Positions 1 through 64,000 are shown, numbered from the stretch's first letter. The stretch is DNA of 64,000 nt from Moniliella sp. 'wahieum' (GCA_003971905.1 RSEE01000046.1:434001-498000), one strand, 5' to 3'. Notes: generated from the sequence alone by a model not told the origin. Program-made: numbers and translations.

Positions 1-2192
1 ACACTAGGTGGTAACGCGAGCAGAACACCCTGTGGACCGAGGGTGAGGGCAACGGGCCCAACCAGATGGGTGAAAGCCAAAAGTTGCGGTAAGGTGCCCA
101 TCTTGTCCTCGGGCGCAGGGGGGAGGAGCGCAGCCAAGGCTTGATCGGCTTGTACCCCTTTGACGGTTTGGAAAGTGGACAAGAACGCCTCTGGTGCAAG
201 CTGTTCCGCATGGGTCACCATCCTCTTCAATTCGAGCAGGTTAGGGGTGACAAGGCGCGTGCCCTTCGTTCTGCTCGCTTCTCCTTGCGCCGCCATCAAC
301 GCTTCCACTGCCCGCACAGACTTGACCGCCGATGTAGGCTCCACCAGCGCTATTCCGCCCTCCGCACTGTTCTTCTCGAGCGCACCACGAAGGGTGGGTA
401 CGGGCAGATTACTGTCCAGCACCATGGCCGCAGGAATCGTATTGGCAGCGTCATCGATACCGGCTCCCAAGCCAGCGGCAATCTGTTCCGTCGTCATCCG
501 CTCCACCAATGATGTCTGGATCGCCCCCATTCCAACTCGCCGTTGGCGTCGAGGACGAGCGAGGCGGTGGGCGTGCCTTCCTGAGCGCTGTGGGCAGTGA
601 GGCGGAGCAAGCCATCCATCCGCAGCTCGGGCGTTTCGGCGGCCCACAGTGTCTGAAGAAACATGGCGATCGGGTCATTCTGATTGATTGGTCCCACAAA
701 GCGAACTGAACCTGGGCCAGGAAGAAGATGGGTGGGTGCATGTGGCGCCAGGGAGAGAGTATCAAGCATACGTTGCGCCGCTTCCGCCATGTTCGACCCA
801 CGCCACCCAACGAGCGCGCACTGTACCTGGGCCAGTGGTATGGCGAGCGTGGGCAGCGTCAACAAGAAGTTGGGTTGTAATGTCCAGCACCGCACCACCA
901 ATCACGTTGATCCAGGGTGCAGGAAGAGACTGACTAGAAACGCCCGATGGCGCACGCTGTCCGATTCAGCAAGACGAGGGGAAGAAAAAGGTGCATTTCG
1001 CATCAGCCCCACCGCGTATAGGATCTACGCATCCACCAGAATCAGTCACTCACCTCCTGGCCCGGCTGCACTGAGGCATACACCTTTTCCTCGGCCGGCC
1101 GGCTGTTGAGGCGGGCGAGATCAACGGCAGTCCAGGCGGCGAGCTTGGCATTGTTGGTAACCAGCGCCACATTCGAATCGACCGAGGCAGGGCACAATTC
1201 CTTGACCCGCTTCAAGAGCCAAGGTGTGGCATCCTTACCCGAGGAAGCAATTCCTTGCTCCTCCGATTCCCGCACTGCCTGCTCCACCACTGCTGTGATC
1301 TCCTCACCCATCTCGTGCTCGATCGGGATCGGAACCCCAAACACCAGCCCGCCAGCCAGGTGGGCCCGATGAGAAGCAGCAATCCACGCAGCTGCGTGCT
1401 GTGTTCCGGCAATCGGGCACCTGCCGTGTCGACGCGGCGGTATAGAACGAAGGAAAGGCGGTGTGGTGTTCAAGGCGGTGGCCCAGGAGCCCGGGGTCGC
1501 CGAAGGCAATTCGTACTCGGCGGCTGGCAGCCTGCGCGCCTGGCGAAAGGCAGCTACACTCACCCCTTGAGTTTCAAGGTACTCGAGTGTACGAGGAATG
1601 TCAAGAATTGACTTGGCGCCCGAACAAAACACTGCCACAGGCGTCCGACCCAGCTCTGCCAGGTCGGCTGAAACGTCGAGGGAGTTGTGGCCGCCACGGT
1701 GCACACCGCCAATGCCACCAGTGGCAAAGATGGGGATGCCGGCCGCATGAGAGAGAACCATGGTGCCGCTCACCGTTGTGCCGCCCACCGCCAGGCCCAG
1801 CAGCCAGCACACGTGCAATGTCTCGTCGCGACGTCTTGACGGGCGCTGGGGTGCCCTCGGCAGGCGGCTCGGCGAGACGGGCGAGTTGGGCGGGGGTGAG
1901 TCCGACGAGGGCCTTGCCGTCGATCAGAGCCGTGGTGGCAGGCACGGCGCCGGCGGTGCGCACCATGTTCTCGACTTGGTTCGCGGCCTCGAGGTTGCGC
2001 GGGTAGGGCAGCCGTGGGAGATGATGGTCGACTCGAGCGCGACGATAGGCTGGCGCGGGCTACGGCGTCGGCAACCTCGGGGCTGAGAGTGACGAAGGAG
2101 CGGGGCCTGAGGCGGAGAGCGCGGGGAGGTAGCGCGAGGCGTGGACGCGGACGAACAGCGCGCGCATGGCGAGCGAGGACGGTGGCCACCAT
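1..2192 (-). CDS. Pseudouridine-5'-phosphate glycosidase (PsuG/IndA) fused to a PfkB-family pseudouridine kinase; 3' end lies beyond the window start
   Basis: Stitched across frames: MVATVLARHARAVRPR (Arg-rich leader), PIVALESTIISHG, GAVPATTALIDG, VKTSRRD, GGTTVSGTM, FATGGIGGVHRG, DVSADLAELGRTPVAV, GAKSILDIPRTLEYLETQGV. Past an intron starting near 1053 come kinase motifs GGVG(R)NMAEAA, EPTSAVKS, TPNLLEL and TLGPQGV. Several frameshifts. Confidence 0.9.
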
Positions 2193-2651
2193 GGGGGAGA
2201 TGGAGGTGGGGATGCAGAAGCCTGAGGGACGCCGTGAAAGATTGAGCCGAGCATTTAACCGACGCACCAGGCACGCAGCGGCCACACGAGACTGCCCCCA
2301 TGCTGGCTGCGATCGGGCCAACCCCGCACACTGCCCTCCCCCCCGCGCACGACAGGTGATCCCGGTGATCGCTGATCCAACGTGGAGGGGCGGCGGCGCC
2401 CAGGGGCAGTGTGCTGTCGAGGTTGGCTGCTGCGCCGTCGTCAGGCATCATGCTCGTTGACGCGTGATGGTTGATCATTCCTGCCCGTCGTCTGTCTTTG
2501 GCCTGCCCACCCCACCACCATCGTCCCCGAGGCTTCCCTGCGCTGGCGCAGCCACTCGTCTTGACGGCGACGCCTCCCCCTCCCCCTCCCTTCCTCTCCG
2601 CCGCTCTCTTGCCACGGGCCTGGCGCCCTGCTCTCCCCCCCCGTCCCCGCC

Positions 2652-5600
2652 ATGCGCTGCACCCTCTTCCTCCTGGGTGCGTGGCTGCCGCAGCTGCAGC
2701 TGGTCCTGCAACCGAGCCACACCATGCGCACCTCCATCGCCACGCCCACCTTGCCTCCCGCTACGAGCAGTCTGTCACTGTTACCCCGAACCTCGTCAAC
2801 GCCTGGCACCGCACCCACGATGCCGACCTCGACGCTGATGGGTCGAGTGACAGCGATGACAATGGCCAGGACGACTCGCAGCCCAGTTCTTCTCAGGGGC
2901 ATCTGGTCTTCGCAATCCACCCTCCACCCACATCATCTTACGGGGACGGACAGAGCAGCGGTCTCACGCATCCTCCCTCTGGTCCAGCTCGTCTCATCCC
3001 CACCCTTCTTCGTCTTCTGCTCGACCTGGAAACCCTCGAGCACCGATGGCTCCGGATCCGGTTCCGGGAACAGTTGGTCCAGTTCTTCACAATACCGTTC
3101 CTCCTCCTTTTCATCCAGCCCGACCTCATCCAGCGCGGACGGATCCAGTTCGGGATCGGGGTCGGGATCGGGAAGGAGCGATTGGTCTAGTTCTTCTCGC
3201 TACCATCCCTTTCTTCTTTTTCGTCTTCCGCTTGGCATCCTCGAGTATGCATGGGTCGGCTCGGTTCGAGTTCGGGTTCTGGATCGGGTTCTGATCAGGA
3301 TCAGGCACGGAATCGGGACAAAACAGCTGGTCCAGGTCTTCCCATTATCACTCTTCGCCCCTCCGGCTTCTAGCTGGCCGCATTCGAGCACCGACGGTTT
3401 GACTTCGAGTTCAGGGCACGGGAGCTGGTCCAGTTCTTCGCATTACCGCCCTTCTTCTCCTACCTCTAGCTGGCAATCCTCGAGTACGGATGGCGGAGCC
3501 TCGGCTTCTGGTACCAGCAGGCACACCAGCTCTTCATATCACCACCCTTCTTCCTCTGTTACCTCCAGCTGGCTACCCACCGGGACGGATGGCTCCGGCT
3601 CAGGTTCTGATTCGAGTATGAAGTCAGGTCAAAGCAGCTGGTTGAGCTCCTCGAAATGGTCTAGTTCGTCATATCGCTCCCCTTCGGCTTCGAGTGCTAG
3701 CTGGAAATCTTCGTCCAGCCGTGGTCCAGCTCTCATCGCCACCCATCCTCTTCGTGAGCTGGGGGTCTTCAAGTGAGGGATCTGGATATGGAGGGTCTAG
3801 CTCGTCTGAATTTCCGTCCAGTCGGTCCCGGTCCAGCTCCCGCTCATCCCCCTCGCAATTTCCTCGAGCTGGCGTCCTTCGGAGAGCAGTACGGGGTCAG
3901 GATCGGGTGCTGGCTCTTCGTCTCGTTCTGCCTTGCCTTCTTCGAGCGGGAAAGCCTCCGAATCCTACAGCTCCAGTCTGGCACAAAACTCGTTCCACCA
4001 ACCCAGCTCATCCGCAACTCACTCTACTCGTCTTCGTCACACCAGTTGTCATCTGCCGGTTCAACGAGTGGCAGCTGGACAAGCTTCCATCACCCTGCGT
4101 CTTCCTCAACGTATCCATCAGGGAGTGGATCAAGTCAACGTTCGGATTCCCGCTCTTCGAGTTTGTCCTGGCAGCATTCGTCCAAGCATTCGTCCAACTC
4201 GAACTCTCTGTCCTCAGGTGCTCAATCTGTGTACAGCGGCAGCAGCGGTTCAAGTGAAAGCCTCAGTACAGACGCTTCGTCTACATCAAGATCCTCATTC
4301 ACGTCTTCAAATTCTCGCGGTGGCCCTTCAAGCGACGCCTCAGTGTCATCCAGTACCAGGTCTACGCCCAGTGGAGGATATCGCTCAAGCTCAGGATATG
4401 GATCCTTCTCTGCAAGCTCATTCCATCCCTCCTCTGTAAGATCATTCTCATGGCATCACAGCCGTACTCGTTCACGGCACCCAGGATCATGGCGGCCATC
4501 GCGATCGTCGCAGTCCTCTTCCGCCTCGGGGTCGGTGCCCACTTCGTTGTCGGGAGTCGGAAGCCAATCGAACACGAAGACATCGCCTGTTTGGTCTAGC
4601 CCCGTGAGCTCGCAACCATACCATCGCTCCTCTTCTAATTCACCCGCATCAGGGAAGAGCAGTGGGGTTAGCTCTGCGTCCGGTTCGAACAGTGTACAAA
4701 GCAGCAGGAGCATTAAGTCGAACACACATATGCCGTGGTCGCGTTCTTCGACGAATCAAGGTTTCCCCACCATCAGCGTGTCGAGTTTGAGCTCATCCAA
4801 CACCATATCCACCGCCACCCCTACAAAGTCCTCCTCAGTTGCAAGTGTGCCAACATCCCATTCGAACTTGTCTACGGCTGTGTCCCATCGATCTCTCCCT
4901 CCCGCTCTCACCCCTCCTCCCATGTGTCAAGCTCGTCGGCCATATTTGGAACGGGATCCGGAAGCCAACGTAGCTCCTCCTTCCCTTGGTGGCTCAGTTC
5001 CGTTTCTTTCAAATCGTCGTCGACGGGTTGGAGGTCGCACCGTCCGTCTTACCGCCCGAGCGCATCCACGTACGGTTCAAGTAGTGCTGGACTGAGTTCA
5101 AAGTCGGGATCGGTGCACAGCGGCAGCTCGAGAGCCCTCGCTAATGTCCTCCAGTATTCATCGACCAGCCAGTTCAGGTCTCACAGCCACTCGGCCTCTC
5201 TGGGCTCGTCCACGTCTGCAACTGAAGCAAGCTCCAGTTGGGGAAAATCAGCGGTAGTGCATCTTCCTCATCGGTGAGCCACGCTTCCGCTCTAGTGGTT
5301 CGCACTCACAGAGCAAGCGGCCTTCCTCGCTCTCATTTACCAAAAACCCACTTCGGTACTCTCATCCTCCGTGTCACGGTCACAGAGTACGTCGTTGAGC
5401 TCGTCAGGAACCGAATCGAGCATGAGCTCTTCCTCTTTCTTCCCGGTGGTGGCCGTGGCCCACGTCCTCTTCCATCATCTCAAGCTCTGGTAAACCATCC
5501 ATCTGGGTGCACTCAAGCACAGGTCCGCATTCAAGCTCGGATGTATCATCTTCTAGTGGAACGATGCGGTCAAGTTCCAGCCCCACCCATTCCCATTCTG

Positions 5601-7997
5601 TGGGGCTTTCTTCCTCGACGGCTCTGACCACAGTTCGACCTCGGCGTCCGGTTCCCCGAGCTCGATTTCCATTCTTCCCCTGTCCGTTCATCCAGTTTCC
5701 CCTCCTCTTTTGGTTCCTCTAGCTTCTTTGGGACAGGTACAGCTAGTTTCAGCTCCAACGGGTCCCTGTCGCGTTCCAAACCTGGTTCTTCGGCGTCCTC
5801 ATCTAGCTCTCATTCAAGTGTGCTCACGAGCAGCTCTGTTCGGGCATGGACTCGAGCAGTTCTGCTACCTACCTCACCGCTCGAGTGTCTTGTCCTACCC
5901 TACCAGTGGAAGCAAGAGTTGGTCTTCGTCCAGTGCTTCCTCGTCGTCTTCCACTAGCAGCTGGCGCCATACTACCACTACGAGCAGCACCAGGAGCAGC
6001 AGCACCAGGAGCAGCAGCACCAGGAGCAGCAGCACCAGGAGCAGCAGCAGCAGCAGCCCCTACGAGCCGTACAGCTATGCCCCCACCTCGTCGCTCTTGG
6101 TCCCGCCGTCTCCATCTTCCTCAAGCTACTCCGCGACTCTGTCGTCTACGCCTCAAAGTGCCTCCACTCCCGCACCAAGCTCCTCTCCCAGAGCAGCGTT
6201 TCCGTATATGGATCGAGCAGCCGCGGTTCTTCTTCTAGCAGTGACACAAGCGTCCAGTCATCGAGCCGCTCTACCGCTCCGTCGTCATCGCCATCGCCAT
6301 CGCCATCTCATGCACCCTCCCTGCCTATGGCGATCGAACCCATGGCATCGCCAACCCAGCCGCCAGGAACAACCAGCGTTGCAATCCACTTTGTCGATCG
6401 GCTCGCTTGGTCTGACGTGGCCGGTCCCAACGCAGGAGAGCTTCCTGCTCAATTATTCCAGTTCATGCCGCAAGTGTTGCTATGGTACGTTTGCATGTCA
6501 TACTTCCCTTCTCCTCGACCAGGCAACTGACTTATACACTCATTAGGCCTTATCCATTCCGGTTGCCAACGTGACGGCGGCTGCTCTGGAAGCCTACAAT
6601 GATGCCAAGGCGACGACGGCCAAAGCGGCTCCTCTGACAATTGGAACGCTTCAACGCTGTTTATTGCCTACATTCCCACGAATCAGGTGGCAACGCTTCA
6701 GTCTGCTCTCCGTAACACTTCCTCCCAGTTGTTTACCAAGCAGTCCTCGACGGTGGCTAAGCAGTTAGCGTCCTACATTGACCCAGGATACAACGTTTTG
6801 TCATCTGCTGGCACCTACTCTTCACATCCCAGTTGCACGCCCGCCCAGGTACGTCGGGTTCCCATAGCGTGCGCGACGCTTTGATTGGCGTCGGCACCGC
6901 TCTGGGTGTCGTTCTCTTGGTCGGAGGGGGTGTGTTGGGCTGGTGCTGGAAAACGAAAGAACGGGTCCAAAGCAGGGAGGACTCACCGTCTTAGCTCTGT
7001 GGCTGTTGGGGCGGCATCTCGGTCCAGTGTCGAGCGGCCACATAGAGCAGCACGATTCGTTCGTTCTCGACCCGAGATGCGGACGCTGGGATACCTGCGA
7101 CGCCGGTGGTGCGTGCACCGACAGTGCGGTCGTTTGGGGCGAGAGCGGTGGGAACTGGATCCGATGGATCAGGACGACCTCCTTGGCCTTGCTTCGTCTC
7201 ACTCTGCGACACGGGCGACGTTCATGGACTTGACTCCTGGTCCACCGAATGGACTTGGGCTCAGAGGCACGGGAGCCACCAGTCCGCCTACCGAGCTGAG
7301 GCAAAGCTTGGACGCCTCCTCTTCCTTGCGTGCTTACGCCCGGGCCATCCAGTACCCTTCCAACAACGACGTATCTGACGTGGAGCATGGTCGAGGCCAG
7401 GCGCGTTCGCACGGTTACGCTCGCACCAGCTCATGCGGTGGCCCAGACGCTACGCATGGGACCAGTGATCCTTTCGCTAGCAGGAGCTGCATGGCTATCA
7501 TCCCTCCACGTCGTCTGCTGCGGCAAGCCTTGAGCAAGAGGCGAATCGGGACTTGCTCCCGCGTCTCGGCCTTTCGCTCGGAAGGTATCGAGCTCCGTTC
7601 GTCCCTAGCATCGGAATGGACCCAACCATCTATGGCCGGGCCTGGCAGCGAGACCAATCCCTGCGCCCCTCAAGGTAACTCCAACATGAGCCAATCACTT
7701 GGCCCGGTCCCTGTCTCCGTGCTGCCTCGTGCTGGCCACGTCTCGGTTCATGGAGTAGCCAGTGAGCTGTCCCTTGCAAAGCCGTTTTCCTCTGTTTCCT
7801 CCGTTCTTTTTCTCCCTTGCCGATCTCTTGTCTCGATACTCGTTCCCGTCACGGTTTCGCCAGCAGGAACCCTGCGACACTCTCTGTCGCCTCACAATGT
7901 TTTCCCCAACCTCCTCCCGCTGGCGGGAAGTGGTGTGGGGACCAATATTTTCCTGACCGTCATCCTTATAACTCCTCCTAACCAAGGCGGCCGATAG
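2652..7997 (+). CDS. Msb2/Hkr1-like signalling mucin (signal peptide, very long Ser-rich ectodomain, HMH-like domain, one TM helix, cytoplasmic tail); exact stop uncertain
   Basis: N-terminal MRCTLFLLGAWL, then about 3.5 kb of Ser/Thr-rich coding sequence in successive frames. Next are TTSVAIHFVDRLAWSDVA...AQLFQFMPQVL, an intron at 6485-6546, and TLQSALRNTSSQLFTKQSSTVAKQLASYIDPGYNV. A hydrophobic LIGVGTALGVVLLVGGGVLGWCW segment at ~6881-6950 is followed by basic residues. Confidence 0.7.
5983..6057 (+). repeat. 15-bp coding tandem repeat (AGCAGCACCAGGAGC, SSTRS) x4 plus an AGC run
   Basis: Read directly from the sequence. Confidence 0.9.
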
Positions 7998-9037
7998 AAC
8001 CGTGAGAAAAGGCCATGTATAGAATGAGAGGCGGGCAGGGGCTCTAAGATTGTGGGCAAGATGCGAGTGGCACTGACTATGTAGATTTCCAAGCACCGAT
8101 GCCCCTTCCCGCGGTCATTAAAAGCCGAGAGAGTCACCATTCACCATGATCGATGATCCATCGATATGCTCCAATGTGGGGAGGCAAAAGCTAAACGAGA
8201 CTTTCTATAACACAACGGGGAAGGCACACGCAACCACATCGCTTCGACCTTTTTTTGTTGTACTAATTTCAGTTGGTCCTAGTATACCGAGTTGCGAGCG
8301 GCCAAAACAGTGTCGCCACTCCGTCCGCTGCCCATTATACTCTGAATCGCCACTGCGCTCATTAATCATTCTTGATCGATGATTGAAGCGCTGCGAAAAG
8401 CTAGGGCACTGTATACTAACTGTGGACCTCAACGTGGAGAAGCAAATACATATATGCTGACTAGTGACTATAGAGATGGGTTTTCGACCGAGGGCACAAG
8501 CAAAGCACAGTACGATAGTGACTACAGCGCGCGGGAAAATTTACCCGGGTTGCAGAGGAGAACAAAGAGCCCTTCGGGCAGAGGAAGAAAGAATATAGAC
8601 CATTATTCGGACAAAGGAAGAGCTACCCCTTTGGTCTTTGGCTGGTACCCCGGACCCCTGGTCGAATCGGTGAAGCGGGGCGGAGGGCAAAACAAAGGCC
8701 ACCAAGGTATTACACGTGAGATCTGAGTTGGGGCCATTCCCCAGGGCCTGAGAAGAGTCCCATGGGATATCACAGAATTGGGTGAGATGGATGATGTGAT
8801 AGGTACCAAACAACACTCAGACTAAGCAAACAGGTTGCCACCAAGTCATATTGTTTACCGTCCGATACTCAAATATAGAAGTCACTAGTTACTGACGAAG
8901 CGCCAAGCTAACAAGCCGATATTTCCTGTGGCCACACAGCTTTGACACAGAAAGATGAGCAGCGATGAGAACGACATTCATAGAAGGGGTTTTCATAAAG
9001 GTAGGTGAAGAGAAGACAGTGCTGACCACCGTACGGG

Positions 9038-11356
9038 TCAGGCGGATCGAGAGCCAAGGGATATAGAACGTTTCTTTCCAACGTAGACAGCGCGACAGGA
9101 CAAAGAAGCCAGTGCAGTGCTACTAATAAAAGGTGGGGGAAGGCAAACAACCAGGACGAGAACAAGGACTAATCGTACAGAACTGCACAGAGCGATTTCG
9201 AAACCAAGACGAGGATGACGGGGGAAGAGGGACAGCTGCCAAGCTACTCCCAATAGGAAGACTTCGGGGGACAGAACGGAATGTCTGCAGGCGTGCATCT
9301 GGCAGGTGGGGGAATCGGGTCTCACAGCAGAGGAGGGATGTGAACACTGGCAGCAACGCTTACCAGCGTTCATCCCGATCGTCGGACTCGGATTGGTCGG
9401 GAGACGTGAAGGGGGAGTCCGAATCGGATACCAAGGGCTTGGGGCCGGGCCATTCGTCGCCTCCCTCAAGGAGGCGAACACCACATCTGGCGGGATACCA
9501 AGAAAGGAAAGGCTGCGACCCGCCATCTCTGGTGCCTCATCGCTCGCGCGCTCAAACGACGTTTGTACGCTCGCACCGCTCGAGTCGGAAGGGCTGGGGC
9601 TTAGGATCGACTCGTGTTCAGCCAGAAATGGTCCGGCCATGGTTTTATCTGCCACCAAGGGGGGTGTTGTCTCAGTCGACTCTCTTGGTTCATTCCACCC
9701 ATCATTCTTGAGTTCGTCACCACCGGACCAACCAAAAATGATGTCCATTCAGCTCATGGGATTGGTTGGACCATCATCTGGGGCGGGGGCTAAACGTGCG
9801 GCAGGCAAGGTACCGAAAGCGGGCGTTGTAACGCCTATCGTATTCGCTGATCTGCAAAAAGCAAAGATAAAAAAAAAAGTGGGGATCAGCATCATGTATA
9901 TTTTAACCCACAGGGCGTGATCTAGGTGGCAATAGGGGGAGGGGAGAGCAGAGCCGCAACAGCAGGCGACAGACAACAGAAAGAAGGATTGCGCGACAGG
10001 CAACGAGCAACGAGCGAAGGGGAAGGGAGGGTGTGCTTACAATTGCTGAGTCGGGCTATGGGCCAAGGAAGGCGCTGGCACCGACGAAGGGGTTTCCCAG
10101 CTCCCTGACACGGGCTGCAGCGGGCTGTTGAACGCGGGCAGTCGTTGTGCAGGTGGCACGGAATCGAAGGAGGATGCGGCAAATTGCAGGCCTAACGGGG
10201 TGGTTGCAACTTCGGGTGAAGGAAGGCCAGAAAGGGTAAAGACGTTGGCGGGGGAATCGCCGGCGATGGGACCATGGGCGTCATAACTTGTACCCAGGAA
10301 AGCCCGTCGAGAAGCCCAAGCCCAGCGATGGCAACGGCGCGGGGACAGTGGCATTGCCCATGGGACTGGAACCTGGACACTCGACTCACGACTTGCCGCA
10401 GAAGACGGCGGAGGTACGGTCCGTGGCGCTTTGCGGTCATGCTTTACCGACCCACCCGACGCGGCAGCCTGAGTAGTAGCCGTTGTAGGGCGTCGAGGGC
10501 GTCAATGTGCCCTAGCTGGGTCCGAACGACAACCGCTTTCTTCCCTGTGCGCCATTCGGCCAAAACATCGGGGGTAAGAGTCCACCAAGAACCCTTACCT
10601 GGCACGTGGGATGGTCGTGGCAATTTGGTAAAGTAGGCGTTCTTGATAGACAGAGTCGACTTGATCCGGTTTTTGACTTTGCCCTGTGAGCAGAGAAGTA
10701 ATGTGTTATGTGAGTTAATGAGTTGGCTTTGTAGCGAAAGAGACGGGTCCAAGGAACAATACATACCTCCCAATCTTTACCCACGGCCCATTCACGAATT
10801 TCGGGGAACAGCTGACACATGCGGAGAAAGAGGTCCTGGACGACCATGCGCGGTTCGGCGAGCTCAGCAAGCGTCTGGCAGATCATATCGCACCAGTTGA
10901 GGCGTGTACCGACAAGCGTGCCCGTGGGTTCACGAGGGGCTCGAGGCGGCATAGAGGCAAACATTGGCGGAGGTGGACGCGAGGCAGGGAGAGGGAAAGC
11001 GGAAAGGGTACACGCGGGGACTGGAGGAGGGCGGGGCCATAAAAGGTGCTGGCCTGGCGGGGCGGATGTAGACGGGCTGATGATGGAGGTCAAGCCTGGC
11101 GCAGTCCAGTCGCGCATGAGGAAGGCGTTGGAGGGTTGGGCAGCAGCGAGGTCAAACGATGCAGCGCGCGCAGGCGCCAGGGGAGGCAAGGCAGGAGAGA
11201 GGAGCCCCGGTCGAGAGGGGATGCCACGAGGGGCAAGTACTGATTCGGGGCCGACATGCTGTTGGGGGGTAGGTTCAGAGGCAGGCTGCTCTGGCTGCGG
11301 ATGGAGGGCACGGGTGGTGCTGACTGCAGTGGAAGGGGCAGGGGCAGAGTGGACAT
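9038..11356 (-). CDS. Forkhead/winged-helix transcription factor (divergent); 3' end uncertain
   Basis: RLNWCDMICQTLAE...VVQDLFLRMCQLFPEIREWAVGKDWE, phase-0 intron at 10684-10766, then GKVKNRIKSTLSIKNAYFTKLPRPSHVPGKGSWWTL. PGKGSWWTL is the forkhead wing signature. A second intron lies at ~9852-9911; flanks are Pro/Ser-rich. Confidence 0.75.
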
Positions 11357-12289
11357 GGCGAAAGGTGGGGTAAAGCGGCGATGGGCCAGGTGGCTCCGTC
11401 TGGGGCGGGGTTCGGGCTTGGCCGTGGGCCAGGAGAAAGGGGGTGACGATACGTGGAGCTCACGTGCCGAGAACGCTTGCTGGGCGTGGAGGCGGAGCAC
11501 TGGAGTGGCTGAAGGGGCGCTGGATGCCTGCAGACGAGGGTGAGTGCTGGGGCGGAGAGGGCAGGGCAGTGGGTAGGGACAAAAGCGGGACCTTGAGGCC
11601 AGGGGGCCTGAGACGAGACGGGAAGGGCTGGCGCGGGGAGCAGGGCCAGGTGAGGGGGAGGGAGAGGGAGAGGGGGGGCGAGGAGGTGGTGGTGGCGGCA
11701 GGACAGGAAGCCGGTTGGGTCGGAGGGGCGACACAGGGTTCCCGAGGGTGCCTGGTGCACAACCTCCGATAGCAACCGGGCAGGCATACGCAGTACAGTA
11801 CGCAGCCCTCCATCCCCAGCCCCCCAGGACGCTGGCTACGTACAGTGGCAGGGCAGGGCAGCTATGTACAGCACGCTCCTGCTCTCGCGACTGCCGCACT
11901 GCGCCTGGGCCAGGTTGTTCCGGGGCATAATGCAGAATGCAGATGCAGAATGCATAAATGGGCAGCCTGTGCACAGACTCACACACCCGCCGCCAGCACA
12001 GCAGCAGGGCACAGCAGGGCACAGCAGAGCACCGCTCCTCTGGCCCATGGCCGTGGCGGCATGGCCGGTGGCGGCGGTGGGTGGTCAGAGATCTGAGCGC
12101 TGGTGTGTAATGTCTAGTTCATGTCTCGGAGCTAGACCGAGCTTTGTTGGTTTCGATCGCCTCGCCTACAGTTTTCCCGCAAGCCTTGCGTCGCCAGGGC
12201 GGCGCTGGCCTGCGCTCGCCCTCCCTGCGAGAGTGCATCCTTCAGCCCCAGTGCCTGTGTATCCAGGCCACTCGATGCTCGAGATAATC

Positions 12290-12774
12290 AAACCCATGCA
12301 TCACCATCATCCATCATGGCACTGAGTACTTAGTACTTAGTACTGTAGAGTATTGCCGGTCACACTACGATCGAGTGATGGGTTAATAAGTCACTTTAAA
12401 GTTTAATGTTCATAGTGTTGGTGATCAATGATCGAGATCAATGACGAGTGACTGGTGACTAGTGATCGATGATATCTATGCGATGCATGATGCATCATGC
12501 CTGCTCTGCGCTCATAAACGTACCATAAACGCGGGAACGCGTTTTCGACTTCATCAGGAGCATCATGCATCATGCATCGCTCCTCACGCATCACGCGTCA
12601 TCTCTTCCCCGCTCTGATATCTGCGATCTGAGTCTTGAGGGGTTCCTGACCGGCCGACCGCTTGAGGCAGGTCCTCAGGCCACGCGACCAAGGCCTTAAG
12701 GCCGTTAAGTCATACTGCTACCAGACCATAACCGTGGCCATTCTTAGATCTTAGATCTTAAAGCTCTTAAAACT
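12290..12774. repeat. Cluster of 7-bp-period TNA+palindrome micro-arrays
   Basis: TGAGTACTTAGTACTTAGTACT, GTGACTAGTGATCGATGA, TGCATGATGCATCATGC, TCATGCATCATGCATC, TTAGATCTTAGATCTTA. Confidence 0.8.
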
Positions 12775-12934
12775 TGTCGGCCTCGCTACTACCACAGAAT
12801 GTGAGCACTGAACGTCGTATTGGACTAAGAAGCTTCTGCGACTGACTCGTCCAGAAGACTGGTGCGAGCTCGGAAGGAATGAAAGCTGACTCACGTGACT
12901 CAGGGTCCGCGCGGTCCTAGGACGGATGTCAACA
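12775..12934 (-). repeat. 3' LTR of the copia element
   Basis: TGTCGGCCTC...GGATGTCAACA; preceded on the minus strand by a short purine tract AGCGGGGG. Confidence 0.97.
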
Positions 12935-15900
12935 CCCCCGCTGACCGGAGGGCCCAGTCATGTGGACTGGATCCATCTCCTCGACGCGGAGTTGAGCAAG
13001 ATGGCTTGTCAGGGCGGGACGGCCGAGAGGCTTGGTGAGGACGTCCGCTGGGTTCCTTTCGCCGGGGATGTGTACAAGTATGGCCTCGCCCGAGTCCACG
13101 TGTTGCCGTACATTGTGGTACCGGATCTTCAGCTCTCGGAGCTTGCCGGTGCTGCCAAATTTGTGGGCGAGATCGACGACAGACTTATTGTCGCAATACC
13201 AATGAATGGGTGTACCCTCGCCGATGGCCCCAAGCTCGATCATGATGTTCTTGACATAGTTGGCGTCAACCAGTCCATCATATCCTGCCGTATATTCGGC
13301 GGCGGCGGTACTGGTAACGCTCTTCGGCTGAAGAATGGATCGCCACGACACCGGCACACCGTACACCATCAGTAGGCATCCAGATGTGGAGCGTGCCTGG
13401 ATGGGATCTCCCGCCAAGTCGGAATCTGTATACAGCGCAATGGCCGGTGCATCTGATGTTGGGGTCAACCTCAGGCCCTTTCCTCGAGTATGGTACAGGT
13501 AGCGAAGGAAGTCATCGACTGCTTGATGATGCTGCTGCGATGGGTCGGCAGCGGCTCTGCTGAGGGCCGTGATAGCGAAGAGGGAGTCAGGCCGGCCCAT
13601 TCGTGCAGCCCACAGTCCCGATCCGATCTTCCCCTGATATGCCTTGCGCAAGGCTGGGAGGGATGGGGGTTCAGGGTCGGCACGGGGCGGTATCATCCGT
13701 ACGGGATGTGGGAGAGTCCGGATCCACGGGGCTTTGATGTGGTGCTTTGCCACCACTTCCTCGATGAACTTTGGTTGGCTCAGGTACAGCTCCCCACCGA
13801 TCCGATCGTATTGGCATCCCAGGTGGTAGTGAAGGGGACCGTTACCACGAACATCAATGTGTGTGTTTATCTCGGCCATAAACTCCTCGTACTTTTGGTG
13901 TGACTTGCATGCGAGGAGCAGATCGTCGGTGTGGACCGCCAGGAGGATCTGCTCACCCGGTGGTGCAGCGCGCACGAACAAGCAGGGCTCGGTCAAGCTT
14001 TGCGTGAAGCCGAGCTTGTCACGCAGCAGGTTCCGGATGTATCGTGCCCAGTTTGCTCCGCTCTGATGTAGCCCGTATAGACTCTTCTTGAGACGCCACA
14101 CGCGACCACCCGCTTCGGGGAAGTAGGGGGGTGGGCGGATGTAGACTGCTTCTTCGAGGGGGGCGTTCAGGTACGCTGCATTGACGTCCGCCGAGAAGAG
14201 GCCAAACTTATACTTCTCGGCCAGCACGACGAGGGTCAGGATGGCAGGTGTGCGCACCGATGGTGCGAACGTCTGGCCCCAAGTCTCGGCCGATTGTTGG
14301 TGTCCGCCCGCGACAAAGCGCGCGCGGTGGCGCAGGAACCGGCCCTCGGCGTCCGTCTTTGTGGTGATGCGCCATAGTCCTATGAGGATTTGTGCACCCG
14401 GTGGTGGGTACGTAGCCTCGTAGGTGCCGTATCGCGCGAGTGTGGCCACCTCGTCGGCCATAGCCTGCTTGACCATGGCAAAGGAGGGGTGAGTCTCGAG
14501 ACCCTTGAGCGTCTTGGGAGCGAGGGGTACGCCATCCTTGGTGAGCTGAACCGTGTCCGGGTGGATGGGTGCGCTGAGAGCAGTCATGGCGGCGTATTCG
14601 GGAGGTTGAACTGTGTCGGCAAACGGGGGGGCGGATGTGTCAGGTAGGGGGCGGGCGATGCCGATCTCTGGTGCGGCGCAGTGGGGCGTGGCGGCTGCAG
14701 CACGAGCATGGTAGGTCGTGTCGGTGGGGTCGTCAGCGATTGGGAGTGTGTGCAGGTCGAGGGAGGTGCGGGTGGTGCGCTGGCGGAGGGGGTAGCGGCG
14801 GGGGGGGGTGGTGGTGGGAGCGGGTGTCTGGGGTGTGGCGGCGGTTCGGGGCATGGGTGCTGCCGCGGCTGGCGGAGTAGGGTTAGCGTCTTTTTCACTG
14901 TCGATTTTAATTTGAGGTGATTTGGAGATGTCGGGTGGGAAGTGGTCGGGGTGGAGATGGGGGTAGATGGCGTTGCCCCATTTGTACGGTTTCGACCAGC
15001 GGTAGGTGAAGGTACCCAGGGATGGTTGGTATGTGGCGAAGAGCCATCCCTTTGATCCGCGCTGATGGTGGTATCCTACCAGCATACCTTCCTCTGCCCG
15101 CGCGCTGAGCTTGTGCTCGCGGCGTGACTCGGGCAGATGGAGGTATGCAACGCGGCCAAAGGGTTGCATCGGTAACGAGTATGCGTGGCCTTTGTATCGC
15201 TCAAATCGCGATTTGTTGTCTTCCCCGGATGTTTTGAGTGGCATTTGGTTTTGGGTGAAGCACGCAGCGTGGAGGCTGTGTTCCCACCAGTCCGACGTCG
15301 GAAGACCTGTACCCAAGAGCAACTGCCTTGCACGAGTCGTTATGGTTCGGATGGCACGCTCAGCCACACCGTTGCTAGCACTCTGCCCCGGGATTGTCCG
15401 TTCTGACGTGATGCCTTGCTCGTCCAGAAAAGGTTGCAGTGCGCTTGTCAATTCGGGGGCGTTGTCCGTGCGCAAAGTCCGCAGCAGTCTGTCCGGGCCG
15501 TAGCGTTGCTCCCGCAATATGAGGTTCCGCAGTTCCTTCGTTGCAGCGCCCTTTGTCGGGATCGCTGTGGTGAAGACGTACCGCGTGAAGTCATCAACGG
15601 CGACGAGGGCGTATCCGTGCCCCATGCCGGTTACCCGGGGGAGGTCTACTACGTCGACGTGGAGGACCTCGAAAGGTCTTTTGGATCGGAGGCGGTCCCG
15701 GCTCGGATGGGGCGATGCTGTCGCTAGTGCCACCGCGCATGTTGGGCAATCCCACTCTGAACGACAGAGGGAGATATGCTTGGCTGTGACGCGGAGGCCT
15801 GCGGTTTCCGATCGTGTAAGCCAGGGGAGGAGGTCGATGGCTGCGTGGTTCCAGCGTTTGTGGGCTTTAGAGACGTGGTCCAGGGCCAGGGATGCTGCGA

Positions 15901-16369
15901 GGGAGTTTGGGGTTGAGGGTGGGTCGGCCGGTTTGATCGGTTTGGTCGCCATGGCCCGCAGGGGTGTGGGTGGCGTTCGCGGGTTGTGTAAGATCGTGAA
16001 TTGATAGTCACTGCCGGTTACTTTTCGTAGGGTGGATCCTGGGTTACCAAGCCAGATACCCTTCTGGTGTGGGGCGAAGTATGATGCGATTCCGGTGTTC
16101 GACAGGTGTGCTACACTGACGAGATTTCGGCTGAAACGGGGCATGTATAGGCTGTTGGGGAGTTTTATCTCCATTTGGTGTCCTCCTAAGCATCGGATAC
16201 GGATTGTGGCCGTGCCTCGTCCTTCCGCCTTTACATGTGTCCCGTTAGCAACCTCTATCTCGTCGTCGCAAGGGGTCATGGATGTGAAGACGGATTTGTC
16301 TTTCCAAATGGATGGGAATGCCCCACTGTCATATAATGCCCGGATGATTCGCATTTCGCCCCCGAGTTC
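12929..16369 (-). CDS. pol: Copia Pol polyprotein (protease, integrase, reverse transcriptase, RNase H)
   Basis: Protease YDSGA. Integrase HKRWNH...CPTC, LHVDV, RTDNAPE, NGVAERAIRT, LVGY...KGW. RT RARFVAGG, DVNAAYLNAPL, LKKSLYGLHQSG, VHTDD. RNase H YTDSD, AEY, CDNKS, NPADVLTK. The ORF is uninterrupted. Confidence 0.97.
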   Translation of the reverse strand, partial: ELGGEMRIIRALYDSGAFPSIWKDKSVFTSMTPCDDEIEVANGTHVKAEGRGTATIRIRCLGGHQMEIKLPNSLYMPRFSRNLVSVAHLSNTGIASYFAPHQKGIWLGNPGSTLRKVTGSDYQFTILHNPRTPPTPLRAMATKPIKPADPPSTPNSLAASLALDHVSKAHKRWNHAAIDLLPWLTRSETAGLRVTAKHISLCRSEWDCPTCAVALATASPHPSRDRLRSKRPFEVLHVDVVDLPRVTGMGHGYALVAVDDFTRYVFTTAIPTKGAATKELRNLILREQRYGPDRLLRTLRTDNAPELTSALQPFLDEQGITSERTIPGQSASNGVAERAIRTITTRARQLLLGTGLPTSDWWEHSLHAACFTQNQMPLKTSGEDNKSRFERYKGHAYSLPMQPFGRVAYLHLPESRREHKLSARAEEGMLVGYHHQRGSKGWLFATYQPSLGTFTYRWSKPYKWGNAIYPHLHPDHFPPDISKSPQIKIDSEKDANPTPPAAAAPMPRTAATPQTPAPTTTPPRRYPLRQRTTRTSLDLHTLPIADDPTDTTYHARAAAATPHCAAPEIGIARPLPDTSAPPFADTVQPPEYAAMTALSAPIHPDTVQLTKDGVPLAPKTLKGLETHPSFAMVKQAMADEVATLARYGTYEATYPPPGAQILIGLWRITTKTDAEGRFLRHRARFVAGGHQQSAETWGQTFAPSVRTPAILTLVVLAEKYKFGLFSADVNAAYLNAPLEEAVYIRPPPYFPEAGGRVWRLKKSLYGLHQSGANWARYIRNLLRDKLGFTQSLTEPCLFVRAAPPGEQILLAVHTDDLLLACKSHQKYEEFMAEINTHIDVRGNGPLHYHLGCQYDRIGGELYLSQPKFIEEVVAKHHIKAPWIRTLPHPVRMIPPRADPEPPSLPALRKAYQGKIGSGLWAARMGRPDSLFAITALSRAAADPSQQHHQAVDDFLRYLYHTRGKGLRLTPTSDAPAIALYTDSDLAGDPIQARSTSGCLLMVYGVPVSWRSILQPKSVTSTAAAEYTAGYDGLVDANYVKNIMIELGAIGEGTPIHWYCDNKSVVDLAHKFGSTGKLRELKIRYHNVRQHVDSGEAILVHIPGERNPADVLTKPLGRPALTSHLAQLRVEEMDPVHMTGPSGQRGC

Positions 16370-17617
16370 CTAGTAGTCAGCTGTGCCCGCATCAACGTCA
16401 ATCACTTCAGACTCGGGAGAGCTCGCTCTCTGAGCGACGTGAGCGTTGGCTCGGCCTGGGTTGCGCGGAGGGACAACAGGTTTATTAGACGTCGCGCTGC
16501 GCCAGGGTTGGTTGGTGCGGTCTTGCCCCTTGGTCTTTGTGTCCGCGAGGTTGTCGTCGCCGGCTTTGCCCCCGCTGGAGTTTTTTCCCCCGCTGGTGGG
16601 TCGTCCCCCGCTGTCGGGTCGAGTCCAAGGCGTTCCTCCGTTGACCGGCTTGCCTCCGTTTCTCTTCCTTTCTCCACCGGGATACGTGGCGGCTGGTATG
16701 TCCATCACGGCCTGCCGTAACTTGTCTAGACTCGAGCGCTCTTCACGCTGGCGAATGCTCATGTCGCGTAAGCCGAGTAGGATCCCAGTGCGTTCCTGCT
16801 CTTCCGTAAGTGGGATGCCCGCTCGCGTCAGGCTTGCACTGATCTCTTCCATGTAGTCGAGGTAGTCTCGACCCGATCGGTTTCCTTGGTCGGCCGAAAA
16901 GTAGCGAATGAGTAGAGGCCCTCTGTTTGCGGTAGGCGTATATCCATACCGCTGACGCAGCATGTTCAGCGTGTCCTGGGTGCATGATATTTCGTGGTGG
17001 GTGCGGATCGTCCGGAAGAGGGTTGACGGCATGGCTTCCCTAAGAAGGTTGTGCAAGCGTCTGTCGAGGTCCTCGGTGAAGTAGCGGGAGCTGCGACCAT
17101 TCTGGACGACGTCGCTTGCGTGGGGGTGGGCATCTGTTATCGCGAAGAGAAATTCGTCTTCCCAAGCGCTGTAGGCGGACGGGTCTTTGTTCAGATCAGG
17201 CCACTTGATATTCTTGGTGGGAGACTCGCGTAGTGATCTGTAAAGGTCGTACTCGGGTCGCGAGGCTGCGCCTGTAGGTGCCCCCAAAGTTGCGTTGGGT
17301 TGAGTTTCCATTTGGTGGATGTTTTGCACCACAAAATTCGTAGCCCGTCGAACCCAGTTTGTCGTGATAGACGTAGGTTCGTCCTTCCATCCAAGCCACT
17401 CGGCTCTGTCGTGTATAGCTCTGTTGATCTTCTCTTTAACGACATCGATGTCGTTCGTCTTCTTGAACCACAGGTGCGCTTCGGCGCAAAGCATCATGAG
17501 TTCCTCGTTGTCGGTGCCAATCGGTGGCGGATCGCGACCGGTTGGTGTCCAGTAATCGCGCTTGTTCACCATTGTGGTGTCGCTGACCGAGAGATCGGTG
17601 TTAGCGTTGGCGCCCAT
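16370..17617 (-). CDS. gag: Copia Gag (no CCHC knuckle visible)
   Basis: Long ORF between the 5' LTR and pol; first ATG outside the LTR is at 17617 (MGANANT). Gag-like helical core (YSAWEDEF...DYLDYMEEISASLTRAG...ILLGL) and basic Gly-rich C-terminus. Confidence 0.85.
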   Translation of the reverse strand: MGANANTDLSVSDTTMVNKRDYWTPTGRDPPPIGTDNEELMMLCAEAHLWFKKTNDIDVVKEKINRAIHDRAEWLGWKDEPTSITTNWVRRATNFVVQNIHQMETQPNATLGAPTGAASRPEYDLYRSLRESPTKNIKWPDLNKDPSAYSAWEDEFLFAITDAHPHASDVVQNGRSSRYFTEDLDRRLHNLLREAMPSTLFRTIRTHHEISCTQDTLNMLRQRYGYTPTANRGPLLIRYFSADQGNRSGRDYLDYMEEISASLTRAGIPLTEEQERTGILLGLRDMSIRQREERSSLDKLRQAVMDIPAATYPGGERKRNGGKPVNGGTPWTRPDSGGRPTSGGKNSSGGKAGDDNLADTKTKGQDRTNQPWRSATSNKPVVPPRNPGRANAHVAQRASSPESEVIDVDAGTADY

Positions 17618-17671
17618 GGTTGTGGGTGTAGTTTTGGCCAGCTCAGGGATGAGCAGATAAGGATGTAACTC

Positions 17672-17831
17672 TGTCGGCCTCGCTACTACCACAGAATGTG
17701 AGCACTGAACGTCGTATTGGACTAAGAAGCTTCTGCGACTGACTCGTCCAGAAGACTGGTGCGAGCTCGGAAGGAATGAAAGCTGACTCACGTGACTCAG
17801 GGTCCGCGCGGTCCTAGGACGGATGTCAACA
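17672..17831 (-). repeat. 5' LTR of the copia element
   Basis: Matches 12775-12934. Confidence 0.97.
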
Positions 17832-17836
17832 AAACT

Positions 17837-20800
17837 TAAGCTTTATGGCCTCAGCGCGCTGACATGTATCACAGCGCCTCAGCGTGGGCTGCCGCGCTTG
17901 GGTAGAGTTATACAAGTGGCATAATACAGGTTGCCCTCCGTAACGCAGGAAGGCGTGAACGCCCAAACGGTGAACGTGAACGGATTCTATAGCGCATAGC
18001 GCTGGGCCGTGGCAGGTGGCGACCCAAATCCTGAGGAAAGAGGGTTATGAGAGGGGCTCCACAGCATTATGCATTTTTTACAGGAGGTCCGCCGCAGCCA
18101 ACTAGTAAAACAGTCCTACGTTTGCAACTCATGTATCTAACGTGTACCCGTACCCGCAACTCAATAACCGGGGCGAAGCGGCAACCGCGGCCTACTCCAG
18201 GAAGAAACACATGTGCCCCCATGTGCTCGCACATACCCTCACGCGCATCTCATCCGTGGCCTTCTCGCGGCAGGCGGGGCCTCAGCTTGAGGCGCCAGCG
18301 CCTCAGCGCTTCAGCTCGGCCCACATGGCTCGGACACCTAAAGAAATATTCCGTATCTCGCCAACATTTTAACGTTAAAACGTGTTTAGTGTAGTCTTGT
18401 CACCGGGTCACCGCGCTCATGCTCTGAGCCTCTCAGATCTCAGGCTCGGACGCTCATATGCATCACAACGCTCAGCCTAAGCGCTCACATGCATCACAGG
18501 CCTTCGCCTGAGGCGCTCAATCGCCCTCTCATCGATCCGAGTCCAGCATCGCACATGCGTCACGTATAGTGGATGAGATGGAAAGCGGAGTTGTGGGTAT
18601 ATAACCGCGATATGACCGGTAACCGGGGTAACCACACACAGCATTAAAAACCAGTGCGCTCTTTCTGGATCCACGGAGCGACAAGGCAAGGTAGATAGAT
18701 GGTGCTACACCAACAGCCAGGCTACAGTCGAGCACGAGGCCTGAGGCCTGAGGTGTATTCCTCGATTCAGCAGTTGTGAAGGAGGGATCGAATGCTCCCA
18801 TCGCTCCCTCGATGACGCGGCAATAACACTCAGTATAATGGCCCTCGCTGGTGTGCATGAAGATGCATGATGCTCATGATGCGGAATGGTGTGGCTTCTC
18901 GCATCGTACATGGATACAGCCTCATGAATACGTTTCTCAGTCACGAAGTAGGTCGGGCGCCTGTGGCCAACTCTGCAAGCCCCTTCGCTCCCTCACCTCA
19001 AAAATGCTTGAAGCACCTCTCGTCAAGCCTGTGAGCCTCACGCCAGAGCCTTACGCCTCAAGTTAAGAACCCATATGGTTCTCGCTTCTGCTGTTCTGTC
19101 CACCGACCAGACCTGGAGGCAACTGGCTGATTGACGTCCCGGGAGTAGGTATCGTTTTGGTTGGCTCCCAGCTGCACTATTATGCCACCCTCGCTAGGGC
19201 TTCAGGGCAGTATGCCTCATCGATCATCCTGAGAGCTGATGCTGACGGTCAGCGCACTCGCATACTCAGCCACACGTCGATGTGTGACATTTGATCGATG
19301 ATCAATTCTCAGATCTCACCCTTCGCATCACAAACCTCGCATCCTTCTGCTTTGCCCGGCACGTGCACATGTGAGTCAGATTGCACGCACATGTCATACC
19401 TTGGCTTGTGGGGTGGTGTATGGAAGGGCCTGGGAGGGCAGGACAGGGCAGGACAGGGCAGAGCAGGGCGGGCAGAGCAGGGCAGAGCAGGCAGAGCAGG
19501 GGCAGAGCAGGGCAGAGCAGGGCAGAGCAGGGCAGAGCAGGGCAGAGCAGGGCGTAGAAGGGCGTGTGGTACGGGGTGGATGCATGGCGATGATCGATGA
19601 TCGAGAACATCCAACATCCGGTCGCCAGAGCCCCATTCATATTCATGCATCATGCATCATGCCCATGCATCATGTATTCGACAAGAAACATGTAGCGACT
19701 AGCCAGGTTGCGAGCAGCGTGCAACCAGCTACTCTGGCCCAGAAATCGGGACCCTTCCAAACCCTTGCTCTCCCAGAGTCCTGGGATCGGGCACGCCCAG
19801 ATCGTCGTCTCTGCGTGTGAACGTGACGCGTCGGAGACGGAGTGGGAGGTCCAAATCGGTGATCTATTTCAGATCTCAGATCTCAGATAATCGATAATCT
19901 CGATAATCTCAGATCGCAAGCCCTGGGGCTGGCGCCTGACACAGTTTTCAGAATGCGACACAGGAGACCCGCGCCCTCGCTGCAATGGGGGTGGCTTGGG
20001 CACCACTCACACAGCGCCTTCGGCCGCAGGAGTGGAGCTTGGTGGAGCTCGCTAGCGCCTCGTGCGAGGCCGCGCGGGAGGGCTGGCAGGGCACCAGCAG
20101 GGCACCGTAGGATGCACTCATTATACCAGTCGATTCAAGCTTGAAGCTTGAAGCTAGAAGCTTGAAGCTGAAGCTATTAATTCTATTAGTGACTAGTGAC
20201 TAACTTGACTAGTGACTGTGACCATGTGACCAGTGATTAATGATTAGCAGTAGACCACTTTCAGTGTGGCAAACGGTCTCGGAGGTCCATTCCCATACAT
20301 CATGCATGCATGTCATGCAAGCCCCAAAAAGGGGGCCAACAGAAGGGTCCTTCGGCCTTACATCCCCGAGATTACCGGTTGCCGGTTACCGGTTAGATCT
20401 TAGACCTTAGGATGCAGGCCTGGGTCGCAGACATCCTGTTACATGTTAGTCCGGTCAGGGCCAGGTCACCGGTCAGGCCCCGGTCACGGTCAGGCCAGGC
20501 CGCTGAGTACCGCCGTCGTGGATCTTGCAGCTGCCCGTGCTGGTTCTATCTGCGACCATTGGCGGCATCCGCACGTTTAATTTGGGCTACAAGTTCCCCC
20601 GTCCTAAACCGTCCATTGAATATTGATATTGAGCGTCCTGCTCAGCCTGAGCGGAGCGCGCTGAGCCACGGAGCATAAATATAGGCTGACGCGACGCCTT
20701 GACGTCCATCTTTGATGCGCAGGTACACTATCAGAAGACTCAGTTGGGCATGGTACTCATGCTCGGGCTGTCTGGCTCTGATGCACCTGATGCTGGTGGC

Positions 20801-20860
20801 TGCTATTGGCAAGTTTTCTGCTGTCTCGGACAGCCTTCACATGTGATGTCACATGTCACA
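17837..20860. repeat. Long non-coding region with many TNA+palindrome micro-arrays
   Basis: GAGGCCTGAGGCCTGAGG (~18736), TCAGATCTCAGATCTCAGAT (~19869), TCAAGCTTGAAGCTTGAAGCT (~20135), GTGACTAGTGAC (~20189), TTACCGGTTGCCGGTTACCGGTTAGATCTTAG (~20372), TCACATGTGATGTCACATGTCAC (~20837). Confidence 0.75.
19435..19553 (+). repeat. Pentamer-based tandem repeat (GGGCAGAGCA)n with GGACA variants
   Basis: Read directly; a related degenerate tract lies at ~11995-12030. Confidence 0.9.
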
Positions 20861-21351
20861 CAGCCGCTCTAGCCTGCTCCAGCTGCGGCTGTGGCTACAG
20901 CCACAATCACCTAAACTTAAATTGCCACTCCAACCTCCACCAGCCACGCGTCACGATCCACGCGCCACACCATTGCATTGCTAGCACCCCCAAAACGCCC
21001 CTCCAGCACACACGATCTTGCTCAGCGCTCATCGACCCATTGATCGCTTTGTACCTATAGTAATAGATCGCAAAAGCCCTAATAAGCGGTTGTCTGAATA
21101 CACCGTGACAAAGTGCTAGTGAAATGCAGCGACGTACTACGGCAGGCAGATGCGTGGTCTGAGATCTGAGCTACCAACAGAAGCATGATCGAGAACGAGG
21201 TAACGAGTTGAGCGAAGTGGGGATGGTAAGAAAGAACAGAGGAATGCGCCATCGGTGTCTACTACACGTGTGGCTTCCAATTGGAATAAAATGTGGAGGT
21301 GCCACGTGGGAGCGCAGCGCAGGCCAAGTCTAGACCAAAAATCTCCAACTA

Positions 21352-21545
21352 CTAGAAGACCACCGGGCCTACGGCCCGGTCAGCTGGGGCTTCGCCCCAG
21401 CTTGGTGTGCTTGGTGCTGCGTCGCCACCTTAGCCACCGTTCCACCGGTCCACCGTAGCCACCGTTCCACGCTGGAGGGGCGAATTTTATCACCCATATG
21501 CATCGGCCTGGCTGCGGCTGTCTGGAACGTGCCAGGTGGCATGCT
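21352..21545 (-). mobile_element. Putative Helitron-like 3' end, copy A
   Basis: The minus strand reads hairpin AGCTGGGGC-GAA-GCCCCAGCT, hairpin ACCGGGCC-GTA-GGCCCGGT, then GGTCTT-CTAG|T. Homologous to 37850-38072 in the opposite orientation. Confidence 0.6.
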
Positions 21546-21921
21546 GATGTACAATTTTACGCAGCGGGGGAAAAAAACCGTTCCAATTTTATTAAGAAGG
21601 GAGATATAGGGCAGTGCCACTTACAGCAGCCATGGTGCAACGGAGAAATATATATGAAACCCGGTCCTGACTCCGGTGTAGACCTTGTGGGTCATCAATT
21701 CATTCGACAAAAGGAAAGGGGTCATGCGCCCACAACGCGCTCATAGCGTTCAGAAGATCGATGAGCTCGCCGAGTTATTCAGCTCCCAGATTCTGGTTTC
21801 TCCCTTTTGCAGAGATAATTGCTGCGGTGCATGTAGTTCGCAAGACCAACATCAGTCTCTCTCCTCTCAATATTCTTGCTGTCACCTTTTTTGATCTCAA
21901 GGCAAACAGTCGTATCACTGG

Positions 21922-22092
21922 CCCTTTCCCTTTCCCTTCCTTTCCCTTTCCCTTTCCCTTTCCCTTCCCTTTCCCTTTCCCTTTCCCTTTCCCTTTCCCT
22001 TTCCCTTTCCCTTTCCCTTTCCCTTTCCCTTTCCCTTTCCCTTTCCCTTTCCCTTTCCCTTTCCCTTTCCCTTTCCCTTTCCCTTTCCCTTT
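21922..22092 (+). repeat. (TTCCCT)n hexanucleotide microsatellite, ~170 bp pure pyrimidine
   Basis: Read directly from the sequence. Confidence 0.98.
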
Positions 22093-22659
22093 GATGGGAA
22101 ATTGACTGAACCACGGTGACTTCCCACAGTCCATAAACACGACGGCCTTCCTTTCGGTCATCAGTTCTGGCCCAAATGTGAAATAGACCTGTACTATCAG
22201 TTATTATCTGAGTGGCATTTTTCTCCTCTTACGAGACCTTACGGTTAGCGGGAATTTTTGTCCATCAACTCGTTATCGTCGAGCTAGTTTCGGCCTACGA
22301 TTTGAACATCGTCGAAGGAGACCCAAAAAGGTGGCCACAGCATCGTTAGGAGTGTCAGACTCGCGCCATATGCTGGGGGAGGGGGGGCTTGACCCACATC
22401 TGTGGGCCCCTCTATAGCGTGATTCCTATTAGAACATGCACCAAATCCTGCGACCACCTTTCAGCTGTTCCCACTTCCTTCATGAAGTACATATACCTCC
22501 TGTCCGTTCCGCAATTTATATCCATCCATCTGTTGCCTTCTTTTCCTCCCTACCTCTCACGTTTTGCCGGCATACAGAAAAACACCTCTCTCTGACTTCG
22601 CGCCGCATCGCTGCATAGGCAGCTCCTATGTGAGAGTATATAGATATAACAACAGTTCT

Positions 22660-22810
22660 TCGCCTCTCGAGTGTCTCGCTCTTTCCCTGTTTTTCTGATT
22701 CGCTCCATGACCTCTGTTTTGGCATGTTTCTTCCCCCCCAACGATTCGTACATTCATCGACCTTGTGTCGACTCTCTGGTCTCCCTCGCCTTAAGTGCCC
22801 CGACTGTCAA
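22660..22810 (+). repeat. Dispersed repeat, copy 1 of 3
   Basis: GTCTCGCTCTTTCCC...CCATGACCTCTG...AACGATT...CTCTGGTCTCCCTCGCCTT...GCCCCGACTGT, shared with 25440-25610 and 61096-61260. Confidence 0.7.
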
Positions 22811-24958
22811 ACCACTATCCTGACCTTTTCACACACACGCGTCTTCCTCTGTACTTTGACTGCTTCAGTAACGTGGATGAGAGGAATAGAACAGTCTCTC
22901 ACCGACAGTTTCGTGGCTCGTCGTTTGGGCAGAGCACACCCCTACTTGGAGCACGGTGGCACTCGCTATAATATGTGCTGTGTTACCGTCGTATCAAGAA
23001 AGCCCATCAGCATAGCAGCAACCCAAGTATACCATTCATACTTACTAGTGCGAGGACAGTTCAAGTTTTCGCACTTCGGCGGTCGCGCAAGTTGTATAAA
23101 TTCGTGAGTTGGGTCCTCCATCTGATTGTGGCTCCATGACGAACGTGCGCTTATTATTTGTGTCTGCGCCTGATATACCGTACCTTTTGATGATCTGCTC
23201 TGTCGCTCTCAACCGTATATCTCACAAAGGGAAACCAGCAAAGCACTAATCGCCCGACGCATTTGGAGCAACAGAGAGATGCCCTTTTGGATTGCCTCTC
23301 TCTTGCAACGCTAAAGAAGGAAGCCAAATACCCTACAGTCATCGGGTGAGGTGAATCAGTAACGTGCCACGTACACAAGTCGGTTTCTTCCTGCTGAAGG
23401 AGCGATTGTTTTGCGGGGGTATGCTGTCACCATCCATTTTGCCACCAAACTACGCCACCCACATATATCATCCCATAAAACCAACTATAGCAGACCCCAC
23501 TTCCGTTGAAAAACACGCAACATATTACTACCAAACATGGCTGCTTCCCTCAACTGTTGATTCAATTAATGGCATCACATGTTCAACACCTAAGCGTGTT
23601 TTTGGGCTCCAGTCGACAGCGGGTCATGATAGGGTGACGCATATTCGACAAAAACGTCGTCCCGCGGCTTGCCTGAGAATTTGACGGGGATTACCCTCTT
23701 GAGTATGTCACGGACGGTATGAACCGAGACACCCACTGACAATGAATAAATGGCACAATCTTCAAGTATGAGCATGGCTTCCTATAGACAGAGTGGCATG
23801 GTGGGCCCCAGCCTGGGAGTCCGCCCGGATATTTTAGGGGTACATTGTCTTCCTGGGGGGCAGTGGGGTCTCGACTTGCGACAATTTGGTGATTGGGTTT
23901 GGCGGTGGATCGAAACCGAGCTAGGAGAAAAGGAAAGGCTTTTCAAGCAAAGGTTTATTGGCGTCTACCAGAGGCAGGGCGTAGGAGACTCGGAAAACCT
24001 CTCATCCACAATCGGTCAACGACCTCCAAGTCGTCCTGGCCTGGGTCCCTGCATGATCACATGTACACCCACTCCGATCATTGAGCACACTATATGGTGT
24101 ACTGTTGATGGTATGCTTCTCGAGGTGTGAGAGTGAGGGTTGTGCTTACTACCCGCATGCGCACATTATTTGTCTCCGTCAACCACACGCTAGTATGCAC
24201 TGCATGAGAAAGCCATCTGGGTAAGGTCTTTTAATTTTTCTCGATCGTTGGGCGCATATAGGATCGGCGCCAGGTTCCTGTCTTTTCTATACGACCAACC
24301 TCTGAGTGGGCATTGGATTTTTGGCTCACCTTTTTCTTTCCTTTGGTTATAGTGGATTAATGAGATTGTAGCTTGCTTCGGGCGTCGGGTGTGCCAGCCA
24401 AAAAGGGTGTTTTGTTGGGGAGCGGGGAAACAAAAGAGGGTTGGGGGCTCTCCGTTGACACACGCGACCCAAATTGGAAGAGAGTTTTGCTCTTCTGGAT
24501 ATCGCCAAGGTCCCCCGGTCCGCAACTCAGGTCTGGGGGTTGGACAGGGAGAGCCCGCGCATTCCGCTGGCTCTCGCGTAATTCACACAGCGCGCCGTCA
24601 ATCCATCTTCCCCGTTTCACATTCATTATGTGTCGTGTTTCGAAAGTGCCAACCACCCAGGGGAAATGGGAAGTCTCTCCCTCTTCTGAGACTCAAACAC
24701 AATGAGTTTAACGTCCACCATACGGCGAACTTCCCGTGATAAAAACATCATCTTCAGACTAATAGTAGAGGTTCTTGCATACAAATGCTAGGCCCCTCGA
24801 TCTGCGGTCGGATTACTGTACTAGACTGGAGCGTTATGGTGTGGCGAGACGGGTTACTCTCTCAATCCCCTATGGTAGTGCAGGAACACGGATGTCCACT
24901 GTGTATCCAAACGTTACAAGCCTTCACCTAAAGCCTACATACCAATGGTGATGCTGTG

Positions 24959-25067
24959 TTCTCCTTCTCCTTCCCTTCTCCTTCTTCCCTTCTCCTTCTC
25001 CTTCTTTCTCCTTCTCCTTCCTTCTCCTTCTCCTTCTCCTTCTCCTTCTCCTTCTCCTTCTCCTTCC
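24959..25067 (+). repeat. (CTTCTC)n polypyrimidine microsatellite
   Basis: Read directly from the sequence. Confidence 0.95.
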
Positions 25068-25439
25068 GTTAAAATGACCACGAACAATTAAAAAATCACG
25101 AAAGACCCGGGATACCCGAGGCGGAAGGGGCCGGCGATTACCCCGTCCATGACGGAATCATGCTCCGCGTGTATATCCACGGCCGCAGTCTGCTCCGCTC
25201 GCTTCCACATATGCCCCCTCAAGGCCAACATGACTATAAACCATTGTTCTCAGAGTCCTGACTGAGGACGTTGTTTTACCATGGCTGATGATGCTTCAAC
25301 ATCCAGACGCTTCCCTTTTGGTCTGTGTGCCTCTCTCTCTAAACTGTGGAGACGGAGCGAGTTCTGCAGTGGGTTTTGCTTCTGTGACCCTATACTAAGG
25401 ATAATGTGGAGGGTACAATTGTCATAGTTTGGCTGACTC

Positions 25440-25610
25440 GCTATTCCAACTTCGTCGTCCCGAACGTCTCGCTCCTTTCCTGTTCTTATTCCACTTCGAA
25501 CCATGTCCTCTGCTTTCGCTTCTTTCCCACCACGAGAACGATTTTTACGCTCCTTGCCCTAGTCCCGACTCTGGCCTCCCTGCCCGCCTTAGCCCCGACT
25601 GTGACAGCCT
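25440..25610 (+). repeat. Dispersed repeat, copy 2 of 3
   Basis: CGTCTCGCTCCTTTCC...ACCATGTCCTCTGCT...CTAGTCCCGACTCTGGCCTCCC...TTAGCCCCGACTGTGACA. Confidence 0.75.
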
Positions 25611-27539
25611 AAGCCGCATACACTCCACATCCTCTGATATGCTTCTCCCCCTTCATTCCGGTTATTCTGAACCGAGGCTAATAAGCGAGATCCCCGAGAG
25701 CATTTCGTCGTCGCTGTAATTATGATGCAAAAGTCGGAGTATATATATAGCCTCGCCCACCCACACAACACTACTTTGAGCTGTGAGCGCGCATAGCTCA
25801 GTACTGGCCCCATAATAATTGCCCGGCTTACCCATCGATGTGTCGAAAGAAAGGCAACGACCGCATATGGATATGACCAGTTGTTGTTGAGATATCCATG
25901 AGGATCCACAGACCCTTGCGGCAGTCCTGCTCAGCCGCTAGCGTGGCCAGCTCGAGCGGGAGCGGTTAAATTCCGCGGCCTCACCGATCACCGATCACCA
26001 CTCATTTATTATCCTCAGCGCAATTCCGCCTTTCCAGCTCCATTTTTTTTCTTCACCCCACCTGACGGTGCCGACCGCAACGGCAACACACTCCCCCACC
26101 TTGACCAGGATGAGGCTTGACGAACCGCTGAGGCCACCACTGCAGATCCACGTTGCTCCCGGAAGCGGCATTCCCGTATCTCTGCTGCTGCTGCTGCCGA
26201 AATTGCCTCCTTCCTTTCGGCGCACGCCACCCGAACCCGCACCCCCGATGCCGAGACCCACGACGCTGCATCGGCCGCCTTTGGCGAGGGAATGCTCAGG
26301 ATGAAGGGGCGACACCCCAGCGCGTCCTCATGGCCAGCCAACTTGCTCGCCTGCGCACTGCTTTGAACGAGGACGCTGCCGCTAAACAGGGCAGCAAGTA
26401 AGCATATGTCTCTTCCGTCTTGAAGAGGGGCCATCCATGGCAATTATGGCCACCAAATCGCCGCTGTCTTGTCACCTCCTCCATTTCATCCTACCAACTG
26501 GGCCTCTCAAATACAGTCGCATCACCCTCATCATTTTCTCTTGGGTTTCCTGGCCGGAAGCCGATGATCTCTACGCTTTATCACTTGGGACTTGCCGTTT
26601 CCGGGCCGGCAAAAAATTCTCCAACCTTGGTGTGGTTTCTGCGAGACCTACAATTGTCTTGCTTGAACGCCAGCCCCGAGTCATACGGAGAGACGTCTGT
26701 GGACGTGACTCCAATGCCGATCTCCCATGCCCATCAACTATGAAAAAGGGCGCTACCATGCAATCTACACAAACGAATGGCCCGTCATGACGCGATAGAA
26801 TCCGGCACTAACAGGAGGCAAGGCTCCTTCGGGGGGTGGACAGATGTGAATGGGGATTGACTATAATTGCTCACTGAAAAGAAAGCCTGAATGAAGAGGA
26901 AGAGAACGTGTGGTTGCTGCGACAAAGCACGACGTCGTTGGACGAATACTTTGGGTAACATGGTAACAAGCGGGTACGAGATCTGGTGTCGAAGGAAGGA
27001 GGGTGCCAAGTCGGCCTATCTGGTGGGTGCACTCTTCAATGTCGGGAAAGAAATGGCCTTATTGGGGCCTGCGGCTGGGAATGCCTATCGACTTTTGAGT
27101 AAGGGCGACTGGAGCATCGCCCAGGCGCGGTACGAGGAACGCCAGGCGGTGGACCAAACAGCAAAAACGGCCTGTCCTCAAGGTGGCCTCTAGTGAGTGT
27201 CAGCCGCAAGAGAGGGCTGCTCTCCCAATGTTGGAGAAGACGGTGCGCGCGGGATGCGAACAGCACGGTGCTTGTAAGCATTTGCGGCGGCTGGGCGTCC
27301 AGCGTCCGCCCTCGTCGGCCTCAAGTTGGTTTGGACCAGGGCGAAGAAGAGCCTTACCTAATCTGCATCCCCACGTGCCAGCTGCGGCCGAGGTGGGCGA
27401 GGGTGGGCTGTGGGGCCTGGCGGGCCTCCGGTGTGATTCAAGGGATCCTGCGGTATTTACTGGCTGCCCCAGACTGATTTTGAGACGTGGAAGATCCCCG
27501 GACGCCCACCATTGCCATCTGCCCCTCTCCTTGCCCGGC

Positions 27540-28286
27540 ATGGTGCGCGGCACATTGATTGCGCGTGTGAGCGATGGTCTTCCGCTCGCGCAGAGCAGCG
27601 AGGACCAGAACTCGGCCCAACTCGCCGAGTACGCCGCAGGCCAAACTCGTCGTCCGTCGCCTGGGGCCCGGAAGCGAGCCGCGCTGCAGCATCGAAAGTG
27701 GCGCGATGACCCTTCACTACCTTGTCCGCCCTCCCGCCCCCGACCCAGCGGCGGTAGTGTATGTGGCCATTTGCGAAAAATCGTACCCGCGCAAGCTCGC
27801 TTTGCCTACCTCGACGAACTGGCTGTGGAGTTTGGCCAGTCGCATGGACCCCAAGTAGCCCAGCGGACACTTCGACCATATGCGTTTGTCGCGTTTGACA
27901 CCTTCATCCAACGCACCACCCGACTCTATGCCGACGCTCGCACCGCCCAATCAGTCAAGTCGAGCAACCTGGACAAGCTCAACGAGGACCTGGCCGACGT
28001 AACACGCATCATGACCAAGAACATGGAGGACCTTCTTTGGCGCGGGGACAGTCTGGACCAAATGTCAACCATGTCCAGCTCCCTGCGGGACGAGTCGTTG
28101 AAGTACCGCAGGTCGGCACGGAAGATCAACATTGACGCCATGATCCGCAAATGGGCACCGTGCGTAGTTTCTGAAGCTTAGGCTGATTGGCATGTTCTGC
28201 GAAAGGACTAACGTTTCTTGTCTCTCGTCAGAGTGGGTGCCATTGGCGTTCTGTTTGTCTTTATTGTGTACATCAAGTTCTTCTAA
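27540..28286 (+). CDS. SEC22: Longin R-SNARE Sec22
   Basis: IARVSDGLPLAQS, ICEKSYPRKLAFAYLDEL, RPYAFVAFDTFIQRT, NLDKLNEDLADVTRIMTKNMEDLLWRGDSLD. An intron at 28160-28231 is followed by the TM tail VGAIGVLFVFIVYIKFF-stop. Confidence 0.95.
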
Positions 28287-28517
28287 AAATACCTGGGGAG
28301 CACCTGCTTTGTCTGGCTGGCTAGTGAGGCCATCAGTGAGGCCAGTCTGGTAGCTGGCTCTTGCTCCTCCATGTCGCAAGCACAGCGTCAGACGCACAAG
28401 CCATCTAATCATCCTGCCCCGCACTCTGCCTGCTGCATAGTACTGAAACCTGCGCCACACACCTCTCAGAGAGGGGGAAAATCGATCCTTGACGCATTGA
28501 TGCATACCGCCGAACCA

Positions 28518-29425
28518 TCACTTCTTGGCATCCTTGGGTGGCTCCTCCTCCTTGGGCGGCGGAACCAGCTGGTATTCGTTGGGCAGGTACGACACCCCCT
28601 CGCCCACTTGTTCCCACGGAGAGGTGCCCTCAAAGTTGCGGAAAGCTTGGGTCAGCTGCAAGGGCTCTTGCACCACGCGCTTCTTCTCTTCGTCGTACCG
28701 CAGTTCGGTGTACCCCGTCAAGGGGAAGTCCTTGCGCAGCGGGTGACCCTCAAAGCCTGCGCACCAATGGGGTTAGACATGTGCACAGCACGCAGCACAG
28801 GGAAACACGTACCATAGTCAGTCATGATCCGGCGCAGGTCCGGATGGCCAACAAAGAAGACACCAAACAGATCGTACACCTCACGCTCCATCCAGTCTGC
28901 CGAGCGGAAGAGGCCGGTCGCACTGGGAATGGGGGTCACCTCGTCACCGTAGGTCTTGACGCGAATCCGCGAGTTGAAGTTGATCGAGAGGAGGTGGTAG
29001 ACAATCTCAAAGCGCTGCGAGCGTGAGGGGAAGTCAACGGCGGTCAGGTCCTGCAGTTGGGTGTACTGGCACTGGGTGTGGTCGCGCAGAAATTCAAGGA
29101 CGGGGAGTGACACTGGCCGGAGCAATGTAGAGGGTCAACTCGTCCTTGACCACTGTGAACTGCTGGATGAACTTGGGCAGCATGCTGGTGAGGTAGGCGC
29201 CATAGTCGTGGAGGGGAAGGCTGATCGCCTGGTACTTTTCCGCTGGGTTGATGCCGGCTGGCTCGATGAAGGGCGAGTCGGGTTGACGCGGTCACCGCCG
29301 GCCGGGTACGGGGGCTGGGCCAGGGCGCGGACAGAGGAAGAGAAGGCGCGGAGGGGGATGCGGGGAGCAATCCTAGGCGTCGCACGCGCAGCGGCGCGGA
29401 TGCTGAGAGCGGCAAGGGCCACCAT
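28518..29425 (-). CDS. NDUFS3: NADH:ubiquinone oxidoreductase 30-kDa subunit (NuoC/NDUFS3 homologue), mitochondrial
   Basis: Arg/Ala-rich presequence, then [63 protein letters not shown], intron 28757-28812, [42 protein letters not shown]. Confidence 0.96.
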
Positions 29426-30110
29426 GGTTGTCGGCGCGGCGCGGCGGGGAGGCGGTGGGTGGGGGGGCCGTCGAGGCAGAGGTGGAGGTGGGCTTGCAGT
29501 CAGCGGACCTGGCAGGCACGGTGCCAGTAGCCCATTACTAACCCAGGTGGACCCGAGCAGACCGACGTTCTGAAAGTTTACAGCACCGTTTCCATGTCCC
29601 CACGTGACGGTCACGTGATGCACTCGTCGCCAGCTTCATGTCCAACCGCTGGGGCAGCCACCCCCCAACATATACATGCTACCGCTGGTGACTATACCCC
29701 CCCCATGGAGGCTCTGCAGGCTGGAAACGATCAGGGAAGAGACGAATGTGGCATCGGGTCCGAATGAATGATGGTGGACGCTAGGCGCGAACAGAAGCGT
29801 GCTGCGCATGAGGGTCTGTCAGGATAGAATGGGATGCGGATGGAAGGGGCTGCAGAGCAGCAGGAATGCAAAACGGGCAGCATCACACTGCAAGGATGTA
29901 TCCCTGTGGGCAACAACCGAGGCAGCACAGAAGAACGTTGCGGGGGGGAAAACGTGTTGATGGCCCTTAGAAGAAGCACGAACGGCAGGATTACCTTGGA
30001 GGAAAGGGAGCACGGGCGGGCCACTGTTCAACACTGATACAGACAACATCCCCAATGTAAAGGCGCGAGGAGAGACTGCAGCGGGGTCGAGACAGATCCT
30101 GCCAGGCGTA

Positions 30111-32065
30111 TTAGGGCGCAACCAGGGACAAGCGATGGAGACGACGAATCTCGTGGAGCGTGTCAAGAAGGGTAGCCTCTACTCGCTTATCACGGTCTTC
30201 AAGCTCCTGTGCTTGAGCAACCAAAGGGTCGAGTAACGTGCCAATCGCCAATGCCGCTGCATCTTGCTCCGCACGCAAGGAAGCCACTGCCGCTGCCACC
30301 CCATCCTCGGGAGCGGGGAAGGAGCCGACTTGGCATTTCCTTTGCCTGTGCCCGTGCCAGAGGCAGCTGCAAAAGACATCCCGCCGGAAGAGGCAGCAGC
30401 AGCAAATGCGGCGGTCGTAGAGGGGGCAGTCAAAGTGGTCCATCGGGCCTTATGGTCAGCGAGCTCAGCGCAGACCTTTTCAGCGTCTCGTGCGTTTTGG
30501 GCCTTGATCTCAGCCAGTTCGAGGCGGTGGGCGGTTCGGGCAGCATCCCACTTGGTCCGGAGCGCTTCGTACGCAGCTTCTTGCCGGGCTGCTTCCCTCC
30601 GCTGCTTGCCCATTTTGCCTCCAGCTCACGTAGACGCGTTCCCTTGTCGCGCGAGGCGGCGCCCAAGGTCCGGGCCCGGTGTTCGGCCCCACGCAACCGG
30701 TCTCGCGCATCGGCCAATAGGCGTTCTCTCCGAGCCAACATGCGCTCGGCTGCTTGCACAGCCTCCTCCGCCCGCGCTCGGGCTTCTCGTGCGTCGCCGA
30801 GAGCGCGGGAAATGTCGCGCTGCTCAGCTTGCACACTCACCAAGGCACGTTGGGTTGAGGCCAGACCTTCACGAGCTTCCTGGACCTCGTCGGTCAAGTA
30901 TCGGATCACGGCACCAGTTGAAATGGGAGGATGGGAAATACCTTGTGGTTCCAAAAGGGACTCGGGTTCCTTGGCAGCCGTCTCAGAAGAGGGAGGGAGA
31001 CTGGTCTCTTCTCGGTGTACGTCCCTTTCTGGGAATGAGAGGGTAGCTCCTTATCCACTTGCTCCAACAAAGGTGGGATAGAGCCCGAGGCAGGGGAGTG
31101 GGGCAACGAGCCATGAGGAGCGGCAGGCGAAGAAGAAACCGAAGAGGCAGTGCGCAAATGAGATGGAGAGGTACTCCGCCAAAGCGAGCGACTGGCTCCA
31201 GCCATAGCCGCCGAGAGCGAGGCGCGCTTCCAAGGTAATGTGGCAGCAGTACGCAAGCCCTTGTTGCTGCGCCCCCACGAACCCTTGGATTGGTGCTGAA
31301 TTCCCTCCCCGCGGCCCGAAGGATTTGAGCTTACTGCGCTAGGCGGAGCAAGACCAGAGGACGAGGGCGTGCCACCCTGACTGCTCAATGGACTCCCCTC
31401 GCCCTGAGCCGGGGTCGTCAGCTGTGGTGCGGCAGGCTGTTTGGGAGTCAATGGTGCAACCAGGGTGGAGGTGGAGGTGGAAGAGGACACGTCGGTATGT
31501 GAAGCTGACGATGACGATGGCCGCGAAGCAGAGTTACGCTCTGATCCCGGTGGTTGGGAAGCAGCGTCCGCATCGTTTCCCCCTTCCTTCTCAGCTGGTG
31601 CCTGTGCAGTCAGGTTGTCCTCAGTGGCGGGGGCATCCGCGTTAGGGTGGAGAGCCGGTTCCAGAGCCTGTGCTGGTGCTCGGATGGGAGCGCGCCCCTC
31701 AACTTGCTGTGAAGCAATGTGCTCGCGCACCCGTCGAAATGCATTCGCAACCTGTGCGTTGCGGTCCTCCAGGGCTGCTTTCAGTTCGAAAATGCGGGCG
31801 GACCGGTCGGCTGGATCGGCAGGGGGGATATGGTCAGTGTTCACAGAGAGAAGGGACGGCGGAAACACCTACTGGGATTGGGTGTGCTGGGAGGAGGCGG
31901 GAAGATGGTGGGAGAGTCGGTGGTGGACCTGTGTTCGCTGGCAGGGGGCACTGTGGCTGCGGCCAGCAGCGCTTCGCGCGCGGCGCGGGCGTCTTCAACA
32001 TCTGCTCTGCGCGCGGGCATGCGAGCCGAAGATGCAGGGGGCGGGGTGGATATGCGGGAGCTCAT
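30111..32065 (-). CDS. Hypothetical protein with Ser/Pro-rich middle and C-terminal coiled coil
   Basis: Chain of same-strand ORFs (31841-32065, 30906-31868, 30430-30954, 30179-30613, 30111-30443) with heptad-like Ala/Glu/Arg segments. Probable intron ~31811-31872. No family recognised. Confidence 0.6.
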
Positions 32066-32463
32066 GGGGGGCGGCGATGGATGGGTGGTGGGGAGAAGGG
32101 GGAGGAGGGGGGGAGTGGGTTAGATGCAGGCTGCGCAGGCGCTACTGATGGGGGTCGGACGCCATGAGAAGGTGCTGCGGGTGTGGCGCGGTGTGACACG
32201 TGCAAATTGAAACTACACTCAGCCGGGCCATCGCGCGCGCCCCGTGTACGCAGCCCGCACGCGCCACTCGCCCTGACTAGCACTCGTCCCTCAGCTGCCC
32301 CCGCACACCGCCAGCCCAGCGCAGCACATTTCAAACTGCCATTCCATTCCCAGGTCTATCCGCTGGCCTGCCCACCGTCTGCGGACGCCCCGACGTCATC
32401 ATCAACACAACGCATGCTTCATCAGCCTCCCGCTTGCCTTCATGTCTCCGCTCCCGTCCTCTC

Positions 32464-33900
32464 CTACGTCTCGAGCAGCTGCTGTGCAAAACTTCCTGCC
32501 TGGGCCATAGAATCGGATGCACCATCCGACGCAGCAGCCGCAGCAATGGCCTCTGCACCTCAGCGCTTGGCTCAGCATGCCGCCGCGCGAGCGCGTGCGC
32601 GCTTGGTGCGGTTGCCCCTCCTAGCTGCTATCCGCCACGATGGCCGGATGCTGGGCAGCGTATTCCTGCATCTGTGCCTGCAGTTGTGCCATGTCCATCC
32701 CGGTCGTCATCTGGCTGTCATCGGCTGCTTGGGGGTGCTGCGAAGCGTCAGGCGCAAAACGCTGCAAATACAGGAGCCAAGCATGGATACTGGCACGGGC
32801 CGCCGCCTGGGCCGTCTGGTGGGCCGCAGCATGCAACTGCGTGATCGTAGTCTTGCGGCGGCGCTGTGAGCCTGGACTACGCGCGACAGGCACCGAATTC
32901 ATCACCGATGCGTATGCGGCGGCAGCTTGGTGGGCTTGTAAATGCAGTTGAGTTGCCTCTTCAACAGCGGAAGCCGTCTGGGCCTCAAGCTGTTGTCGCA
33001 TCTTTGTCTTTTGGACCTCAAGCCGTTGTCGCTTCTTTGTCGCTTGGGCCTCAAGCCGTTTTCGCTTCTTTGTCTCTTCGTCCATTCGGGGACGGCCGCC
33101 CGTCTTGCCCTGGTTATACTTGCGCTCGTTCGTGCGCTTCTTTTCGGGTACAGGGGTCAGAGGATCATCAACTGGGAGCGCTGGGGGTGGGGTAAGCGGA
33201 GACGACGTCACCAGCCTCAGATGTGCCTGCCACTGTCCGCCCTTCTTCGTCTTCCTTCTCTTGGTCATCTGGCTGCTGAGATGGACTGAGTTTGCGTCGT
33301 TTGGTAGGAGGGCGTCGATGAGGCTTTCGTTCCTCGTTGGGAAGCCCAAGTTCGCTACGCAGAAACCCGTTTCGCAGCCCCTCCTCAATAGAGGGGACCG
33401 GTGGTGCTGGTTGAAGCCAGACACCCTCCTCCTCATCATCCTACACAAAAGGTCCAAGGTTAGTACCAACGAAAGGAAAGTAACGGGTCAGACTCGAAAC
33501 TTGGTACTTACCCACAGAGTCTTGTGGAGAATGTTCTTCCAAAAGGGGATCTCTTGGTTCGAGCGTTTCATGCGCAATAGCTCATTACGCGACTTGTCCT
33601 TGAGTTGCACATTGTTGCGTCCTGCTAGCATATTGGAACGTTCGCCCCCAACGCCATGCCAGCGCAAAACAACATTATAGGGACGAATTGAAGGGTGCGC
33701 TTGCTTGTACGCACAAATTTCGTCCAGCGATTCAAGCAGCACTTCTGCCTCTATGGCCTCCCATGAGACGCGACCATTGGTGTTACCGCCTGTGCTGTAA
33801 TTGGAGCCGCCCTTAATGTAAGGTAAGCCACTTTTCTTGTTGGGGCCAAACAGATGGTGCAACATACTATTAAGCGGAGGAAGGGGTTGGATCGTGCCAT
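32464..33900 (-). CDS. Telobox (Tbf1/TRF-like) Myb-domain protein with basic repeats and Ala/Gln-rich tail; ends approximate
   Basis: RVSWEAIEAEVLLESL...YNVVLRWHGVGGERSNMLAGRNNVQLKDKSRN resembles the Tbf1-type R.xVQLKDKARN helix. Intron 33441-33511, a GGRPR motif and three ~11-aa LEAQATKKRQR-type repeats follow. Confidence 0.65.
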
Positions 33901-34440
33901 AATCAACCTTGTACGTTCAGTTGAACCTGCGAGTAGCTCCGAGCGGGGGCGCGGTACGGTGTTGTTGCCCTCGCCCTGGTGAGGGTTTGGCTGTGATGGT
34001 GGCGGGTGAAGCTTGCAGCTGGGCCAGTGAAACCGGGGAGAAAGTGGTTGTCCACGCACTCCGTCCACAGATCCGCCCACGACCGATGGTGATCGATGAT
34101 CATGCATGGACATGCATGGACCCAGACACACTTCGTGCACAACACTGCCCCTCTGCTTATTGCTGCTGTTTTGGGGACGGCCTGCACAGCGGAAAGGGAA
34201 CTTGCACCGATCGTAGCTGGTTAAATTCCGACAATACGTCACGTGACAAGTGACGCGCAAGGCGCGACGCCGCTGAGCATCAGCACCGCTCAGAGGCGCA
34301 AAGAATGGGAGACGAACTTCATGTTGGAGCTGCTTTCATTAATCAAGCACGCCCTGTCCGGCATAACCGAGGCAAGGGAACCTGCTTTGTCTCCACCCGT
34401 CCTAGCTCTAGTCCAACCACATCACAACAGCTAAAAAATA

Positions 34441-34527
34441 CGCCCCACGTGGGACTCGAACCCACAACCGTGAGATGGACCTCTTCAGCATAAGAGTCTC
34501 AAATTCTACCGATTGAAATAGCGAGGC
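34441..34527 (-). tRNA. tRNA-Lys(CTT) with 14-nt intron
   Basis: GCCTCGC acceptor stem pairs with GTGGGGC. Anticodon arm TGAGA-CT-CTT-A[intron TGCTGAAGAGGTCC]A-TCTCA. T arm GTGGG-TTCGAGT-CCCAC. A T6 Pol III terminator follows directly. Confidence 0.9.
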
Positions 34528-34793
34528 AGTTATGCAGGACCACGGTGCTACCCGTTACGTTGAGCTCAGTGGCCTATTCTGTTTTCACCGCCCTGCTAAA
34601 AGCCTGCCACCCATTCCCCTCCATAAAAAGACAGAAGAAGTGATACGAAAACAGCTATAGCTTCCCGCTCTGTAATACAAGCACACAAGTCCAAGAAAAG
34701 CAATTGATTACAGTCTTTATTTCTCACCTCCTACCCTCGTATCAGACGACAGCACACCGATTGCAGATGATGTGTGGGCAGTTGGAGACGCGA

Positions 34794-35972
34794 TTAAGTT
34801 GCAGTAGGCCAGTCAGTGTAGCCCTTCGCCGACGAGTCGTACCACGTCTCCTTGGGCGCCACGGGAGCCCATTCCTTGCCCTCCTTGATGCGCTCAACCA
34901 AGTCCGGGTTGGAGATGTAGTACCGACCCCACGCAATGGCGTCAGCGACGCCCGTGTCAACAGCCTGCTTAGCCGTCTCGGCAGTGAACGATTCGTTCAA
35001 CACCACAGGGCCTTGGAACGCCTTGCGCATCAGGTCATGGATGGGGGGCTGCCCCATGTCGCCCTTGTGTTCACCAGTGAACTGGTCCCAGAAGGCATTC
35101 TTGTCCTTCGTCTCACGCAGCTCGATCCAAGCAGTCCCCGCCTCCCGAGCGGCCGCGGCAGCAAGCGGGTACGTCGTTTCATACTGGTCGTCAATCGCGC
35201 CCTGCGAGTCTCCGTTGGGAGAGAAACGCGTGCCAACCTTGTCTCCGCCAATGGCAGCAGCGACAGCATTGACCACTTCACTGTAAAACCGCACCCGCTT
35301 CTCCGGGCTTCCACCGTAGTCGTCGGTACGGTGGTTAGTAGAGCTGCACAAGAATTGGTCGATCAAGTAGCCTACACAGAAGACATGGTCAGTCAAGTGC
35401 TTAGTCAAATGAAGATCATAGCGATGTCTCCGGCACGTACCGTTGGCACCATGGATCTGCACGCCATCAAATCCAGCTTCAATCGCGTTCTTGGCGGCCT
35501 GAGCGTAGTCCCTGACCGTAGCGGCGATCTCAGGAACAGTCAACGGCCGAGCTTGCTCTGGATCAGCAAAGCCGGTTTGAGTAAAGACCTTCAACGACGG
35601 CGTAGTGGCCGAAGAAGAGACAGGTGTCTGTCCTCCGAGGAGCGAGGAGTGCGACATCCGGCCTCCGTGCCAAAGCTGACAAACAATCTTACCCCCCTTT
35701 TGGTGGACAATGGAGGTAATGGGCTTCCACGCGGTGATCTGCTCCTGCGTCCAAATCCCAGGGATGTTGGGGTTAGGCACACCGATTGGGCTGATGGCTG
35801 TTCCCTCGCTGATGATCAAGCCGGCCGTGGCACGCTGACCATAGTACTCCCCCATCACAGGGGTCGGAACATGGGTTTCCGTCGCCCGGGTCCGAGTGAG
35901 CGGTGCAAGAAAGATACGGTTGGACACCGTAATACTTCCAAGCTTGAGCGGGGTAAAGAGTTTGTTGGACAT
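34794..35972 (-). CDS. Old yellow enzyme / FMN-dependent alkene reductase
   Basis: NRIFLAPLTRTRA, YYGQRATAGLIISEGT, QLWHGGR, AGFDGVQIHGANG|YLIDQFL (69-nt intron 35372-35440), RTDDYGGS, NPDLVER, GYTDWP. TATTTAAA lies ~80 bp upstream. Confidence 0.96.
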   Translation of the reverse strand: MSNKLFTPLKLGSITVSNRIFLAPLTRTRATETHVPTPVMGEYYGQRATAGLIISEGTAISPIGVPNPNIPGIWTQEQITAWKPITSIVHQKGGKIVCQLWHGGRMSHSSLLGGQTPVSSSATTPSLKVFTQTGFADPEQARPLTVPEIAATVRDYAQAAKNAIEAGFDGVQIHGANGTCRRHRYDLHLTKHLTDHVFCVGYLIDQFLCSSTNHRTDDYGGSPEKRVRFYSEVVNAVAAAIGGDKVGTRFSPNGDSQGAIDDQYETTYPLAAAAAREAGTAWIELRETKDKNAFWDQFTGEHKGDMGQPPIHDLMRKAFQGPVVLNESFTAETAKQAVDTGVADAIAWGRYYISNPDLVERIKEGKEWAPVAPKETWYDSSAKGYTDWPTAT

Positions 35973-37374
35973 GTAGAAAGTAGTTGTCACTAGAGGTGGG
36001 AGAAGATGCGAGATGTGTGGTGTGATGAGCTGAAAGAAACACAGAGGCCTTTAAATACTTTTCGGTATGGCTTGTGAGGCCTGAGGCTCCTTCACAGCGT
36101 AACAGCGTCACGTTGTTCGTGCCTGGGCCGGGTACCACTGTCCGTGCGGCTTTGACCTCACAGGCTGCCACCCAGCATTGCTGAGGACGTGAGAAGACGG
36201 CATCCTGAGGGCCTGTTGACCGCCGAAGGGAGCGGGCAACAGGGTGGGTTACGATTGTATTGCGGTCATCATACATCAATGATGTCAATGGTGCGTGATC
36301 GACGATCCAATTGTTACGCGAGTAACTGGCAAAGTATAATGTGACCGGAGTTAGCGCAGTTGGTTGCCTCTGTTTCAGCCTGCTTCAGCCCACGTCACAC
36401 GTCACACATCGTGATGCACATCGCCACAAGCCCACGTCGGAGCCGAAAGTTCTACGCCGCCAGTGTAGGCTGCCCCAGTGCTGCTACAGGTTGTCCCCAG
36501 CTTGGTGGACCAAGCGTTCCTCTGACCCACTGCTACGTCCTTGGCTTATGTTGCATTGTTGGCAGGGGTTATTCAAGTGAGGAGTCGAAGAAGGTCGTAG
36601 ATGTATCTACTGGGTCGGCGACAAGCTGTTTTATCGCCGATCATTTGACCGAACTGGCCCGGTTTGACCGATGGCTCCGTCACCGACAGCACCGCGAATC
36701 ACGCGTCAGCGACTTCTGCTACGCTCTCGTCTGTGAGACAGAGGTCGGCCACCGCCCATCTCGCGGTGAAGTTGACTTGAGAAGAGTTTCAACCTTCAAG
36801 TGAAAAGCATATGAGGTGGATCCACAGTCCCATATGCTTAACGATGCCGCGAAGCATGAAGCTTGGCGCTTGAATCTTGAAGCCCGAGCTTGTTATGCTA
36901 ATTGAAGCTTGGGGAGAGATTGAGGGCTAGTAAAAGACTAATTACTAAAGTGGGCCTACTCAGGCCCGCATTCCCTCAGCAACAAGAAAAGGATTTTAAG
37001 CCCGAATCATCAGCAGCGATTACATAGAGCGTTCGGACTATTACGGGTGGCGGCTGCTACGGCCTGTTACGACCGCCGGACACATTTGCGCGAATAACGG
37101 ACTCAACATGCTCTTGTGCGCGGCGGCCCCTTTCCGCCTCTGGTCCGCCCTTCTTGTTACACCTCCACGATGCCCCCCCTCATCGCATCCCCAACACTTC
37201 TGCCTCTGCCTTGCTGGCCTCCCACAATATTAAAAACGTTTTCAATTGACCTAACGGATCCATTCTACTCGTCAAAAAGCGCGTTAGGCTAATAAATGTA
37301 TGCTCTTGTCTCGCGGTAGCTGCGGCTCGAGTCGCCTGCGGCTGTTTCTTCTGTGGTATCTCTCCCACATGTCA

Positions 37375-37460
37375 CAGCATCTTCCCATGTCATCTTCCGA
37401 TATATCAATGCCGTATCAAATTGCCATCTTCCGATATCAATGTCATCTTCTGATATCATC
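37375..37460 (+). repeat. Short imperfect direct repeats (CATCTTCCGATATCAATG-like) x3-4
   Basis: Read directly; lies upstream of the Helitron-like end B. Confidence 0.65.
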
Positions 37461-37849
37461 GAGAGCATCTATTATCTCTATGTTGTGTGCATTCCATTGA
37501 CAGAGCTTAAGGATGGGACAGGGGGAACGCTACGTCTAAACCGAACCGTTCATCTTGCGGGGGTTGTTTGGAAGCGCCACTAAGGTCAAGGAACCAGGGG
37601 GATTGCCAGGATATCAGGACCCTCCGGCTCTCGCCATCCGGTCCCGTACCCTAGGAAGCGCGTGTGGACACGGAGGAACGTGGTTGACATACGAGCGAGG
37701 AACCATTTCCACTGAGACTTAGTAGCCAACTCCTTCCAATGCGCAAACAACTTGCCCGCCGTCTTGGTGCCGTAGTATCCTCGCGTCGAAACCAGGGGGA
37801 AAAATAAGATCGGCTGGGAAATCCTGCACACTTTTACGTCATAGGCACG

Positions 37850-38072
37850 TGCCGACCGGTGCCACGTTCCCAGCCACCCGCAGCCAGAGAATCGGTGATA
37901 TTATTTGCCCTCTCCAGCGTGGAACGGTAGCGACGGTGGAACGGTGGCTAAGGTGGCGAAGGGGACCGGTGGCTAAGGTGGCGAAGGGGGAACGGTGGCT
38001 AAGGTGGCGACGCAGCACCAAGCTGGGGCGAAGCCCCAGCCGACCGGGCCGTAGGCCCGGTGGTCCTCCTCG
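37850..38072 (+). mobile_element. Putative Helitron-like 3' end, copy B
   Basis: Three subterminal CGGTGGCTAAGGTGGCGA repeats, hairpins GCTGGGGC-GAA-GCCCCAGC and ACCGGGCC-GTA-GGCCCGGT, then GGTCCTC-CTCG|T. Confidence 0.55.
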
Positions 38073-40381
38073 TATATACATCCTCTCAGCCATATCCTCA
38101 GGCAACAATTATTATGAACCCTATCACCCGGTTGAGTGGCTTAGCTTGATGTTGCATCATGCCACTCCCTACGCCGTCGCTTCGGCTCCGATGAGGTATT
38201 ATAACAGGGTATAGAGCAGAAGATAGTGTCATGAGTGACGACGGGGGGCCGAGCCCGACCGAGTCCGGCCGAACTCTTCCCCTCCCTTTGGCAGTACCGC
38301 CTAAGAAAAGATGGTGCAGGTGGATCTTGTTTGGTGAACCCCGCAACACAGCTCCTGTCCACTTTCCGTCCTTCTCGTTGATATATTATCGACTACCGTC
38401 GTCAACCGCAACGCACTCAAGAATAACAGTATTGCACTTTTGGGGTATCAACGGTTTCGTTCTCTGTTTCCAACCCTCTGACACCTGTGAAGAACATATC
38501 TTTTACCAACCGCCAATGGATGACAGGTTGCCTAGCGACCAACGACCGACAAGGGTGTGGTGATATGGAGGTATTGTATCGGTAACAATTGTCGAAAAGA
38601 GGCCAGGTGGCATCCGCTTTTCCTATGCCTTTCATTCGCTTTCCCTTCCCCTCTCATATCTCATCTCTATCCTTGGTCTGCAATGTAGGGCAGTTGCCAA
38701 GTATATGATTCCATTAGACACCGTATGGCATGCAAGGCTGAGGTGTGGACGAGGGAAGAGAGCCTCTACGAATCAACCGTAAAAAAGAAGAATGTTGGCT
38801 ATGATGGTGTAGCTCTCACCAGCAGGCCAGAGAGTATATAAGGGTTAGCATGACACTGTTGTGAGAGATTGGCGAAAACACAGACGGTAGGCGACTGACG
38901 AAGACGGGGACTGGTTCCGACAGACCACTTTCGCCCTTTCTCTCTTCGAGCTTTAAGCTTCATCGATCATCGATCAACCACATGTCTTCATCGATCATCT
39001 GCCTACGTTTGCATCTGCACAAATGGCGGAGTTTTTACTGCCACCTCGTCTGTTGGTTGAGGTGACCTTTGAGGTGACCTTTCCGGGAGGCCTGAGTAGG
39101 TTGCAGTTTTGATCTGAACTCGAACGTTGCTGTTTCACCATAACGGACGTCTGAAATTCGGAAAGCGGAAGCGGAAAGCGGAAAGCGGAACGTTGAACAT
39201 CGAACGTTGAACCGCGGCTACGTCACGGTGACGTATGCACGCGGGATATACTAGAGTACACTCCCTCTCATATCCCGCTCTCCCGCAAAAGGGGTGTCTG
39301 GGGCCCCTGTCAGGTAGCCGAGGTCTGCCACTGCCATAGAGCTGTGAAGTCCTCTTGGGCCTGCTAGGCCCCTTTTCGCCTTGGCGGCACCCGCACCACA
39401 GCAGACCAAGCCCTCTGCTGGCCAATGCCCGCCCAGGATCTGGAGTGCTAGTGGCGTGCGAGATACCTGATGGGGGTGGTCTTCCGGTGACTCTAGGTCG
39501 GGCAGAGCTTATCTAATGGACAGAGCACCCTTGATACCTCGGTGCTGTTCTGAGGCGCTCGCAAAATATGTGGGCAAAAAAAGACGCACCAATTCATTGC
39601 CCCCGCCGATCTGCCCGCGTGGGAGCACACTGAAGTACTGGCTAAATCAAGTGAGTAGTGCGACACCGACCTGGTTAGGTTTGGAGGCACGCTGGGTCCC
39701 TCTCGCCGCTGCCAGACGGAGGGGGACGCTGGAGACGTGCGTCTCCCAGGATGGACACCACGTGCTGGAGACCGTCTGGCCCCTCCTGTGCATCACCGCC
39801 CTCAGCGAGCTCAGTACGTTTACAGTGCTCAACGCCAGATACTCAGCTCGATCAGATGTCAGATCTCAGATCGGAGCGCTGGGCGTGTGATATTGATACG
39901 CGCCCAGCCTCAGCGCCTCAGCAGAGCCTCTGCCTTCCGAATGAGGCCGGAGGGCCTCAGCGCCTGTGAACGTGAGCCTGTGAACGCATGTGCATGTGAG
40001 CCCTCTGGCCTCTCGCGCCACATGCGTCATGCTGGGGTGTGTGCACACGCGTAGTGACCGCCTTCGCGACTCTCGCGGCGCCTTGTTGGTTCGCACCCGA
40101 GGGCTCCTACTGTAGCTACGATAGCGACAGGCCGCGCCCGCTAGGCTGTAGAACAGGCCAGACCATAGGCTAGGCCAGTGGTGGCTGGACAACCCCTCGC
40201 TCAGCCGCACCATCCGTCTCTTTGTTCCGTCCGCATCGCCAGCATCGCATCAGCGACCCTTGCATCCTAGCACCGCACCAGCCCGTCGATTAGAGCCCAC
40301 ACGCGACCCGGCGTTCGCTTATGCTCACCATCTCCATCTCCACCTCCATCTCATTCTCCCTCGCCCCTCTCCTTCCCCCTC

Positions 40382-43300
40382 ATGTCTGCCCCCGACGGTG
40401 TTTGCTCCTTCCTGCGCCGCCTCCCGCAGCGGGGTCCTACGACCTCTCTGGGTGACCATATCGCGACCTACGTTACCGATGGCGCTCAGGGGGTCCGCTC
40501 GTTGCTGCACTGTCTTGCCGATGGTCCTCGCCCAGCGCTTTGGTCCTCCGACCTCGACCGCCCGCCATTGGATCATGCGACAGCACGCCATATCATCTCC
40601 TCCTTTCGCCTGCCCTCCAGTACCCGTACCTTGAACCGGCCCTTGCGCTCGGGCGACCGTGTGGTCGTTGCCCTGCCCACGGGCCCAGAAAACGCTTTGG
40701 TCTTGATGGCCATCGCAGCCTACTACACTCGCCGCCCCCGTCAACGCTGCTTGCACTGCCGAAGAAATCCGTGACGATGCACATCGCCTCTCTGCCCGGG
40801 CTATCGTCACCACGCGCGAAGCAGTTGGGCGCCTCGACCTCGCCGCTCGCTATGCCGAGGGGATTGAAATCGTTTTCGTCAATTTCCGACACGCCGGGCC
40901 AGCGGGTCTGTTCGACCTTGCTGTCCTTGACCAGGGCCATATTGTTGCCGCGCCGTCTGATCGTCACTCTGACCCACTGCGACCAAATGGCTTAAGCGAC
41001 CAGGCCTTGGTACTCCACACCTCTGGCACATCCGGCACCAAAAAAGTAGTCCCTTATACGCTCCGGCATCTTATTGTCGGCACCTGCTGTGTCGTTGAAT
41101 CATGGAAGCTCACTCCTGATTCGGTCAACAGTACGTCCTTTTCGCTGTCTTCATATCGTGTTGGCCTTTCCGAGATTCTAACCCCGTTCCTTGTTGGCAC
41201 TGGTAGTGAACATGATGCCACTCTTCCATGTCGGCGGCATCGTGCGCAACTTGTGGGCCCCCTTCTTCTCTGGCGGAAGCTCCATCATGTGCGCGGGATT
41301 TGACCCTTCAAGTTGGTGGACCATCGCTCGACGCTTGGGTGCTACGTGGTACTACGCGGCACCTACCATGCACCATGCCATCCTGTCGACCAAGCCCACG
41401 GGAATCAATCCAGCGCGGGATCTCAAGATCAATATGATTGGGAATGCTGCTGGCGGCCTGTTACCGTCCTGGCGGCACAAATGCGTCAAACGTTTCATTG
41501 TGCGGTGCTCCCTTCTTATGGCATGACCGAATGGTACGTCTTTTGGCCCTTCTATCTCTCTAACACACTTTTGATGCAAGCTGACTCTCGGTCTGCCGTG
41601 AATGTGGTTCAGTATGCCCATTGCCTCCCCACCCACATCGTACCGTCTGGATCGGCCTGGCTGCTCAGGTCTGGCGTGCGGCCCTGACATGGCCATCCGT
41701 GACCCATCCAATCTGGAGCGCGTCATGCCCATTGGTGCGACAGGAGCCGTCTGCGTACGCGGGCTTCCCACTTTTGATGGGTATGAACTGCCGGACGGCA
41801 CGCTAGACACTTCCTGCTTTACTTCAGGTGGCTGGTTTGACTCGGGGGACATGGGCCACATGGACCCGGACGGCTTCCTCTTCATTACAGGCCGCTCCAA
41901 AGAGATCATCAACAAGGGTGGTGAAGTTATATCCCCGTTGGAGATTGAGGAGGCCATTATGGCCCACCTCAAGGACAGGGTTAAAGCTACCCTGGCCTTC
42001 TCCATCGACCACACTGTGCTTCAGGAAACGATTGGGGTGGTGATTGTGCCTCAACCCGACTTGCCTCGAATTGGCCTGCTGGACTTACAAAACAGATTGC
42101 GGGATGTGCTCCATCCGTCCAAATGGCCCTTTGCGCTGGTCTACATGGACGATCTTCCCAAAAACCAAGCGGGCAAAGCGTTGCGCATCAAGCTCAGCCA
42201 CCGTCTCAATCTGGGACCAATGACCGACGATACGCCCTTATCGGAGCGGCACTGGGAAGCTCAGGTACCAGACCCTAATGCCCCTCTCACCGCCCCCATC
42301 CCTTGCAGGAAAGTGGCCATGGACTTGAGAGTGATTGCAGAGGCGTGCCACCGCATCCCCGGTGTACACGAGGCTGCGCTTCGTCTCTGTCCCGATGGAT
42401 CTCCTGAAGCTTTTCTTTATCTCGCTCAGGCTGTGCCGTACCAGGCGACCGACTTGGACCATGCTCTAACGAAGGTACTGCCGGGGTATCTTGTTCCCAA
42501 TCCGCTCCACGTTTTTCGCCAGCCCTTGGCCCGTACGAAAGATGGCAAGTACGACTTTGAAACGATGGAAGAGGAGGTTCGGTTGGTTAGTGCGGCCGAC
42601 TTGAGTAGGACCGCCCGCATCGTGCGCAACTGTATGGCCCATTTGCTTGCTATGGATCCCGGCGGCCTGACGGCCGAGTCAGACTTTTTCTTGTTGGGCG
42701 GAACCTCGCTTTTACTTGGCCGATTGGTCCATTCGATCAAGAAAGAGACAGGTGCTGTCCTGCAAGTTTCGTCGGTCTTTACCAATTCGACGGTACAAGG
42801 GATTGCCGACTTGGTCGATCAGCAGCTCAGGTCCTACGGCGAGGAGGGTAAGGAGGATGATGAGTATTGGGACGAAGATGTGGGTCTGCTGCGCAGCTCC
42901 GCTCATGCCTACGAAGACGATGGCGATGTTCCCGAGTACCTTTCGAATCACGGGCAAACTGCGCGCAGCCAGACCAACCCCTTTGTCCTCCTTATCCAGT
43001 GGCTTCCTCTTATGACTTTTTACCCTCTCAAAGCTGCATGGACCTGGACGGTGCTCATTCACGGACTCGGATTTTCTGCCTACTACATCAACGACAACTT
43101 TTGGAAGCGGGTTGGGGTGCTGCTCGCGTCCCTCTTTGTCGCTGGCCTCTCCAGTCGCATCCTCTGCCCCATCACGGCAATTGCATTCAAATGGTTTGTC
43201 ATTGGTCGTTATCGGCCCGGCAAGTACCCCATGTGGTGCAACTACCACTTGCGCTGGTGGATTGTCAATCAATCCTTGGACATGGCGGGCAAGGGACTGT

Positions 43301-45379
43301 TTAATCTGACGCCCTGGACGCGACAGTGTTACTATCGTCTGCTTGGTGCTTCGATCGGCAAGGATGTCAAGATCGACAAGTTTGCCAAACTCGCCGAATT
43401 TGACCTACTGACCATCCTTGATGGTGCTCGCATCGATCGTTCCCTCCTCCGTGGCTTTTGCGTCGAGCGCGACTCGTACTTTCGGCTTGAACCCATCATT
43501 GTCGGCCGGCAGTGCATCGTTAACACCTATACCCAGATCAGTCCTGGCGCGTACCTCGCCGATGGCACAGTCTGGGGACCCCAAGCTTCCTCCCATGAAC
43601 AACCCTCACCCGACTCGTTTGCAGCGTACAATAAGGGCGAGGTTTCCCAGCCTCACATGCTCCTCATTCTTCTCCTGGGCTTGCCAATCAAGTATGGCAT
43701 CATGTTCCTCTGCTACGTACCTTGGTTTGCTTCCCTGTTTATGTTGCTCTCTCAGCCTTTCCTCTTTAGCCGTTCCGATTCGGTCAAGGGTGTTGTGGCC
43801 TGGTTTGCTTACGGACGGCGTATCAAGTGGCACTACGTGGCGCGGATTGTGCGTAACTGCCTACCGCCGCTGTCGGAGGTCTTACTTGGCATCGTGGTCA
43901 AACGTCTCTTTCTCGGACTCAACAAAGAAGGTTCGATGCAAAACGCGTCGCAGTGGGTGCTCTTCCGCCGTTGGCTATGCGCCGAATTGTTATCCCAACC
44001 CCAACTCCGGCGTGGGTTTGCTGTTATTGGCACGCACTACGAAATGACCTCGGTCGTCTACCGGGCCATGGGTGCCCAAGTTGGCCGCCGCGTCTACTGG
44101 CCTGGCAGTGGCATCTACTGTCCCGACCCCGAGCTGCTCAGGGTAGGCCATGACGTTGTGTTTGGTTCGCGCTCCGAACTAGTTACTTCGGATTCGCTTG
44201 GATTCGCCCGGATCTCGATTGCGTCCGGTGCGATGGTGGCCGACAGGGTGACGATGATGCCGGAACGACGGTGGACCGGTACGCGGTGATGGGCTCGGGC
44301 GCGCTGACCATGCGAAATAAGTACTATGAACCCTTGTCGGTTTGGATGGGTAATCGGCAAGGCGAGGCCGTTAGCTTTGGCACCTCTCTTCCTCCCCCCA
44401 ACCCAGAGGAGACGATCCGGCCGTTTGGGCGGGCGTTTTATCAGCGGAAGGCGCCCTACTTTGTTATCCCTTATCCCCTTATTGTCTTTATCAATACGTT
44501 CGTCTCGGTGTAAGCACCGTGTATTGGGCCACACCAGCTGCGGCCACCATCCTCATCCTCAACCGATGCCGGAAAGAATGGGACCACAAGGCCCCCGGGC
44601 TTTTCGGACCATTGGTACCGCCCTGCCTTGGTCTATGTCTTCTTTGCACTTTCGTTTATGGTGATTATGACGGTGCAGGCGTTGCTGGCGTTTGCATGGG
44701 TGATTGGGACAAAGTGGCTCCTCATCGGAAGACGGCAGGAAGGGCGATACGATTGGGATCAATCCTCCTACTGCCAGCGCTGGCAATTGCACCTCTCTCT
44801 CCCGCTTGCTTGGTCAAGGATTTGGGGGGCGGTTGTTAGGCTGCATTTCGGGCACGTGGTACGCTGTCACATATCTCCGCCTCCTGGGCGCTGACATTGG
44901 CAAGGACTGCGCCATCTGGGCCGGCGGTCGGCCCAGCTTGCAAATCACTGAGCCGGAACTGGTCACGATCGGCAACCGGGTGGCCATTGACGATGCTTCG
45001 GTGGTTGCTCACCTCAATTCCCGCGGTCGATTTAGCCTCAACAAGTTGAGTATTGGTGATGGTTGTGCCCTTCGCACCGGATCGGCTCCTCTCGGGAGCG
45101 AGTATGGAGCCCCACTCGATCCTGCTCGAACACACTCTCGTGGCATCCGGCGAGATTGCTGAGGCGGGCCAAACCTATGCCGGTTGGCCTGCTCGCCAAT
45201 TGCGTTTCCGTCGTGGTTATAATAGTTCCGTCGAGGAGAAGATGACCGACCCTTCCCCGACTTACCAGTTGCCCTTCGACTCGGCCCACAGCTCTAGCAT
45301 CGTCCTGCCCTCCCCTGTTGTCTTGCCCATCAGCCGATGGGAACGCCAAGGCGCTTCGTCAGCGACACTCAAGCCCTAA
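40382..45379 (+). CDS. Membrane NRPS-like enzyme of Pls/PosA architecture: adenylation domain, carrier domain, three TM-linked acyltransferase-like domains
   Basis: A domain: LHTSGTSGTKK, MPLFHVGG, PSYGMTE|CMP, WFDSGD, ITGRSKEIINKGGE, LPKNQAGK. Carrier: DFFLLGGTSL (~42682-42711). Three repeats: KWFVIGRYRPGKYPMW...RWW...YYRLLGASIG; VYRAMGAQVGRRV...DPELLRVGHDV; KWLLIGRRQEGRYDW...YLRLLGADIG...EPELVTIGNRV...YAGWPA. Introns at 41131-41206 and 41534-41612. Confidence 0.88.
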
Positions 45380-46535
45380 AGAGAAATGACAACCGTGGCA
45401 TTCCCCTCCCCCCCTTTCCGCCGGTTTCATTCTACGACCCTCCGACCCGTTCTTTTCCTCCTACGATCCACAACCGCCTTGTTGGGACATGCGTTAAACT
45501 AGCAGATCTCTGTTGCCGAAGCGGTCGACCATTGGCTTGGAGACGGGTGTTTGTGCTTTTAGCATATGGTTGTATTGACATTAGCGCTGCTCCTCCCTCG
45601 TCCCCCACGTTCCAGTGCCGTTTGCGTCGCCACCTCCTCCCCCACCCTCTCTCATATTCATCTCTCTCTTCCGTTTCTTGATCCGCACCTGTTGTCGCAC
45701 ACGCTTCACGTATTTGCACTTTCATCTGTCGATTATGTATCAGCATTGTTTTTTTTTCTTACATGAATGCTATGGCCCAAACCTGTTTTCCTCACTTTCC
45801 TACTGTGCGCTATCACAGATATAGCAACCCCACTGGTCGTAACACCAACCATCGTGCTCGCAACTATTAATGGTGTGGAGACTACAAAGGACGGTTTAAT
45901 ACTATACCCCGACTGATATGGCAACCGGTGATGGCAACCCGAGGGGAGAAGGGTAGAAGGGTAAAAGCCCAACACATCGATAGGACTCGAGTCGGGAGGA
46001 GTGTGGTGGTGCGGATTGAGGTCGGCAAGTTGGCGGGGGAGAGAGGGAAGACAGCCTGGGTGATCTAGTGGAGCGGAGAGGATCGATAATGAGGTCAACG
46101 CCATGGTCGCTGAAATGCGTCCGCCCTCGTCGCTGCGGGGCGGAGGCGGCAACGGAGGCATTAACACTGGCTGCAGTGGTGGCAGTAGCGGAGGCGGGGA
46201 GGACGGTGGTGTAACGCTCCTGTCGCGTTGGGCAGTGGCTGTGGGACTGTGTGTGGACGTTGGCTTGAATTCTTCTGGACGTTCAGACCAACGCTTGAGG
46301 TGAGTTGCAGACGTTCCCGGCGGCCTCGGCTCAGTTCTTGCTGGACAACCCTCGTTCTAACGACCCTCCCTAAGCTCACCCACATCGTCCACGCACCCCA
46401 CAGAAGATCCACCCACCGTCTCATTTGCATATCGCCTCCTCAACGATTCTTCAGCACCCATTACCCGATCCCGTCCCGAGTTGCTGAATGGCTGTCTTCA
46501 CAAAAGCTGTCGCGTAATAACGGATATGATCCAGG

Positions 46536-47463
46536 CTATACCTGGGGTACCAACCTCCGGGCTCGACGTCGTATCACTAAACAACCACTACTATATAGAA
46601 AACACACTGGGCCTTCGTGGCCCTCGCAAAAGTTCATTACTCGCGTTGTGCGGCCAATGTTGGCGAAAAGAGACCAAGTCTTGAATCTGGTGCCTTTAGC
46701 GTCAAAGTTTGCGGGCTCCAACCACTTCTCAAATGCCGCCTTGGCCACAGGCCATTCAATCAATCATCGCCAGCCACGCCGTGTCGCGGGAGCGTCCCTT
46801 GTAAATAACATGGTTGTAGAAAACACCCTCAAACGTCAGGCCAAATCGCTGTGCTGCTCGTTTCGACGGCTCATTAAAATTGTCCGCCTTCCATTCCACT
46901 CGGCGCACGTTGAGCTTCTCAAAGGAAAGGGAAAGAAGAAGGTAGACTGTCTCGGTGGAGGACCGAGTGCGTTGCAACAGGGGGCTGAACAGCACATGCC
47001 CCACCTCGTCGGTTCCGTTCGCATAATCGAAACGCATGAGCGCGATAATACCCACCACTTGTTGTTGGGTGTCCTTGCTGCCTGGCACACCACGCTGGAC
47101 GGGCGAAGCAAGAATGGCGTAGGTAAACATGGACGAGTCCTGCTCTCGTTCCTTGAGCCACGCGTTGAAAGCTTCCTCCGTTTCCGGATGGCAGTAGGGC
47201 ATGTAGTTCCAATGGCCTTCATCCGTCATTTTCCACAGCGTCTCGACCAAGTCGGGGCGGTGGGCTTCGTAGTTCAGAGGCACTAGGCTCACATATTTGC
47301 CCACCAATGGCTCCGTACGGGAGGGTGCCAAGGCACCCGTAAAGTCAACTGCCGGTCCGATGCGTTTGCCCTGTGTGCTGGTGCGCAGCGGCGCGGGCGC
47401 ACGGGCCGCGGGGACAGCAGGGGGAGAGTGACATGATGCGGACGATAATGGGACTGCTCGCAT
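46536..47463 (-). CDS. GNAT N-acetyltransferase, RimJ/RimL-like; ends approximate
   Basis: LVGKYVSLVPL, EVGHVLFSPLLQRT, RRVEWKADNFNEPSKRAAQRFGLTFEGVF, KGRSRDTAW, EWPVAKAAFEKWLEPANFD. Confidence 0.9.
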
Positions 47464-47774
47464 CGGAAGATCAGCAAAGAGAAAATGTGAATGGAGGGGG
47501 TAGATAAGGAGGGCCCACAACGCACCCAGAAAGAAGCGAGCAAAAGGTGTGCCAAAGGGTATTTGACGATGGGGATGCTGATATTACGAAGCGTACTGCC
47601 CAGGCCTTGTCTTTTATACGCTACCAGGGTTGGTCGTGATGATGGCGATGACGATGGTTAGAGCCTGACAGAGCATGGGATGAGAATTCTGCCAGAGGCC
47701 GCACGGTATAGGGCCGTGTCGACAGAGTCATCCACCAAATTCCGAAACTCGCCGTGCGGAGATAACCGATACTC

Positions 47775-49140
47775 CGTAACATGTCGCATGTCACACGTCA
47801 CATGTGTCACGTGTCATGCATCAGATCATGCATCATGCATCATGGAGCCACACACTAGCCAGCGGCCGTGATCTCAATGACCTGTATGATCGATCATCGA
47901 TCACATCACGCATATGTTTTGTGCATGTTACCGGGGTTACCAGCCGGCGGGGTTGTGTTACCTGTTAGCAACTATGCGAGAGGCGGCCGAACAAATTCGA
48001 GACAATTGTTCGGAGGTTCAAGCTTATTGCAGCTTGACTCGCGTCCCTCACCTTTCGACTTCCATTGCCCCACCCTTCTATATCCGCGGTCGTGCCCCCT
48101 TTCGACTCCCCGTCAAGTCGCTGTGCCTTCGGTTTTATTTCTTTCGCCTTATTAGCTCCCGGTACTTCTCAGCCACACAACCTGTAGTTTTTCGTTCCCA
48201 GTCTTCCGATTGCCCCTCCCGCCCTGTGGCTTGGCATCACATATAGTAGAGACGCCGTGTCATTCATGTCATCGTCGATTCCACGCAGGGGAGGCGTGGA
48301 CATGTTTGTTGAGCATCGGGTGTGGCTCGTGCTTTTTGGCCAATGTCCCTTCATCCTCATCAGGCCTGGGAGAGTTCCATTGTTTTCTCTCTCATGTTTT
48401 TCCTTGTTCCGCGCTTAGCCCCTATACTGGTGGCGACTCGCTGCTTGGTGTTCCTCTGGAGGCGTTGCCGGCTGCTTAGATCACCACCACCACCAGTGCG
48501 ATTGCATCACCTTTGAGGACCATCAGGACTCCAGGTCTCATCACATGCATTTGACTCGATCTTCTCGATTCTCAACTCACCGACTCATCCTCCATGCATC
48601 AGGCCCGCGCATTCAGTACTCCCCCCAGTCACACCTGCATTGCAGGAGCAGGCGGCTTTTGCCTCGCGTCAGCCCTCCTATGAAAGGGATATGTCGTCCT
48701 ATGTACTCCACTAAGTAAGCCTAGGCGGCTATAACCACATCAAGGGGGCGTTGTCCCTGAGTCATAGAAGGTCATAAAATGACCAAAATTTACCCCGCAC
48801 CGACATGCTCACGTAACCGCGCGCAGAAGTGACTAGTGACTAGTGACTAGTGAAGCTTGAAGCTTGAAGCTTGAAGGAGCAAGGCAGGGGAAGAAGTGAT
48901 GCAAACAGGGGAAAGCAGTCCACAGGCGCCACAGGCAGGGGGAACAGAGGCGGAACGGGGCCCCTTTGCACAGGATTGTTCAGTTGAACGTTGAGCGTTG
49001 AGCGCTGAGCAGCTTAGTACGTCCATGCAACGTTCAACGTTCAACTGAACGTTCAACGTTTAATCAATGGATCCGCGTTGCCCACCTGCCGTTGAGGTGC
49101 TGCGCCAGGGTTAAGACTTAGAACTTAGATCTTAACCCTG
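47775..49140. promoter_or_regulatory. Divergent GNAT/GPC1 intergenic region dense in TNA+palindrome arrays (regulatory role inferred only)
   Basis: (TGACTAG)3(TGAAGCT)3TGA at 48830-48874; TCATGCATCATGCATCATG; TGAACGTTGAGCGTTGAGCGCTGAG; CAACGTTCAACGTTCAAC; TTAGAACTTAGATCTTAA. Confidence 0.5.
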
Positions 49141-49278
49141 GACAGGTCGCCTCAGGGGCCCCAGAAGAGCCACAGACGCGCCAGGGTCCTTCAAGGCACA
49201 CACGTCCCTTCCCACGAGTCCCCACTGCATCCCATCCATCTGCCTCTTCCCCCCGCTTTGACACTCCCCACCACAACC

Positions 49279-50683
49279 ATGTCCGGTCAGACGTGGGGCA
49301 GCCTCGGGAGCATCGTGGACATCGACGCCAGCAGCGACTCGGACGCAGAAGAGGGCAGCTCGGGCCTACTGGACCTGTTCGAATACCTTCACCGCCGCGG
49401 CGCCCAACTCGATCGACACCACGCTTCACCTGCATCATCTAAGGCAGACCTGCCCTCACGCGCGAATGAGCTAAAGAATGCAGCACTGAGCCGGGTGCAG
49501 CATGCTGCCGAGCATGCCTCCCAATTGCACCACGAACAGAGCCAAAAGTTCCATGAAGACCTCCAGCGCTTCCGGGAGGATGTGGGGAAGCGGATCGACG
49601 TCCTGTCCGAGAGCTGGAACGATACGCGCAACGTGCGTTTCCGCGACAAGTGGTCGTTTGTTATGGGCGTCATGATCATCGTTGGGTTTTCCATGGCCAT
49701 CTTTGGTCGGCCTACATGGGTGCCGGTGATGTATACGGGGCTGGCAGCAGTGTATCTGCCATTGCGCTTTTACCAGTATGCGATCCAGCGTCCATGGGGG
49801 TACTTTTTACTAGACTATTGTTATGCGTCCAACCTGCTTGCCCTCACCTACCTCTGGATCGCCCCCGACTCCAAGTTCCTCTGGACCGTGTCGTACTGCC
49901 TCCGCCCACGGTCCCCTTGCCGTTTCGGTGGCCGCATGGCGCAACAGCCTCGTCCTGCACAACATTGACAAGATGACCAGCGTGTTTATCCACATGACCC
50001 CGCCCGTCGTCTTCCACACATCCACTTTTTGCTTTCTGACGAAGAACGGAGCCAAGCGTACCCGGCGGCCGCGCGGACCGCATCGCTGGACCTGGGCACC
50101 TCGATCGGATTTTGTTTTGTTGTCTATGCACTGTGGCAAGCTGGGTACTACTACTTTATCTCCTACCGTAAGCGGGAGAAGATCCGTTCGGGCAAGCGCA
50201 TCAACTCGTTTCGACTATGAGCTCTGGCAAGGGAGCGATTGGCCATCTCATCTCGTCGGTGCCAAACAAATGGCGCGAACCCTTTTTCATGTGTGCGTTG
50301 CTTGCTTCCGTTACTTCTTTTGCTCTTGTATAATATCATACTGACCCACCGTTCGCTGCCTGGTTCTAGTTATCCAATTTGTCTACACTTTCCTCTCGAT
50401 CCTCCCTGCCCCGCTCGTCTTTTATCGGCACCAACACATCGCCACAGGGTTTTTGGTGGTAATCTTTGTTGTTGCGACTTACAATGGCGGCAGTTTCTAC
50501 ATTGAAGTGTTTGGCCGCCAATTTGAAAAGCAACTGATCGCCCTCCAAAAGCAGGTCCAAGAAACGCGTGCTATGGAGCACAGTGCCCAGATTGCGGAGT
50601 CGACAGAGGCGGAACTGAGTGCTCCTGCGAAAGCCACCACGGCTCTAGCCTCCGACCACAGCGGTGAGCTGCGCCAGCGCTAG
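49279..50683 (+). CDS. GPC1: Glycerophosphocholine acyltransferase (Gpc1/DUF2838 family)
   Basis: RDKWSFVMGV, LPLRFYQY...WGYFLLDYCY, AWRNSLVLHNIDKMTSVFIH, WQAGYYYFI, YNGGSFYIEVFGRQFEKQL. Multi-TM; intron at ~50292-50369. Confidence 0.88.
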
Positions 50684-51469
50684 GGGTCCCGAAGAGTGCT
50701 GCCCAAACGCCTCTTGCCCGTGCCACCCCTTTCTCCCTCTCATTCCCTCTCCCCTTTTCATCCTCCTCTCTCTCGTTTGTTCGAATTGATGCTTATTGTC
50801 AATCAGTACTCATCGTTTCTCCGTGATTTGTCACAACATTCCTGTCCATTTTGTGTCGCTCCACAACCCATATTCGAGCAATTCGCGGGCTACATGATGA
50901 TAATGCAGTTCAGAGACGATACCGACCCACTGTGTGCCCCCGTTCCATTCTCAACCAATCATGAAGCATCAGCTGTGGTGTCGATGAATATTTTCTCACG
51001 AAAAGAACAAGGTGCCCCTGTTCGTCCCCAGCAAAAGCATGTTTGATACTGACAAGGTTCGCTCTTTGTGATGGTCTGGGGATGGCGAGGACGGTCGGAG
51101 ATACACAAGGGGAGAGACCCACTAAACTTCTAACGAAAACGGATGTGGTTGATCATGATGGAGATGCAATTATGTAACAAACCGCGTACATAGTACGAAA
51201 GAACGGCAAAAGGGATAATGAATACAAAAAATAAGTGAGCCGAGCAACTGCGCATGCGAGAGGGAAAAAGCGGACTGACGAAGTCCGCCGTATCGACAAA
51301 AATGGAACCGTCGAGGGCGGTACAGAAGAACATCGGAAACGATGGAGAAAGGAAAGAGTTCGGAGAAGTAGGGAAGGTCCTGGGAATGATCGGAAGAAGA
51401 GAAGAGTCGAGAAAAGGTGAATGGGCACAGTGTTGCCTGTGTAATTATTCAACAGTCGAAAGTCCCTCG

Positions 51470-52339
51470 CTAGGCTGCACCTTCACTGGCCAAACTGGTG
51501 TGAACGGATGGGTGGGAGGGAACGGAGGTGCTGGGGGCTGGTACTGATGGCTGGGCTGATGAACCTGCGCGCCGGAGGCTGGTTTCACATCGGGAGGAAG
51601 AAGAAGCGCAAGATGCTTTCGCTTTACATGGGTCACGAGGCGAGGGCGCTGCGGTATTGCACCTGACATCCACCCCATTGACACTCAAAGAGCTTGGTCT
51701 GCGAGTCCAACTCCCGCTTGGGCCCAAGACGAGACCTGTTTGCTTTGGCCCCGTTGCCCGTCGAGGCAGTGCTACCGGCGGCCGTGGGAACAGGATTGCG
51801 GTTGGACCCCCAACTGTGATGTTGATCATTGCGGGGGTTTCTTCGTTCTTAGTAGGAGTACATCCCGTAAACGAGTCTTGCCAGCCGGATCGGAGGAGCG
51901 TCAGATGCTCCTGTTGGGATGCGGAGAGGGACCCAGACATCCACAGCTGTTCGGGTTGGATGGGGTCACGAGCAACCGTTGGATCGGCACCTTTGGGAGG
52001 TAACCCTTCCAACACCGTTTCTGCCCCGCAAGGCAGGCCGACGGGAAGGAGGGGGGCATAGCATGATAGGCTGTTACTGGCCACACATTCCGACGTAGGT
52101 GGTGCCCACTGGTGGGACATTTCCTCGGTCAACATGATTGGCGAGGGGAGTTCGGGTCCGAAGAGAGGGAGACACGGGACAAAAAGAGAATCCGTGACCT
52201 TAGTACAATGTGTAGCCTCTTCCATTGTGACGAGGGATTGAGTTTGATGCAGCCCTTGCCAATGGGGGAAGGCCAACATCTCGGCCTCTTCTAATGCCTT
52301 GCTGCTGGGCCATCCCCAACCCTGGTTGACGGTCTTCAT
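51470..52339 (-). CDS. Possible hypothetical protein
   Basis: 289-codon Pro/Ser-rich ORF with no recognised motif. Confidence 0.3.
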   Translation of the reverse strand: MKTVNQGWGWPSSKALEEAEMLAFPHWQGLHQTQSLVTMEEATHCTKVTDSLFVPCLPLFGPELPSPIMLTEEMSHQWAPPTSECVASNSLSCYAPLLPVGLPCGAETVLEGLPPKGADPTVARDPIQPEQLWMSGSLSASQQEHLTLLRSGWQDSFTGCTPTKNEETPAMINITVGGPTAILFPRPPVALPRRATGPKQTGLVLGPSGSWTRRPSSLSVNGVDVRCNTAAPSPRDPCKAKASCASSSSRCETSLRRAGSSAQPSVPAPSTSVPSHPSVHTSLASEGAA

Positions 52340-53487
52340 GGGAGCAGTGCGGGTGGGGGGGAAGAGGGCCCTTCATGCCCGTGATGAACAGGAAAGACGA
52401 GGGAGACGAATTCCTCACGACGGCTTCGTGTCGTGCCGGGCATATATACAACTCGGCTCTCCCATATAGCTACCCCCCCCCTATAAGGGGCAGATGCTTT
52501 AGCATGGTACCTCACTGGCACGTTATACGTGCTGTTAAACGTGTGGTGAGTGGTTTTGTTGGGCCGCCCCCATTACGAAACTGCCACATGGCGCATTGGG
52601 GCCTATAGGGGAGGGAAATCAGATACAGCGCCCAGCGCACGACGATTTGGTGCCTGTTTCGAGAGATACTGAGTAATGGTACGTCTCTGTCGGCGACAGC
52701 CGGTCACCGGTGATAATGCCCGGCCCGCGAGGAACTGAACGTCACCCGTGCTGTGGTCAATAGCAAAGCTAAACAGAGTTTCTGTTGTCTGAGAGGCAAG
52801 GGGGTTGTAGCGGCCACTTAGTAGTACTTATATCTTTGAGAGAGGGCATGTGGTAGAGGGGTCGTGCGGCAGAGTGCAAACAGACGGCGTCATGGATGCT
52901 CTCACACACAGTGACACGTGACATCTGCTGGCGAGGGCCACACCGAGGTTAAATTGGGAAGATATACAACGGAATTTTTTTCACGCCTGCACCTTTTTGC
53001 CGCGAGTTGTTTTGAGGTCTAAGGGTAGAAAAACTCACTTCGCCGATCCTACGCCCCCCCTTCCACCCCCCTTCGGCCTTCAACTTGGTCTCCGATTGGA
53101 GGGTTGCCGGTGGCTTTTGTGCAAGCGTACACGACAATATGCTGGCTTCGGTGGTCGTCCGTTTGATGTCGAAGCAAAAGCAGGCCGGCTGGCTAATGGG
53201 GATGAGTCAATGAGAGATGCCACCAGGACGACATTTCGATGCCACCAACACAGAAAGAAGAAAAGTTCGCGTCACAACATATACATAGTCTTCAAACAAG
53301 ACAAAACTTACAAGTCAATTCACAACTCATCTTGAGTTATTCTCTTGCAGCCGGGTGGGCAGGTTAAGCATTACGAGCGCAGCGGTGGCAGCGACAAAAC
53401 GACTTTTTCACCATCATAGGCGTTATATGAGGTGGGTCTCCAGTCGGAGATTGGGCACGATCTAATCCCACCAGAGGGTGTCATGCA

Positions 53488-53600
53488 CAAAAGCCACAGC
53501 CCAACATGGAAGGACGACGGTTCATCACAAAAGCCGCAGGCCCAACATGCAAAGACGACGATTGATAAAAGCCGCAGGCCCAACATGAAAGCGACGGCTC
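53488..53600 (+). repeat. Degenerate ~40-bp tandem repeat x3 (AAAAGCCGCAGGCCCAACATG core)
   Basis: Read directly from the sequence. Confidence 0.8.
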
Positions 53601-55153
53601 ACACATGGCGTGGCGCTTGTACTATAAACCCCCGTATTTTCGTTATACGGGTATTTTGCCACGGGGCGACAGCGAGCGGATGAGCCATGAGCTTTGCGCA
53701 GGGGCTGAGTGCTGATCCCGGCTGTGCTCATCCACGTTCCTCTTGTCTCCCTTGCCTGGGTTGTGTCTACGTCAAGACTGTCCTGTGGTTATCCGAGTCA
53801 CACACAGTGTAACATGACCATCTGTGGTCTAAATTACCTCTCATCACCGAGGTCTCCCTATAGGTCTACCAAGGTCTTCCCCCACCCCCTTAGGATCCTC
53901 ACAGGCCTCACGCCTCACGTCCAGTCATGTCTCGTTGGTGGAGCATGTCATCTTTTCTTCCTGTAGTTAATGTACATCTCCTACATAAGGCTGACAAGGA
54001 TAGCTTCTATGCATCACATTTCTCTTATTCCCTACAGACCAAAACATCCCTCAGTACCTCCAACCTCTCCCCGTCGGTTGATCTACTTCAATCTACAGAC
54101 GCGCACACTCTCCTCTCCAACCCCCAGTATACTTTTTGCCAATAACAGGAGACAAAACGTGGTTGTATTATGATTGAAGTTTGTTAAAGGATGGAGTGAG
54201 CGGATAACACACATGCCATTGACTTTACAGCCAAACCACAGGTATGCGCAAAAGTCTTTGCATTTTGTTCCAGACATCCCATGCGCGTAGGGCTGGTTAT
54301 CCCGGTTATCGATTATTCCTGATGCACCTGATGCCAGCCTCCTTCCCTTCCGCTTCCGCGGCCTCTCGAGGAGAGGCAGGGTCGATCTACCCGACCCCAG
54401 TGTTGTGTGAGAGGGTCAGGGAATATCGATCTCTCGATGGCCGACTCGAAGGGGCTTTTCTTCGCCAGTTGGCTCGTGTGTCATCCGGTTTATTAGCTTG
54501 TGGCATAGTTAGAGAGAAGTCGTCAAGTATAGATCCCTTGATGGAGGACTTGCTGTTGTTGTTGTCCACAGCTAGTGTTTGATCATGCCCACTATATTAT
54601 CTCTTCGCCAGGCACGAGACCGCCCTGTGATGGTTCATGATGGCCTTGACGTGCGCCCTAACTGGAGTTTTTTGATCCACCTGCACACGCACATTGAGTG
54701 ATGACATGGGAGTTATTCAGAAGGCGTACCGTCAACTAGACATTCTACTCAACGGATGGAGTATTGCACCCGACCACCACCACCCCAAACCTGCTATTAG
54801 CGGGATGTTGGCTTCGGTTCGGCGGATGACCGCTTCTCCAGCTTCATCTTTTCTTTCACGGCCACGTCACGTGCCGGCTGGCTGAGCCCTGGTGCGTTGT
54901 CACGTGGTCAAGGCACGGCGGCTGTGTTCACCGAGGCCCCCAGCTGGGCTGCAAGAGACTTGTCTGCTGCTTTCTTTTGCGCGCGCCGAACGCAAAGAAT
55001 TGTCAGCCAGAGCGGCGGCTGATACTAGCTGGCAATCACTGAGCCGACTAGGAGCGGAGACAGCACCTGGACACTGGGCAAGTAGCTCCAGCTTCCACGC
55101 CAAACAGCGCCGCCTCACCACCACCACAGCCAGGCCCCACCACTCTTCTCATC

Positions 55154-55766
55154 ATGGCTGCTCGTACCGTCTTTGCCCGCGCTGCTCTCGGGGCCCGTCT
55201 TGCTCCGACTCTTGCCGCCGCCGCGCGCCCCTCAGCCCTGCGCGCTGCCCTGCCTCGCCGCGTCGCCGTGTCTGCCTTGTCCGCCCGGGCCCTCCACACC
55301 TCGCCCCGGGCTTTGGAGATCGTCACGCGCTACACCAAGGAGCACGAATGGATCGCTTACGACACCGAACTGAACATTGGCACGATTGGTATTACGGATC
55401 ATGCCCAGAACACGCTGGGCGACACCACCTTCATTGACCTCCCTGGCCTGGGCGCCGAGTTTGAGGCCGGTGGTACGTATGGTCATATTACGTGTGATCC
55501 GCCTGCCGCTCATACTAACTCATCCGTATGGACAGACTCGATTGGAGGTGTCGAGTCCGTCAAGGCCGCCTCCGACATTTATGCGCCCGTGTCGGGCATT
55601 GTGGAGGCGGTGAACGAGGCGCTGCAGGACAACCCCGGTTTGATCAACAAGTCCCCGAGGACAAGGGGTGGCTACTCAAGGTCCGCCTGGCCAACCCGGC
55701 CGAGGTGGAAACGCTGCTCAAAAGGACACTTACGACACGCTTGTCGAGGAGGAGTCCGACGCCTAA
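55154..55766 (+). CDS. GCV3: Glycine cleavage system H protein, mitochondrial
   Basis: Presequence, [24 protein letters not shown], intron 55473-55534, [16 protein letters not shown] (lipoyl Lys), [12 protein letters not shown]. Confidence 0.96.
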
Positions 55767-56294
55767 GCCTCATCACGCGTGCAAGTGTCCTTTCGTCCCT
55801 TGCTTCCTCCCTCTACCACATCCGGCCAGGTTTGGTCTGTTTTGCATGCTGCTCATCAGACCCCTCCATTGAACCAGACTGTATACCGTTCCACCGGTCT
55901 CTTGGCGCTCAGCTCCAGTCTGAGCCGGGCTCGATTGCCCCCCGTGGCGCTTCCCCGCGCTGGCTCTGCTTGCTCCAATGCACATTTCGACGATAATAAT
56001 AGCTCGGGCCTTAGCTTAGGCCGTATAGGCCAAGGCTAGTGGGCGAAGCATTGGCGAGAGCGCGATCTTGGTGGGCAAGGAGGGGGTGCTTCAACACCTT
56101 CACTGCCACGTTCAAGAGAGATGCACCGCCGAACCGCATTGTTATTGGTCCTATTGATGGGGCAGTGCGCAGCCCTATTGCGTCCGAATCGAAGATCTAA
56201 CCCGACCCCGCCGGGTTCTCCGCAGTCTAGATGGTTTTCTCAGTGGTTCCTAGGGGTTCCCGATGGCTGCCGAAGCAATTCACAAGGCAGAAGA

Positions 56295-56365
56295 GGGTTA
56301 AACGTTAAACGTTAAACGTTAAACCGAACAGCGATCGATGATCGATGATCGATGATCGAGGTGAT
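56295..56365. repeat. (TAAACGT)3 followed by (TGATCGA)3-4 micro-arrays
   Basis: GGTTAAACGTTAAACGTTAAACGTTAAAC and GATCGATGATCGATGATCGATGATCGA, upstream of NMNAT. Confidence 0.9.
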
Positions 56366-56560
56366 TCGGGGCTATGAATATAACCGCTGCTAGGGTTGAC
56401 CGTACTAACGCACTGTTGCGATTGGGGCGCACCAGCCCCGTTCATCGTCATCAATCACCGATCATCTCAGTCATCCTGGTCGACGACTGCCGCCCGCTCC
56501 TCCCACCAGCATCGCCGCCGCTTGCCCGTCCTTATCCCCGTCCCTCCTGTCCTCATCTCC

Positions 56561-57986
56561 ATGCCGGCCGTCGCAAGCCCTGAGAGCCCGAGAGAGGCCG
56601 ACCACAGACGACTGGGCCCGCCAGCCGCGCGTCGTCGCACGCCTCGCCCTCGCCCTCGGTGGCGCAGATGCAACGCGCCATGCCCCGCATGACCGACAGC
56701 ACCACTGGTCCCGGCGGGCCGTCGTCACTCAAGTTTGCCGCTCTGAGCGTCAACTCGTTCCAGCTCGACAGCCCTCCGTTTATTGGCACCCCGTTGGCTC
56801 CGACGGAGTCGTGCCCGACCAGCCGCTCCCCGACGCCCCCGCCCCGAGGCCGGAGCCCACTCCCCAGGCACGACGCCGTATGCCCAGCCACACCCTCACC
56901 CTCCCGCTCCGCTTGGCTCTGCTGCTGCGACGCCTCTCTCGCCCCACCTGCATCGGAATGCCGACGTGAGTGCCTTTATAACTCGACGGGCTACATCGCG
57001 CCGATCCCGAGCGCCCGTTGTACTCCAGCTTCCACAACGATATTGATGGCATTGAGGACTCCACCTCGGTCCTGACCGGCGAAGACGAGGTGGATGCCGA
57101 CGCAGATCTCTCCCAGATTCGAGTGCCGGTACAGGCGCAGACCAAGCAGAGTACTCTTTTCCCAAACATCGCCTGCCTCAACGCATGCACGATGAATCCA
57201 AGACCCCCCTCGTCATTGTGGCCTGTGGTTCCTTTTCTCCCCCCACCTATCTCCACTTGCGTATCTTTGAGATGGCCAAGGATGCCATCTTGGAGTCGGG
57301 GAAATACGAACTGTTGGCCGGGTATTACTCGCCCGTTTCGGACCATTACAAAAAGGCCGGCTTGGCACCCTCTACGCACCGAGTGCGCATGTGTGAGCTA
57401 GCAGTGGAGAAGACGTCCACCTGGCTCATGGTGGACGCATGGGAATCGCTTCAAGACGAGTACCAGCGCACGGCTGTCGTCCTGGACCATTTCGATGAAT
57501 GCCTCAACAAATGTACGAGGGTGGAATCTTACTCAATGATGGCACTCGTAAGCCCGTGCGGATCATGCTCTTGGCCGGCGGCGACTTGATCCAGAGCATG
57601 GGCGAGCCCGGGGTCTGGGCTGAGGCCGATTTGCGACACATTCTGGGTCAGTTTGGATGCCTGATCGTTGAACGGACGGGGGCCGACGTTTGGTCCTTCC
57701 TCTTGTCCATGACCTGCTCTGGGCTGAGCGCAAACACCTGCTTGTTATTAAACAGACGATCGTACGTATTACCTTTCCCCCGTTTCCCCCGTCGTTGCAA
57801 CTGCGGTAATTTGTGGCACTGACGTGGGCTTCCGTGTTAGTACAACGACATTTCCTCCAGCAAGGTACGCCTCTTTATCAAGAGGGCATGAGCGTCAAGT
57901 ACCTCTTGCCCAACTCTGTGATTAACTACATTAATCAACACCGACTGTACCGCCTCCCCGAGCCAATCGCAGAGCCTGCGCCCTAA
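56561..57986 (+). CDS. NMA1: Nicotinamide/nicotinate mononucleotide adenylyltransferase; start uncertain
   Basis: PLVIVACGSFSPPTYLHLRIFEMAKD, YSPVSDHYKKAGLAP..HRVRMCELAV, WLMVDAWESLQ..YQRTAVVLDHF, IMLLAGGDLIQSMGEPGVW, YNDISSSKVRLF, SVKYLLPNSVINYI. Confidence 0.95.
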
Positions 57987-58446
57987 TGTGGGAGGTGATC
58001 ATCCTGCGGCCTCTCTTTGCTTCTGGATAGGTTTCCGCGTCTGGCTCATCAGGCTTGCGGCCTGTGGGCTCTCGTTGTCTCAACGAGCATAGTGTTCCCT
58101 ACCTCAGGAAACTGTAATTTTTATCATCCCGTGCCAACACACTCTGCGTTTTTCGTCCGCTTTCCTACGATAGACCTGTTGAGCATTGAGCACTCATGAC
58201 CATTCTATTGTCAGGAAGCCGTTTGCTGGGGGCTTCTGCTACCTCGCACCATCCCCCCCCCCGTGCACCATGTATAGAATCATCGTGCACGTCCTCGTAC
58301 TCTCTGCGCGCCACCTTTATGATGGGATGCACCTACTCTACCTCGCCCCTCAGTCTGATTTCACGTCCTTCTAAAGTTAGACCGCGGCTTTAGTAGCTCA
58401 GCGCCCATTATCATGAATTCATAGTTCTTGATGGGTCGGCAGACGC

Positions 58447-59601
58447 TTAGTTGAGTGCGAGAACCTCGGCGCTCGGCACGCCTGTCCAGCCACGCTTGAC
58501 ATAGTCGTTGAACGCAATAATCTCCCCATCCACAATCTTTTGAACATCTTGTAGAACACACCGAGCACGCTCTCCGCCTTGCTACCATCCACACGAGTCT
58601 GAATCACGCCCACACCGCTGCCCGGACGACCCTCGTGAACGCGCTGCTTCAACTCGGGCGTAGCCACCTCGACGTGCACCGCATCGCTAAACTCTTGCCA
58701 CGTGTAGGTGTTGGCATATGCGGGGATGCTGTCCGAAAAGACAAGATGGGTTAGATACGAAGCCAAACACAGGTTCACCACATGATTCAAAAAGGAGGAG
58801 GACGTACCGTTGCCGCCTGCTGCAGGCACGGAAAGGGACTTGACGTGCATCTCCGCCACGTCACGCACATCCACATACCCTCCCATGGGCTCTTGGTACT
58901 TGTCCAACGGGACCTTACCCGCAAACAGCTCCCACTGGATCCGGAGGGAAAAGTTGAGCTTCTCGGCGCTGCAACGGCTTGATGGGCGGGCCAAAGATGA
59001 CGGTGGGACATATGGTGGTCAAGTCAACGCGGATTGGTGGGTTTCAATAAAGTCCCACGCAGCTCGCTCAGCAAGGACCTTGGAAGCTTCGTAGCCGTGC
59101 TTCTTGCCTTCCCCGGTCGGGTCGGCGCGGTAGAGCTGAAGCGCCGCCGTGTTCCAGTCGTCGGCAGTGAAGACGGCGTTGGCGGCAGCGTCGGGCGCAA
59201 TGATGGCCGAGGTGGAGGAGGTGAGGACGATACGGGAGACAGAACCCTGGGCTTGCACCTTCCAACACGTTCGTCGTCCCTTGCACTGCGGGGGCAATCA
59301 AGCTATCGTCTGGGTGGAGGGTGGGGTCGCTGTCGACGGGCGAGCCGGTATGGATCACACCCTTCACACCTTGAACGGCGGCATCAAAGCCACCCTTGGT
59401 ACGCAGGTCCTCCACAATCACATATTCAAACTTGTCTCCGTACTTGGCATAGATCTGCTGCAGGTATTGTCCCTTGGCGGCGGAGCGGACGGTGGTGCGG
59501 ACACGGTAGCCAGCACGCAGCGCGTACTCGCACACCCACGCACCGACAAAGCCGCTGCCGGAGGTGACGAGGATCAGGGAGTTGGGAGGGACGGGGGCCA
59601 T
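58447..59601 (-). CDS. Extended SDR, NADPH-dependent aldehyde/methylglyoxal reductase (GRE2/ARII-like)
   Basis: ILVTSGSGFVG, GYRVRTTVRS..KG, VIHTGSPV, IAPAVQGTTNVL, IVLTSS, YEASKVLAERAAWDF, YVDVRDVAEMHV. Confidence 0.92.
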
Positions 59602-60639
59602 GACGGAAAGGGTGGACGGAGGGAGAAACGAAGGCGATGGAGACGCTGGCGGGGTGTCGAGGGTTGGGCAGGGGGGGTGGGCCTTATATCTATCTTCTGT
59701 TGGGGCCACTGCGCTTTGATCCTGGGGGCCAGAAGAAGGAGCCCGAGAGCATCAACGATTCCACAACACGTCATGCAGTCACAAAGTCACCATATGTCTC
59801 GGTCACACACGGGGCCACCCGACCTCAGGCGCATCATGACGGTCCTGCCAGTCATGAAGGTTGTGTCGGAGCTCTCAAGCTGACTGCCTCAACCCACCAG
59901 CACCTACCTACTGCCCCCTCGCCCACTGTGTGACGTCATGCACGTTGACCTTCACACAGCGCCGAGTCAACGAAAATGGCCTACGAAGAAGGGAGAGACT
60001 CTGGTTGCGCGTCGATCCCCGTCGGCCTCATCGGCCTCAGTGCTCTCAGTACCTTCGTATTCTCAGTGCATTCGTGCTCTCGGTACTCACAGTGCCTCAT
60101 TCAGGCAAGCCGACCATTAGAGTAGACCTCAGACGCTCATTGCATCGGTCATCGACATCGTCGTCTCTCTTAGGCCAACCCTGACTATGGTGATCGATCA
60201 GGTGATCCAACAAAAGTGCAATACCCGATTCACTATTGCCCATCCCCAAAGTACCATCATATTGGGGTTACCAGGTTACTATTATTCTTTTGCTGGAGTG
60301 TGCCTGAGTGCCTGTCACTTGTGTTTACTCCAGAGTGTGATGAGTACTGAGTGGGAATCAGAAAGGAGTTTGGGACGAGCACGCCGCCGCAATGCTTGGC
60401 TCCTTTTGTGTTAAGAGTCTGAGGAAGACGAGTAGACCCACAAAAAGGATTCGTGGGTAGAGGGGAGTAGACATGGCCAGGAAGGGCCGGGAGACGAAGG
60501 AAAGTTGATTACAGGATTAATACCTAAAGGCCTTTATAACCACAGAAGACCGCAACACCCTCTCTCTCAATACAATGGAGAAGACTCTCAATACCTTCCT
60601 GCAACATTGAACGTTCTGGATTGGTTCCTGATGGAGCCA

Positions 60640-60928
60640 GCCTGAGGCCCGAGCGCTTCTGAGCGCTGCTGAGCCTCTCAGCCTCAGCGCTCAGCCTCAG
60701 TGCTCAGCCTCAGCTCAGTTCTCTGAGAGTTGTGCGTCCTCGCATGTGACATGTGATCGTCGTAACCCCTGACTGATGCATGTGATAATAGGGAGATCCC
60801 CCCACAAGAATATCCGCTGTATCACGCATCTCAGCGCCGAGGCTCAGCGCTCAAACTAAGCTGTCTTCCCTTCTTCCTTTGTCAGCGGCTAACGCTTGTG
60901 GCTTCAAGCTTCAAGCTTCACTCACTAG
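60640..60928. repeat. Cluster of TNA-based micro-arrays
   Basis: TCAGCCTCAGCGCTCAGCCTCAGTGCTCAG, CATGTGACATGTGA, GCTTCAAGCTTCAAGCTTCA. Confidence 0.8.
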
Positions 60929-61095
60929 CCCAAAGGATTTTCCGTTTGCCTCACTTCCTTCGGCTTCCTCGTCGGGCCCCGCTGGGTACGCCTATATTAT
61001 TCAACACTTGGTCTTGGCTCTGTGGCCACATTCTGAAAGGGCGGGGTAAATTGTAGCCCAGGTCCAAGAACTGATTGCAAGAACTGGTGGGTGCG

Positions 61096-61260
61096 TGTCA
61101 CGGTCGGGGCTAAAAGGCGAGGGAGACCAGAGTCGGGACTAGTAGGATAAGGGATGTAGCAATCGTTCGTGGGGAAGAAGCAAGAGCAGAGGACATGGTG
61201 CGAAACGGAAGAACGGGGAAAGAGCGAGACGCTTGAGACGAAGAAATTGGAAATGGGAGC
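61096..61260 (-). repeat. Dispersed repeat, copy 3 of 3
   Basis: Reverse complement reads GCGTCTCGCTCTTTCCCC...ACCATGTCCTCTGCT...CTAGTCCCGACTCTGGTCTCCCTCGCCTTTTAGCCCCGACCGTGACA. Confidence 0.75.
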
Positions 61261-64000
61261 GAGCTCGATCAGCGCAACCAAATAACTAATTGCTTTTTTT
61301 TGCTTTGTTTTTGGGCTTAATTTGGGGGGCTGGGCCAACAAAAAGTTGGGGTATTGTGCGCAACCACCACCACCTATCGCCTACTTCCGTTGTAACGATG
61401 AGCCACACCAACGCCTAGGACCAGGCCGTGGAGAATATACTAGCCGCCTGAACGCGGTTGGCCATGCGACATCCATCCTTTTGCCCCCAGAGTATATTAA
61501 CCACATCGAACATCAAAAGTCTCCGCGACTGTGAGATATGGCGTCCTGTATCCTGATTCCCGGTGGTGCTTAATGACGCCAGTAATCGCTCATGGTATCT
61601 GCTCGGCTCTGACACTACAGGGATCAAAAGACAACTGCCTTGGACCTTTTTCTACCGTCTTCCACACTCCCGTTGGAGGGCGCAGTTTCGCCCACCTTGT
61701 TTCCTTTTTATTAAGCGTTTTTTGCTTCCCTCCCTCTGTGGAAGGGAGCGTTCCGTCGGAAGATGCCACACTCTCCTCCGAGCGGCCCATTATATTAGGA
61801 TGAAGAATCATACTACATCTGGTCTTGATCCCTCACCATTCATCTGTGGGGCGGTACTACATGAGAGAGCGATCACTCATACAGCATGTTCAAGACGCAG
61901 CAAGCCGATATCATTTTTCAAGTCCTCAACAACGGTTCGCATACCGCGCTGCAGAAAAGTTCTCCAATGTTTCAGGGCGGGCCGCGGGAGAGGGCCTGAT
62001 ACTTCTCTCGAAAAGAACGGCATTGCGGTCACGCGGGGTAAGCGTCTACTAGTGAGCCCCATCGTTTGCTGGTCCCGAAGTCGGATGGAACAATTTTCCT
62101 GTCGGTTCAGCGCTGCCATGCCGGCTTTGGGTGTAGTGGTGAACGTTGACCCCATCAAGTATGCCAGACTGGCAATCCAGGCGTTCCAGTTGACCCTTAG
62201 AAGCTCGCACTGAGAGCCACGGCTATTTGCTTAGCTCTGTCAATGCTGTTTTCAATGCTGTTTTTTTTGTCTTTTCGTTTTCCATCCCTCAGTTGCCACC
62301 AACACGTTCTTTGCTCTCCATATTACAAGCAGAAGAGACTAGGAATTTTTGGACGCCTTCAGTCCAAGCCACGCCCTCGTCTTATAAGCACAGAAACGAT
62401 AGCAAAAATCGTTTGGGATGCCATAGCGAGAACCATGCGCATTCGGTTCCGTCGTTAACAAGTTTTGATTATATCTCTTACCGACCTCGACCCGGTTTGG
62501 TATCCTCGTCCTCGTCCAATCCCCTTTCGCTACCAGTTCATCTCTCCAGAATGCACCTATATGCCGTTGGTCTGAAGGGATGCACGAACTATAGACGCTC
62601 CCTCCCTGTTATCAGGTTTCGGATTTGGATTCTGCTATCTACTTTCAGAGGTGGGTTCAAGGCAAAGGAAAGCAACGTTTTCGGCTGAGTGGACATTGTG
62701 CTGGTGGGAGTGGCATTCGAGAAGCTTGGTCCGCCACCCACATGTGCCGCAAACGCAAGTCTAGTTCTAGCTTCAATTTCCCATTGACGAGGCGCTCTCA
62801 CTTTTCTTTCTTTCCCCGCGAGAGTTCCTCGCCTCTTTGGCCCTAGCCATGGGATTCATATATTGCACTTTGGCTGCCCGCTGGGACTGGAGGTCGGGAG
62901 ACACTCGACGGGCAAATCCAAGTGCTCTCTGCCTCCCAATTGGGTGCCGGGCCCACTCCCATTTCGAACTACCCTCGATCAGGCGGTAACATATGGTAGT
63001 TAGCGGCCCAAATGGCCTTTGCTCGTATTCTGACCCAGTTGGCCCTCATGCATCTTTTCCCCGGGTTCCGAACATACTGAATGAGAAGACGCCATGGGTA
63101 CTCCATGTCACCTCCGTTCCCATCGCCTGGTTGCCACTGGGCGCCTAGTTGCCACTGACCACGCTCGCCCACTGCGGATTCGGGTCGCCCTATCGCCTCT
63201 TTGAGCCGGAGCAAGGTGTCCCTCTGTTCCCACACGACAAGCACGGCCCACCCATGAAAGACGCAAGCTTGGTTCGTATCGACGCTCCGCCTCGTGGCAC
63301 AAACGATGGCGTGTAGGCTACAGTGAGTTGCAACTGCAACCAGCGCTGTCCTAGCCAGTGCGCACGGATGGGCGAGGCGCGATTGGCCCTTTTGGCGTTG
63401 TGCCACCTCACTTGGACCTGCGCGACCTGACCGGGCCTGCCACTGACACTGACCGGAGCGGGTGCGAGGTGGTGATTGCAACGGAGGGTGTGGTGGTAGC
63501 CTATATCGCAACCCCATCGTCGCCACCGCGGGGTTTGCTGCGGGTCAAACTCTGTCAGACTGTCCAGCGCAGTGGCGTTGCTCTGCAGAGGACACCAGGA
63601 TGGTCGGTTGTTGCGTGGAGGGTGGATGATCTGATGGCTGACGCGGGGGAAGACGGGAATGGGAGGGCGGGTGTGAGCATGCTAGGGTTGGCATGCAGCG
63701 ACAGGCGTTGGGACGGAGCGCCCAGCTGCGCCTCAGCGCTGGGGCCATCGGCCCACTAGGAGGGTTGCAATGTGATGCGCGCAGAGGGCCCGCACACGCA
63801 GCCCTGGTCGAGCCAGAGTCGATAGGTGCCACCCGTTGGGGAGTGGCAAAACAGGGCTTGACATGTGGGGTTCCCAAGCGTTCCCACCAGATACTCAGAT
63901 CCATGCCCAGCACCAACGTCCCCCCACGCTGATCCAATCGATCCAATCGTTAATCGGGAGACGAGCGGATCCAGATTCAACCGTGTCGGCCTATGTTCGC

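Follow-up and report, generated by a model that had tools for sequence, protein, structure and literature searches.

Several described systems write short palindromic or heptameric sequence into DNA. V(D)J recombination and the excision of hAT/Transib-type elements produce P-nucleotide or hairpin-opening junctions, whose palindromic additions vary in length and arise once per excision. In quasi-palindrome or short template-switch mutagenesis (the work of Ripley, of Lovett, and of Loytynoja and Goldman) short inverted repeats reportedly arise, or are made perfect, when the nascent strand turns around. The mobile G+C clusters of yeast mitochondria and the MUSE of Podospora mitochondria are very short palindromic inserts with a duplicated target of 2-3 bp that also occur in tandem arrays, and the cyanobacterial STRR are heptamer repeats. 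MUSE1 of Podospora mitochondria is cited in PMC7218506. Intergenic direct repeats of the heptanucleotide TAACTGA occur in Beggiatoaceae, cyanobacteria and Bacteroidetes (PMC4679880); that paper sees no evident mechanism and proposes a regulatory role for bacterial intergenic heptamer repeats. Here we describe a palindromic heptad lattice in a 64-kb window of fungal nuclear DNA, the whole stretch that was analysed; a literature search found no description of such a lattice.

Identification of a palindromic heptad rule

A first-pass annotation of the window had reduced its many short arrays to a single rule, T-N-A followed by an interchangeable 4-bp palindrome (pal4) with a period of 7 bp, or equivalently A-N4-T hexamers one base apart, and had proposed that the pattern be counted against shuffled DNA and against other spacer lengths. 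On both counts the rule stands. The window contains 89 TNA-pal4-TNA matches compared with 8.6 +/- 2.6 in 40 dinucleotide shuffles, and the enrichment belongs to the 4-bp spacer, with palindromic spacers of 2, 6 and 8 bp giving 34, 4 and 1 matches against 33.7, 2.1 and 0.6. Palindromic fillers of 2 or 6 bp between TNA copies with the same N were not enriched (11 vs 9.1 and 1 vs 0.6), nor were TNA-N4-TNA with a non-palindromic N4 (121 vs about 128) or pal4 anchored by ANT, CNG or GNC (2, 8 and 5 observed, 2.3, 6.1 and 6.1 shuffled). The TNA-pal4 pattern is confirmed as real and far above chance.

N is the same on both sides in 74 of the 89 matches (2.45 +/- 1.8 expected from shuffles) and complementary in eight (2.5 in shuffles), which makes TNA a directly repeated trinucleotide. 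The core requires T and A together; T..A flanks are carried by 74 of 147 N-A-pal4-T-N cores, and the remaining cores have the A only (26, 7.5 expected), the T only (17, 7.9 expected) or neither (30, 27 expected). N itself (G31 C29 T10 A4 within lattice units) tracks the background frequencies of the trinucleotide (TCA 1058, TGA 915, TTA 412, TAA 347). Fifteen of the 16 palindromic tetramers are in use, including all twelve named by the first-pass annotation together with TTAA, ATAT and TATA.

Exact tandem duplications of at least two copies number 41 at period 7, against 3.2 (maximum 11) in 50 dinucleotide shuffles, compared with 3 against 1.06 at period 8 and 52 against 12.8 at period 6. The period-7 arrays run head to tail with up to four exact copies, and Tandem Repeats Finder assigned period 7 to 35 of its 114 rows. 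A 6-bp palindrome plus one base appears as a rotation of 24 of the 41 duplications, and in 24 of 24 it has the form A-NNNN-T. Similarly, an identical palindromic hexamer recurs at offset 7 on 23 occasions (0.25 expected), with outer A..T in 23 of 23; C-N4-G, G-N4-C and T-N4-A hexamers at this offset number 0, 0 and 0, and offsets 5, 6, 8 and 9 yield only 0-1 repeated palindromic hexamers each. The heptamers are of many kinds, each seen at most four times, the arrays are of mixed orientation (TCA 15, TGA 11), and 53 units are single and isolated, against 2.45 chance seeds expected.

Distribution in non-coding DNA

None of the 89 lattice units lies in the Pfam-supported ORFs or the copia element, which together span 16.4 kb. 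The pattern had been assigned to positions 12290-60928, where it is indeed found, but it also precedes 12290 (2458, 6543 and 8147-8891) and is therefore window-wide in non-coding DNA. Its spread is patchy, and 21.2-34.0 kb, whole intergenic stretches included, is without any lattice unit.

The leftmost cluster, 8134-8891, falls outside the range first reported and is made of single units (TGA-TCGA-TGA at 8147 and 8373, TCA-TTAA-TCA at 8359, TGA-CTAG-TGA at 8458, TGA-GATC-TGA at 8717 and TCA-CTAG-TTA at 8882). The next, 12290-12760, holds (GTAC-TTA) at 12323-12344, (TTA-GATC) at 12742-12760 and the in-phase mixed chain tga-cgag-tga-ctgg-tga-CTAG-tga-TCGA-tga at 12442-12472. It adjoins a Ty1/copia retrotransposon on the minus strand (12775-17831) that has 160-bp LTRs of 100% identity and a 5-bp target duplication, AAACT, at 12770-12774 and 17832-17836. 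This element contains no lattice units and sits in lattice-rich DNA; because the duplicated T also belongs to the unit at 17836-17845, the lattice is older than the insertion. The densest zone, with about 30 of the 89 units, extends from 17836 to 21169 (AGGCCT-G, 18736-18753; TGA-TCGA, 19285-19301 and 19588-19604; TCA-TGCA, 19643-19674; TCA-GATC, 19869-19888; TAA-TCGA, 19886-19910; TGA-AGCT, 20135-20176; TGA-CTAG, 20187-20247; TTA-CCGG/GATC, 20372-20409; TCA-CATG, 20837-20860).

Several clusters sit in gene-upstream or divergent spacers. Units at 36075-36708 (TGA-GGCC-TGA, 36075; (CACGTCA)2.4, 36391-36407; TCA-CGCG-TCA, 36699) lie upstream of an OYE-type oxidoreductase gene on the minus strand, and those at 38953-39872 (tta-AGCT-tca-TCGA-tca-TCGA-tca, 38953-38976; TCA-TCGA-TCA, 38988; TCA-GATC arrays, 39852-39872) upstream of an NRPS-like gene. 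Degenerate ACATGT-C, TCA-TGCA and TGA/TCA-TCGA arrays occupy 47779-47903, in the divergent spacer between a GNAT gene (minus) and a DUF2838 gene (plus), while (TAA-ACGT)x4 (56297-56324) and (TGA-TCGA)x3.9 (56333-56359) form a cluster at 56297-56359 between a GCV-H gene and a cytidylyltransferase-like gene. Units at the right end, 60191-60920, comprise TGA-TCGA-TCA (60191), TGA-GTAC-TGA (60341), TCA-GCGC-TCA (60684 and 60844), TGA-CATG-TGA (60743-60756) and (TCA-AGCT)x2.9 (60901-60920).

At 35 related or orthologous loci (about 60-67% protein identity) there is no TNA-pal4 enrichment. The putative link to the (TCACGAT)n of Ustilago suggested in the first-pass annotation is half borne out: the window does come from Ustilaginomycotina, but the relatives compared (61-67% protein identity) do not share the enrichment.

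Array ends and flanking bases

Arrays end in phase, at a TNA edge or at a palindrome centre. Among 136 ends, periodic extension past the outer TNA by 0 to 6 nt was seen 57, 18, 34, 12, 9, 1 and 5 times (chi-square 120 against uniform, p 1e-23), and the nine ends that follow a complete tetramer (e=4) are more than chance extension from e=2 predicts. Since 48 of 68 chains fall short of a whole number of 7-mers (j+k<4), the arrays were not born as 7-bp tandem copies.

At 56 of 116 ends the flanking dinucleotide is identical to the half-tetramer next to it, compared with 9.9 when flanks were permuted (maximum 21 in 5000) and with 10 matches over the 116 ends in a control register that set the flank against the other tetramer half. 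As in P-nucleotides, what is added reads as the reverse complement of the end of the flank beside it. This mirror rule is kept on at least one side in 43 of 58 same-N chains; 15 of 58 match on neither side, where about 2.5 are expected by chance, and those beyond the chance ones need flank decay or another route. A search of the flanks of lattice chains for a further motif found none. The clearest example (48828-48876; chain 48830) is TGA(CTAG-TGA)x3(AGCT-TGA)x3 between AG on the left and AG on the right, with two tetramers in one TGA phase, each mirroring AG on its own side as predicted. Chain 20386, TTA-CCGG-TTA-GATC-TTA between GG and GA, also fits the prediction; the last of the three two-type chains checked, 38953, keeps the rule on its left side only, and the multi-unit chains 12456, 47887 and 49046 break it on both sides.

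Inverted array pairs and folding

Two array pairs are inverted. The ATGCAT arrays at 12480-12580 have 21-nt arms that are 95% complementary and 59 nt apart, with spacer G in the left arm and C in the right, and fold as ssDNA at -28.4 kcal/mol (z -5.3). The segment between them (12498-12562) is flanked by TCA, starts with TG and ends with CA; its removal would leave TCA-TGCA-TCA. The AACGTT arrays at 48978-49062 (TGA-ACGT/gcgt/GCGC facing TCA-ACGT) have 23-nt arms, 96% complementary and 27 nt apart (-26.1 kcal/mol, z -5.96), and the series ACGT, gcgt, GCGC runs through 48985-49008. Close by, at 49111-49134, tta-agac-tta-gaac-tta-GATC-tta sits in the middle of the inverted repeat CAGGGTTAA...TTAACCCTG. 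Of the six arrays folded, that at 48828-48876 forms TGA-triloop hairpins with z -5.45 relative to shuffles, another reached z -3.86, and two folded no more stably than their shuffles (z -1.54 and -0.65).

Origin of the arrays

We read the arrays as the accumulated scars of a lineage-specific, site-specific templated insertion at T-N-A in non-coding DNA, and not as ordinary microsatellites or binding sites; from this one 64-kb window we put the probability of that reading at roughly 45%. The elementary event would add 7 nt, turning p-TNA-XY-q into p-TNA-XY-Y'X'-TNA-XY-q: two flanking bases would be copied as their reverse complement, giving the 4-bp palindrome, and TNA would be copied directly. 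Each event would leave a pair of identically flanked TNA targets, so that repeated events would lengthen a homogeneous array without losing phase, whereas an event using the opposite flank would start a second tetramer type with the TNA phase unchanged. The arrays may later have been modified by slippage, by copy-number change driven by hairpins and by strand switching, as in the G<->C spacer flips and the array pairs in inverted orientation.

Both the structure of the products and their specificity are observed in the window, and the footprint of snap-back or template-switch synthesis suggested by the first-pass annotation fits this anatomy (half-tetramers reverse-complementary to the 2 nt beside them, ends at palindrome centres, inverted pairs with G<->C flips). 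For the chemistry we infer a nick or short staggered break between the T and the NA, after which strand-displacement or fill-in synthesis of a few nt, of P-nucleotide or snap-back type, would turn onto the displaced or complementary strand and copy Y'X'T; the new T would then re-align opposite the T of TNA and be sealed, leaving a +7 loop. The TNA specificity and fixed 2+2 geometry would come from a putative transposase-like or other nuclease; a Pfam scan of stop-to-stop ORFs of at least 130 aa found no gene for a hairpin-forming nuclease or transposase in the window. The model itself gives no reason why exactly two nucleotides are mirrored, never one or three, or why T-N-A alone is used, and pure microhomology would allow A-N-T, C-N-G and G-N-C just as well. 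The lack of units in coding and copia DNA (0 of 89), their absence from the 35 related loci, the hairpin potential and the inverted pairs are in line with a mutational origin.

Hairpin-assisted replication slippage alone, which we consider unlikely, would dispense with site-specific cutting: heptamers self-complementary at six of seven positions would form slipped hairpins that escape repair and would expand preferentially from chance seeds. Two arrays do form TNA-triloop hairpins far more stable than those of shuffles (z -5.45 and -3.86), but two of the six do not (z -1.54 and -0.65), and too few seeds would arise by chance (2.45 expected against 53 isolated units). Exact multi-copy arrays exist, as slippage would have it, and since bacteria show a period-7 spike that arises without the palindrome rule, period 7 can be favoured by something general. 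However, under slippage ends should fall at random phase and arrays should be born as whole units, and slippage leaves unexplained both the exclusive 4-bp filler and the exclusivity of T-N-A (0, 0 and 0 against 23 for the other hexamer classes). With ends phased at a chi-square of 120 and 48 of 68 chains shorter than whole units, the first-pass argument that ordinary slippage is insufficient is borne out.

PIF/Harbinger and IS5-type elements duplicate a 3-bp TNA target, and PIF-type excision is usually precise. Cut-and-paste footprints would arise if such a duplication kept 2 nt of each inverted terminus and the regenerated TNA were hit again and again. This precision counts against such footprints, which we judge improbable, as does the tetramer, which element tips should fix and which instead takes 15 of 16 forms and tracks the sequence next to it (56 of 116 ends, 9.9 with permuted flanks). 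A direct TNA repeat does flank the palindrome (same N in 74 of 89), the units are non-coding with several clusters in gene-upstream or divergent spacers, and the TCA-flanked TG...CA segment at 12498-12562 would leave the expected product; nevertheless, TIR pairs flanked by a TNA duplication are no more frequent in the 64-kb window than by chance (with 9-nt arms, 1 vs 0.8 in shuffles), and the Pfam scan found no DNA transposase domain among ORFs of at least 130 aa. MuTAnT (PMC4486113) is a recorded case of transposons that insert at microsatellites and make them longer. Because ends are phased, flanks mirrored and most arrays shorter than whole units, plain slippage and fixed transposon-tip footprints are both disfavoured as the origin.

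We give equally little credence to a functional lattice, in which a protein, or a single-strand or RNA binder, would read TNA every 7 bp at sites selected in promoters or UTRs. All units are non-coding and many lie upstream of genes, and a regulatory proposal exists for bacterial intergenic heptamers (PMC4679880). Yet only T and A are fixed, with N free and the tetramer arbitrary (15 of 16), so no binding-site core is seen; orientation is mixed (TCA 15, TGA 11), tetramers copy the adjoining flank, non-palindromic TNA-N4-TNA is not enriched, relatives lack the pattern and intergenic DNA at 21.2-34 kb has no units. The factor lattice offered by the first-pass annotation thus finds no support, while its descriptive rule and its doubts about slippage stand. 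An assembly or sequencing artefact is very improbable, given a base-specific rule with graded decay restricted to non-coding DNA, the intact ORFs and the LTR pair of 100% identity on the same contig, and, to our knowledge, no error mode that writes flank-mirrored palindromes.

Implications of the proposed templated insertion

Should mirror insertion prove to be the rule across the genome, it would be a clean and easily scored mutational signature, and sequence alone would have exposed a new activity of DNA breakage or turn-around synthesis in a eukaryote. Templated insertion would also offer a route for quick reshaping of non-coding DNA, given the lack of the pattern in relatives at about 60-67% protein identity, and a tractable model for tandem-repeat origin, usually an invisible step. 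The arrays make dense hairpin-forming, cruciform-prone DNA upstream of genes and may affect fragility, recombination or expression. A wider proposal, speculative and on balance doubtful, is that a previously undescribed germline mutational machine in a fungus, combining a T-N-A cut or nick with a fixed 2-nt synthesis turn-around, writes a self-propagating 7-nt unit made of the mirrored flank and a fresh TNA, and progressively overwrites intergenic DNA with a quasi-palindromic heptad lattice. Such a unit, specified by a rule instead of a sequence, would in effect be the smallest 'element' known to renew itself, and might share a cause with the bacterial period-7 families, whose mechanism is likewise not evident; a shared principle is worth testing.

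Comparison with known systems

The fungal arrays resemble P-nucleotide junctions in that short additions are the reverse complement of the last flank bases beside a direct target duplication; they differ in that 2 nt are always mirrored, a TNA anchor is used and events iterate into arrays, and, compared with hAT/Transib, no hairpin-forming transposase or element was found within the 64-kb window. Quasi-palindrome mutagenesis yields changes like the ACGT/gcgt/GCGC series (48985-49008) and the inverted pairs of arrays, but such events have no trinucleotide tie and build no phased tandem arrays. G+C clusters and MUSE likewise place a tiny palindromic insert between copies of a 2-3-bp target; these are defined sequences in organelle DNA, whereas the fungal insert is 4 bp, arbitrary and nuclear.

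Dispersed (ATCGAT-S)n arrays of 4-6 copies, at many loci per genome, were found in Gemmatimonadales metagenome-assembled genomes, and we know of no description of them. Their unit, a palindromic hexamer plus one base, is also the commonest one of the window, TSA-TCGA. In contrast to the window, they use one tetramer only (TCGA in 355 of 362 matches, at loci fetched by that very pattern), and their G/C spacer flips near-randomly inside an array, whereas the window keeps N in 74 of 89 neighbouring pairs.

Bacterial heptamer repeats share with the fungal lattice a sharp period-7 preference, an intergenic location, several heptamers per spacer and often a TGA anchor. Three bacterial genomes contained 461, 306 and 1414 TSA-N4 x3 lattices against 126, 62 and 195 in a reversed control, with 60, 68 and 36 period-7 duplications per about 100 kb compared with 2-6 at period 8. 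Palindromic units are rare in them (3/62, 3/68 and 8/36, vs 24/41 in the fungal window), and a few fixed units are reused at many loci (AACGGTG 16x and AAGCGAG 13x per about 100 kb) in biased orientation. In the fungal lattice, by comparison, the unit is free under a symmetry rule, copies its own flank and resides in a eukaryotic host.

Gene content, repeats and host lineage

The window is eukaryotic, with a GC content of approximately 0.57. Pfam-supported genes encode Indigoidine_A, synaptobrevin/longin, complex I 30 kDa, OYE oxidoreductase, NRPS-like, GNAT, DUF2838, GCV-H, cytidylyltransferase-like and epimerase proteins. The gene map is anchored on these Pfam matches because codon bias was not strong enough to tell genes apart from non-coding sequence, and the 5′ or 3′ placement of arrays relative to genes is therefore approximate. 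The top named relatives of the 895-aa NRPS-like ORF are from Parajaminaea phylloscopi (66%) and Malassezia species (60–62%), placing the host within the Ustilaginomycotina; two further relatives share 82% and 76% identity. The only tRNA gene in the window (34441-34527, minus strand) probably contains an intron, as it spans 87 bases compared with a 71-position model. An apparently intact and very young Ty1/copia retrotransposon occupies 12775-17831 on the minus strand, with 160 bp LTRs (TG...CA) that are 100% identical, a 5 bp target duplication (AAACT), a 1146-aa pol ORF (RVT_2, rve and Pol_BBD) and a 490-aa ORF upstream.

Several other repeats were present. Self-BLAST of the window identified two small dispersed repeat families, the copies of which differed by no informative 7-bp lattice insertion. 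A repeat of approximately 170–200 bp lies at 37863-38065 and, inverted, at 21358-21531 (85% identity over 112 bp), and holds a 26-bp tandem unit (GGTGGCTAAGGTGGCGAAGGGGAAC-like) whose copy number differs between the two. Another of approximately 150 bp has one direct and two inverted copies (61096-61252, 25444-25606 and 22656-22792; 76–77% identity) with no obvious terminal inverted repeats. Minisatellites were found at 53481-53596 (41-bp unit, 2.9 copies) and 32979-33078 (33-bp unit, 3.0 copies), and long non-heptad microsatellites at 21922-22092 ((CCCTTT)29), 24959-25066 ((TTCTCC)18) and 19435-19553 ((GCAGGGCAGA)11.7), the first two within a stretch of lower GC content (approximately 0.49–0.51) that is devoid of TNA-palindrome units.

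A specific lattice of TNA and palindromic tetramers

The first-pass annotation had claimed that intergenic arrays share a grammar of TNA plus an interchangeable 4-bp palindrome repeated every 7 bp. This grammar holds: we counted 89 TNA-palindrome-TNA units against 8.6 ± 2.6 in shuffles, and palindromes were enriched only at a spacing of 4, with spacers of 2, 6 and 8 matching expectation. No enrichment of TNA-N4-TNA with a non-palindromic N4 was seen in the window by the same shuffle test. Neither the anchors ANT, CNG, GNC, TNT, ANA, CNA, GNA and TNC nor other filler lengths stood out comparably, the largest remaining excess being that of TNG with a 4-bp filler (9 versus 3.8), one base off TNA. 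Neither the T nor the A is dispensable, the N roughly follows its usage in background TNA, and 15 palindromic tetramers are in use. TNA behaves as a direct repeat and not as part of a 10-bp palindrome, with the same N in 74 units (2.45 expected) and complementary N in 8. Odd palindromes with arms of at least 6 were also in excess when centred on TNA (24 versus 2.6), and occurred only in expected numbers in the window when centred on ANT, CNG or GNC.

Of the 114 rows reported by Tandem Repeats Finder, 35 had period 7. That period also accounted for 41 exact duplications of two or more copies, compared with 3.2 in shuffles (period 8: 3 versus 1.06); 24 of these 41 had a palindromic-hexamer rotation, in every case A-N4-T. 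Period-7 intergenic direct repeats, a trait of bacterial heptanucleotide repeat families, are present. The lattice is genuine and its specificity is high.

The Pfam-supported ORFs and the copia element, 16.4 kb in all, contain none of the 89 units. Units cluster at 8.1-8.9, 12.3-12.8, 17.8-21.2, 36.1-36.7, 38.9-39.9, 47.8-49.1, 56.3 and 60.2-60.9 kb, with several clusters in gene-upstream or divergent spacers, as far as the approximate, Pfam-anchored map allows, and some spacers, such as 21.2-34 kb, lacking any unit. The copia element was inserted into lattice DNA; the unit at 17836 starts on the T duplicated from its target, which makes the lattice older than this very young insertion. The idea of a stop-codon lattice was rejected, since the TGA versus TCA orientation does not track that of the genes and many units carry no stops on one strand.

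Array ends and flanking sequence

We measured how far periodicity extends past the outermost TNA at 136 array ends. Extensions of 0 to 6 bases were found at 57, 18, 34, 12, 9, 1 and 5 ends, respectively (chi-square of 120 versus uniform), such that arrays end at a TNA edge or at a palindrome centre, and the odd values fit chance extension. Of 68 chains (in-phase runs of units), 48 fell below a whole number of 7-mers; their birth was not by 7-bp tandem duplication.

Flanks follow what we call the mirror rule, in which the dinucleotide beside an array is identical to the neighbouring half-tetramer. It held for 56 of 116 ends, compared with 9.9 for permuted flanks (maximum 21 in 5000) and 10 in a control register. 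At least one side obeyed the rule in 43 of 58 same-N chains (right only 17, left only 13, both 13, none 15). The 13 two-sided cases exceed the number expected from one-sided events plus chance. Chains 48828-48876, AG|TGA(CTAG-TGA)3(AGCT-TGA)3|AG, and 20386-20409, GG|TTA-CCGG-TTA-GATC-TTA|GA, each combine a left and a right tetramer that mirror their own flanks; the rule is satisfied on one side only in the chain at 38953, and on neither side at 12456, 47887 and 49046. No extra flanking motif was found at lattice sites. The TTA lattice at 49111-49134 lies exactly central to a 9-nt inverted repeat (CAGGGTTAA / TTAACCCTG; 49100-49143), as if it had grown inside a pre-existing 14-bp palindrome.

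As single strands, arrays form hairpins with TNA triloops (z of −5.45 and −3.86), with two of six folded arrays no better than shuffles. Inverted array pairs at 12480-12580 and 48978-49050 (−28 and −26 kcal/mol) have spacers flipped from G to C and so demonstrate that this DNA undergoes strand switching.

Comparison with related loci

Relatives of the NRPS-like protein are encoded at 35 loci that we took from metagenome contigs (397,923 bases; protein identity of at most 67%), and these loci showed no lattice enrichment. Three loci of 21–23 kb (61–62% identity) had observed/expected unit counts of 7/5.7, 7/5.5 and 2/3.4, and 0, 0 and 1 period-7 duplications. Over all 397,923 bases there were 44 exact period-7 duplications, with a palindromic rotation in 7 and A..T in none. 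By this comparison, the pattern is lineage-restricted and fast-evolving.

Origin of the arrays

Plain slippage, already doubted in the first-pass annotation, can change copy number later and fails as the origin of the arrays when set against the phased ends, the sub-integer lengths and the exclusivity of TNA and of 4 bp. A fixed transposon-tip footprint would account for both the TNA duplication and the palindrome, but fails on the 15 tetramers and the flank rule; no such element is present in the window, where a search for terminal inverted repeats with TNA duplications gave chance levels. The lattice for a binding factor that had been offered as one reading is not borne out: N is free, the tetramers are arbitrary and come from the flank, and relatives do not conserve the pattern. 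We also considered P-nucleotides derived from TNA itself, hAT-type nTnnnnAn targets, a topoisomerase II-type 4-bp fill-in and a 7-bp symmetric target duplication; the filler or phase predicted by each was not seen.

This leaves a templated insertion specific to TNA sites, in which 2 nt are copied in inverted orientation by a P-nucleotide, snap-back or template-switch type of process. The snap-back or template-switch footprint proposed at first pass fits the structure of the arrays; its chemistry we infer. Most simply described, the elementary event would convert p-TNA-XY-q to p-TNA-XY-Y′X′-TNA-XY-q (X′ and Y′, complements; p and q, outer flanks), and an array would then hold at most one left and one right tetramer per phase, each mirroring its own flank, as observed at 48828-48876 and 20386-20409. 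Conceivably, a nick at T|NA would be followed by strand displacement synthesis of four nucleotides, after which the polymerase would turn onto the displaced strand and copy Y′X′T; the new T would re-align on the template at the position facing the original T, and sealing would leave a +7 loop. Such a scheme leaves the mirrored length of 2 and the choice of T-N-A unexplained, which implies a putative nuclease that brings a specificity and a geometry of its own. The lattice is most probably a mutational scar whose grammar can be defined, and the mechanism given here is a proposed one.

Comparison with known heptamer repeats

Our literature searches returned no account of TNA plus palindromic-tetramer heptads; PMC3152781 and PMC7218506 deal with unrelated matters. 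Among documented phenomena, the bacterial intergenic heptamer repeat comes closest, and a paper on the TAACTGA repeat (PMC4679880) reports no evident mechanism for it. Unexpectedly, when prokaryotic genomes were searched for (TSATCGA)3TSA (S, G or C), at least 122 stretches matched, many of those listed lying in Gemmatimonadales assemblies. Gemmatimonadales metagenome-assembled genomes contain many dispersed (ATCGAT-S)n arrays of 4–6 units, in which the G/C spacer flips within one array and of which we know no description, together with TGA-anchored heptamer families (TGAACGG, TGAGGGG and TGACCAG) that mix in one phase. An Oscillatoriales cyanobacterium had 1414 matches to three TSA-N4 units in 7.1 Mb (195 in the reversed control), its rich set of heptamer families including long (TGATAAT)n arrays beside (TGATCGA)n and (ACAATTG)n. 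In three array-bearing genomes TSA-N4 lattices were well above the reversed control, with a period-7 spike, and the units were few, recurrent and seldom palindromic (3/62, 3/68 and 8/36). The window therefore shares with bacterial intergenic heptamer repeats, a known but unexplained class, a preference for period 7, to which it adds, in a eukaryotic host, a rule of symmetry and flank that was not seen in the bacterial repeats.
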